Below are positions 1-64,000 of a stretch of DNA of 64,000 nucleotides, piece by piece. The stretch covers positions 3,806,231 to 3,870,230 of the forward strand of contig NC_134033.1 of assembly GCF_964204645.1 (NCBI RefSeq). The letters run 5' to 3'. How positions within the stretch are numbered: position 1 is the stretch's first letter; the number at the start of each line of letters is the position of its first letter. The notes under the pieces were generated by a model that searched no databases, had not been told where the DNA came from, and saw only the letters and a list, made by a program, of their open reading frames with translations. Source of the DNA: Tubulanus polymorphus (taxonomy: Eukaryota; Animalia; Nemertea). The position numbers and the translations under genes were made by a program.

Positions 1-3000
1 TATGCTGACCAAATTGTTCATATCGCTTTCTGTATTTGAGTTGATTCTTACTATTTCGGCGCGGATGCTGTGACACATTTCTCTAGCACTCCGAATATTC
101 AAACCTCGATTGTTTTTCCAGTCGGTTAGTATTTGATAACATTGTCCAGAAATAGTTACCCAACCTCTTGGACAGGTTGAATTAATTAAAGTAATAGCGA
201 GAATCATTTGATCTATTGTTTTTTTCAAGTCTGTATTTGTTGAATTGTTCGCATCGTTTATCGTTGAATTGTGTTTGTTTTTGATGTCGATTCTCTCAGA
301 TTCACAAATGAATGTCGTGTGCGTCTCCTCGATTTGACACGGGAATCGAACCCAGTTCGCCGATCCTCGTGGATTATTCAGTATCATCGCCGTACACGGC
401 ATATTGACGTCATTTATCGGTTGTTTTCTCAGCGGAGATATCAATCCTCGAATAACTTCTGGTATCGTTTCATTAATGACAGGTTTATACCACTCTGTGT
501 AGCTCAATGGTTTACCGTCAGTCCACGTGTAATAACCATCATTCTGTTTCGTGAAGAAAACGAAATATATCATAACCTTTAAAAATCATCCTATTCTAAT
601 TCATATTTGAATACATTAGTCTTACCATCCATTTCAATCCAACCATTATTATGAGCGCTTTTAATGAGTACGCCATTCGGAGAAGTTCTGTAGCGAATAA
701 TCTTTTGATGGAAATCATTTCCTGTTCTGAGTTGATACTGAGTAGATGTCCCGCGTACTTCTGTCTACAGTATATTTCAGCGTTCTCCCAATTCAGACGT
801 TCATCTCTGATGAATTTGATGCAGGAAATTCCCGAATCCAGAAATCCTTGTTTACAGTAGAAATCATCGAAATGTTTAATCGGTAACGACTCGTGTAAAG
901 TGTATTGTATCTGAAAGGTGGGGATTCTATTCTTAACTTCAAAACGCAGAGAATTATCGTTCAAACTGTGGAATTTGAGTCCACGAACCGCGTTATTTTC
1001 ACATATTTTAGTTTCATGTTGGGTATCAATAAATTTGACAAGTTTTTCATTTAGGTACAGCACTAGTAGCTGTATCAAAATAATAGGATCATATCGACCG
1101 GATCTGTCTGTTTCGCATGAAACTGATCCAATAGATTTGACGATAAATCTGTAATATTGAAATATATTTTGTTGTATCGGGTTTTCAAATTTATAGGAAA
1201 TCGAGTCTGATTTACGTCCTGCCCGACCCGGGTAGTTCGGTGACTGAACGAGTCCACATTTATCTTTAGTAGTAACTGGTAGAAATGAACCGTCAAATCC
1301 AAAACTATCCGCTTTTTTCACTCCTAGACATTTACGACGTAGTTTAACTATTAGTGGTTCCTGCCAGAATCCAAACCCACCTGTGAAATCTACTGTGTTT
1401 AATACGAGACTGTTATTAAGAAACTGATTACTCAAGCTCAAAAACTGATCACATCGCCATGACATCCTGAGAAAACATCGGTCAATTTGATATTCGTGTT
1501 CCGATAATATGTGAATATTTTTCGAGCGAAGGCGTCGATTTTCAGGTGTAATCACGAGACAGCGTGACGTCATATTGATCTGACGTTCTTCTTCCTGTAG
1601 AACATAACCGTCACAATCAGTAGGAGCAAATTGAAGATATGAGCTACCAACTGTTAACTGATTGTTATAGTAATAAGCGTATGCTACTACAGTAACCGGT
1701 CCACCTGATGTAATCAGGCTGACGACAGATCGACCGTAGTATGAACCGGGACAATACGGACCATAGCGTCTAGCTGTGAAATTACTACCATCAAATATAT
1801 AAAAACCAGCTCGATCACAGTTCTCTGATAGCACTGTTAGTTTCAATTGTTCTTCATAGATGTTCACTTTCCAGTTAAGTTGTAATGTAGTTACACGATA
1901 CAATGTATTCTTTGATCTCGGGAACAAGCGATTAGCTGATATTGATTTTGTGTGAGAATTCTGAAATATAAGAGAATCGATTACAACATTTACACGTTTA
2001 CAATACGACAAATTCAAACTCTGTACGACCTCGATATTTTGATAATAGTTCAAAATGTCTCAATCAAATCTTAACTTATCTTCCACAAATCATCATAATT
2101 ACTCTGCGTAAACAACAAGTTCGTCCGAATATATTGAAATTTGGGTCACACATAACATTGTTATTCCAATTTTCTCGGTAAAGTTTCACTGGTCAAAATA
2201 GCCATTAAAATATAGATAATTACATTGATTCTATTACACGAACCAAATTTACAAATCACTGTAATAAACTTACCGATATCCATGGCTTGTTGACGTAGAC
2301 GTCTGATATTGTCATTGATTTCACCTCAAATTCTATTTTCAAATTCGATCTCGAATAATCCGATGTCGTTAAAACGCACAGAATCACGAGAAATCCGTCT
2401 GATTTTACACTCAGAGATTTAAGATGGTTAAAACTGAGTAAAATATCAGTTCTCACAATATGTAACCCTTCCTGTTTATATACACCAACGACACCTGGTG
2501 ACGAGACGAGATCACGTGACCAGTTGAAGACGATGTACTGCAGAACATCGACAGTGATAGACCAGCAGTATAAGTGTTTAGACTGAGTTACTATATGTGG
2601 TACTCCATCAATTGTAGTGAGCAGTCCTGATTTATTATAGACTTGAATTAACGGATTAGAGATGTTCCAATCTGATATTTTGTAAACTTGCACGAGTAAC
2701 TGCGACTTAACTCTACTAAAAAAATCAATACGTGCTTTATTAGTTTTAGTATAAAACGATGAAGGTAGATGTCCGGTTTGTTCTCGTATAAGAGCTATAG
2801 GTTCACTGGTGCTGTTCCATCCGTCGTAAATTTGAGGACGAGTTTTCATTGGATCCTCACCGGGACTTAATCTGAAATCTATCTGTATAAACGTTAAATT
2901 CATTGCAAGCCCGTCTGGCATCCCGATCCATTCAAACAACAATTTACATCGGAGGGTAGAAATCATGAATTCATAACCTGTTTGAGTTGGTAATTCTTTT

Positions 3001-3491
3001 ACTGCATGTTTGTAACATGTATGTACGATTTTCAAACGACTCTGTTCTTCAAAACGATATATGATATAAACCCGACTACCTCGCGCTACATCGACGTTAC
3101 TCCTAAACAACAACGAAATCAAATCGTTACAGCGGATATCTAGTTGTTTTCTTCCGGTAGCGCAGAGTTTGTTGTCGGACTCACTGATTAGAAGGTAGTT
3201 TTCGTTACAGAATATCGACGGCTCGATGTCGTAGTAAACTTGAACGAGAAAACTTCCCGGTAAAGAGCTGTTGACGAACCAACGACATTCGACACCGCGC
3301 ACTAACGACGGATAGTTCGGTGAAACGATGTAACCAGACGTAGAATCGACGGAGTATTGAGTGTTGTTACAAGATGAACTGACTGTAACAGACGCGGCTT
3401 CCTCGACAGAGTTTGCGCGATCAGCCCGCGTAAATATACAGTCTCCGCAAGCGATCAGTAAAACTACGAACAACGCTTTCATTCGCTGCAT
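1..3491 (-). CDS. GRL101/LGR-like GPCR, array copy 1 (5' part only: CUB, CUB-like and C-type lectin ectodomain; continues beyond window start)
   Basis: Exon 1 is 3491-2274 (signal peptide MKALFVVLLIACG; CUB motif SGYIVSPNYP..CRW). Donor GTAAGT at 2273, acceptor ttatatttcAG at 1961. Exon 2 is 1960-626 (CUB-like; CTL start LNWENAEIYC..GHLLSINSEQE). Intron 625-544. Exon 3 starts at 543 (NDGYYTWTDGKPLSYTEW). Both complete exons are multiples of 3 and collinear with copies 2-4. Confidence 0.85.
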
Positions 3492-4020
3492 ATTGAACAC
3501 AATTCACGCTTCAAAACAAACATATTTCTAACTATTTCTAAGTTTGCACGACATTTCTCTAAAGAGTAGGTGCAAAGTAATGACGAATTCGCAAATGGCA
3601 GAAGTTGACGAATTGATCGAGTCCAATTATTTTGTAAAAAAATCCGCCCATCAAACTGGCATCAGTCTCGTATTTGTAAAACTTTCATCTGTTCTCGGTT
3701 TCGCTGTAATTACCGCGGTTTCTAAATTTAGACGTGTTTTAATATATCGTGTTTATAATCGTGTGCAATTATTTCTCTATAAAATATTTACTGTCGCTCC
3801 CGAACTGCGTTCAGTTTGTGATAATATTCGATAATATTTTCTATCTACACCTCAAAATATTCTGCATCTCTGTAAAACACTTCGTCAATATCTGTTTTGA
3901 CAATTCATACTCTACAGTCAATATAATAACTGAGTTGAAGCCAAGTGAAGCGCGTGGATATCTGATTGTGGTGGGTAAGGACTTGTTTGGTACAGATTGT
4001 TTTGAAGAAACAACAGCAAC

Positions 4021-4148
4021 CAAGTAAGACGACGATGACAGCGGTAGAATAGAAACCGTGCTTATAACGACCCAACAAATGCAGCAAATACCGATAACGT
4101 ATTTCGGAGTTATAATTGGACTTCTAGAAAACGGGTTGACGATATTTA
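4021..4148 (-). repeat. Detached copy of the GPCR TM3-TM4 coding segment upstream of copy 1
   Basis: Near-identical to 8594-8718 (IVNPFSRSPIITPKYVIGICCICW.VISTVSILPLSSSSY). Equivalents at ~14896-14985, ~30234-30550 and ~39379-39585. Confidence 0.85.
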
Positions 4149-4237
4149 GATATATACGATATTTAGAATTGAGAGATATGTTAAAGCAGCCTCTATATAT
4201 TATTACTCTTGATGATTTGAATAAATAAAAATAACTG

Positions 4238-4377
<140 letters not shown>

Positions 4378-4974
4378 ACGATATTTAGATATATACGCTA
4401 GCTGCTGCTGCTGCTGCGATAGTTCTAAGAAATTCGAGTTTCAGACAATGGACATTTGATTAATTGAATTTATTGCATATTTACTATGATGATATCGTCT
4501 TAATTTTATTTATTTTATGATAAGATTCGTGTTTAATTTCAGCGACGATTCGAGTTATTGACAATGAAAATGTTATTTATATTACAGACAATGAAGATTT
4601 GATTAATTGAATTTTTTGCATATTTCCTATGATGATATCATCTTAATTTATTTTAGGTGATAATCAATTGCAAATAGTTCTAAGATTCGTGCTTGATTCC
4701 TGTGAAAATTCGAGTGACAATTCAATAATGGAAATGTGATTGTGTTGCAAACTGATTTTTCTTTCAATTCGATTTTGAAAGGATTTAAATTACTGCATAG
4801 AACTATCATTTTAACGAGGACTGTTAGAGAATATCTGATATTATATCTACTTCATATATTCTACTTCGAAACTCGGAATTGCACTTGCCTGAAACGACGC
4901 AAAATCGTTCTGGCGTATTCTAAAATCCACCCAGGAAAAAAAACGAAAGAAAGGGTAATAAACCGACATTAAAT

Positions 4975-5285
4975 GAATTCGAAACTTATTTTGCCGGCCT
5001 GGGTGAATCCGTGAACAATGCTACTATTGATCCCGACCTCCAACTTAATAATCGAGATCAATTAAAGTCGCAGGAGCCACGTGATTTAGATTTTCCTGTT
5101 ACGATAGAGGAATTTGTAATAAAAAAACTGAAACGCGGAAAATCGCCTGGATTAGATAATATACTTTCTGATATGTTTGCGGCTACCCTGACTATATATT
5201 TTAATGCCATTTTAGAAACCGGTTTGTACCCAAGCGATTGGTGTGAGGGTTGTATCACTCCGATCTATAAAAAGGGATCCGTATC
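4975..5285 (+). mobile_element. Non-LTR retrotransposon (LINE) ORF2 fragment, N-terminal part of RT
   Basis: Translation LDFPVTIEE..KKLKRGKSPGLDNI..FNAILETGLYPSDWCEGCITPIYKKG matches the typical pre-RT motif. The segment is absent from the paralogous spacer (~31020-31150). Confidence 0.8.
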
Positions 5286-8153
5286 AGCTTTCGACAGTTC
5301 ACATCTCGTGTATGAATTAGTATAGTTGACTCTCTGTCTCTGGGATCTCACTCGGGCATCCAACCTAAACTAAAACATTGATTCTTCCAGTCAGAACTGA
5401 AATATGAAATTGTTGTTTTTCAGATCAGCCATTCCTCACTCAGGACCTTATTGCGGCCAATACCCCGAAGCTGAGTAAACCGACGCTGTGAACTCCTGAC
5501 ATTTTTGAGATAATCCATGATGCTTCACACAGAAATTGGTGGTGAGTAGATTTGTAGGTTTTTAATACTGGCTATAACAGATTACAATGTGCATGTATCG
5601 AGGCAAATTAAACATTATCATTGAGATCAATACTGTTTTTCAGATAAGCTCTACTTCTCTCAGGATCTGATTGCTGTCAATGTTTGCTGACTAAACCAAC
5701 AAGGCCGGACAGATATTAGTGCTGTAGCTCGGGTATCACATCTCCCAATGAAACGACAACTGATCGAAATAATGCATGAAGTTCCACTCATGAATTGGTG
5801 AGCGGACAATTTAACTTCAATTCTAAATTTCAAACTTAACTTAGGTCGGATTCAAACTGATTCAAGTGTAATTAAACTTCGGTTGCTTTTTCAGGGAAGA
5901 TCTTCCTGTGCAGGATCTGATTGCTGTCAATGCGTGTTGATTAAACCGACAAATACAGTTTCCAGATTCCAGACCTTCCTCACTTCATCAGGACCTGATT
6001 GCATCAAGTGTGTGCTGACTAAACCAACCTGGTCTGATAGAGGACTCATATGTGAGCTTCAAGGAAAAGATAATCGAAAAACTGCTCACATAAAGCGGTG
6101 AGTAGAGATTTTGAATTGTATCTCTTTAGAAAACTGAGGTTAGGTTAGATTTAATCTTAGTTTTAAACAGATGGACCCTCGTTATAGCAAACTAAAATAC
6201 AGTAGACTCAATCTGAACTCGGATCAAATGTGACCATCGATTTGCGTTTGAACTTAAGCTAAACCATAGAAATTTGACTGGCATCATTGGATGTAATGAT
6301 TCTAATTATTGTGTTCGAAGTGTTAATTTCCAAGAGTTACGAAGAGTCTTACGTTTTATCGGTATATAAACAACTTGACAAACTGCACCAGACGTTAGAT
6401 ACATTCAATCAGCAGCCTTTCAATAGTGATCGCTTGAAGCGATGTGGTTCCATGGATACAAACTGATACCCGCATTAAGCGTACGTAATACAATGGATAC
6501 TCGGTACCGTAAAACTGACAGGTTTGAACAGTTCATATGGCTGAATAACAACTTCGCTTACCTAAAGGAATTCAGTTGCTTATACGAAAACGGCAAAATA
6601 TTTATGAAAAAGTTCTAACTTTAAATCGCGGTTGAGTATGAATTTTTTTCCGCAATGAAAGCGATTTAAAACAAAATATTCAGTTAACGAAACTGGGTCC
6701 TACATAAAACTTAAGATGGGGCATCCATTCGGCACCTACCCGCAAAAGTGGTTGATATCGAAAAACGATTTCTGTCATTTCCAGATGATCGTACCAAAGC
6801 ATTATCTATAGGCTAACTCTGCAAACTGTTAGTTGATAAACCCTCCCATAGTAAGAAAAGAGACGTTTCGACAATTCTGTGAGCCATTAAAAAACAAATT
6901 TCAATTTGTTCATCGTCCAGAATTAGTAGATAGATGGAGAGTTGGTGTTCTATTCTGATAGCTGATTAAGCGTGATCAACGAAAGTACCTGTCAATCCAA
7001 CTGTATCGAGACCGGAATTAAACTAGAAAAAAATATTCATAAACCTTAAACCTGTTGAATCTGAACGCTTCGAATCATCACCCGATTACCGAAAATGAAC
7101 CTCTGGCGAGCAACGCTCCAATATACTCGAATATAGTCAACTTTCGAAATTAAATCTGATAAAGGGGTTAACATGAATAAATTGTGAGAGAAATAAATCT
7201 ACTATTCTGTTTAAATCACATATCGCGTGGTATATCCGTTGAGAGTCTGTCTCATCGGTAGCGATCATATTACCCAAGTGCATACCAGTTTTTGATACTT
7301 TGATAATATGACCTTGAAATAAAACATTTGATTTTCAAGGATTTAATCATGCCAGGGAAGAACAAGTAGATAAAATAGTGAATATATATAGTCTATTAAG
7401 CCTCAACCTTGACTTCGTATTCTATTGAAAATTGATTGCATATATCGATCATTATATTCAATGCTTATGATATTTTGCATGGGGTATATTGCACTTTCTT
7501 TTACTTGGCAATTTCGTTTACCCGAATCGGTCGCCATACGGTTCGGTGGTGGCTGAAAAATAATTTCATCCGGTGGCACATTTAGTAAAGTAGTATAGTA
7601 TTTATTTTTCATTAGGTCGTTACATTATTACATTATTGATATCGCATGATATACAGTGACAAAAATGTAACAAGAAAATGTGGGCTACACGAAGAGATCA
7701 CAAAGATCTATCGGAGCCGTGCCGCCCTAAAAGAAAAATCAAACCAATCACTCTTACACACACTCGTGCACGCATGCACGCACGCATGCACGCACGCAAC
7801 ACGCACTACATCAGTGAATACAAATTAAAAAGTCGTCATCTATGTAATCGTCTATTTCAATTGCACTGGTCAGTAAAGGGCTCACCGAGCCCCTTAAATC
7901 CGCACCTTAGGTAGATACTATTGCATTTAACAAACAATCTACAATTAATCTAATAGCTACGAAAAAACACTGTTTCAAATAAATTGTTTAGATGAAGTAG
8001 TGATAGAAAAAACTGAATGGATCACGGGCCCAAAGGTCGTCGTTAATATCTGTCCTTTGTTCTTTAGATTAATTACTAGAGTTTGGTGTGCGACCATGAA
8101 CACTAAAACGATTCGTTTAAAAGCTTCTTTATTGCTACTGAAGTTTTCGTAAT

Positions 8154-11100
8154 CTACTTCTTTTGTTGACGTTTATATCTCGTTCTAATTGATTTCATAT
8201 CGATAGTTAGTATTGTATATAGAAGCGGATTCAGAGACGAGTTGATCGGTAAAAATAGAACGGCCAGCCAAGCGGCCACCTGGTTCGGTATGTCGACCGA
8301 AAATACGGCGCAAAACTGAACGATTATTATCGGTAGCCAGCAAAATAAATTACAAAGATTGATTACTAAACTCCTTCGAGCTAAAACCAGTTCGGTAGGA
8401 TCGGCTCTACCCGAACCCGACCTACTTCCAGATACGAGTCTATACATCTGAGCGTACGTCGTCATTATCGCAGCCAATATGGCCGCATTGAACAAGGCAA
8501 AAATAGCGAATGAATAGTGCCAGCCATTGACGTCGATCGTCAGTAAATTCATAGGCAAACAAACTCCGGTTGTACCGTAAAAATTGTCTCCGAAGTAAGA
8601 CGACGATGACAGCGGTAGAATAGAAACTGTGCTTATAACGAGCCAACAAATACAGCAAATACCGATAACGTATTTCGGAGTTATAATCGGACTTCTAGAA
8701 AACGGGTTGACGATATTTGAATATCTCTGACGCGTTAGAATTAAGAGAAAAGTTAAGGAACCTTCGCACGAAACGGTGACAATAACCCCGGCGAGACGAC
8801 ATAATGAGCTATCCGTCCAGGCTTCAGAATTCAGATAATAAACGCCTTTGAACGCGTGGTCAGCTCCTGCGATCAAAAACAAATAGACCGACATCAGAAA
8901 ATCACAACCGGCAATATTTATGATGAGGACATCTGAAGATGTGTTACGTGTTCCGGTGGATTTCATCCGCAAAGCTTGAACGCGAAATAAAATAACGATA
9001 CTGTTAGCGAGAAAACTGAAAGATGCGATCATCCAGATGATGGCCCTCAGTACAGTGTTACCCATCAGGTCAGAGCAGGTGGAAAATTGATCAGCTTCGG
9101 GGAGACATCGGTCAACATTCGGTGCCATGCAGCAAAATTTGTAAGCATCCGAAGCGAGGTATTTCAATGATGTAAGATCGCCAAGGACGTTTCTTTGTAC
9201 GGATATTACTTCAAAATTGTTGACAAGGTCTAGAATTTCAAGTCGAGCCAATCCCGAAAAAGCATAGCTAGAAATATAATGGATTCTGTTACTGCTGATA
9301 TTTAATGTCTGTAATGCGGATAAACCTTTAAATACATTTTCACCGAGAACCGATATAGAAAGTCCGTGAAGATCGAGAACAGTAAGTGACGTCAGACCTC
9401 GGAAACTACCGTCTTCTAAATGTTGCAGCGGATTTCCGATAAGAAATAGTTGTTTTATAGCGATCAAACCTGCGAATGTATTAGCAGATAATGATGTTAT
9501 GCGGTTGTGTGTAAGGTCTAATGTGTATAGATTGTTTAGATTAGAAAACGCATTTGGAACGATGTAAGATAAATTATTGCCTGAAATGTCGAGAAAACGA
9601 AGATAAATGAAAGAGTTTAACATCGATTCGTTAAATACGACTCGGTTATTCGACAAAATCAAAACCCGAGTTGATTCTATAAAACGACCAGTAATATCTG
9701 ATAAAAGGGCATTTTCACAATCGATGAAATGACCACGGCAATTACAACGTTCAGAACACGTGACCTTACAGTATGTCTCGTCATCCGAGTTATGTTTACA
9801 ATTTACGACTCCGTCGCAGACTTCAGATTGCGGAATACATCGATTTTCCTGGCCACATTTAAACATTCCCGGACACGACCAAGTCTCGCAGTTTCGTTCA
9901 TCTTCAGAATTAGGACAATCGGATCGACCGTCACAAACGTGTCTGATCGGTATACAGTAAGATGCCGGACATTTTACAGTACCAGCCGCGCATTCGAAGT
10001 CATTACACGCGAGTATATGTTCAAGATTTCTACATACCGGGAAACCAATCGGCATCCTTTCTAAAATACACCTTTCGTGTCGGGAATAACAGCGAGGAGA
10101 ATTGAACGAACATCTTTGTTCATCCGATTCCTTACACAGATCTGTGAAACGAGTCGTACAGTGATTGCCATTATTACAGTTAACATCGGGATTCAATGTC
10201 ATATTAGTGACCAATTCGTCTTCTTCGAGACTTCCGCTACAATCCACGACACCATCCCGATACAACTGAGAACTAATACATTCACCGTCCCCGCACGAGA
10301 AACCCTGACAAAGTTCGGCAGTGCATCCGATCTCATCGGAACCGTCTTTACAGTTGACTAGTCCGTCACATCGTTTATAACTATCGATACATTGGTGATT
10401 GGAACAGCGATATCGCGTAGATAAACACGGTGGATGATAGCACGAGTTCTCATCTGATCCATCGACGCAATCTCTCATAAAGTCGCAGAAACCGCTAATC
10501 GATATAACCTGTCCATCGTTACAGCGGAACTGACTGTGTAAATTGATATCCGTACAATTGAGTTCATCTTCACCGTGTTGACAGTCGTGTATGGTATCAC
10601 ATACACGATGGTCGCTGATACATCTTCGATCGTTACATTCAAACTGCCACGATTTACAACCGCTTATAGAAGCTAACTCTTCACCAGTTACATTATAGGT
10701 ACATAACACGGAATGCGCTTTATCTTTTGTATCATCGAAAGGTTTTAATATCCATTTAACCGATTGAATATACGTAATTTCATTTCTGGTCACCAGTGGT
10801 TTGATAACTTTAAATCCGTCGTGGCCCATCGTCAAAATAGCGCCATATTGATGTCGATATTGAAATTCGCTGACCAAATTGTTCATATCGCTTTCAGTAT
10901 TTGAAGTGAGTCTTACTATTTCGGCGCGGACGCTGTGACACATTTCTCTAGCACTCCGAATATTCAAACCTCGATTGTTTTTCCAGTCGGTTTGTATTTG
11001 ATAACATTGTCCGGAAATAGTTACCCAACCTCTTGGACAGGTTGAATTAATCAAAGTAACATCGGGAATCATTTGATCTATGGTTTTATTTAGTTCTGTA

Positions 11101-14100
11101 TTTGTTGAATTGTTCGCGTCGTTTATCGTTGAATTGTGTTTGTTTTTGATGTCGATTCTCTCAGATTCACAAATGAATGTCGTGTGCGTCTCCTCGATTT
11201 GACACGGGAATCGAACCCAGTTCGCCAATCCTCGTGGATTATTCAGTATCATCGCCGTACACGGCATATTCACGTCATTTATCGGTTGTTTTCTTAGCGG
11301 AGATATCAATCCTCGAATAACTTCCGGTATCGTTTCATTAATAACAGGTTTATACCACTCTGTGTAGCTCAATGGTTTACCGTCAGTCCACGTGTAATAA
11401 CCATCATTCTGTTTCGTGAAGAAAATGAAATATATTATTTCTTTAAATTCTATCTTTTCAAATTAATTTTTGAATGCATTAGTCTTACCTGCCAATTCAA
11501 TCCAATCATCATTATGAGTGCTTTTAATGTGTACGCCATTCGGAGAAGTTTTGTAGCGAATAATCTTTTGATTAAAATCATTTCCTGTTCTGAGTTGATA
11601 CTGAGTAGATGTCCCGCGTACCTCTGTCTACAGTATATTTCAGCGTTTTCCCAATTCAGACGTTCATCTCTGATGAATTTGATGCAAGAAATTCCCGAAT
11701 CCAGAAATCCTTGTTTACAGTAGAAATCATCGAAATGTTTAATCGGTAACGACTCGTGTAAAGTGTATTGTATTTGAAATGTCGGAATTCTATTGTTTAC
11801 TTCAAAACGTAAAGTATTATCTGATATACTATAAAATATAAGTCCACGAACCGCGTTATTTTCACATATTAAAGTTTCATGTTGAGTTTCAATGGTTTTG
11901 AAATATTTCCCATTAAGAAAGGGTTCGTAATTGATTGATTGTATCAAAATGATCGGATCTTTTCGACCGAATCTGTCTGTTTCACATGAAACTGATCCAA
12001 TAGATTTGACGATAAATCTGTAATATTGAAATATATTTTGTTGTAACGGGTTTTCAAATTTATAGAGCATAGATTCTGATGTACGTCCTGCCCGACCCGG
12101 GTAGTTCGGTGACTGCACGAGTCCACATTTATCTTTAGTAGTAACTGGGAGAGGGGAACCAGGCAATCCAAAACTCTCCGATTTTTTCACTCCTAGACAT
12201 TTACGACGTAGTTTAACTATTAGTAGATACCGCCAGAATCCAATCTCATAAACTGTGAAATCTACAGTGTTTAATACGAGACTGTTATTAAGAAACTGAT
12301 TACTCAAACTCAGAAAAAGATCACATGACAATGACATCTTGAGAAAACATAGATCAATTTGATATTCGTGTTCTGATAATATGTGAATATTTTTCGAGCG
12401 AAGGCGTCGATTTTCAGGAGTAATCACGAGACAGTATGACGTCATATTGATCTGACGTTCTTCTTCCTGTAGAACATAACCGTCACAATCAGTAGGAGCA
12501 AATATAAGAGATGAGCTACCAACTGTTAACTGATTGTTATAGTAATAAGCGTATGCTACTACAGTAACCGGTCCACCTGAAATAATCAGGCTGACGACAA
12601 ATCGACCGTATGAACCAGGACAATACGGACCATAGCGTCTAGCTGTGAAATTACTGCCATCAAATATATAAAAACCAGCTCGATCACAGTTTTCTGATAA
12701 CACTGATAGTTTCAACTGTTGTGATTCATAGATGTTCACTTTCCAGTTTAGTTGTAATGTAGTTACACGATACAATTTATTCTTTGATCTCGGGAACAAT
12801 TGATTGGCTGACCAGTAACCCGTAAACTGAAATATAAGGGAATTGATTACAGCATTAAACGTTTACAATAAAACAATTTCAAACTTTGTACGACCTCGAT
12901 ATATTGATGATAGTACAAAATGTAGCTATCGAAACTTAACTTAAATTCCTCCACAAATCATCATAATTACTCTGCGTAAACAACAAGTGCGTCCGAATGT
13001 ATTGAAATTTGGGTCACATATAACGTTGTTATTCCAAGTTTCTCGGTAAAGTTTCACTGGTCAAAATCGCCATCAAAATCATAGATAATTACAATGATTC
13101 TATAACACGAACCTAATCTACAAATCACTGTAATAAACTTACCAATATCCTTGGCTTGTTGACGTAGACGTCTGATATTGTCATTGATTTCACTTCAAAT
13201 TCTATTTTCAAATTCGATCTTAAAAAATCCGATGTCGTCAAAACGCACAGAATCACGAGAAATCCGTCTGATTTTACACTCAGAGATTTGAGATGGTTAA
13301 AACTGAGTAAAATATCAGTTCTAACAATCCGTAACCCTTCCTGTTTATATACACCTACGACACCTGGTGACGAGTCGAGATCACGTGTCCAGTTGAAGAC
13401 GACGTACTGCAGAACATCGACTGTGATAGACCAGCAGTATAAGTGTTTAGACTGAGTTACTATATCTGGTATTCCATCAATTGTAGTGAGCAGTCCTGAT
13501 TCATTATAGACTTGAATTAACGGGTTAGAGATGTTCCAATCTGATATTTTGTAAACTTGCACGAATAACTGCGACGTAAACCACTCTTTATTTTCAAATT
13601 CTACACACGCTTTATTAGTTTTAGTATAAAACGATGAAGGCGGATGTCCGGTTTGTTCTCGTATAAGAGCTATAGGTTCACTGGTGCTGTTCCATCCGTC
13701 GTGAATTTGAGGACGAGTTTTCATCGGATCCTCACCTGGTCTTAATCTAAAATCTATCTGTATAAACGTAAAATTCATTGCAAACCCGTCTGGCATCCCG
13801 ATCCATTCTAACAACAATTTACATCGCCGGGTAGAAATCCTGAATTCATAACCTGTTTGAGTTGGTAATTCTTTTACTGCACGTTTGTAGCATGTGTGTA
13901 AGATTTTCAAGCGACTCTGTTCTTCAAAACGATATATGATATAAACCCGACTACCTCGCGCTCCATCGACGTTACTCCTAAACAACAACGAAATCAACCC
14001 GTTACTGCGGATATCTAGTCGTTTTTTTCCGGTAGCGCAGAGTTTGTTTTCGGACTCACCGACGAGAAGGTAGTTTTCGTTACAGAATATCGACGGCTCG

Positions 14101-14366
14101 ATGTCGTAGTAAACTTGAACGAGAAAACTTCCCGGCAAAGAGCTGTTGACGAACCAACGACATTCGACACCGCGCACTAACGACGGATAGTCCGGTGAAA
14201 CGATGTAACCAGACGTAGAATCGACGGAGTATTGAGTGTTGTTACAAGATGAATTGACTGTAACAGACGCGGCTTCCTCGACAGAGTTTGCGCGATCAGC
14301 CCGCGTAAATATACAGTCTCCGCAAGCGATCAGTAAAACTACGAACAACGCTTTCATTCGCTGCAT
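8154..14366 (-). CDS. GRL101/LGR-like GPCR, array copy 2 (CUB-CTL-LDLa-LRR-7TM, ~1938 aa, apparently intact)
   Basis: Exons 14366-13143, 12826-11489 and 11408-8154, with GT-AG phase-0 introns. About 7 LDLa modules (e.g. CDGRSDCPNSEDE), LRRs (LxxLDLxxNxI), hinge DQFSTCSDLM, 7TM with CWLP and NSSLNPLLY. Confidence 0.9.
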
Positions 14367-15289
14367 ATTGAACACAATTCACGCTTCAAAACAAACACTT
14401 TACTAACTATTTCTAAGTTCGCACGACATTTCTCAAAAGAGTCGCTGCAAAGTAATGACGAATTCGCAAATGTCAGAAGTTGACGAATTGATCCAGAGTC
14501 CAATTATTTTGTAAAAGTTCTCCCATCAAACTGGCGCCAGACTCGTATTTGTGAAACTTTCATCTGTTCTCGGTTTTGCTGTAATTACCGCGGTTTCTAA
14601 ATTTAGACGTGTTTCAATATATCGTGTTTATAATCATGTGCAATTATTTCTCTAAAAATATTTACTGTCGTTCCGAACTGCGTTCAGTTTGTGATAATAT
14701 TCGATGACATTTTGTATATATACCTCAAAATATTCTGCGTCTCTGTAAAACACTTCGTCGATATCTGTTTTGATAATTCACACTCTACAGTCAATATAAT
14801 AACTGAGTTGAGGCTAATCGAAGCGGGTGGGTATCTGATTGTGGTGAGTAATAGGTCTTGTTCGGTACAGATTGTTTTGAAGAAACAAAAGCAACCAAGT
14901 AAGACGGGGATGACAGCGGTAGAATAGAAACAGAGAAATGTTAGGAATCTTTAGTTAGGAAACTGTTGCAATAACCCCGGCGAGAATCTGACTCGCGCAC
15001 TCTGATTCGGTCCGTTCTAAATTTGTCCCGTTTCGGACCCGGACCCGTTTAGAACGGTCTAACTGCTTCGTAGTGTGAACGCGACGAAATTCCAACCAAT
15101 AATAAATGAGGTGAATTGATAATTCCGAAACTTCTGATCATCATTTAAAAATGTTTAATTTGACTCAATTTAGATTAGTCCAATCTAGCAGAGAGGCAGC
15201 TGTGATGAAGTCTTGTTAACCTGTCGCGAAAAAGACTCCATTAGAACGATAACCGCACTCAAACGTGATGAACGGATAATAAGATAAAA

Positions 15290-15470
15290 ACCCACTATCT
15301 ACAGATTAAAAGATTTTAAAAACAAGACTTTATTCATTAAATCTAAAACATATATAAGACACGACGTTTCGATCTCACCCTAGAGATCATCGTCAGGTGT
15401 GAGATTTAGACTAAAAACAGGGGTATATATACAGAGGAGGACAGGTTAATTGAGTAAATTGGCGAGTGAG
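15290..15470 (-). mobile_element. Penelope-like element LTR remnant
   Basis: On the minus strand, a TATATA element is followed by a minimal hammerhead motif (15400-15359) and then AATAAA, the layout typical of Penelope pLTRs. Boundaries are approximate. Confidence 0.55.
15359..15400 (-). ncRNA. Minimal type-I hammerhead ribozyme
   Basis: Minus strand reads ACAC-CTGACGA-T-GATCTC-TAGGGT-GAGATC-GAAA-C-GTC-GTGT. This gives a CUGANGA/GAAA core, a 6-bp stem II, a 4-bp stem I, a GUC cleavage triplet and a vestigial helix III. Confidence 0.7.
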
Positions 15471-15677
15471 TAAATAATTAGTGTTTGGCAAGACTCTATT
15501 ATTGGTCTTGTTGCTGTACTGGTGACTAGTACGTGTTTACAATGTCGGCAACGATCCAAACTGAACCGCTTTGTAAGCTTTAACTTCGATACCCGACGCC
15601 GATGTCAAGCCGGCAAAATGTAAAGATCGACTTTGAAGGTTCACTATGTATTATTCAGAGTAAGACTTTCGCTACTT

Positions 15678-15846
15678 CAGTGGAATCTCGTTACAGCGAA
15701 CTTCACGGGACCAGAAAATCTGTTCCTTATACTCGATTCTTCGTTATATCCAGTATGAAGTGAATTTTCTTACTCGGCACACAATTTCATATTTGTTATA
15801 TCCGATGAATCGTTGTATCCGAGTTCGTTATAACGAGGTTCCACTT
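15678..15846. mobile_element. Tc1/pogo(Tigger)-type MITE
   Basis: TIRs CAGTGGAATCTCGTTACAGCGAACT and AGTTCGTTATAACGAGGTTCCACT, with TA on the right flank. A related TIR fragment occurs at ~6168-6193. Confidence 0.75.
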
Positions 15847-16028
15847 TAGTGCATATGGTGATTTAGATATTCAGGTGAAGTACTGCAAATGAATCTAGTT
15901 AACTTTCAAAGTACTATTCGTCTGTAAGTGTAACTGATTCAATCTTGGAGAATAGTTAAAATATGAGATTATACTTGAAATATCAAATATGCGATAAAAA
16001 CCACGTGCGCTCTACGGCAATGCATGAT

Positions 16029-16100
16029 TCCCATATGGTCTAGTGGTTAGGATTCCTGGCTTTCACCCAGGCGGCCCGGGTTCGATTCCCGGTGTGGGAA
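16029..16100 (+). tRNA. tRNA-Glu(TTC)
   Basis: TCCCATATGGTCTAGTGGTTAGGATTCCTGGCTTTCACCCAGGCGGCCCGGGTTCGATTCCCGGTGTGGGAA forms a full cloverleaf with anticodon TTC, A/B boxes and a downstream T-run. Confidence 0.97.
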
Positions 16101-17763
16101 CGAGTATTTTATGGTTTAATTTTTTTGCTACCTTTTTACAAATGCAATTGATTAAAGTCTGTTCAATTAATTGAAAGGAATCTTTTTCATTTCCGTATAT
16201 GAATCGTACAAAATGAACCTACCATCTTTATAAAGCGGATCCTCGTAAGGAATCTTGAACGCTGTAAACATAGATGAATGCTATTGATGAAATTTTGAAG
16301 AAATCGTCTTTGGAGCAATCGTCTAATTCGTCTTATAGATTACTCCAAAATAAAATGAACGCTCATTTCATGATTCAAACAGGGCCCAGTCCCACAAATA
16401 AGTTGAACATAGTTTAAATAGCTCACAGACTTAAGATAAGTTTTTAAAGTTATGTTGGAACGAATTTTTGAATTTGTCATCAATATTTACCACAGTTATT
16501 CAAACGCGTAAATCAGTAATAAACAAAGCAAGATTCCGCAATTGAAAAATAGTAGAGATAATCAAGGATTGAAAAGTTGATTATGTCACAACACTTCAAC
16601 TGTTCCCTATAAAAGCCATGGTCAACCCAACTGATGATGGCTGATAGATATTCATTCTTCAATTGTGGTAATTCGCCTAAACGCCTTGAAATCAACTGAA
16701 TCCAATTTCCACTTTGGTAATATTGATTTCATCAAAAATGGTAAAAAGAAGCGATATCCATTACATTTTACCTCCAGTGCAGCGGAAAACTGCTAAAATC
16801 CAGAATATGCCGAACATGTTCGCAATGATAGTATATAGACATTTATTGAACTATTTATTCTGTTTAAAAAACAAACCAGATGTCACGTTCCCAATACTGG
16901 TTACCAAGTCAGGATTTTAAAAGTAGCAGCCACGAAAATTTATTCGTATTTTTCTACCTAAAAATAGGGATTGAACATGTTATTTATTTAATTGATAGAT
17001 TTTGATTCTTTTCTGTTTTTATTCCGTGTCCCTTACAGACCATCGACACGTGCCGGGAACGAAACAAATGGGGGAGGGAGGGGGGAGGGGGGTTGATTTT
17101 GAAATTCGAAATTGAAGCACAGATACAATAGAAATAGCATCGGCGGTCGAATTTACAAATTCTTTTTGTTTAAATCGAAGTACATATCGAAGTGCATAAT
17201 TGTAAAATGTCTTTGCCGGTTCATTCAACCAATCTTCCAACTAACCTGAACAGGCAAGCGACTGACTGGGGTTTATTTTGTTGGCCGCCTAATTTGATAC
17301 ATCGAGATTTCGGAAATAACTGTAATTTGAGAGACATTTTGCCCAAGGCCAAGGTCACTTTATTATTTCGATATCACTTTTAAATGCACTCGCAGACCCG
17401 TCGTCTAGCTAGTTTATGGAATTGAACTAAAGGAACAAAATAATTATGTTGCCCAAAAATGTGTGGGAGAGTGGTACATGAAGGCTACGCCCCTTCCCTC
17501 GGGACACCCTACAACTATGTAGACGAAGAACTCAAATCAATCAATAGAATAAATAGTAGGATAATCATGCGTATGTCAAAAAGAGATCTATGAAATCATA
17601 ACCATGCTGACATATCACGATCTCATCTGACTGTGTTATCTGCTGCTGCGCTTATCTTGACAATACATTATTTACATCTCGACGAAAACAACGAAACCAC
17701 AGATTCGAATTTGTTTTAGATTTAGCGACGCCAAACACGAACAACGTCGATCTATTAACAGTT

Positions 17764-18058
17764 GACATCAACTACTGCGGCAAGAAAATTCCACCTGTGG
17801 CAAGTGAGGATCCACCACGTGTCGCTAGTGTGCAGTAGGACATCAACTACTGCGACAATAGAGGATTCCACTTATGGAAAGTGAGGATCCACCACGCGTC
17901 ACTAGTGTGCAGTAGGACATCAGCTACTGCGACAATAGAGGATTCCACTTGTGGAAAGTGAGGATCCACCAGGTGTCACTAGTGTGCAGTAGGACATCAA
18001 CTACTGCGGCAAGAAAATTCCACTTGTGGTAAGTGAGGATCCAGCGGGTGTCGCTAGT
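17764..18058. repeat. Minisatellite, ~4 x 75-77 bp
   Basis: Units start GACATCA(A/G)CTACTGCG at 17764, 17839, 17916 and 17993, each containing GTGAGGATCCA. Confidence 0.9.
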
Positions 18059-18579
18059 AGTTACTTGATCTTCCGCGCTTCAATTCCTTCTACATTTCAA
18101 CTGAAATCGAATCATTTATTTTTTTTACTTGAAGTTTAACTTTACCAAACACCGAACAATTAATCTGATCCGTTGTGTCAAGGCTCGTTTGAAGTCTGTT
18201 TAAAGTTGACTGAACGTGAACTGACGATAGGCAAAAATGATTTTGCCTAAATGTAAAGATGGATAAATTAATTTATTTTCCTACCATTTTGATAGTAATG
18301 GTATATATGTAAGGAACAATAATTTTGCTTACAATCGAAAAGGAGAAAAATAAAGACTTTTAAACATGACAAGGTTATTTACAAGGTTATACAAATGTAC
18401 TATTTACTAACATACAACAGCAGCGATCTATACTATCTAAACCGTTTTAAATAAATTTCGTCAATTCTGGGTTTTATATAATATATCAAAAATTTCAAAA
18501 ATTTTTATATTCGGAATGTCGCAAAACCGACTGTTAGTCGCGCCATCTAGTGTTTGTCACCGGTTCCTCGACGAGTCGT

Positions 18580-21221
18580 TCACATTTCGTCCGCCGCGTT
18601 GACGACAACTCGTATATCGCCGAGACCGAGGTTCAACGGTTTCATACGCAGCATACGCCGCCACTGTACCACGTGCACGAGCGCCATCGTATTCAGGCGC
18701 ATGCGCGTCACCGTCGAAATCGTCTCCTTCAGCTCGTCGTGTTTCGAGTGCACGCCGGTCATAATCGCTATCAGAAAGTTCAACATCACGATGGCCACGA
18801 TGAAAACCATTTCCATATGGTAAACCTGGAACAACACCAACTTGTGGCGATCCGACGATATTTGCGCGTAGTCCGCCATGTTTATCATGCTCAGAAACGT
18901 GCCGTAGATCACTTTCCAGCTGGACCATCCGCAGACGTTCGCGTTCACCAGCAACGACGATAGACACGTGCAGTAGATCATGAAAACCACCGCGAATATG
19001 AAGGAAAACCTCGCCAGAGCTTGCAACATCTTTTGCAAGCTCATGAAGTAGAAACCGAACGAGGGAAATATTTGAAAAAACGCGCAGACGTTGCTGAGAA
19101 AAACCGGCGTGAAAAACAGGTACATCCAGCTGAACTCGTAGGGCACTTGATTCTTGGTGTAGACGGCGTTCGCTAGCATGATCGTCACCAGAATCGAATC
19201 GTGGAGAAGTTGACCGAACGTATTGCGTAAGATAAATTTCAGTACGAGCCTGCGTTTAAGCGAGGCGATGATGAGGGCGACGTAGGCCAGTATCTTCAAT
19301 ACAACTATCAAGCTGACCGCGTAAGCGGACGCACGCATGCATACTCGAACCGGTCGCGGCATCGGTATGTATGACTTATTCGCCATGCAGTAATCTGCAG
19401 AGAAAAAATCGAAAAAAAATTTGAATATATATTAAAAATATAATATAAATTCAGAATAAAATATGTAAATGTACGTATGCGAATTGTGATTGCGATTTGA
19501 GAGATGTGAGATGTGAAGATAGGATTCTTGAGTTTCGGATAGTTAATTAGGTACGGTCTTAATTGACACAGTTTAGCCATAGGCTGTTACGAGCTGTTTA
19601 GATACCACAATTAGCGCTAACTTTCGAGTTGGAAAAAAATCCTCCAACCGTGAGACAATGCTCAGACCAGACTGGGCGATTTTCGGTTATCGGAATAAGC
19701 CGAACCAGAGAAGTGCGATGACACATCGCTGGTCGAACTAAGTGAAACCGAATGTCAGCTAGTCGGAACTATAGTCCGGAATTAGTCGACCACGGAATTG
19801 AGCATTTAACGGGAAAACCAACAGAAGCCTAACGTTGTTTAATACAGGCCACATTGGCCCGACCTGATTCTGGTTGGCTAGTAACGACTCCAACGACCCG
19901 TGAGGTCAAGGGATTCGAACCCACTTAGCGAAAGCCGTTCCACGAGAAAATAAACTAGTATATATATAATACGAACAAGGCTGCGCAGAAAATCCGTTAT
20001 CGCTGCCTTGCAGCTATATTTACTATCGCTATTAACTTGTTAATACTATCGTTTCGGCAATGTAGACAAATAAAGTAAACTTATTCCATTGTATTCTGTT
20101 CTGCAATAGCTACGGTACGCCAACGAGGAAGAGATGACCTCCAGCGCGCCAGTAGAAGCTGTATAACGTCATCAATGTATCGCTACTGGACTGGTTACCG
20201 GTCAATTCGATAATCGATTTTTTTTTTAAATCCAAAATTACTTTATTGATCCTAAATACTAGCTAACTTAATATCATGTTTTTCATTGTCGACAATATAA
20301 CGCAATATATGTGTTATTTCTAAATGCGTCTAAACTTTCATATTAGTTTTCTTGTTTACCTGTGTTGTTGAGATCCGCTGAAATGTGTTCCTGATATTCG
20401 TAAAACCTGACGTGCGGCATCAACATGAAGAGCATGAAAATACACAATCTAAAAGCGCTTCCCAGACAGTGCACGTATTTACTCCTAGCCCAAATCAGCT
20501 TCGACCAGGCCTCGATCGACGGGTTCTTCAAACAGGCGCTGGCGTGCATCTTCTCCAGCACCGAATCGGCGTCGTTCAAGACGAAAAACCAGTGCGGCGA
20601 TTTATCGTAACGATCGCTGTCCGCATCGTAAACCCCGAGATCGTACGAGTATACGACCTTCATGCCGTGATCGGCGGTCATCGTGCGGTAGACGCCCTCC
20701 GTGTTCAAAATAACCGAAAACAAACCGAACGTCCCCACGCGGGCGGCGAACTCTAACGGTCGAAGTTCTAGTTTATTCTCGTCCGTCAGTAGAACTGCCA
20801 TATTCGGCGATATTTGGCGGTATACGAGGCGGTAGATTTCGACGAGTTTTGACTCTAGACGCGGGCACGCGGCCGCCGCCGAGACCAGCGCGTGAACGAC
20901 GTTGTTACCGTTAACGTCCTTGACCAGCACGTCTGCTCCCTCGGCGATGAGATACCAGACGACATCCGCGCTGCAGAAAATACAAGCCAGAAACAGCGGG
21001 TTCGAAACCACCGACTTGTCGGCTATCTCGTCCGGGTAGCGCCGCTCGGGAACGACGACGCTAGAATCGTCGGTTAGATTTACGGTTAGATCTGAATCGA
21101 TCAAATCCGATCCTCGCTCGAGTTTGAAGAATTCGTCGCGCGTTTTCTTGACGACGCCGAGGTCGTTACGTTTGATGGCGTCCCGGAATTCGCGGGTTAC
21201 ACGCCTTTTATCGCTTTCCAT
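18580..21221 (-). CDS. TRPV-like ankyrin-repeat cation channel (~558 aa, two coding exons)
   Basis: Exon A 21221-20360 has ankyrin repeats NPLFLAC..ADVLVKDVNGNNVVHALV and LRPLEFAARVG, then YSYDL. Phase-1 intron 20359-19395 (GTAAAC...tctctgcAG). Exon B 19394-18580 has TM helices, FGFYFMSLQKML, a pore region and S6 MLNFLIAIM. An acceptor at 21241 suggests further upstream exon(s). Confidence 0.8.
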
Positions 21222-22093
21222 AATTCGCGGATAAATTCTCCTGAAAAGTTCGCTCCAGTCAACTTGATCGCGAAGTGGCAATCAGCTTGGAATGATTTCG
21301 CTTCAAAATCACGATTAGTTTCCGATGATTTGGCAAGAATGTCACAATCAGTTTTCAATGTGTCAATTTCTAAAGAATTTCAAATTAAATTTTCCAACGA
21401 TTTACTAGAACTTACAATCAGATTTCATTTTTCACAATCATTGTCCAACGATAATATCTGTAATGTCACAATCAGTTTTAGCACGTCACTGTTAAGTTTC
21501 TTCCGATTGTTTCGCAATAAATTCAAAATCAGTTGTCAGTTATTCCCTCCGAGATTCCGATCAGTTTTCAATATATGAATCACTCGTCATTATCCAGTTT
21601 CCAATGTAGTCGCCATAGAAAGTTTAGTTCCTTTCGTATCATATACGATCAAGATTAAGTTGTTTTTTTTAACATTCATAAATTCAACATAATCAAATTG
21701 TAACGGCAAATATGGAACTGAGTTCGACCGGCTCCCGAAGTTGACGAAATGCTAGCGATGATAAAGTACAACTGGTTGCCAGATCCCAGAACTGTGTGAC
21801 AAACATTCACTGATGAAAAACGCGATTAAAATGACTGTTCAAGTACGTCGCGCACTGGTACGTACATACGAGCTGACGTGTGGAGAGGTGTTGTATCGAT
21901 ACAGATTCGTTTCAAACGTATTTTATAACTCATCATCGCGGTTTTATTTGCATTTATTACGAGTAATTTATCCGCTGATATGATCGCCGGCTCGCTGGTG
22001 CGTTCGTATAATATGTGGTAAAATATTTATACATCGCTATGAAACGATGTATCTAACCGTGATGTTTATCACTGGCTGTGATATTTGTTATTG

Positions 22094-22216
22094 GAGAGGG
22101 AAAGGGAGAGGGGGCAGAGGGAGAGGCAGAGGCAGTGGTAGAGGCAGAGGCAGGGGCAGAGGCAGGGGCAGGGGCAGGCACAGAGGCAGGGGCAGGCGCA
22201 GAGGCAGAGGCAGGGT
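22094..22216. repeat. (GGCAGA/GGCAGG)n purine-rich hexamer repeat
   Basis: Direct reading of the sequence. Confidence 0.9.
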
Positions 22217-22341
22217 CAAGGGCGGTTTGCTATCATCAAAACTATGAACAAATGAAAGTTAGTATTAATAAACTGTGAATCTGTTTCTGAGATTAAAACT
22301 GAAATATATTTTTGAACCAGAGGTCACCCCGGAAAAAATGA

Positions 22342-23460
22342 ACTGCACCAGACGTTAGATACATTCAATCAGCAGCCTTTCAATAGTGATCGCTTGAAGC
22401 GATGTGGTTCCATGGATACAAAATGATACCCGCATTAAGCGTACGTAATACAATGGATACTCGGTACCGGCAACGCCCCAATATACTCGAATATAGTCAA
22501 CTTTCGAAATGAAATCTGATAAAACATGATTAATTTGTGAGAGAAATAAATAGAGAAATAGGGAAATCCACTATTCTGTTTAAATCACATATCGCGTGGT
22601 ATATCCGTTGAGAGTCTGTCTCATCGGTAGCGATCATATTACACAAGTGCATATCAGTTTTTGATACTTTGATAATATGACTTCGAAATAAAACATTTGA
22701 TTTTCAAGGATTTAATCATGCAAGGGAAGAGCAAGTAGATAAAATAGTAAATATATATAGTCTAAGCATTAAACTTGACTTCGTATTCTATTGAAAATTG
22801 ATTGCATATATCGATTATAATATTCAATGCTTCTGATATTTTGCATGGGGTATATTGCACTTTCTTTTACTTGGCAATTTCGTTTACCCGAATCGGTCAC
22901 CATGCGGTTCGGTTGTGGCTGAAAAATACTTTCATTCGGTGGCACATTTAGTAAAGTAGTATAGTATTTATTTTTCATTAGGTCGTTACATTATTACATT
23001 ATTGATATCGCATGATATACAGTGACAAAAATGTAACAAGAAAATGTGGGCTACACGAAGAGATCACAAAGATCTATCGGAGCCGTGCCGCCCTAAAAGA
23101 ACAATCAAACCAATCACTCTTACACACACGCTCACACTACATCAGTGAATACAAATTAATAAGTCGTCATCTATGTAATCGTCTATTTCAATTTCACTGG
23201 TCAGTAAAGGGCTCACCGAGCCCCTTAAATCCACACCTGAAGTAAATACTATTGCATTTAACAAACAATCTACAATGAATCTAATAGCTACGAAAATAAC
23301 ACTATTTCATATGAATTGTTCAGATGAAGAAGTGATGAAAAAACTGAATGGACCACGGGCCCAAAGGTCGTCGTTAATATCTCCTTTGTTCTTTTGATTC
23401 ATTACTAGAGTTTGGTGTGCGACCATGAACATTAAAACGATTCGTTTAAAAGCTCCTTTA
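22342..23460. repeat. Duplicated 3' flank shared by GPCR copies 2 and 3
   Basis: Matches 6382-6509 and 7110-8150; the ~600-bp stretch 6510-7109 is absent here. Confidence 0.85.
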
Positions 23461-23463
23461 TTG

Positions 23464-26400
23464 CTACTGAAGTGTTCTACTTTTTTGTTGACGATTATAT
23501 CTCGGTCTAATTGATTTCATATCGATCGTCAGTATTGTATAAAGAAGCGGATTCAGAGACGAGTTGATCGGTAAAAATAGAACGGCCAGCCAAGCGGCCA
23601 CCTGGTTCGGTATCTCGACCGAAAAGACGGCGCAAAACTGAACGATTATTATCGGTAGCCAGCAAAATAAATTACAAAGATTGATTACTAAACTCCTTCG
23701 AGCTAAAACCAGTTCGGTAGGATCGGCTCTACCCGAACCCGACCTACTCCCAGATACGAGTCTATACATCTGGGCGTACGTCGTCATTATCGTAGCCAAT
23801 ATGGCCGAATTAAACAAGGCAAAAATAGCGAATGAATAGTGCCAGCCATTGACGTCGATCGTCAGTAAATTCATAGGCAAACAAACTCCGGTTGTACCGT
23901 AAAAATTGTCTCCGAAGTAAGACGACGATGACAGCGGTAGAATAGAAACTGTGCTTATAACGACCCAACAAATGCAGCAAATACCGATAACGTATTTCGG
24001 AGTTATAATCGCACTTCTAGAAAACGGGTTGACGATATTTGAATATCTCTGACGCGTTAGAATTAAGAGAAAAGTTAAGGAACCTTCGCACGAAACGGTG
24101 ACTATAACCCCGGCGAGACGACATAATGAGCTATCCGTCCAGGTTTCAGAATTCAGATAATAAACGCCTTTGAACACGTAGTCAGCTCCTGCGATCAAAA
24201 ACAAATAGACCGACATCAGAAAATCACAACCGGCAATATTTATGATGAGGATGTCTGAAGATGCGTTACGTGTTCCGGGGGATTCCATCCGCAAAGCTTG
24301 AACGCGAAATACAATAACGATACTGTTAGCGAGAAAACTGAAAGATGCGATCATCCAGATGACGGCTCTCAGTACAGCGTTACCCATCAGGTCAGAGCAG
24401 GTCGAAAATTGATCAGCCTCGGGAAGACATCGGTCGACATTCGGTGCCATGCAGCAAAATTTGTAAGCATCCGAAGCGAGGTATCTCAATGATGTAAGAT
24501 CGCCAAGAACGTTTCTTTTTACGAATATCACTTCGGAATTGTTGACGAGATCTAAAATTTCGAGTTTAGCCAGTCCAGAAAAAGCATAGCTGGAAATATA
24601 ATGTATTCTGTTATTACTGATATTTAACGACTGTAATGTGGATAAACCTTTAAATACATTTTCACCGAGAACCGATATAGAAAGTCCGTGAAGATCGAGA
24701 ACAGTAAGTGACGTCAGACCTCGGAAACTACCGTCTTCTAAATGTTGCAGCGGATTTCCGATAAGAAATAGTTCTTTTAAACCGATCAAACCTGCGAATG
24801 TATTAGCAGATAATGATGTTATGCGGTTGTGAGTAAGGTCTAATGCGCATAGATTGTTTAGATTAGAAAACGCGTTTGGAACGATGTAAGACAAATTATT
24901 GCCTGAAATGTCGAGAAAACGAAGATAAATGAAAGGGTTTAACATCGATTCGTTAAATACGACTCGGTTATTCGACAAAATCAAAGCCCGAGTTGATTCT
25001 ATAAAACGACCAGTAATATCTGATAAAAGAGCATTTTCACAATCGATGAAATGACCCCGGCAATTACAACGCTCAGGACACGTGACCTTACAGTATGATT
25101 CGTCATCCGAGTTATGTTTACAATTAACGACACCGTCGCAAACTTCAGATTGCGGAATACAACGATTTTCCTGACCACATTTAAACATTCCCGGACACGA
25201 CCAAATCTCGCAGTTTCGTTCATCTTCTGAATTAGGACAATCGGATCGACCGTCACAAACGTGTCTGATCGGTATACAGTAAGATGCCGGACATTTTACA
25301 GTACCAGCCGCGCATTCGAAGTCATTACACGCGAGTATATGTTCAAGATTTCTACATACCGGGAAACCAATCGGCATCCTTTCTAAAATACACCTTTCGT
25401 GTCGGAAATAACAGCGAGGAGAATTGAACGAACATCTTTGTTCATCCGATTCCTTACACAGATCTGTGAAACGAGTCGTACAGTGATTGTCATTATTACA
25501 GTAAACCTCGGGATTCACTGTCATATTAGTGACCAATTCGTCTTCTTCGAGACTTCCGCTACAATCCACGACACCATCCCGATACAACTGAGAACTAATA
25601 CATTCACCGTCCGCGCACGAGAACCCCTGGCAATTTTCGGCATTGCATCCGATCTCATCGGAACCGTCTTTACAGTTGGCTAGTCCGTCACATCGTTTAT
25701 AACTATCGATACATTTGTGATTGGAACAGCGATATTGCGTAGATAAACACGGTGGATGATAGCAAGAGTTCTCATCCGAGCCATCGACGCAATCTCTCAT
25801 GAAGTCGCAGAAACCGCTAATCGATATAACCTGTCCATCTTTACAGCGGAACTGACTGTGTAGGTTGATATCCGTACAATCGAGTTCATCTTCACCGTGT
25901 TGACAGTCGTGTCTGGTATCACATACGCGATGGTCGCTGATACATCTTTGATCGTTACATTCAAACTGCCACGATTTACAACCGCTTATAGAAGCTAACT
26001 CTTCACCAGTTACATTATAGGTACACAACACGGAATACACTTTATCTTTTGTATTATCGAAAGGTTTCAATAACCATTTAAGCGATTGAATATAATTAAT
26101 TTCATTTCTTGTCACCAGTGGTTTGATAATTTTAGATCCGTCGCGGTCCATTGTCAGTATAGCGCCATATTGATGGCGATATTGAAATTTGTTGATCAAA
26201 TTTTTCATATCACTTTCTATATTTAAGTTGATTCTTACTATTTCGGTGCGGATGCTGTGACACATTTCTCTGGCACTCCGAATATTCAAACCTCGATTGT
26301 TTTTCCAGTCGGTTAGTATGTGATAACATTGTCCGGTAATAGTTACCCAACCTCTTGGACAGGTTGAATTTATTAAAGTAACATCGGGAATGATTTGATC

Positions 26401-29400
26401 TATGGTTTTATTTAAGCCTGTATTTGTTGAATTGTTCGCGTCGTTTATCGTTGAATTGTGTTTGTTTTTGATGTCGATTCTCTCAGATTCACAAATGAAT
26501 GTCGTGTGCGTCTCCTCGATTTGACACGGGAATCGAACCCAGTTCGCTGATCCTCGTGGATTATTCAGTATCATCGCCGTACACGGCATATTGACGTCAT
26601 TAATCGGTTGTTTTCTTAGCGGAGATATCAATCCTCGAATAACTTCTGGTATCGTTTCATTAATAACAGGTTTATACCACTCTGCGTAGCTTAATGGTTT
26701 ACCGTCAGTCCACGTGTAATAACCATCATTCTGTTTCGTGAAGAAAATGAAATATATATCATTCTCTTTAAAAACCTTTCTTTTCTAATTCATATTTGAA
26801 TACATTAGTCTTACCTGCCATTTCAATCCAATCATCATTATGAGCGCTTTTAATGTGTACGCCATTCGGAGAAGTTCTGTAGCGAATAATCTTTTGATGG
26901 GAATCATTTCCTGTTCTGAGTTGATACTGAGTAGATGTCCCGCGTACTTCAGTCTACAGTATATTTCAGCGTTCTCCCAATTCAGACGTTCATCTCTAAT
27001 GAATTTGATGCAGGAAATTCCGGAATCCAGAAATCCTTGTTTACAGTAGAAATCATCGAAATGTTTAATCGGTAACGACTCGTGTAAAGTGTATTGTATT
27101 TGAAATGTCGGAATGTAATTCCTTACTTCAAAACGCAGAGTATTATCTGTTAAACTATAAAATATAAGTCCACGAACCGCGTTATTATCACATATTTTAG
27201 TTTCATGTTGGGTTAAAATGGTTTTGTAATATTTTCCATTTAGAAAGAGGTCGTAATTTATTGTTTGTATCAAAATGATCGGATCATTCTCGACCCTGCT
27301 GTTTGTTTCGCATGAAATTGATCCAATAAATTTGACAATAAATCTGTAATATTGAAATATTTTTTGTTGTATCGGGTTTTCGAATTTATAGGAAATCGAT
27401 TTTGATGTACGTCCTGCCCAACCCGGGTAGTTCGGTGACTGCACGAGTCCACATTTATCTTTAGTAGTAACTGGAAGACGGGATCCAAGAAATCCAGAAC
27501 TATCGGCTTTTTTCACTCCTAGACATTTACGACGTAGTTTAACTATTAGTGGTTCCTGCCAGAATCCAATCTCATAAACTGTGAAATCTACAGTGTTTAA
27601 TACGAGACTGTTATTAAGAAACTGATTACTCAAACTCAGAAACTGATCACATCGCCATGACATCTTGAGAAAACATCGGTCAATTTGATATTCGTGTTCT
27701 GATAATATGTGAATATTTTTCGAGCGAAGGCGTCGATTTTCAGGTGTAATCACGAGACAGTGTGACGTCATATTGATCTGACGTTCTTCATCCTGTAGAA
27801 CGTAACCGTCACAATCAGTAGGAGCTAATTTAAGATATGACCTGCTGGGATCACCAACTGTTAACTGATTGTTATAGTAATAAGCGTATGCTACTACAGT
27901 AACCGGTCCACCTGATGTAATCAGGCTGACGACAGATCGACCGTAGTATGAACCAGGACAATACGGACCATAGCGTCTAGCTGTGAAATTACTACCATCA
28001 AATATATAAAAACCAGCTCGACCACAGTTTTCTGATAACACTGTTAGTTTCAACTGTTCTTCATAGATGTTCACTTTCCAGTTTAGTTGTAATGTAGTTA
28101 CACGATACAATGTATTCTTTGTTCTCGGGAACAATCGATTATCTGATATTGAGTTTGTGAGTGAATGCTGGAATATAAGAGAATTGATTACAACATTGAA
28201 CGTTTACAATACGACAATTTCAAACCAATCACAACCTGAAAATATCGATGATAGTTGTAATCCAAAATAAATTTAAATTCTTACACAAATCATCATAATT
28301 ACTCTGCGTAAACAACAAGTGCGTCCGAATATATTGTAATTTGGGTCACACATAACATTGTTATTCCAATTTTTTCGATAAAGTTTCGCTGGTCAATATC
28401 GCCATCAAAATCATAGATTATTACAATGATTCTATTACACGAACCTAATTTACAAATTCACTGTAATAAACTTACCGATATCTGTGGCTTGTTGACGTAG
28501 ACGTCTGATATTGTCATCGATTTCGCTTCAAATTCTATTTTCAAATTCGATCTTAAGTAATCCGATGTCGTTAAAACGCACAGAATCACGAGAAATCCGT
28601 CTGATTTTACACTCAGGGATTTAAGATGGTTAAAACTGAGTAAAATATCAGTTTTCACAATACGTAACCCTTCCTGTTTATATACACCAACGACACCTGG
28701 TGACGAGACGAGATCACGCGTCCAGTTGAAGACGACGTACTGCAGAACATCGACTGTGATAGACCAGCAGTATAAGTGTTTAGACTGAGTTACTATATGT
28801 GGTATTCCATCAATTGTAGTGAGCAGTCCTGATTTATTGTAGACTTGAATTAACGGGTTAGAGATGTTCCAATCTGATATTTGGTAAACTTGCACGAGTA
28901 ACTGTGACTTAAACGACAGTTTATTTGAAATGAATTCAATACGTGCTTTATTAGTTTTAGTATAAAACGATGAAGGCGGATGTCCGGTTTGTTCTCGTAT
29001 AAGAGCTATAGGTTCACTGGTTCTGTTCCATCCGTCGTAAATTTGAGGACGAGTTTTCATCGGATCCTCACCTGGTCTTAATCTGAAATCTATCTCTATA
29101 AACGTTAAATTCATTGCAAACCTGTCTGGCATCTCGATCCATTCAAACAACAATTTACATCGCCGAGTAGAAATTGTGAATTTATAACCTGTTTGAGTTG
29201 GTATTTCGTTTACTGCACGTTTTGAGCATTTATGTACAATTTTCAAACGACTCTGTTCTTCAAAACGATATATAATATAAAGCCGACTACCTCGCACTCC
29301 ATCGATGTTACTCCTAAACAACAACGAAATCAAATCGTTACTGCGGATATCTAGTTGTTTTCTTCCGGTAGCGCAGAGTTTGTTGTCGGACTCACCGACG

Positions 29401-29702
29401 AGTAGGTAGTTTTCGTTACAGAATATCGACGGCTCGATGTCGTAGTAAACGTGAACGAGAAAACTTCCCGGTAAAGAGCTGTTTACGAACCAACGGCATT
29501 CAACACCGCGCACTAACGACGGATAGTTCGGTGAAACGATGTAACCAGACGTAGAATCGACGGAGTATTGAGTGCTGTTACAAGATGAACTGACTGTAAC
29601 AGACGCGGCTTCCTCGGCAGAGTTTGCGCGATCAGTCCGCGTAAATATACAGTCTCCGCAAGCGATCAGTAAAACTACGAACAACGCTTTCATTCGCTGC
29701 AT
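23464..29702 (-). CDS. GRL101/LGR-like GPCR, array copy 3 (~1948 aa, apparently intact)
   Basis: Exons 29702-28476, 28167-26815 and 26730-23464. Same splice sites and domains as copy 2; no internal stops seen. Confidence 0.9.
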
Positions 29703-30539
29703 ATTGAACACAATTCACGCTTCAAAACAAATACATCTCTAACTATCTCCAAGTTTGCGCGACATTTCTCATAAGAGTCGTTGCAAAGTAATGACGAGTT
29801 GTCAGAATGTCAGAAGTTGACGAATTGATCGAGTCCAATTGTTTTGTAAAAAGATCTCCCATCAAACTGGCGCCAGTGTCGTATTTCTGTTACTTTCACC
29901 TGCGCTCGATTTCGCAGTAATTACCGCGGTTTCTAAATTTAGACGTGTTTCAATATATCGTGTTCTATAATCATGTGCAATTATTTCTCTAAAAATATTT
30001 ACTGTCACTCCCGAACTGCGTTCAGTTTGTGATAATATTCGACGACATTTTATATCTATACCTCAAAATATTCTGCGTCTCTGTAAAACACTTCGTCAAT
30101 ATCTGTTTCGACAATTCATACTCTACAGTCAATATGATAACTGAGTTGAAGCTAAGTGACGCGCGTGGATATCTGATTGTGGTGAGTAATAGGTCTTGTT
30201 TGGAACAGATTGTTTTGAAGAAACAATAGCAACAAAGTAAGACGGGGATGACAGCGGTAGATCCGGAATCTACACCTCGGAATACATCTTCCTACCAAGT
30301 TTAGAAGGAATCAGAGAAAAAATTATCTGTGGATATCTGATTCTGGCGGGTGAGGACTGGTTCGGTACTAACTTTTCGCAGAGCCAACGCCAACCAAGTA
30401 AGACTCGGATGACAGCGGTAGAAAAGAAACTGTGCTTATAACGAGCCAACAAATGCAGCAAATACCGATAACGTATTTTGGAGTTATGATTGGACAGCTA
30501 GAAAACGGGTTGACGAAATTTGAATATCTCTGACGTGAA

Positions 30540-30638
30540 AGAATTAAGTGAAAAATCAAAGCAGTCTCTATTCATCACTCTTGATGGCTAGAATTTATGA
30601 ATACAAATAACAGTATTTCCTGCTGCTGCTGCCGCTAC

Positions 30639-30674
<36 letters not shown>

Positions 30675-32030
30675 ACACTACTACTGCTGCTGCTAAGATC
30701 GTTCTAAGATTATTCTTCGAATTCAGTGATAATTCGAGTGACAGACAATGGACATTTGATTAATTGAATTTTTTGTATATTTCCTATGATGATATCATCT
30801 TAATTTATTTTAGGTGATAATCAATTGCAAATAGTTCTAAGATTTGTGCTTTATTCCTGTGACAATTCGAGTGACAATTCAATAATGGAAATGTGATTGA
30901 TTGTGTTGCAAATTTATATTTATTTTAATTCGATTTTGAAAGGATTTAAATTACTGTATAGAACTATCATTTTAACGAGGACTGTTAGAGAATATCTGAT
31001 ATTATATCTACTTCATATATTAGGTAGGATATTGAAGTGCACATATGTCCCTTACGTGAGGTTAGGTTAGTAAAAAGGGAGATCTATAAGCTTTTTATCA
31101 ATTAGGTCCACTAATCTAAATAGTAATATGCGAAGTTGCCGAGGGATGCTTTCGACAGTTCACATCTCGTGGATAAATTAGCCTAGTTGACTCCCTGTCT
31201 CTGGGATCTCACTCGAGCATCCAACCTAAACTTTAACATTGATTCTTCCAGTCAGAATAGAAATATGAAATTGTTGTTTTTCAGATCAGCCATTCCTCAC
31301 CCAGGACCTGATTGCTGCCAATATCACGAGTCTGACTAAACCAATGCCGCGGACTCCAGGCTTTAATAGATAATCCATGATGCTCCACACAGATATAGGT
31401 GGTGAGTAGATTTATTATTTTTAATTCTAACTATAACAGATTACAATGTGCATATATCGAACCAAATAAGAAATTATTATTGAGATCAATACTTTTTTTC
31501 CGATAAGCTCTACATCCTCAGGACCTGATTGCTGCTGTCAATGCTTGCTGAATAAGTCAACAAGACCGGACCGATATTATTCCCGTTGTTTGGGTGTCAC
31601 ATCTCCCAATGAAATGATAACTGATCGAAAAAATTCATGAAGTTCCACTCATGAATCGATGAGCAGACATTTTAATTTGAATTCTAAATGTCAAACTTAA
31701 GTGAGGTCGTATTCGAGCTGATTCAAGTATAATTAAACTTCGGTTGCTTTTTCAGAGACGATCTTCCTGTGCAGGATCTGATTGCTGCCAATGCGCGTTG
31801 ACTAAACCGACAAATACAGTTTCCAGATTCCAGACCATCCTCACTTCATCAGTACCTGATTGCATCGAGTGCGTCCCGACTAAAACAACCTGGTCTGGTA
31901 GAGGACTCCTGTGAGCTGAATGATAAATCTCTTCGAGAAAAAGATAATCTAAAACTGCTCGCATAAATTGGTGAGTAGAAATGATAAATTATTTCTCTAT
32001 AGGAAACTGAGGTTAGGTTAGATCTTAATT
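30540..32030. repeat. Duplicated upstream spacer shared by GPCR copies 1 and 3
   Basis: Collinear with ~4165-6165 (CTG repeat, AT-rich block, three exon-like units) except for the LINE fragment. Confidence 0.85.
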
Positions 32031-32581
32031 TTAACGGGGAATTTCGTGTTCACTCACGGGTGACGAGGGTGGTTATACAAACTACCATCGTCACGCATTG
32101 AATCATCCATTAGAATTTCAAGTATTCGTTTTTTTTTAAATAATGCACTTTCGCCATTTCTCGGGATCTGTTTGCAACCGTGTCGATTGAACCAACCCAC
32201 ATCGACCGGAAGACTCAAACTCTTCCAGAATAAACTAAGGAGCTCCACACGTCACATGAATCATGGCGAGTAGACATTTTGTGGAGTCAAAATGTCTAAT
32301 CATCATGATTTAATTTCAATACACTGCAGAGCTATGTGATGTCCGTTCAAAACTTATGTTTCAAAAATGAGCGCAAATTATCGCAACAATGGGGACCTCG
32401 AGGGACCGCCACAAAATGGCGCCTAGAAACTGGAAACTTATTTATTGTGAATCATTGTATTCGTTCATCTAATGCGGTCACGTGACTCCAAACGAACTCG
32501 AACCAAGTTTTAGGATTTCTAAGTTCAAAACCGATTTATAGATAGGCAAACATTATACGGGGATTCGTGTCAAACTGTGGT

Positions 32582-35500
32582 TTATTTACTGGATGTCGTC
32601 AATCCTAGTCGTCGTTTATTGCGTTCACGAATAGATTTCATATCGATTGTAAGTATTGTATAAAGAAGCGGATTCAGAGACGAGTTGATCGGTAAAAATA
32701 GAACGGCCAGCCAAGCGGCCACCTGGTTCGGTATCTCGACCGAAAATACGGCGCAAAACTGAACGATTATTATCGGTAGCCAGCAAAATAGATTACAAAG
32801 ATTGATTACTAAACTCCTTCGAGCTAAAACCAGTTCGGTAGGATCGGCTCTACCCGAGCCCGACCTACTTCCGGATACGAGTCTATACATCTGAGCGTAC
32901 GTCGTCATTATCGTAGCCAATATGGCCGCATTAAACAAGGCAAAAATAGCGAATGAATAGTGCCAGCCATTGACGTCGATCGTCAGTAAATTCATAGGCA
33001 AACAAACTCCGGTTGTACCGTAAAAATTGTGTCCGAAGTAAGACGACGATGACAGCGGTAGAATAGAAACTGTGCTCATAACGAGCCAACAAATGCAGCA
33101 AATCCCGATAACGTATTTAGGAGTTATGATCGGACTTCTAGAAAACGGGTTGACGATATTTGAATATCTCTGACGCGTTAGAATTAAGAGAAAAGTCAGG
33201 GAACCTTCGCACGAAACGGTGACAATAACCCCGGCGAGACGACATAATGAGCTATCCGTCCAGGCTTCAGAGTTCAGATAATAAACGCCTTTGAATGCGT
33301 GGTCAGCTCCCGCGATCAAAAACAAATAGACCGACATCAGAAAATCACAACCGGCAATATTTATGATGAGGATGTCTGAAGATGTGTTACGTGTTCCGGA
33401 GGATTCCATCCGCAAAGCTTGAACGCGAAATAAGATAACGTTACTGTTAGCGAGAAAACTGAAAGATGCGATCATCCAGATGATGGCTCTCAGTACAGCG
33501 TTACCCATCAGGTCAGAGCAGGTGGAAAATTGATCAGCTTCGGGAAGACATCGGTCAACATTCGGTGCCATGCAGCAAAATTTGTAAGCATCCGAAGCGA
33601 GGTATTTCAATGATGTAAGATCGCCAAGAACGTTTCTTTTTACGAATATCACTTCGGAATTGTTGACGAGGTCTAGAATTTCTAGTTTAGTCAGTCCAGA
33701 AAAAGCATAACTGGAAATATAATGTATTCTGTTACTGCTGATATTTAACGACTGTAATGCGGATAAACCTTTAAATACATTTTCGCCGAGAACCGATATA
33801 GAAAGTCCGTGAAGATCGAGAACAGTAAGTGACGTCACACCTCGGAAACTACCGTCTTCTAAATGTTGCAGCGGATTTCCGATAAGAAATAGTTCTTTTA
33901 AACCGATCAAACCTGCGAATGTATTAGCAGATAATGATGTTATGCGGTTGTGTGTAAGGTCTAATGTGTATAGATTGTTCAGATTAGAAAACGCGTTTGG
34001 AACGATGTAAGACAAATTATTGCCCGAAATATCGAGAAAACGAAGATAAATGAAAGAGTTGAACGTCGACTCGTTAAATACGACTCGGTTATTCGACAAA
34101 ATCAAAACCCGAGTTGATTCTATAAAACGACCAGTAATATCTGATAAAAGAGCATTTTCACAATCGATGAAATGACCCCGGCAATTACAACGTTCAGGAC
34201 ACGTGACCTTACAGTATGACTCGTCATCCGAGTTATGTTTACAATTTATGACACCGTCGCAAACTTCAGATTGCGGAATACATCGATTTTCCTGGCCACA
34301 TTTAAACATTCCCGGACACGACCAAGTCTCGCAGTTTCGTTCATCTTCTGAATTAGGACAATCTGATCGACCGTCACAAACGTGTCTGATCGGTATACAG
34401 TAAGATGCCGGACATTTTGCAGTACCAGCCGCGCATTCGAAATCATTACACGCGAGTATATGTTCAAGATTTCTACATACCGGGAAATCAATCGGCATCC
34501 TTTCTAAAATACACCTTTCGTGTCGGGAATAACAGCGAGGAGAATTGAACGAACATCTTTGTTCATCCGATTCCTTACACAGATCTGTGAAACGAGTCGT
34601 ACAGTGATTCTCATTATTACAGTAAACCTCGGGATTCACTGTCATATTAGTAACCAATTCGTCTTCTTCGAGACTTCCGCTACAATCCACGACACCATCC
34701 CGATACAACTGAGAACTAATACATTCACCGTCCGCGCACGAGAACCCCTGACAAAGTTCGGCAGTCCATCCGATCTCATCGAAACCGTCTTTACAGTTGG
34801 CTAGTCCGTCACATCGTTTATAACTATCGATACATTGGTGATTGGAACAGCGATATTGGGTAGATAAACACGGTGGATGATAGCACGAGTTCTCATCCGA
34901 GCCATCGATGCGATCTCTCATGAAGTCGCAGAAACCGCTAATCGATATAACTTGTCCATCGTTACAGCGGAACTGACTGTGTAAATTGATATCCGTACAA
35001 TCGAGTTCATCTTCACCGTGTTGACAATCGTTTCTGGTATCACATACGCGATGGTCGCTGATACATCTTTGATCGTTACATTTAAACTGCCACGGTTTAC
35101 AACCGCTTACAGAAGCTAACTCTTTAACAGTTACATTATAGGTACACATCAAGGAATGCACTTTATCTTTTGTCTTATCGAAAGGTTTCAATAACCATTT
35201 AACTGATTGAATATAAGTAATTTCATTTCTGGTCACCAGTGGTTTGATAACTTTAAACCCGTCGCGGTCCATCGTCAGAATAGCGCCGTATTGATGTCGA
35301 TATTGAAATTCGTTGATCAAATTTTTCAAGTCGCTTTCTGTATTTGAGGTGATTCTTACTATTTCGGCGCGGATGCTGTGACACATTTCTCTAGCACTCC
35401 GAATATTCAAACCTCGATTGTTTTTCCAGTCGGTTAGTATTTGATAACATTGTCCGGAGATAGTTACCCAACCTCTTGGACAGGTTGAATTAATTAAAGT

Positions 35501-38500
35501 AACATCGGGAATCATTTGATCTATGGTTTTATTTAAATCTGTATTTGTTGAATTGTTCGCGTCGTTTATCGTTGAATTGTGTTTGTTTTTGACGTCGATT
35601 CTCTCGGATTCACAAATGAATGTCGTGTGCGTCTCCTCGATTTGACACGGGAATCGAACCCAGTTCGCTGATCTTCGTGGATTATTCAGTATCATCGCCG
35701 TACACGGCATATTGACGTCATTTATCGGTTGTTTTCTTAGCGGAGACATCAATCCTCGAATAACTTCTGGTATCGTTTCATTAATAACCGGTTTATACCA
35801 CTCTGTGTAGCTCAATGGTTTACCGTCAGTCCACGTGTAATAACCATCATTCTGTTTCGTGAAGAAAATGAAATATATCACTTCTTTAAAAATCTTTCGA
35901 TTTTAATTCATATTAGAATACATTAATCTTACCTGCCATTTCAATCCAATCATCATTATGAGCGCTTTTAATGTGTACGCCATTCGGAGAAGTTCTGTAG
36001 CGAATAATCTTTTGATTGAAATCATTTCCTGTTCTGAGTTGATACTGAGTAGATGTCCCGCGTACTTCTGTCCACAGTATATTTCAGCGTTCTCCCAATT
36101 CAGACGTTCATCTCTGATGAATTTGATGCAGGAAATTCCGGAATCCAGAAATTCTTGTTTACAGTAGATATCATCGAAATGTTTAATCGGTAACGACTCG
36201 TGTAAAGTGTATTGTATTTGAAATGTCGGAATTCTATTGTTTACCTCAAAACGCAAAGTATTATCTGTTAAACTATACAATATAAGTCCACGAACCGCGT
36301 TATTTTCACATATTAAAGTTTCGTGTTGGGTCCTAATAATTTTGATCAGTTTTCCATTTTGGAAGAGGTTGTACTTTATCAGCTGTATCAAAATGATCGG
36401 ATCATTCTCACGTATGTTGTTTGTTTCACATGAAACTGATCCAATAAATTTGACAATAAATCTGTAATATTGAAATATATTTTGTTCTATAGGGTTTTCA
36501 AATTTATATGAAATAGATTCTGATGTAAGTTCTGCCGGACCCGGGTAGTTCCGTGACTGCACGAGTCCACATTTATCTTAAGTAGTAACTGGGAGACGGG
36601 AACCGGCAAATCCAAAACTATCCGATTTTTTCACTCGTAGACATTTACGACGTAGTTTAACTGTTAGTGGTCGCCGCCAGAATACAAACTCACCTGTGAA
36701 ATCTACAGTGTTTAATACGAGACTGTTATTAAGAAACTGATTACTCAAACTCAGAAACTGGTCACATGACAATGACATCTTGAGAAAACATCTGTCAATT
36801 TGATATTCGTGTTCTGATAATATATCGATATTTTTCAAGCGAAGGCGTCGATTTTCAGGTGTAATCGCGAGACAGTGTGACGTCATATTGATCTGACGTT
36901 CTTCTTCCTGTAGAACATAACCATCACAATCAGTAGGAGCAAATCTAAGAATTGAGTTGCCGGTGTAACCAACTGTTAACTGATTGTTATAGTAATAAGC
37001 GTATGCTACTACAGTAACCGGTCCACCTGATGTAATCAGGCTGACGACAGATCGACCGTAGTATGAACCAGGACAATACGGACCATAGCGTCTAGCTGTG
37101 AAATTACTACCATCAAATATATAAAAACCAGCTCGATCACAGTTTTCTGATAGCACTGTTAGTTTCAACTGTTTTTCATAGATGTTCACTTTCCAGTTTA
37201 GTTGTAATGTAGTTACACGATACAATGTATTCTTTGATCTCGGGAACAATCGATTAGCTGATATTGAGTTTCTGTATGAATGCTGAAATATAAGAGAATT
37301 GATTACAACATTAAACGTTTACAATACAACAATTTCAAACTCTGTACGACCTTGATATATTGATAATACTTTAAAATGTTGCAATCAAATCTTAACTTAA
37401 ATTCTTCCACAAATCATCATAATTATTCTGCGTTAACATGTGAGTCGAAATATATTGAAATTTGGGTCACACATAACGTTGTTATTCCAAATTTCTCGGT
37501 AAAGTTTCATTGGTCAGAATCGCCATCAAAATCATAGATTATTACAATGATTCTATTAAACAAACCGAATTGACAAATCATTGTTATAAACTTACCCATA
37601 TCTGTGGCTTGTTGACGTAGACGTCTGATATTGTCATTGATTTCACTTCAAATTCTATTTTCAAATTGGATCTTAAAAAATCCGATGTCGTTAAAACGCA
37701 CAGAATCACGAGAAATCCGTCTGATTCTACACTCAGAGATTTAAGATGGTTAAAACTGAGTAAAATATCAGTTCTCACAATACGTAACCCTTCCTGTTTA
37801 TATACACCAACGACACCTGGTGACGAGTCGAGATCACGTGTCCAGTTGAAGACGACGTACTGCAGAACATCGACTGTGATAGACCAGCAGTATAAGTGTT
37901 TAGACTGAGTTACTATATGTGGTATTCCATCAATTGTAGTGAGCAGTCCTGATTTATTATAGACTTGAATTAACGGGTTAGAGATGTTCCAATCTGATAT
38001 TTTGTAAACTTGCACGAGTAACTGCGACTTTACTCTACTTGAAAAAAAATCAATACGTGCTTTATTAGTTTTAGTATAAAACGATGAAGGCGGATGTCCG
38101 GTTTGTTCTCGTATAAGAGCTATAGATTCACTGGTGCTGTTCCATCCGTCGTAAATTTGAGGACGAGTTTTTGTTGGATCCTCACCTGGTGTCAACCTGA
38201 AATCTATCTGTATAAACGTTAAATTCATTGCAAACCCGTCTGGCATCCCGATCCATTCTAACAACAATTTGCATCGCCGGGCAGAAATCATGAATCCATA
38301 ACCTGTTTGAGTTGGTAATTCTTTTACTGCATGCTTGTGACATGTATGTAAGATTTTCAAGCGACTTTGTTCTTCTAAACGATATATGATATAAACCCGA
38401 CTACCTCGCGCTCCATCGACGTTACTCCTAAACGACAACGAAATTAAATCGTTACTGCGGATATCCAGTTGTTTTCTTCCGGTAGCGCAGAGTTTGTTGT

Positions 38501-38816
38501 CGGACTCACCGATGAGAAGGTAGTTTTCGTTACAGAATATCGACGGCTCGATGTCGTAGTAAACTTGAACGAGAAAACTTCCCGGTAAAGAGCTGTTGAC
38601 GAACCAACGACATTCAACACCGCGCACTAACGACGGATAGTTCGGTGAAACGATGTAACCAGACGTAGAATCGACGGAGTATTGAGTGTTGTTACAAGAT
38701 GAACTGACTATAACAGACGCGGCTTCCTCGACAGAGTTTTCGCAATCAGCCCGCGTAAATATACAGTCTCCGCAAGCGATCAGTAAAACTACGAACAACG
38801 CTCTCATTCGCGGCAT
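32582..38816 (-). pseudogene. GRL101/LGR-like GPCR, array copy 4, with a premature stop in exon 2
   Basis: Exons 38816-37596, 37282-35933 and 35851-32582. AAA(K) is TAA at 36578-36580 (other copies read VTTKDKC). LDLa cysteines are lost (DRIDGSDE, DGFDEIGWT) and the C-terminal tail differs. Confidence 0.8.
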
Positions 38817-41800
38817 ATTGGACACAATTCACGCTTCAAAACAAACACATTTCTAACTATTTCTAAGTTTGCGCGACATTTCTCAAACGAGTAGCTGCGA
38901 AGTAATGACGAATTCGCAAATGGCAGAAGTTGACGAAGTAATGATGAATTCGCAAATGCAGAAGTTGACGAATTGATCGAGTCCAATTATTTTGTAAAAA
39001 ATCCGCCCATCAAACTGGCGCCAGTCTCGTATTTGTGAAACTTTCATCTGTTCTCGGTTTCGCTGTAATTACCGCGGTTTCTAAATTTAGACATGTTTCA
39101 ATATATCGTGTTTATAATCAAGTGCAATTATTTCTCTAAAAATATTTACTGTCGCTCCCGAACTGCGTTCAGTTTGTGATAATATTCGATGACATTTTCT
39201 ATCTATACTGCAAATTATTCTGCGTCTCTGTAAAACACTTCGTCAATATCTGTTTCGACAATTCACACTCTACAGTCAATATAATAACTGAGTTGAAGCT
39301 AAGCGAAGCGCGTGGATATCTGATTGTGGCGGGTGAGGACTGGTTCGGTACTGACTTTTCGGAGAACCAACACCAACCAAGTAAGACGACGATGACAGCG
39401 GTAGAATAGAAACTGTGCTTATAACGAGCCAACAAATGCAGCAAATACCGATAACGTATTTTGGAGTTATAATCGGACTTCTAGAAAACGGGTTGACGAT
39501 ATTTGAATATCTCTGACGCGTTAGAATTAAGTGAACAGTTAAGGGGGCTCAAATTAAGAAACGGAGAATAATCCCGGCGAGACTCGCGCACTCTGATTCG
39601 GACCGTTCTAAATTTGCCCTGTTCCGGACACGGACCCGTTTAAAACGGTTTAACTGGTTCTCAGTGCGAATGCGGCTATAGGTAAAACCAATAATGAATG
39701 AGGTAAATTGATAATTCCGAAACTCCCGATCTTCACTTTCAAACTTTAGATTTGACTCAATAGAATATGTACATCGTAGTCCGTTAGGCATTGCTTTTGA
39801 TTACTTGAAGAACGAATCCGCGCCAAGAATTCAGCAAAGTTCCTTCCACTGAATTGTGTTTTATTCCCCCTTCATCTTTTCGGTACAATTTTTCAACAAA
39901 AAAAAATTCCGTAATGCCCATCTGATTTTTATTCCAGTAATTCGTTAAAGTTATGTTCATCTAAATTTTCTATATCGTTATTTGCAAAAACTATCAAAAA
40001 AAAATTTTCCCATCATTTGTATCAAATTCATCACAATTTCCAATCATTTTCGGTTCTTTTTTCTGCGGTCCTTTGAGGTTTCGTTTGTGTTAAATAAATT
40101 CGTTTTTTCTCCTGCCTCCTTCCGTTTTGGAACGCCTACATAAATGATCGAAAATGATGATGATCTGATATATTCGGTCACCGATATTGGGGAGATGTTA
40201 GTGTGTTTTATAGATATGTTTTAATGAGAATAAGGTGGCGCCAGCTGGTGAACAAACAATTCAACACATAAATAACCGTAAACCAGCGATCAGTAATCAG
40301 CAATTGGTAAATGACATTTGGCAACGAGCAACTGTCATGGTGATCTGGGAATTCCGTAGAAAAGGAACATATTTCAATAATCGTCAATTAATCGGTTTAA
40401 ACCGCTTGTTGTTTCTGATGAGATTCGCCTTTACTATCGTAAGGAATCATTTGAAGCAATCTCAGCGTCGAAAATCATATAGATTGGAAAAGAGCTAGAA
40501 AAGACATTTCGAAACGATGAAATAATATCTTTGCGAATGTCACTGTGAGAAGAAAAACGAATGTCGAAATTTCCAAATCATGAAATTAACAACAATAAAG
40601 TAGATTCTACTTTTAAGAATTTGATATAATTTGTTCTTCTACTACGAAATGGAGTCGAACCAAAAACTACGGATTGTTACATTTTGCCCGTTTATTGTAA
40701 AATGACAAGCTGACAGTTGCTTTTAAATCACTAAATCACCCTAATTTCACTTTGAAATTATGCTCAGGGAAATATAAAATCCAAGGTAACATCACCAGCT
40801 TGCATCGAAGACTTCGGTTGAAATTGTGTCGAGTCTGCACTCTCTGATTCTCATGATTTGTATGGTTCGAATTTAGGTCTGAGAGGAAGTCATTGTCTTT
40901 TCCACAGAAAATGGAAACAGAAAATGAAAATGGAAACTATTATGTATTTATTGATTTCTGTAGAGCCGCGCAGTTTATAGAGCGAAGATGGATTATGACC
41001 AGTGACCCCGATAGTTAGATGATATCAAATATGAAGCTTCATTGTGTTCGACAATTCTTGTCGATCGCACAGATTATTACATTTGGTTGTCCGTGTATGC
41101 TCACACATAGAGGTTATCGCGATGGTATATGGTTTACCAGTATGGACAAAGGTGCTCAAACTGTCTCCTGTAATAAAGTAGACACCTCTTGTGAACATAG
41201 TAGGATTTATTCTGAATGAACGGAATGGCGCTGAAACGAAATCCAAGATAAACTGTTCTCAAAAGCTGAGCTGTTACTGGAAATTAAATGGAATTTGAAT
41301 TGGCTTCTCGTTCAGGATACATTTGGAATGGAATCGCGCTTAAAGTAATTCCGGATTGATATAAACTGTGAAAAAAACTGAACTGTTATCAAAAACACAA
41401 GGATTCAAATTGACTCAATGATTATCATTGGATTCAGACATTACACGCACAGGATTGGATAAACTGTAAGTTAGAGGACATTAACAGCTGAAATTATAGG
41501 TTTAATTAGTTTAGGAACTTACTCGGTGAGTTAGTAAGTTATAGAAATGCATGAATATTAATACAGTTTTAAATGAAATGCGTTAGTTAGGAAATAGGGT
41601 GTTATTTACGTCAGGGTCCTGCGGGTCTCTGGGTCTACAGATAGAAATAGCAGGTTGTTTATTACTTATGTCTAATATCTTTATTTCAGGATCCTGTATT
41701 TCATGCTTCTTTTATTCCAGGGTTTCTCTCTACTTTCAGGTTTTTTACTTTTTTCCGAATTTCCGTTTCTTTCAAATTTATTGTTTTATAAGACAACGCC

Positions 41801-43027
41801 TATTATGTAAATATTTAACTTGAAATAAACGTGACAATTTCTCAGGGTCATCGCTGAGAAAAGAGCCCAGAAGACTAGGCCACAGAGTACGTGTCTTCAC
41901 CCCCAGCACACAACAGAGTGACCCGATTCAGGTATGACCTGTATGTTCTACTTCAGTGAAAAGAACAAGACCCCCTAGTCACAGAAGATTGAACCTGAAG
42001 TTGAATGATGAGTGACTGAAGAATTCCGGTGTGACCTGTATAACATGTCTCTCTATTTCAGTATCCACCTCCTTACCCCCAAACCCTAGCCTGAATGGGT
42101 AGACCGAAAATATAGGTTAGGTTAGAATAGTTAGTTGATAGATCTGGGAATTAGAACATAATTTCAGCTGTTGATATAAAAAAACAGTTGTAATTTCAAG
42201 TGGAACTTTTTAACAGGAAAAGTTGCATTTATTTAAAATTAAACTTGATTTAAAATGGTTGACAGTTTGTGAGTTAAGTGTGATTTGAGTAAGATGAAGA
42301 GTTGAAGAGTTGAACTCTACTTCTTATAAAATACAAATGACATTTACTTACGTACAACTGGTTTCAGGTTCAGACAGCCGGTTTCGGTCGGGTCCTATTC
42401 CTGTGGAACCTAGATTTCTGGTTTTTTTATGGTTGAATTATTTTATTGATATTTGAGCTGATTTCGGGCGCGCGCTGTTTGTTTTGCTGTCGATATTTCT
42501 CGGGTATATTTATAGAAGATGCGGTTTTTTGATTGAAGATTCAAATCACTCGTTTCATGTTATTTCGAGGTCTCCTCTCAATTATATATAATCTCGTAAC
42601 AGAAACGGTTGTTTTTCGTACCAGTGAACATCAGTGTTTTATTGCGAACATAGAAATTCATAATGTAAAACAGAATTAGATTCAACAATTTATTACAATT
42701 ATTCTTTCTACATGTAGATTATATTGGCTACGAACTTTTAAAGTCATCATTTTGAAGCCATTTCGTGCCGTCAAATTTTTTACATGGCGACTAAAATAGC
42801 GGTTTATACATAAACCACTATTTGAAAGAGGTTTTGAAACTACTGGGACTTAATTCGTGCGACCTAACGATTTCGCTACTTGTATCGAAGCGATTTATGC
42901 GAGGTTGACTACGTATTATCTGGACACACACAGGATGCCGCACGCGGTTAGCTGGAATCTGTAACTGGTGATTAGTTCCATACATAGAACAGTTCTTATG
43001 TTACGTGTAGCATATTTTCTCCACGAC

Positions 43028-43556
43028 ATGTTCGCTAAATTCATCCCGTTTATTTGTCTGATAGTCAGCGTCGCGTCCGAGTTTCAAGAGTTCTATACGA
43101 TGACGGTCGACGCGTCTGCAAAACCGTACAAGTCGACAGTCGGGTCGCGCGGTGAATGCGCGCTGCGCTGTTTGGGCGAAAGGTCGAATTGTCGGGGTTT
43201 CGACGTCGATCCGACGAAATCTCACGGCGTCGACGAATGTTACCTGTTCAACAACGAGCTGGTGAAATACATTGCATCGGGAAAAACGAAAATTGTCCTG
43301 TACAAACACGATAAAGGTATTTTTCTCGAGAACTTACAACGTATTTTTAATTAATAAGTGAATAAATGATTCGAGCTGTAAAGAGAAGCTCTAGAATATT
43401 GGCATAAATCATGTTAATCGGGCTATTTGAAATCGTCTTTTTGAGAATATCGGATATGTATATATATTATATATTCCTCTGTTTGTAGAACACGGATCTT
43501 GAAGATTTGGATTTTTCGTCGCGAATGGAATTTGCTATCACGTATTCCGATGGAAC
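43028..43556 (+). pseudogene. Secreted PAN/apple-domain plus C-type-lectin-like gene, disrupted
   Basis: Exon 43028-43316 encodes a signal peptide (MFAKFIPFICLIVSVAS) and a PAN pattern (SRGECALRC..CRGFD..CYL). Phase-1 intron to 43489. The next exon reads EHGS*RFGFFVANGICYHVFRWN, a CTL-like start with TGA at 43500-43502 where Cys is expected, and is cut off at 43557. Confidence 0.6.
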
Positions 43557-43559
43557 AGT

Positions 43560-43970
43560 AGTAATAGGGGTAATAGGCTTTCAAGCCAAAGGTCGAACGG
43601 TCGAGCTCTTAAAAAAACAAAACATTAAAAGTAATTTAAAACTATAATATATTTTCATAACCGTGTGTATTTTATATTATAACTAAATATTTATTCTAAG
43701 ATATTAATAATTTAAATTTTAAAATCATATTGTATAAAATCAATTGGTCGCTCCACTTCGCTACCGCTCCGCTCCACGACCAATTGATTTATTTACAATA
43801 CACAAATTCATATAATCAAATTTATTCAAATAATAATAATTATTCTATTATTCAACTGAAATACACACGGTTATGAAAATATATTATGGTTTTAAATTAC
43901 TTTTAATGTTTTGTTTTTAATGAACTCGACCATTCAACCTTTAACCTGAAAGCTTATTACCCCTATTACT
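43560..43970. repeat. ~410-bp imperfect palindrome at the element end
   Basis: 43560-43673 is inverted at 43858-43970. The inner hairpin AAATCAATTGGTCG...CGACCAATTGATTT (43737-43790) shares the same centre (~43765). Confidence 0.85.
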
Positions 43971-44060
43971 CTTGAAATATTCATGTAAATAAATAACATT
44001 TAAATTGACAGATTATTCAATATAAAAGTGTAAGCTCTTATAGAATAGATATATAAATAG

Positions 44061-44675
44061 TTATTTTATAAATTTATATTCATATGGAAATTGTAGTCTC
44101 AGTAATAATTTTGAACCTTTATTATTCTTTAATTTATTCATATATTCATCATGTAATTCAGTGGGTATAATTTGATTTTCTTCCAATGATTGTTGCAAAG
44201 ATTTTTTATCTTTGTTATAAAATAAAACTAGAAATCTTATATTCCCCCTGAAGTCTTTAACAATTGAATTATATTTTTGATTTAAAACCCAAGTTGTTAT
44301 CCCACAATGTCTACCAGAGAAAGCTAAATAACATAACTCACTTTCTCTCACTTTTGAATCATGTAAATTTGCGCAATCATCTACAATGAATAATGTCTTT
44401 GATCCTTTATAAGTATCAATTGCTATTTTAATACAATTATCTAAATTTTCTTTTACTGTTTTAGGATTTAATATAATAAACTTTTTTATCTTAACTATAT
44501 CTCTATTATATGTTTTATTCATTTCATAAGTAGGACAAAATAATATTATATTATCAAAATGATTCTTATAAATCATAGTTTCTAACAAATCTAATATGAA
44601 ATGTGTTTTACCACAGTTTGTTACTCCAGTAACTAACATATTATGCGGTTCAAATATAAATAAATCTTTATTCAT
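44061..44675 (-). CDS. A32/FtsK-HerA-like DNA packaging ATPase (Polinton)
   Basis: Walker A GVTNCGKT, Walker B LFIVDD, SGRH arginine-finger motif, LNQKY. Confidence 0.88.
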   Translation of the reverse strand: MNKDLFIFEPHNMLVTGVTNCGKTHFILDLLETMIYKNHFDNIILFCPTYEMNKTYNRDIVKIKKFIILNPKTVKENLDNCIKIAIDTYKGSKTLFIVDDCANLHDSKVRESELCYLAFSGRHCGITTWVLNQKYNSIVKDFRGNIRFLVLFYNKDKKSLQQSLEENQIIPTELHDEYMNKLKNNKGSKLLLRLQFPYEYKFIK

Positions 44676-44682
44676 TTATTCT

Positions 44683-45764
44683 TTAAATTTTACTAGATAA
44701 AATCCATTCATTAAATTTATCATCGTATCCTTTATATTTCACCAAAGAATACTTTTTTCCTTTAAGAGTTTTTGTTTTCAATACTTTTTCTATTTTGTAT
44801 TCTATTTCATCTGGGTTTGGTACAAGTGATAATTCTTGTTCATAGAAATAACCTAATATTTCTTCATCTTTTAGATCTTCTAGTTTATAAACAAAAGGTT
44901 TAGTTAATATTATCTTTTTAATCTTAAATATTTCTTCTGTAAAATTTGGGGTATAACCTTTATAAAAGGTTTTTCTATATTTAGATATTCTTACGTGTTG
45001 TCCTATTTTGAATTTAGGTTCACCGAAATCGTGTGTAACAAATGCTCCATATAAATTATTCCAAACTATTTCCGAATTATCTTCTTTTCTAGCTTGTATA
45101 GGTTTCATATTTATAGAACTATGTTTAGAATTATTATAACCTTTCACTAAATCATCTAATACATCGATATATTTATATGTTTCATTAGCAGTAAAATATT
45201 TCCACATTCTAGTTTTCAATGTTTTATTAACTCTTTCTTAAATCTTTCTATAATAGATGCTTTTTTATCTGAGTGTGTTGAGAAATAAACTACATCGTTA
45301 TCAGATAATAGTTTTTTAAAATGTTTGTTATAAAATTCCTTACCTTCATCAAATTGTATCTTATCTGGAATAGCTTCTTTAAATATAGATTTAAAAGCAT
45401 TTGTTACTTCTATTCCAGTTTTATTTTTGATTGGAATTGACCATGCGTATCTACTGAATATGTCTATAACATTCAATATCCAGAAATATCCTTTGTTGTA
45501 TTCCTCTAAGTTCTTCATATCAATTAAATCTGCTTGCCATTGTTGATCGATATATGAAACCATAACTTTTCTTGTTAAATAAGTTTTATCCATTTTCTTG
45601 TGAATTTGATATGTTGGTTGATTTTGTAACCATGATTTTAATTCACTATATTTTATATCACCATTATCAGATTTAATTTTATCCCATAATTCTGAAACGT
45701 TAGAATAAGATACTTCACTTTCTGGGTTATAATATAAATCTCTTAAATATTGTTCTTTTTTCAT
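44683..45764 (-). pseudogene. Polinton DDE integrase with C-terminal chromodomain, frameshifted
   Basis: The N-part has WQADLIDM, IDIFSRYAW, QFDEGKEF and IIERF. The C-part has YNNSKHSSI, KFKIGQHVRISK and the chromo motif YKIEKVLK..LVKYKGYDDKFNEWI. An 11-bp imperfect duplication (GAAAGATTTAA/GAAAGAGTTAA, ~45227-45248) splits the frame. Confidence 0.88.
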
Positions 45765-45773
45765 CTTATTTTA

Positions 45774-46142
45774 TTAATCCATTAATAATAATCTTGGTTT
45801 ATTTTCAATGACTTTATCATTTGACTTATTTTCTGGTATGATAGGTTTATTGTCATTGGAATCATCTTTATCATCAGATTTGAATTTTGATTTATATATT
45901 ACACCGGATAATCTAATAACTGTTACTAATCCAATTGTAATATATAATTTATAATTACTTCCAGCATTAGAAGAATCAGATGGATTATTACTTGAATCAA
46001 TATCAGATAAAGTCTGTGATTCATTTATATCAGTTAATTTCTTTTTCTTAGCTTTTTTTAATTCTGCAGATCTTTTACCTAATTCTCTTGCCCATTTAAT
46101 TTGTTTTTCAGATCTAACCTTTTTCTTAACTCCATCACTCAT
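45774..46142 (-). CDS. Polinton small basic protein with one hydrophobic segment (hypothetical)
   Basis: 122-aa ORF with a K-rich N-terminus, YITIGLVTVIRLSGVIY and TAAATG start context. Confidence 0.55.
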   Translation of the reverse strand: MSDGVKKKVRSEKQIKWARELGKRSAELKKAKKKKLTDINESQTLSDIDSSNNPSDSSNAGSNYKLYITIGLVTVIRLSGVIYKSKFKSDDKDDSNDNKPIIPENKSNDKVIENKPRLLLMD

Positions 46143-46737
46143 TTATTTTAGTTAATTTGTGTTCTGATTCATTTTCTGTTTCGCTGTTTGGTTGTAGTAC
46201 ATCTGTTTCGTTCTTACCTGATTTATATTCCATAGGTTTGATGTTTGAAAATGTTATGACGCCAGTAGAAATTAATGTCATAACCGATCCTAATTGAAAT
46301 GAAGCATATCCAACCCATTTTTGTAATTCAGTCATAACTAAATAGTCATTTTTCAAATCACTATATAATTTATTTTCATCATCAATTGGTATTAACCGGT
46401 TTCATAACTTAGAATAACATTTGACAATGCCATCTGAAATAGAATCATTTATTCTAGCTAATCTAGCTTCTTCATAAATCTTAAAATATTTTATTACTTT
46501 ATCGGGTTTCATAGCATCTAGTTCTTGATAAGTTAAAATTTTTCCTAAGAAATCCTTAGATTTCCCGCCAGCAATTAATAATTGAAGATGATGCTTACAA
46601 TATAAATAGTATTCATAATCAATATTGTTATTAACTTGAATAGAATTAGAAACAACTGGATCCTTATTATCACTAATACCCAAATCATCTAATGTTTTTT
46701 TAATATCAAGTCTATTCTTACTCGATTTCTTTGACAT
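46135..46737 (-). pseudogene. Polinton hypothetical protein split by an in-frame TGA
   Basis: ORFs 46402-46737 and 46135-46356 are in the same frame and read through as CYSKL*NRLIPIDDENKLYSDLKNDYL. Confidence 0.6.
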
Positions 46738-47959
46738 TTATATTAGAGAAATTTAATAAGAAAAATAATATAAGTATTCTGATACTAGATAGTTAAAGTT
46801 AAAGAATTCTAGTATTGACTACTGATACTAGCTATTTGAATTTAAAGAATTTCTATTTGAATCTATTCAAAATATAAAGTATTCTCTTTTGAAAAGAAAG
46901 TATTAAAAATATAATAGAATTCACTAGCTAGTTGAAGTTATTGTTTTTTTAAATACTTTTTATTTAAATTAGGATTTAGATTATCTCACTACTATTGTTT
47001 ATCTATAGGAGCAGTAATTATAACTGTCCAGATAAGTCATTTCGGATTCTCGATAATAAATCCTAAAACTAAAAATAAATTCAAAGAAACGACTGGTGGA
47101 AATACTATTTCATAAACACATATATTTTATTCTACAATCATTATCGATTTCCACATTCCACGGTAAGGTATGCGCGGAATGCGGAAATCAATAAAGTTTA
47201 ATATAACATCTGTCACTGTGTGTGACATTAACAACAGCTTAATGACGCAATTGAAATGCCGGCAAACGTAATGCATTGAAAGCATATACAGTATGACTAA
47301 ACTGCTACAGTCTCATGAGTTGAAATAACCATAATTTCTGATTCCGCATCCATCTATCTTCACTTTCTTGATTCATTGGTCTTCATTTTGTTATCTAAAA
47401 GATAAATATCTAACGTAGAATAAAACTAACTTGGAGTTGTAGTTGTAAAATATTAATTACAGCACTTAAACATGACCATTTGTGGCGCATCTTACCAGGA
47501 TAAGTTTTACATGTTTACATATTTACATGTTTACATATTTCGTTTCCCGAAGTCATAATAACAACAAAAACAGTACTTACATTTATAACTGTAAACTCCT
47601 AAAATTGTGTTTATAGAGAGAATATCCTATGCGTTCCTATGCTTATGTGCCGCGCCCTTATAACTGCCAGTTATTCACTAGCTAACACTGTCTGAGCAAC
47701 ATATGTTTCTTCCTTTGTGATGTAATTGATTAATCCCTTTCAACTGAAATAGCACATCAATATTCAAATGAGATACACCCCATTCAACTGAAGATAACGT
47801 GCGACGGATGCTTTTGTAAACAACCTAATACAATTACATATAGGCGGTTTGACATAGATCGAGAGTAACCCGTTTTCTAAGCGCTCAAGCTTCAACGTCT
47901 TTTTCATTATGTGTTGAGTTCCATAATTCAACAAATGTCTTTGCTTTATCCAGTTGATC

Positions 47960-48538
47960 TTAATATAACTGTAAATCTAGTTTGTTAGATTTAATTATGT
48001 TTTCCTTCTTTTCTAAAGGTCTTAGATTCTTCCAATTCCAAATAAGTTTTTTATTGTATTCATCATTCATGTTAAATTTAGATATTGGTAACACATGATC
48101 AATATGAAAGTATTCACCATAATTATCTATATTCATTTTATCATCGAATTGATATATTATCCAAGATATGAAAAATTCATCTGTATTACCCAATAAATTA
48201 GATAGTGTTTCTGAATGTGTTTCTTTGTTGAATAATTGTGTTAATCTAGATCTTAAGCATTGTTTCAATCTAAAATTAAGATCTGTTTGATATCTTTCTC
48301 TCATATATTCTGTCATATAATCATTATAAGCTTCTCTATTATCTTCTCTGTATTGTTTGGTATATAGTTTAGTACAAGTTTTACAGCAATATTGAAAACC
48401 ATCTTTGCTAATCTTACGCTTATTAAATTCTGTTATAGCTAATTTATCTAATTCACATTTAGAACACTTCTTGTAATATATATTTATAACACCAGTGTTA
48501 TTTGTAATATTGATAATTTGTGGTTGTTCTGGTTCCAT
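47960..48538 (-). CDS. HNH-family endonuclease with N-terminal CxxC zinc-binding module (large-DNA-virus/phage type)
   Basis: KKCSKC..KDGFQYCCKTC, NFRLKQCLRSRL, DNYGEYFHIDHVLPIS..WNWKNLRPL..NIIKSNK. Confidence 0.75.
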   Translation of the reverse strand: MEPEQPQIINITNNTGVINIYYKKCSKCELDKLAITEFNKRKISKDGFQYCCKTCTKLYTKQYREDNREAYNDYMTEYMRERYQTDLNFRLKQCLRSRLTQLFNKETHSETLSNLLGNTDEFFISWIIYQFDDKMNIDNYGEYFHIDHVLPISKFNMNDEYNKKLIWNWKNLRPLEKKENIIKSNKLDLQLY

Positions 48539-48703
48539 TTATTATACATATTTTTTTACTAAATTGATTTTAGAAGTTATTCATTTATATGTTATTCATG
48601 AATATACATGAATTATTTCAATAAAACTTTACTAACACTTTTAATGTTTAAAAATCTAACTCATACAAATATAAATATTGAAATATGTTTAAAATATACC
48701 TAT

Positions 48704-49035
48704 GTATTAGATACCCTATTAGATACCCTAATACCTGATACCCTATTAGATACCCTATTAGATACCTTAAATACTTAAAACCCCCTTTTTAAAAATAAAT
48801 ATTATTTATACAATTTTCAACCAATTTATTTTTATTATTTCAACTAATATATGAATAAGTTTGAAAATAATAAAGGTTATTTATTATTACTGAGGTTTTA
48901 ATTTCCATATGAATATCAGTTTATAAAATAAGATATTTTATGTATTAGATTGTATTAGATATGTATTAGATACCTTAAATACCTTAAATACTTAAAACCC
49001 CCTTTTTATTTACTATTATTTTATACAATTTTCAA
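48704..49035. repeat. Intergenic TATTAGATACCC iterations within a duplicated ~100-bp block
   Basis: Arrays at 48704-48770 and 48942-48990, each followed by AAATACTTAAAACCCCCTTTT...TATACAATTTTCAA. Confidence 0.8.
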
Positions 49036-49071
49036 ACAATATTATTATTTGTGTTAAATATAATTAATATT

Positions 49072-49929
49072 TTAATCACTTTCACTATCAGACCCTAACA
49101 ATTTATTCAAATTCTCTACCGAATTTTCTTTCTCAAATTCTTTATTATTTTTATACTTATTCTTCATCCTTTTTACCGCATCATCAATAGTTTCTTCTTT
49201 ATGTTTCATAGAATCTTTATTATCAATATCTGTAACTATATTATCACCATGTGGGTGCTGTATGGCACCATTTTCATTATTATCTTTATTAGTGTTTGCT
49301 CCTAATATTTCATTTACAGTGTTTGGTTTTAATATTTCATTAGCATCGGTTAGATCTAATTCATCTTTATTAGGTGTTGCTAATAATAAATCTTCATATA
49401 TTTTTTCACCATTTACTTTTTGATTTGAAACAAACTTTGTAACATATCTAAATGGGTGTTCTATAAATTCTTTTAAACCAACACGTTCTATAACATTATT
49501 TATATGTACCCTTGTATTCATATGTTTATTCCAATTTGATGTAGCGTTTGAAAATTCACTTTTACAATATCCACAATAATTTCTATTTTCACTAACATTT
49601 AATATTATTTCATTATTAGATGTAGAAGGTATTACATTATTAGATGTAGAAGGTATTACATTATTAGATGTAGAAGGTATTGCATTATTAGATGTAGAAG
49701 GTATTACATTATTAGATGTAGGAGGTGTTACATTATTATCAATTACATTACTTAAATTATCAACAACTTCACTTTTATTATTATCTATTTCTATTAGTTT
49801 AGTTTTATAATTATTGAAAATAGGATCAAATATCAAAGCTATATTACAAGGTATTACATAATATAAACCATCATTATTTTCATGTGTATCGATGTATGGA
49901 ATATGTTTATACACTTTACCTCCTTCCAT
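49072..49929 (-). CDS. Polinton hypothetical protein with C2H2 zinc finger and NNVIPSTS repeats
   Basis: YCGYCKSEFSNATSNWNKHMNTRVH; five 24-bp tandem repeats at ~49611-49738. Confidence 0.65.
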   Translation of the reverse strand: MEGGKVYKHIPYIDTHENNDGLYYVIPCNIALIFDPIFNNYKTKLIEIDNNKSEVVDNLSNVIDNNVTPPTSNNVIPSTSNNAIPSTSNNVIPSTSNNVIPSTSNNEIILNVSENRNYCGYCKSEFSNATSNWNKHMNTRVHINNVIERVGLKEFIEHPFRYVTKFVSNQKVNGEKIYEDLLLATPNKDELDLTDANEILKPNTVNEILGANTNKDNNENGAIQHPHGDNIVTDIDNKDSMKHKEETIDDAVKRMKNKYKNNKEFEKENSVENLNKLLGSDSESD

Positions 49930-49961
49930 TTATTATATAAATTTTTATTAAAGTTAAAATT

Positions 49962-50496
49962 TTAATACATAACACTATTTAATTGAGAATTTACAATATT
50001 TAATTGCGCGTCAGATATAATATAAATGTGCATTTTAAAATTTTTGATTCCTTTATTCTTTGTCATGAATAATTGTATTCCATCTTTAGTGTTTTGTAGT
50101 TTTTTCCCAGAACCATGTAATGAATTATCCTCTGTTGTTCTAAAATCTAACCATAATGCATATTTATTATCGGTATAATAATCAATTTGATTAATATTAC
50201 AATTTTCAGATGATTTCACTTTTTCATTCATAAAATGTTTTCTAATTTCTGGCCATTGATCAATCATTCTCATTCCTTGACAAAATATTTTATTTGCTAT
50301 TCCTTCGATAGTTATCTCTACTTTTGTTATTTCAGGATTATAATAATTATCAACATTTATTGCGCCATTAGTATATGTTGCAATGGTAAAAAATATTAAT
50401 ATACCTTTAATAGATCTTCTTGGGAAGTTAATATTCTCATTAATAATTTCATCATTCGCATTAATAGTTACGGTTTTAAATTTATCAATATAATCA
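49962..50496 (-). pseudogene. Major capsid protein (Polinton/adintovirus type), C-terminal part, interrupted by an LTR element
   Basis: The frame is open from the LTR junction: DYIDKFKTVTINANDEIINENINFPRRSIKGILIFF..NPEITKVEITIEG..YALWLDFRTTEDNSLHGSGKKLQNTKDGIQL..HIYIISDAQLNI. The family assignment is by recalled resemblance and context, not by a search. Confidence 0.7.
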
Positions 50497-50829
50497 TGTT
50501 AGGCATAAGCCGTATTTACTATATATTTGTTAAGCTTCTTATAGTCTTAGTATTATAGTCATGGAGATGGTCAAACAGATTATGCGCGATTAGCATGATC
50601 AGGCAGTCGTTGACCAACTCCATGACTACACAGTATTTGTTTATACTTTCATTGAAATGTATAAAATGGATTTGTAATATGGTTTCGGGGTCACTCTCGA
50701 TCTGACTCTCGATTCGACACTTTCACTCTCGTCAATAAACTGGAATCATCATCATACTCGTAAACTAACGTGTCTCTTTGCGGATCGATCTTGGTTGTTT
50801 GGAGGATTCAGGAATCTTAAAGTTTTACA
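50497..50829 (+). repeat. 5' LTR of the outer Gypsy element
   Basis: TGTTAGGCATAAG...GTTTTACA, containing AATAAA; repeated at 63890. Confidence 0.9.
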
Positions 50830-51097
50830 CTGGTGGAGAACCCTACTTCGCAAAGGTACGACAATAAGTTTCATCTCTATTTTCATTCGGGTTTATTCCA
50901 TAAGTTAAGTCGAAGCTGACCCAGCCAAGTGCTGTAAAAATTGTTGATAATTTTCTTTTGCGGGTTCTTATCTTGCATTTTCTTTTGCTATTTTGCTGTT
51001 TTCAACCTGGTTTTGTTATTTCATTTATTGCTTTGCTCTACCATTTCCCCGTTGCATTATATTTTCCCCGTTGCATTTTATTGTCATTTAATACATT

Positions 51098-52771
51098 ATG
51101 AGTACCCAAGCCAAATCTGGTAAATCATCTACCACTAATGCTACTGCAAAAACCAGGTCTGGGTTTCAACTGCCTGAGCGTAGAACTACTCGGTCTAGCG
51201 ATCAGCCACCGACCCCAGTGGATTTAACACCATCTAGGCCGCAATTCGATACGCCGATTGGTACATCGCAACAGTTGGAAACTTCTCCAACAGTTTCGCG
51301 TGCACTTCCTATGGACAGAACCCTAGAGAATCAGGAAGACAACGATTATGTTGCAATTGTTCCTGAAAGCAATGACGACCGTTCTGAAATTAATGCTGCG
51401 TTAAACGTTGAACTGATTAATACTATTTCCGATTTTCAAAATTCTATGGAATCAAAATTTCAGGACGTTCTTAATTCTATTGAATGTCATTCAAAAGACA
51501 TCAGTAACATCTATGACCAACTACATGAATTTAATCAGTTTAGGCTTGCCACCGAAAGTACACTGTCGAAATTATCTACGCATAACGAAACCATGAACGT
51601 GATATCAGAACAGTTAAAGTCCTTAGGACAAGAAATGGCTTTGATTAAATCTGTAGTTTTTCAAAATTCACCATCGCAGGCCCCTTTGCATATATCTTCT
51701 GACGCTCGTCTTACGGACCCCGTTGCCGAAAATCGAGCCTCTGATAATGTCACCGATACCCATAGTTCGTCTCATTTTCATTCACCATCTCATTCACTTA
51801 GATATCCTGAAGCACCACATCAATCTTTTAATGCACTCGCACATCCACCCCGTTCACAGACACCTCAGTCGCAAGTAAGTCAAGCAAGCGAATTTGAGCG
51901 GGCTGTGCGCCAAATGGCGTTTAGTAACGTAGTTTCCGAAGTTCCCACATTTGAGGGGGATACCAAATTATCAGTTAAGAAATTTTTCATGTATTGGGAA
52001 GACCACTGCGAGAATTTTGGTGTTCCAATTCAAGAGCGTCTGACACTGTTGTCAAGTCGCCTTAAAGGAGAAGCGAAAAGTTTTTATTTTAAATTGAAAG
52101 ATTCGGAGACAATCAAGGGTCAGTGGACTTACCAAAACGTGAAAACAAGATTTCTCACTCATTTCCATGATGAGCGTGACGATTGTTTGTCGGGGGTTGA
52201 TGTCCTAAAAAGAACGCAAAAGCCGGGAGAATCCGTCGATTCTTAACTAAAAGATTTGAAACGGTTGGCCCAAGATGCAAATTTTCCGGACCATGTAATC
52301 CGTGTTAGTTTTATAAACGGTCTTGAGAGTTGCATACAGGAGCACGTTATGGCTGCAAACCCAAAAACTCTTTCAGAAGCTATACGGTTAGCTCGAAATA
52401 AAGACAAAAGTCTTATACATCAGGCAGAAAGCGAACGCTCTTGGTCTTCGCACCAACATCCACCAATTGCTGTTGTTTCAAAACGAAATGCACCACTAAC
52501 AATTCCCAACAACAACAGTAACAACACTAACACTTCTACGGAAAATCAGCAGATAATCGAGTTACTTAAATCAGTAACATCAAAACTCGATAACATACAA
52601 ACTAACAAATCCGGTGTCAAATGTTACAATTGCCAAAAGTATGGTCATAATCAATCAAAATGCACTAATGAACCATATTGTAATCACTGTCGTTCTCGGG
52701 GACACTGCTGGGATAAATGCACCGTAAGGCCTCGTGTAAATAGTCAAAACACTCAAGATTCGGAAAACTAA
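51098..52771 (+). pseudogene. gag: gag of the outer element with an in-frame TAA
   Basis: Capsid motifs (VPTFEG, LKGEAKSFY, QKPGESVDS*LKDL), stop at 52244-52246, two CCHC knuckles (CYNCQKYGHNQSKC, CNHCRSRGHCWDKC). GGAAAAC at 52762-52768 is a candidate -1 slip site into pol. Confidence 0.85.
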
Positions 52772-54233
52772 AGCTCGCTCAGAAACACGTGTCGCTTTCT
52801 GGGTTTAACAATCTAACTAATAATGATCAAAAAATGACACATGAAACTAATGTTAATGCTGATTGTTTTTCGTCTGACTCTACTATTACCAATGATAGTT
52901 TTCTTAATGATGTTTTGAGTGGTCAGTCGCAAACTGTCCCACAGGAATCTGGCCATGTCGTGTTTTTGTCATCGAACGATGATTTTGTAAAACGAACTTC
53001 TGAGGGTGTTATTGCTTCTAATGGTAGTTTTTCTAATAGTTTTACCGAAGAATGTAGTTTTAATGTTTTACCGTCAGATTCCAGTGTTACAGGAAAGACA
53101 GACCCATTGATTAAAGCTGATGTTTGTTTGCCTCATCAAATTGTGAAAAGTAGAGTCAGTCGGAAAGATACTATGCACCATAAATCCACCCATGAGCGTT
53201 GTCACAGCAATAAAAATTATCTAGGCCGCTGTCACAACAAATTGCCAACCCAACAGCCGACGGAGACCGACAATAAGTCTAATTCTGAACTTCATCCTCC
53301 GTCGAGTCAATTTCCAATAGTTCTTGCTTCGATAGGTAACATGGTTTATTCGAAGGTCAATGGTTCTCAGGTTGGTACTCTTATTGACAGTGGTGCTGCT
53401 ATTTCGGTTATCAATAAGCGATTTTTGGATCATAACCCAGGTCTTCAGGCACTTCCTATCCAAAGCAGTGACTACGCCTATGCAAATACAGCAAACGGCG
53501 GTAAATTATCTATTTTAGGTCGCATTAATTTACCTATCTTGATTGGAGAAGTCAGTGTGTCTCATCCGGTTTACATTGCTGATCCGTTGGAGTATGAACT
53601 CATTCTCGGTATAGATTTTATGATGCTGAATGGTGCTATTCTCGATTATAGTCAGGGTACTTTATGCATTCAAGGTAGCAAGCCTATCAAACTCCGGCGA
53701 CAGGTACCATTGAATGGAGCAAAAGCCGTCTGCACAGTAAACAATATTAGCATCCCTCCTATGTCCCAACAACTAATTTATGCAAACGTGCACGGAAAAA
53801 TAAAGAACGGTACTACAGCCCTCATTGAACCATCTCCTGTGTTACCTCTACACACAGATGGCCTCATTGCAGGGAGAGCAGTAGTCACTGTCACTGATGG
53901 CAAGGTACCTGTCCCAGTTATTGTTTCCTCTGTTACTAAGTCCTCGTCTACAGAAATGGCAGTTGCACACATTCATACCATCTCACATCTTGGTAGTATC
54001 TCAGCGCTTTCCGGAGGTAAACGTTTTCCTCAACAGAAACCTATAACCCCAACTCCGCTTATTACCACACAACCAACACCTATCTCTGATACTATAGATT
54101 CTAACCAAGCTCTAGACGATAATCAAAAGCACCAACTACAAAATCTTTTACACCGATACTCGGATATATTCGCTAGCAAAAACTCGGATTTAGGCAAAAC
54201 CTCGATAGTCAAACATGAAATTCATGTTAACAA
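52744..54233 (+). CDS. pol: pol of the outer element, N-part (aspartic protease)
   Basis: LIDSGAAIS and LILGIDF motifs; ends at KHEIHVN at the nested insertion. Confidence 0.85.
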
Positions 54234-57200
54234 TGTTACCCAGTTGTGTTACCCAGTTATTGAATAGTTATGGTATGTATAGTGTTTATACGGTATACTG
54301 ACTTCAGTCTGTTATAAGTGTGAATGATTCAGTGTACTTTATACTTGACTTACCCCTATAAACTGTACCTATATAAATATCTGTTGACTGACCACAGAGA
54401 GTCCCAGCCACAGTACTTTAATAAATGTACGTGCTTTGTAATATTATACGTCTGGAGTCGTCGTTAGTTTTATGGGTTTTAGTTCGACCCTGGAGCTTGG
54501 ATCCGAAAAAGAATTGGGTATTTCGGCCCTGGAGTTTCATCCGTAACAGAAATTTGGGGCTCGTCCGGGAGCCACGGACTTTGAAGACGACTTTTTGCAC
54601 ATTTGGACGTGTTTGTGGCAGAACCAATGAAACGAGGAAAAGTTTTTGCAGTACTTCTGTTGTTATCTGTGCTGTTTTATAAAGGTACTGTACCGTTTCA
54701 TATTTGGTATCGTTTTGGGCTCGTAGATATGTTGCCCTCTGTGGAATCGTTTATTGATTCGCCAAGTAGCGAACAAATTGAGACTCTACGTAAAAGTGAA
54801 TTAGTTCAGCTTGCTGAGCATTATAACGTCTCATTTAGAAAATCACAGAAAAAGGAACATATTAAACTCTGTATTATAGAACATTGCGTCAAATCTGGTC
54901 TTTTAAGCGACGTTGAAATGCAGCAGGCGATTCCTGAGAAGACAGAAAATGAGGCCGGAGAAACGGAAGCTACATTAATTCGTAGAATGGAGCTCGAGTT
55001 CGAAGCGAAGGAACGAGAACGAGAACGCAAACACCAATTAGAAATCAAACGTCTTGAGAGTGAACATCAGCTGCGCTTTTTGGAGTTGGAGTCACGTGCT
55101 CCGCAAGGCTTTCCGGCACATAGGAATGAGTTCGATGTCACTCGTCACATACGTCTAGTACCGAAATTTCAAGAAGCTGAAATAGATAAGTACTTTTTAC
55201 ATTTTGAGAAAGTAGCCAATAATCTAAAGTGGCCTAGAGAGTGTTGGACATTGCTACTCCAAAGTGTTTTGATTGGAAAAGCTCAAGAAGCATATTCATC
55301 TCTCTATGCCGAAGAAAGTGCTGACTATGATATAGTTAAGACTGCTATATTAAAAGCTTACGAACTTGTACCGGAAGCTTATAGACAGAAGTTTCGTAAT
55401 CGAAAAAAATCTCCCAATGAAACATATGTTGAGTTTGCCAGAGAAAAGGAAACGTTATTTAGTCGTTGGTGTGATTCAAAAGATGTAAAAGACTATGATT
55501 CTTTGAAACAATTGTTGTTAGTAGAGGAATTTAAACAATGTATTAATAGTGATATTAGAACATATGTCGATGAACAGAAAATAGATAGTTTGTCAAAAGC
55601 TGCCAGCTCTGCTGATGATTATGCTCTGACACACAAAATCAGCTTTGAGTCAAGTTCTGCTAGTAATTTTCCGGCTTCGGATTCTCGAAATGTGTCAAAA
55701 TTTCAAAGAAATTTCAATAATCATAGTAATACGCAAAATTGGACTCAGAGTAGAAGAAATAAAGGTATTTGGTGCAATTACTGTAAAAAATCCGGTCATA
55801 CTCTAAGTACATGTTTTTCTCTTCAGAAAAAGAATGAGAGGGGAGAGAACCAGAGATCAGAGACAAAACCGATCGGTCTTACAGCAACTCAACGTATTAA
55901 ATCCAACCCTGCAGTTCAACCATTGTATAGCAAGAGTTATAATCCATTTATAGTAGACGCTTTATTGTCATTCGAAAGTACCGATGAACCAGTGAGTATT
56001 AAATTACTTCGCGATACGGGTGCCTCTCAAACTTTAATGTTGGAGAGTCTTTTACCGTTATCTGGTAGTACTTTTATCGGTGAACATGTTCTCATTAGAG
56101 GAGTAGGTTCGGAAATTATCAAAGTTCCACTCCACAGAGTTTATCTGGATTCTGATTTAGTTCGCGGTTCTGTAGTTGTGGGCGTTCAGTCGTCACTACC
56201 TATTTTGGGTGTATCTATGCTCCTCGGTAATGACTTGGCTGGTGGTAGAGTACACATTAACCCTTTAGTCACTACAGATCCTCTACTTAATGTAGATACT
56301 GAAAGTTTAGAGAAAACATATCCTGGAATTTTCCCATCATGTGTAACTACTAGGGCTATGTCGCGATGTGCTGATAAGATAATGGGATCTAAGCCCTGTT
56401 TAGAAAACAAAGAGTTTTCTAATGAAATGGTAGATTTAAGTGATTCGTTTCTTGGTCGAATTTTTGACGAAACGTCTACCGGTTTCATTTCATCTAATAA
56501 AGATGTATCATCAAGGTCAAACCTTATTGATTTGCAGAATGTCGAACCAGAGTTCAAGACATTTTTAAATTCTGCTTCCGATTCAATTGAATCATTAACT
56601 GGTACTCCTTCTGGATATTATTTTCAGTCTGGAGTGTTGATGCGTAAATGGCGACCTCCAGATGTTCCAGCAAGTAATGAATGGAAAGTTTATCATCAGA
56701 TAGTTGTTCCAACACCATATCGGAATGATATTTTAAGTTTAGCTCATGAAACTTCGCTTGCTGGTCATCTGGGAGTCACCAAGACTTACAACAAAGTCTT
56801 AAATCATTTTTTCTGGCCTGGTTTAAAGCGTGATGTTCAAAATTTTTGTGCATCCTGTCGACCATGCCAGGAGTCTGGTAAGCCTAACCAGATAATACCC
56901 CCTGCACCTCTTATTCCGATTCCAGCGTTCGGGGAGCCGTTTGCAGAGGTTATTTGCGATTGTGTAGGTCCATTACCGAAAACTAAATCAGGGTTTCAGT
57001 ATTTGTTGACAATAATGTGTAAAGCAACACGTTTCGCTGAAGCTATACCGTTAAGGAATATAACTGCACCACTTATCTGCAAAGCATTGGTTAAATTTTT
57101 TACGCTGTTTGGGTTACCGACATCGGTGCAGTCTGATCAAGGTTCGAACTTCGTATCCAATATATTCCAACAGGTTATGTATCAGTTAGGAATTAAACAA

Positions 57201-59803
57201 AATATTTCTAGCGCTTACCACCCTGAATCTCAGGGAGCTCTTGAACGTTTCCATCAGACCCTCAAAACAATGCTTCGAACATATAGTACACAACATGAGA
57301 AAGATTGGGATGAGGCAGTACCATTTCTACTTTTTGCTATGAGAGAAGCAGTTCAAGAATCCCTGGGATTTAGCCCTTTTGAGTTGGTATTTGGTCACCA
57401 GGTTAGAGGTCCATTAAAACTAATTAAAGAAAGATGGCTTGATAAAACTGATGAAATTAATTTGTTAACATATATTTCCAATTTCAAAGAACGGTTGTAT
57501 TCTGCATGGGAATGTGCTCGTATGCACCTAAAGCAAGCACAGGGACGTATGAAAACCTGGTATGACAAAAAAGCTCGTAATAGAGAGTTCAAAAAAGATG
57601 ATAAAGTTTTGGTGTTATTTCCATTGAAAGGTCATCCGTTTAAAGCTAAATTTCATGGTCCGTATGTAGTGCAAGAAAAAGTGAACGATGTGAATTATAT
57701 TGTTTCAACGCCTGACCGTAGAAAAGCTACTCAATTATGCCATGTTAATATGTTGAAACGTTACATAGATCGTCCACAGTCTCTCGGTATGATTTCAATT
57801 GCTGAAAATAATTCTAATGAAATATGTATTTCAAATTATATTGAAGATCCATTGCATCTAGAATCTGATTTCGATAGTTCTAAATTAGTTCCTATTGCAC
57901 CTGGTTTCAATAACAGCAAGGCAATAAACAATATAGATGAAAAAGTTTGTCATTTGGGTTCAAAAGAAAAAGATCAATTATTGCAACTTATTAACGACAA
58001 TAAGCATCTTTTTACAGATCAACCTGGTCTAACATCTTGGGCATCTCATGATGTCGATGTTGGGGATGCTACTCCTATCAAACAGCATCATTATAGAGTG
58101 AACCCACAAAAAGGTGAAATTATGAAACAGGAGGTTATTTCTATGATTAAAATGGCCGTAGCTGAGCCTAGTGAAAGTGAGTGGAGTTCTCCCTGCTTGC
58201 TAGTACCCAAACCTGGAGGTAAGTGGCGTTTTGTAACTGACTTTAGAAAAGTCAATGCTGTGACTAAGTCTGATAGTTACCCAATGCCACGAGTCGACGA
58301 TCTTATTGATCGCATTGGCCGAGCCAAATATGTCAGTAAATTCGACCTAACAAAAGGGTACTGGCAGGTACCTCTTTCTGAAAGAGCTAAAGAAATAAGC
58401 GCTTTTGTGACCCCTGACGGATTATTTCAATATCGTGTAATGCCTTTTGGCATGAAGAATTCTGCCCCCACCTTTCAGCGGTTAATGAACAAAGTAGTGC
58501 GCGGGCTAGTATGTGTTGTAGTATATTTGGATGATATCATTGTTTTTTCCGACACTTGGGAAGAACATCTACAACAAATAAAAGATCTGTTTCATAATCT
58601 CACCGAAGCTAATTTAACTGTTAATTTAGAAAAAAGCGAATTTGGTAAGGCCACAGTTAAATATCTAGGCCATATAGTGGGACAAGGTCAAGTACGCCCC
58701 ATAGATGCAAAAGTCAAAGCTATAATTGAGTATTCACCACCTTCTAACAAGCGTGACATCATGCGTTTTTTAGGAATGGCGGGATACTATAGAAAGTTTT
58801 GTAAAAATTTCGCACAAGTCACTGTTCCTTTGACCGAGTTGCTGAAAAAGGATGCAAAATTTGACTGGAGTGAAACTTGTGAGAAATCTTTTCAATCGGT
58901 AAAACATTTGTTGATGTCAACTCCTATTCTCGCAGCTCCAAATTTCGATAAACAATTCAAGCTTACTGTTGACGCCAGTGATTCGGGTGCTGGCGCAGTT
59001 TTAGCTCAAGATGATGATGACGGTTTAGAACATCCTTTGTGTTTCTTTTCAAAGAAGTTTGTAGCTGCGCAGAAAAATTACTCGACAATTGAGAAAGAAT
59101 GTCTGTCTATAATCTTAGCTTTGGAACATTTTGATGTTTATACAAGTATGAAAATCTTTCCAGTAGTTATATTTACAGATCACAATCCATTAACTTTCTT
59201 GTACAAGATGCAGAACAAGAATAAGCGTCTCATGGCTTGGAGTGTGATATTGCAGTCGTATGACTTAGACATAAGACACATTAAAGGACGCTGTAATGTG
59301 GTTTCAGATGCCCTTTCGCGCTCATAATATCATGTAATAATTAATGTGTAATGTATTGTTGAAATATTCCGAATTGTTATGATCTGAAGATTAAATATGT
59401 GTTTGTTTGTATTTTTGTCGAATTTTGTAGAATGTATGTACATGTATTTTTTCTAGAAATACATCTCTGAATCTTTTAAGGGTGAGGGTGTTACCCAGTT
59501 GTGTTACCCAGTTATTGAATAGTTATGGTATGTATAGTGTTTATACGGTATACTGACTTCAGTCTGTTATAAGTGTGAATGATTCAGTGTACTTTATACT
59601 TGACTTACCCCTATAAACTGTACCTATATAAATATCTGTTGACTGACCACAGAGAGTCCCAGCCACAGTACTTTAATAAATGTACGTGCTTTGTAATATT
59701 ATACGTCTGGAGTCGTCGTTAGTTTTATGGGTTTTAGTTCGACCCTGGAGCTTGGATCCGAAAAAGAATTGGGTATTTCGGCCCTGGAGTTTCATCCGTA
59801 ACA
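54234..59803 (+). mobile_element. Gmr1-type Gypsy LTR retrotransposon (inner element), intact
   Basis: 315-bp LTRs at 54234-54548 and 59489-59803 with no difference seen by eye. ACAA target-site duplication (54230-54233 and 59804-59807), tRNA-Pro PBS TGGGGCTCGTCCGGGA, PPT AAGGGTGAGGG. Confidence 0.95.
54603..59327 (+). CDS. Gag-Pol polyprotein in order Gag/CCHC-PR-INT-RT-RNase H
   Basis: CNYCKKSGHTLSTC; LRDTGASQT; integrase H..GH..C..C, DCVGPLP, SDQGSNF, LERFH; then RT YLDD and RNase H DASDSG, TDHNPL. The real ATG is probably at 54628 or 54729. Confidence 0.93.
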   Translation: MDVFVAEPMKRGKVFAVLLLLSVLFYKGTVPFHIWYRFGLVDMLPSVESFIDSPSSEQIETLRKSELVQLAEHYNVSFRKSQKKEHIKLCIIEHCVKSGLLSDVEMQQAIPEKTENEAGETEATLIRRMELEFEAKERERERKHQLEIKRLESEHQLRFLELESRAPQGFPAHRNEFDVTRHIRLVPKFQEAEIDKYFLHFEKVANNLKWPRECWTLLLQSVLIGKAQEAYSSLYAEESADYDIVKTAILKAYELVPEAYRQKFRNRKKSPNETYVEFAREKETLFSRWCDSKDVKDYDSLKQLLLVEEFKQCINSDIRTYVDEQKIDSLSKAASSADDYALTHKISFESSSASNFPASDSRNVSKFQRNFNNHSNTQNWTQSRRNKGIWCNYCKKSGHTLSTCFSLQKKNERGENQRSETKPIGLTATQRIKSNPAVQPLYSKSYNPFIVDALLSFESTDEPVSIKLLRDTGASQTLMLESLLPLSGSTFIGEHVLIRGVGSEIIKVPLHRVYLDSDLVRGSVVVGVQSSLPILGVSMLLGNDLAGGRVHINPLVTTDPLLNVDTESLEKTYPGIFPSCVTTRAMSRCADKIMGSKPCLENKEFSNEMVDLSDSFLGRIFDETSTGFISSNKDVSSRSNLIDLQNVEPEFKTFLNSASDSIESLTGTPSGYYFQSGVLMRKWRPPDVPASNEWKVYHQIVVPTPYRNDILSLAHETSLAGHLGVTKTYNKVLNHFFWPGLKRDVQNFCASCRPCQESGKPNQIIPPAPLIPIPAFGEPFAEVICDCVGPLPKTKSGFQYLLTIMCKATRFAEAIPLRNITAPLICKALVKFFTLFGLPTSVQSDQGSNFVSNIFQQVMYQLGIKQNISSAYHPESQGALERFHQTLKTMLRTYSTQHEKDWDEAVPFLLFAMREAVQESLGFSPFELVFGHQVRGPLKLIKERWLDKTDEINLLTYISNFKERLYSAWECARMHLKQAQGRMKTWYDKKARNREFKKDDKVLVLFPLKGHPFKAKFHGPYVVQEKVNDVNYIVSTPDRRKATQLCHVNMLKRYIDRPQSLGMISIAENNSNEICISNYIEDPLHLESDFDSSKLVPIAPGFNNSKAINNIDEKVCHLGSKEKDQLLQLINDNKHLFTDQPGLTSWASHDVDVGDATPIKQHHYRVNPQKGEIMKQEVISMIKMAVAEPSESEWSSPCLLVPKPGGKWRFVTDFRKVNAVTKSDSYPMPRVDDLIDRIGRAKYVSKFDLTKGYWQVPLSERAKEISAFVTPDGLFQYRVMPFGMKNSAPTFQRLMNKVVRGLVCVVVYLDDIIVFSDTWEEHLQQIKDLFHNLTEANLTVNLEKSEFGKATVKYLGHIVGQGQVRPIDAKVKAIIEYSPPSNKRDIMRFLGMAGYYRKFCKNFAQVTVPLTELLKKDAKFDWSETCEKSFQSVKHLLMSTPILAAPNFDKQFKLTVDASDSGAGAVLAQDDDDGLEHPLCFFSKKFVAAQKNYSTIEKECLSIILALEHFDVYTSMKIFPVVIFTDHNPLTFLYKMQNKNKRLMAWSVILQSYDLDIRHIKGRCNVVSDALSRS

Positions 59804-62739
59804 ACAACCATCCACCAATAAAGCACAGCCCTTATCGTAAATCGCCTCCAATGAGGAAAATTGAGCAGGAATTAGTATCAGAGATGTTGGAAGCAAATAT
59901 TATCAGGCCTAGCAATAGCGCATGGGCATCACCAACGGTTTTGATTCCTAAACCCGACGGTACATATAGGTTTTGCGTTGATTACAGAAAATTGAACAAC
60001 GCAACCGTAAAGGATTCCTATCCTATCCCTAGGATCGATGATACCTTGGATTCATTGGGCCAGAAAAAGGCAAAATATTTCACTACGCTCGATTTGATGT
60101 CCGGATATTGGAACATTGAGATGCATGAAAATTCTAAGGACAAAACGGCATTTGTAACTCATTCTGGTCTATATGAATTTAACAAGTTAAGCTTCGGTCT
60201 GTGCAATGCCCCTAGTACTTTTCAGCGTTTGATGGAAACCCTGCTCCGGACACAACAGTGGGAAATTTGTTTAATTTATTTAGATGACGTAATCATATTT
60301 TCTCCAACATTTGAGCAACATTTATTGGACATTGAATCAATCTTTCGGAAAATGCGGGCAGCTGGATTGAAACTCAAAATTTCAAAATGCAAATTCGCCC
60401 AATTCTCAGTTAAATATCTAGGTCATATTGTATCTGCAGATGGTATTAGGCCCGATCCCTCAAAAACTGCTATTATTAATAATTACCCTGTTCCTCGGAC
60501 ACTCTCCGAGCTACGTACATTTATGGGAATCTGTACATACTATCGCCGTTTTGTAAATAATTTTGCCAAAATTGCCGTGCCCTTATATCGGCTCACGAAA
60601 AAGGACGTTCCTTTTGATTTCAATTTCGAGTGTGTATCTGCTTTTAATCGCTTGAAAGAGGCCTTGATGAAGGAACCAGTTTTAGCTTTTCCCCGGTTTG
60701 ATATCCCTTTTTCTATACATACTGATGCAAGTAATACTGGAATTGGCATGGTCCTTTCACAAACAATAGATGGCGAAGAACACCCCATATGTTTTGACGG
60801 CAGACCTTTAAATAAAGCAGAGTTGAACTATTCAACTACAGAAAAAGAATGCCTCGCTATTGTTCAAGGAATTCGTAAATTCAGACCCTATATACATGGC
60901 AATCGTTTCGAGATAATTACAGACCACCACGCCCTCTCATGGCTCAGGAGTAACAAAAATGCTCCTGGTCGAATCGGGCGTTGGGCTCTGGAATTACAGG
61001 ATCTGGACTTTACGGTCACATACCGCAAAGGAAAAATCCACAACAATGCAGACACCCTTTCACGCTGTCCTTTCAACTCTGTTTGCACCATATCATTATA
61101 TAACGAGGTCTCCTTAAAACAACCGGGTCGTAACGCACTGTCCGATTCTGATCATTGCAGTTTCACTGAGGTCTGTACAATTTGTGATCCGATTGTCGAC
61201 GTAACGGATATTCGGAGACAACAAGAAAAAGATGATTGGGCGGGAAAAATGTTATCGTATCTCGAGTCAAAAACCCTCCCCATCGATGAGAAAGAGGCTC
61301 GAGATATCGCCCTCCATTCTGACCATTATTTTGTCGGCAATGGAAAGCTGCTCTATCATGTGTGGAACCACAAAAAGACCAAGGAGCCAAAGGCTATTCA
61401 ACTGTACCTTCCTGAGACCCTTATTCCGGATGTACTCACTGCATGTCACGATTCATCAATTGGTGGTCATTATTGTTTCAAGAAAACCTTGGGTGTCATT
61501 CAAAAACGATATTTCTGGTTAGGAATGACACGGGATATATGCAATTGGATTGAAACGTGCAGTGAGTGCAACAGCAAGAAGGTTCCCACTAGGTCCACGC
61601 AGCCACCACTCGTCCCTATGCCCATCGCCGAAAGACCTTTTGACCGATTAGGGGTTGATTGTGTCGGTCCGCTTCCAGAGACGTCATCAGGTCAAAAGTA
61701 TATCGTCGTTTTCATGGATTATCTAACTCATTGGCCCGAAGCTTTCGCAACGAAATCCATCGAAGCCCCAGAGGTTGCAAATCTCCTATTTAACGAGATT
61801 CTTTGCAGGCATGGATGTCCACGAGTTTTGCATTCTGACCGAGGCACCAATTTTCTATCTGAAGTGGTTAAATCTGTTTGTAAACAAATGGGTACATCTC
61901 AAACCCATACTAGCAGTTTTCATCCCCAATGTGATGGTCTTGTGGAAAAGTTTAATGGTACACTGGTTACTCGGCTAGCATTTCAGGCTAATGTCCGTCA
62001 GACCGACTGGGACAAATTTATACCGGCAGCTTTATTTTCCTATCGAGTTAGCCCCAGTATGTCTACAAAAAGTTCGCCGTTCCAGATGCTCTATGGCCGT
62101 AAACCAGTCCTACCTATCGATTCAGCCCTCTTACTCCCAGCTTCTAAACTCGTAGCGCACAGCCATGAAGAATATTTACAGACCTTACAACAAAAATTCC
62201 AATTAATCCACACAGAAGCCATTGCTAACCAACTTACTAGTCAGGATAAAATGAAAGTCCAGTATGACAAGAAATCACGTGATATCAGTTTTGAAATTGG
62301 CGAAAAAGTTTATTTGTATAAGCCTAAGATCAGTCGTAACGGCCTATCTAAAAAGTTAATGCACCCCTACACGGGACCGTACATTATACATGATAAAATT
62401 CCAGCCGGAAATTTAAAACCCGTTACGTATAAGTTACAAACATTGGACGGTAAACTCTTGTCATCGTCTGAGCATGCCAGTAAATTAAAGAAATTTTTAG
62501 GGCCTGAGTCAAGACTGATAAAAGATCATCCTAAACCTGCAACACTGGAACCAGATCAGTTTCTCGTGGAGAAAATACTAGCAAAAAGGAGTTATGCCAA
62601 GAAAACATACTATCTGATTCGCTGGCTGGGCTTTCCTCCGTCAGAAGATAGTTGGGAACCAGAAGAAAACATCGATGACCCCAACCTCATCAGGCAATTT
62701 AATGCTACTCACAATCCGCGGGCTCGATATATTCATTAG
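59804..62739 (+). CDS. pol: pol of the outer element, C-part (RT, RNase H, integrase, chromodomain)
   Basis: YLDD, TDAS, HHCC, DCVGPLP, SDRGTNF, GPY and chromodomain FLVEKILAKR..YYLIRWLGFPPSEDSWEPEENI. It rejoins the N-part in frame (HVN|NHPPIK) when the inner element and one ACAA are removed. Confidence 0.93.
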
Positions 62740-63292
62740 CTCTTTGTTTCGATATACTGTTCCGTTGAATTACACAACAACGCCCAGCTCGGACAAATCT
62801 ACTCACGATCTGTTAATAGAGATAATTAAGACCGATCATTTCATCCTTGCATTTTCAATTGTATTATTTTTATTCGTAATAAGAACTGTTGCTTGCGACA
62901 TAGCAAAATGTGTCGTGACGGTAAAAAGGCTTTGCAAAATCAAATTATTCGCGCATGGTACCGAGATAGTCTTACGAGCATCAAATATGGACCAACAAGT
63001 GCATGTGAAATTACAAACCTTGCCTGGTTGTGTCCATAGTTATAAGTTAGTCGGAGAAACTGCGCCAATCGAAATAAGTAATGTCGTCTATTGCCCACGT
63101 CCGAAGATCGATTGTAACTGGGGAAGTCTACGCGTCGTTCACGTGGAATCGGATCTAGAAATGGAGCTCCCACGACAAATACCCGTTTCCTGGATACAAG
63201 CGCTATCGTTTCGGTCCTTGACGGCCACACCAAAAATGGACGTTCAATTAGACATACGCGACATTAATACACGAGATATACAAGTGGTGTGA
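62675..63292 (+). CDS. Additional ORF3 of the outer element with a TM segment (env-like remnant?)
   Basis: 205-aa ORF between pol and the PPT, with hydrophobic FILAFSIVLFLFVI followed by a ~130-aa domain. Confidence 0.5.
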   Translation: MTPTSSGNLMLLTIRGLDIFISSLFRYTVPLNYTTTPSSDKSTHDLLIEIIKTDHFILAFSIVLFLFVIRTVACDIAKCVVTVKRLCKIKLFAHGTEIVLRASNMDQQVHVKLQTLPGCVHSYKLVGETAPIEISNVVYCPRPKIDCNWGSLRVVHVESDLEMELPRQIPVSWIQALSFRSLTATPKMDVQLDIRDINTRDIQVV

Positions 63293-63889
63293 CCGCGGTT
63301 TCAGTTATTTTTAATCACGCCATATTCAACTTACATATTATACGTTTTGTATTTTCATATTTTTCTTCTTATTGTGTATCATTAATAATTTTTTTTGTTT
63401 CCTCGTAATCGGTTATTGTAACTTTAATAGTGTATGATTGGTAAAATTCAGTTTTAATTTAATAAAGGATATTCAATCTAGTATCGATCACCAGCCGTAA
63501 GTGGATGTAGAGGTTATGGACGTGAACGGCGAGAGTATAGGAATCGTTGAAAGGCATTTGGTATCAGTTATACTGGGTTATATTTTATTTATGCATTATT
63601 CTATTTGTTGATAATCTATGATAATTGTAATTTACTTATTTCGTTAATTTACTTCATCCGTCTTTGGGTACTCAGTTTCTTTTATATTTGGCATATTCGT
63701 TATCTTTATCTACATATGTATTTTATATTATTACCTTTTTTTGTTTATGTAAATTGTTTTTTTTTTTGTATTTAAAATTCTTTTTTTAACCACCCTTTCC
63801 TCAACTATAAAACTTGTATAATGCTTTCATTTTAATGTAATTTTTTTATTTGTAAGTTCGAGTCGAACTTTTAAGAAAGGGGAGGGCTA

Positions 63890-64000
63890 TGTTAGGCATA
63901 AGCCGTATTTACTATATATTTGTTAAGCTTCTTATAGTCTTAGTATTATAGTCATGGAGATGGTCAAACAGATTATGCGCGATTAGCATGATCAGGCAGT
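63890..64000 (+). repeat. 3' LTR of the outer Gypsy element (truncated by the window end)
   Basis: Matches 50497-50607. Confidence 0.92.

What the first reader, a model, noticed from the sequence alone, without database searches (positions are those of the whole stretch)
626..38816. Tandem giant GPCRs with a near-constant signalling half and discrete hypervariable loops in the distal ectodomain
Seen in sequence: LDLa/LRR/7TM differ only by scattered substitutions, while exon 1-2 differences cluster in short patches with frame-preserving indels between nearly invariant framework. Copies 1/2/3/4 read: TVGSSYLQF / TVGSSSLIF / TVGDPSRSYLKL / TVGYTGNSILRF; ADSFGFDGSFLP / SESFGLPGSPLP / ADSSGFLGSRLP / SDSFGFAGSRLP; ETDRSGRYDP..LLVLYLNEKLVKFID / ETDRFGRKDP..SINYEPFLNGKYFKTIE / ETNSRVENDP..TINYDLFLNGKYYKTIL / ETNNIRENDP..LIKYNLFQNGKLIKIIR; IDFFSRVKS / VEFENKEWFTS / IEFISNKLSFKS / IDFFSSRVKS. 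Inference: a germline repertoire of receptors with CDR-like variable loops on CUB-type beta-sandwiches coupled to a common G-protein output, possibly for non-self, allo- or chemo-recognition.
Basis: partly seen in the sequence, partly recalled or inferred. Interest (0 to 1): 0.85.

Follow-up and report, generated by a model that had tools for sequence, protein, structure and literature searches.

The report
Ribbon-worm variable-ectodomain GPCR gene array
A ribbon worm carries well over a hundred copies of a giant cell-surface receptor gene whose signalling end is conserved while particular residues of its outer modules have been selected to change and are shuffled between copies, which looks like an inherited set of varied sensors (immune or chemical) built on a receptor type already known to multiply in snails.

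Summary
Observation confirmed. The window (almost certainly Tubulanus polymorphus) holds four minus-strand, three-exon genes for ~1,940-aa GRL101-like (type C2 LGR) receptors: signal peptide, about six CUB-like modules, two C-type-lectin-like domains, LDLa repeats, LRRs, 7TM. Copy 4 has an in-frame stop; copy 1 ends at an assembly gap. The genome holds at least 141 relatives. Codon models with local trees still find dN/dS>1 sites only in the distal ectodomain (2dlnL 101 against 1-30 in 13 null mosaic simulations), none in lectin/LDLa/LRR/7TM as a class. In two CUB-like domains they concentrate in the loops that bind ligands in solved CUBs (weak alignment; folding failed). Expression and ligands are untested. 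GRL101 expansions are published in snails; the distal ectodomain has no database homologue. The scan already reported this family from other windows of this genome. New variant of a known kind.

The parts
2274..3491 (-). Copy 1 exon 1: signal peptide, CUB (D1), CUB-like D2, D3
   Evidence: Pfam CUB on the same exon of copy 3
626..1960 (-). Copy 1 exon 2: CUB-like D4-D6 and first half of lectin-like domain 1
1..543 (-). Copy 1 exon 3, cut by a 100-N assembly gap immediately before window position 1
   Evidence: L001
13143..14366 (-). Copy 2 exon 1 (intact gene, 1938 aa)
11489..12826 (-). Copy 2 exon 2
8154..11408 (-). Copy 2 exon 3: rest of lectin-like 1, lectin-like 2, 6 Pfam LDLa, LRRs, type C hinge, 7tm_1, short tail
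28476..29702 (-). Copy 3 exon 1 (intact gene, 1948 aa)
26815..28167 (-). Copy 3 exon 2
23464..26730 (-). Copy 3 exon 3 (LDLa, LRR, 7tm_1)
37596..38816 (-). Copy 4 exon 1 (probable pseudogene)
35933..37282 (-). Copy 4 exon 2, with in-frame TAA at 36578-36580
32582..35851 (-). Copy 4 exon 3; two LDLa cysteines are also substituted
13575..13595 (-).
13827..13889 (-). Variable sites of D2, columns 160-180, part aligned to CUB loop L3 (copy 2)
12800..13154 (-).
12500..12523 (-).
12149..12352 (-).
11780..12094 (-).
39379..39583 (-). Same-orientation fragment of the gene's own 7TM exon 560-770 nt upstream of the start codon, part of the repeated unit (also 4022-4184, 14897-14931, 30396-30554)

Best explanation
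These are members of a lineage-specific, tandemly amplified family of GRL101-like (type C2) leucine-rich-repeat GPCRs that works as an inherited repertoire of sensors for large, variable foreign molecules (proteins or glycans of microbes, parasites, prey, predators or other individuals). Shown: the architecture, the copy number, birth and death of copies (7 of 22 complete copies broken), mosaic exchange between copies, purifying selection on LDLa-LRR-7TM and dN/dS>1 codons in modules D2-D6. Inferred: unequal crossing-over and gene conversion keep the framework alike and reshuffle binding-loop variants between copies, while selection keeps many old variants and drives new ones; the variable CUB-like surfaces bind the ligand; the conserved lectin-LDLa-LRR-hinge stalk passes the signal to the 7TM, as the LDLa module and hinge do in relaxin receptors (established knowledge). 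Within this reading I put host defence or non-self recognition at about 55% and contact or chemical sensing at about 45%.
For: At least 141 7TM matches at 76% identity or more on C6, C8, C9, C11, C12, C22, C32, of 511 candidates; exons 1 and 2 match about 100 scored places each, of about 380 candidates. dN/dS 0.26 (0.21-0.33) in LDLa-7TM against 0.53 (0.45-0.63) in the distal ectodomain. Site models with a tree and a rate for each segment: 2dlnL 102-148 in columns 27-780, 1-3 in the lectin part, 3-9 in LDLa-7TM; null simulations with fine mosaic trees, local rates and dN/dS<=1 gave 1.3-30 in 13 runs against 101 observed, and at most 1.1 in 9 runs against 41 with 14-codon blocks. Single codons with 4-7 amino acids between nearly invariant neighbours and no indel (160, 209, 663, 764). 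Distances in different regions are nearly uncorrelated (Spearman mostly below 0.3) and the 22 copies carry 21 different combinations of block types. In D2 and D6, 15 of 25 selected sites lie in the 70 of 260 columns aligned to CUB loops L3/L5/L9 (Fisher p 0.0003; 11 of 19, p 0.005 with longer segments); odd-numbered loops form the ligand site of solved tandem CUBs (PMC8051872). Mollusc relatives carry ApeC, F5/8 type C, CUB and C-type lectin domains before LDLa-LRR-7TM (P0096, P0101); a cluster of lectin-LDL-LRR GRL101 genes lies in a schistosome-resistance region of Biomphalaria sudanica (PMC12297450).
Against: Patch-wide dN/dS is 0.49, the same as the rest of the ectodomain. Intron 1 is as diverse (p 0.21) as fourfold sites in the patches (0.23), so part of the pattern could be simple escape from homogenisation. 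Many variants differ by 2-3 bases in a codon, which can inflate site tests and was not simulated. The CUB alignments are weak (hhalign E 1e-4 to 7e-3 for D1, D6, D2; not significant for D3-D5), I drew the loop limits after seeing the sites, and loops vary more than strands in most proteins. The outermost CUB (D1) is conserved. In other animals GRL101 genes are expressed in tentacles and palps, which favours sensing over immunity (PMC6573481, PMC13403566, PMC6267866).
Confidence: 0.62

Rival explanations
1. Mostly neutral concerted evolution: a recently amplified GRL101 array is homogenised by gene conversion, and surface loops that tolerate change accumulate indels that block conversion locally, so they look hypervariable without selection for diversity.
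For: dS rises with dN in the patches (0.56 vs 0.09); fourfold diversity 0.23 in patches vs 0.05-0.07 outside and 0.21 in intron 1; 7 of 22 copies broken; strong mosaicism.
Against: Simulated mosaics with local rates and 48% neutral sites never reached the observed statistic; indel-free single codons carry up to seven amino acids; the equally recombining lectin, LDLa, LRR and 7TM parts give no such class; all indels in exons 1-2 keep the frame while 3 of the exon 3 indels do not.
Confidence: 0.2
2. Receptors for a co-diversifying family of the animal's own ligands (pheromones, gamete-recognition or allorecognition proteins, insulin/relaxin-like peptides), i.e. a self-recognition code rather than sensing of foreign molecules.
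For: The nearest solved 7TM is the relaxin receptor RXFP1 (E 4e-39); type C2 LGRs have been suggested to bind insulin-like peptides (PMC6267866); CUB domains occur in gamete-recognition proteins (own knowledge).
Against: The LRR and LDLa region, which binds peptide in relaxin receptors, is the conserved part; no ligand-like gene repeats with the unit in the window; more than 100 interchangeable mosaic copies fit a many-to-many repertoire better than one-to-one pairs.
Confidence: 0.13
3. Copy number and mosaics are inflated by assembly errors (uncollapsed haplotypes, chimeric joins).
For: C22 is a small unplaced contig whose copy is identical to copy 3 over 904 nt; there is a gap beside the window; some C6 matches recur with identical scores.
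Against: Median distance between copies is 5.8% with a median longest identical tract of 199 nt, far from haplotype duplicates; each copy has its own intron and flank differences.
Confidence: 0.05

Closest known systems
GRL101-like / type C2 leucine-rich-repeat GPCRs (Lymnaea GRL101; PMC4079206)
   Same: Several LDLa repeats, LRRs, type C hinge, class A 7TM nearest to RXFP1 among solved structures; 31-38% identity of the 7TM to GRL101-like proteins of molluscs and crustaceans.
   Different: About 1,100 extra residues in front (six CUB-like and two lectin-like modules), only three exons, long branch in the 7TM tree, over 141 copies.
Biomphalaria sudanica SudRes2 cluster of CTL-LDL-LRR GRL101 genes (PMC12297450)
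   Same: Tandem cluster, lectin domain before LDL-LRR-7TM, copy-number and truncation differences, missed by automatic annotation, suspected role in recognition.
   Different: 12 genes in 440 kb against about 55 on C9 alone; no CUB modules described; no site-level selection in the passages I read; there a link to a phenotype exists, here none.
Ampullariid (apple snail) GRL101 expansion (PMC6573481)
   Same: Lineage-specific tandem expansion, 29-132 genes per genome.
   Different: Shown to be expressed in tentacles and labial palps; ectodomain variation not described in the passage read.
Mollusc ApeC-F5/8C-CUB-CUB-CTL-LDLa-LRR-7TM proteins (Haliotis P0096, Saccostrea P0101; database models)
   Same: CUB and C-type lectin domains in the same order before LDLa-LRR-7TM; Tubulanus falls near them in the 7TM tree, support 94/93, placement unsure.
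   Different: They have ApeC and F5/8C and two canonical CUBs; no detectable similarity to exon 2.
Germline variable recognition families such as sea-urchin SpTransformer and TLRs, snail FREPs, plant NLR and receptor-kinase arrays (from memory, not tested)
   Same: Works like them: tandem arrays, mosaic exchange, selected sensor end, conserved output end, many pseudogenes.
   Different: Unrelated proteins; here the output is a class A GPCR. No sign of somatic rearrangement: each gene is complete in the genome.
Lophotrochozoan class A chemoreceptor expansions (PMC11886862)
   Same: Large lineage-specific class A GPCR expansions, notably in nemerteans (about 1,000-2,350 genes).
   Different: There selection is reported in the 7TM ligand pocket; here the 7TM is under purifying selection (dN/dS 0.23) and the ectodomain varies. 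That paper did not include Tubulanus and does not mention LGR or LDL.

Membership tests
LGR type C2 / GRL101-like | Rhodopsin-class 7TM of the LGR group | tested here: met
   Pfam 7tm_1 E 1e-22; best PDB match RXFP1 E 4e-39, then LH, TSH, FSH receptors E 1e-22 to 1e-16; CWLP and NPLLY motifs present.
LGR type C2 / GRL101-like | More than one LDLa repeat in front of the LRRs | tested here: met
   Six Pfam LDLa stretches.
LGR type C2 / GRL101-like | LRR ectodomain followed by a type C hinge | tested here: met
   LRR_8 E 1e-28; hinge aligns without gaps to that of RXFP1.
LGR type C2 / GRL101-like | 7TM groups with GRL101 rather than with type C1 relaxin receptors | tested here: inconclusive
   Tree of 16 fetched proteins places it among GRL101-like sequences on a long branch; no type C1 sequence was in the tree.
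LGR type C2 / GRL101-like | G-protein signalling and ligand | not testable with these tools
   Needs expression in cells.
CUB domain | Profile match to CUB for D1 | tested here: met
   Pfam CUB 22.2 bits, cut-off 21.4; MASP-1 CUB E 0.007; ESM Atlas features 0.94 to CUB clusters for exon 1.
CUB domain | Profile match or fold for D2-D6 | tested here: inconclusive
   No Pfam hit; hhalign to a 12-sequence CUB profile E 2e-4 (D6), 7e-3 (D2), 0.06-0.3 (D3-D5); Atlas 0.88 for exon 2, all ten named hits in one CUB family or clan; AlphaFold pLDDT 28-30.
C-type lectin domain | Profile match for the two domains before the LDLa repeats | tested here: inconclusive
   First half of domain 1: Pfam Lectin_C E 0.018, below cut-off, C-type-lectin-like chains in PDB E 0.002, mannose-receptor-like proteins E 1e-5. 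The domain is split by intron 2 and was searched only exon by exon. Domain 2 rests on motif resemblance only; sugar binding untested.
Diversified germline recognition repertoire (functional class) | Many paralogues, mosaic exchange, dN/dS>1 in the sensor part only | tested here: met
Diversified germline recognition repertoire (functional class) | Expression in recognising cells and ligand specificity that differs between copies | not testable with these tools
Antibody/VLR-like somatically diversified receptors | Incomplete germline gene with separate cassettes assembled somatically | tested here: not met
   Every copy is a complete three-exon gene; somatic change itself was not testable.

The most novel reading that the evidence does not exclude
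A GPCR-based innate recognition repertoire: hundreds of receptors whose CUB-like loops act as germline-encoded, recombinationally reshuffled binding sites for microbial, parasite or allogeneic molecules and feed one G-protein pathway, possibly with different copies expressed in different cells. That would be a new protein scaffold for diversified non-self recognition in spiralians.
Probability: 0.27. Interest if true: 0.85.

Novelty: new variant of a known kind. Interest (0 to 1): 0.6.

Why it matters
GRL101-like receptors are orphan GPCRs that have expanded repeatedly in molluscs, where they are tied either to sensory organs or to a parasite-resistance locus, and nobody knows their ligands. 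This nemertean family is at least as large as the largest published expansion, is almost absent from the public annotation (one garbled 689-aa model found; exon 2 has no relative among 1.84 billion cluster representatives), and offers many natural variants with a calibrated list of selected residues. That makes the question of what GRL101 ectodomains recognise testable by domain swaps on a shared 7TM, and shows that GPCR repertoires can diversify in a large ectodomain instead of the membrane pocket.

Tried and rejected
Patch-wide pairwise dN/dS (0.37-1.0) does not show positive selection; it is confounded by raised dS, so site models with local trees and null simulations were used. AlphaFold on exon 1 and exon 2 alignments gave pLDDT 28-30; no fold search was run on those models. 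Exon 2 found no homologue in either protein library. Pfam scans of D2-D6 one by one were blank. The spliced protein was never searched as a joined sequence; exons were searched by reference (one query used the natural open frame of L018 through its in-frame intron 2). Read-through or frameshifting at the exon 2/3 boundary was rejected: intron 2 has GT-AG ends and lengths that are often not multiples of three. A linked ligand gene in the repeat unit was sought and not found. Three paper searches for CUB plus lectin plus LGR expansions or loop names returned nothing.
Full report
Source. The window is G000:C9:3806231-3870230 of a 268-Mb assembly. The best protein match to exon 3 (96%) is an NCBI model of the nemertean Tubulanus polymorphus on a contig of 16,481,795 bases, the length of C9, so the organism is identified with little doubt.

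Observation. Four direct copies lie on the minus strand at about 92% nucleotide identity. Each has three exons and two phase-0 GT-AG introns, confirmed in 23 copies (window plus 20 fetched loci). Copies 2 and 3 are intact (1,938 and 1,948 aa). Copy 4 has a TAA stop at 36578-36580. Copy 1 ends at an assembly gap at the window's edge. Of 22 complete copies 15 are intact, four have a stop and three a frameshift.

Architecture. Exon 3 gives six Pfam LDLa, LRRs and 7tm_1; the hinge and 7TM are nearest to RXFP1 among solved structures (E 4e-39). This is the GRL101 / type C2 LGR layout (PMC4079206). In front lie two C-type-lectin-like domains (weak matches) and about 750 residues that divide into six modules of 110-130 aa. 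D1 is a Pfam CUB; D6 and D2 align to a small CUB profile (E 2e-4, 7e-3), D3-D5 do not significantly; language-model features point to CUB for both exons. Exon 2 has no homologue beyond its lectin end in 1.84 billion representatives or in the 5.8-billion set; the one NCBI model found is a garbled 689-aa fragment of one copy, so the family appears largely unannotated.

Family size. The 7TM finds 141 scored matches at 76% identity or more, of 511 candidates; about 55 on C9/C22 at 89-100% form this subfamily, the others lie on C6, C8, C11, C12 and C32. Exons 1 and 2 match the same places. 141 is a lower bound; earlier notes of the scan say about 300, which I could not count. The signalling half is near-constant within an array and 76-83% identical between arrays, still more conserved than exons 1-2 (60-67%).

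Pattern of variation. So the patches are real but their overall dN/dS is 0.49. Fourfold sites of unchanged codons differ at 23% in patches, 5-7% elsewhere, dropping within five codons; intron 1 differs at 21%, intron 2 at 13%. The patches are therefore old variants embedded in a framework that is kept alike. Recombination is pervasive: distances in different regions are almost uncorrelated, four-gamete incompatibility rises from 0.16 within 10 bases to 0.45 beyond 3 kb, block types are shared between otherwise different copies, and 22 copies show 21 combinations.

Selection. To allow for recombination and local dS, I fitted codon mixtures with a separate tree and rate for each segment of 14, 30 or 56 codons (own implementation of a GY94 model on a grid of dN/dS values). 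Allowing dN/dS>1 improves the fit by 2dlnL 102 and 148 in columns 27-780, by 1-3 in the lectin region and 3-9 in LDLa-LRR-7TM. Null data simulated on 14-codon mosaic trees with their own rates and dN/dS<=1 gave 1.3-30 in 13 runs at the 30-codon setting (observed 101), and at most 1.1 in 9 runs at the 14-codon setting (observed 41). Ten codons survive the strictest setting (180, 262, 410, 585, 643, 663, 704, 731, 753, 764). Several are single codons with 4-7 amino acids between invariant neighbours and without indels. Limits: few simulations, short-segment trees, alignment doubt in indel patches, and multi-base codon differences that were not modelled. D1, the outermost domain, and D3 are nearly free of selected sites; D2, the exon junction, D4, D5 and D6 hold them.

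Position on the fold. AlphaFold failed on both exons (pLDDT 28-30). By the CUB alignment, selected sites of D2 and D6 fall in the stretches matching loops L3, L5 and L9 more often than expected (15 of 25 in 27% of columns, p 0.0003). In solved tandem CUBs the odd-numbered loops lie at one end and form the ligand site (PMC8051872).

How it probably works. Shown: amplification, birth and death, exchange between copies, purifying selection on the stalk and 7TM, diversifying selection on part of the distal ectodomain. Inferred: variable CUB-like surfaces bind large ligands; the conserved LDLa-LRR-hinge unit activates the 7TM as in relaxin receptors; recombination recombines loop variants into new receptors in the germline. 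A fragment of the 7TM exon upstream of each start codon is a trace of, and possible substrate for, unequal crossing-over. Whether the ligands are microbial or parasitic, or cues from prey, predators or mates, cannot be told: mollusc relatives with ApeC, discoidin, CUB and lectin domains and the Biomphalaria resistance-linked cluster point to defence; tentacle and palp expression in apple snails, triton and starfish points to sensing. Unlike typical chemoreceptor expansions, where selection is reported in the 7TM pocket (PMC11886862), the pocket here is conserved, which argues against small odorants.

What was left out. The spliced model was searched exon by exon only; the joined search was left out.

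Novelty. Tandem GRL101 expansions, and lectin- and CUB-bearing GRL101 proteins, are known or in databases; I found no paper on this nemertean family or on selected, shuffled CUB loops in an LGR. The scan itself has noted the family in several other windows of this genome; those notes are not independent support. One of them reads the blocks as old variants rather than an arms race; my dS results agree, but the calibrated site tests show that selection for amino-acid change acts as well. Verdict: real, a new variant of a known kind, interest 0.6.

Noticed in passing
window 4022-4184, 14897-14931, 30396-30554, 39379-39583: A same-orientation piece of the gene's own 7TM exon (about TM3-TM4, 90% identical) sits 530-770 nt upstream of each start codon; the upstream block recurs at about 40 places of C9/C22.
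   Followed up: partly
window 18583-21281, minus strand: Between copies 2 and 3, exons with an ankyrin repeat and a stretch resembling the pore and last helix of a TRPV-like channel (weak Pfam Ank hit; channel likeness by eye).
   Followed up: no
window 44064-50498, minus strand: AT-rich (23-29% GC) Polinton/adintovirus-like stretch: A32-type packaging ATPase, rve integrase with chromodomain in two frames, several small ORFs. Observed only.
   Followed up: no
window 50496-64000: Chromodomain-bearing Ty3/Gypsy retrotransposon interrupted by a nested element with SCAN domain and integrase before RT (Gmr1-like order), whose 315-nt terminal repeats at 54234-54548 and 59489-59803 are identical, so the insertion is recent. 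A SCAN domain (E 7e-12) in a nemertean element is worth a look.
   Followed up: no
window 42965-43351, plus strand: Short ORF with a hydrophobic start and a weak PAN domain match.
   Followed up: no
L004 and L005 (C9 3.054 Mb plus, 4.155 Mb minus): Two copies 1.1 Mb apart in opposite orientation are 99% identical; several other pairs mirror each other, suggesting a large recent inverted duplication of the array.
   Followed up: no
alignment column 1682 (7TM part): One codon in the otherwise conserved 7TM region varies among T, S and P and scores as positively selected; three kinds of C-terminal tail occur.
   Followed up: no
L001 1-4110, beyond the gap before the window: Sequence not shared with the receptor array; another note of the scan (s1-500218) reports small secreted Cys-rich peptide genes there. 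No link to the receptors was found.
   Followed up: partly
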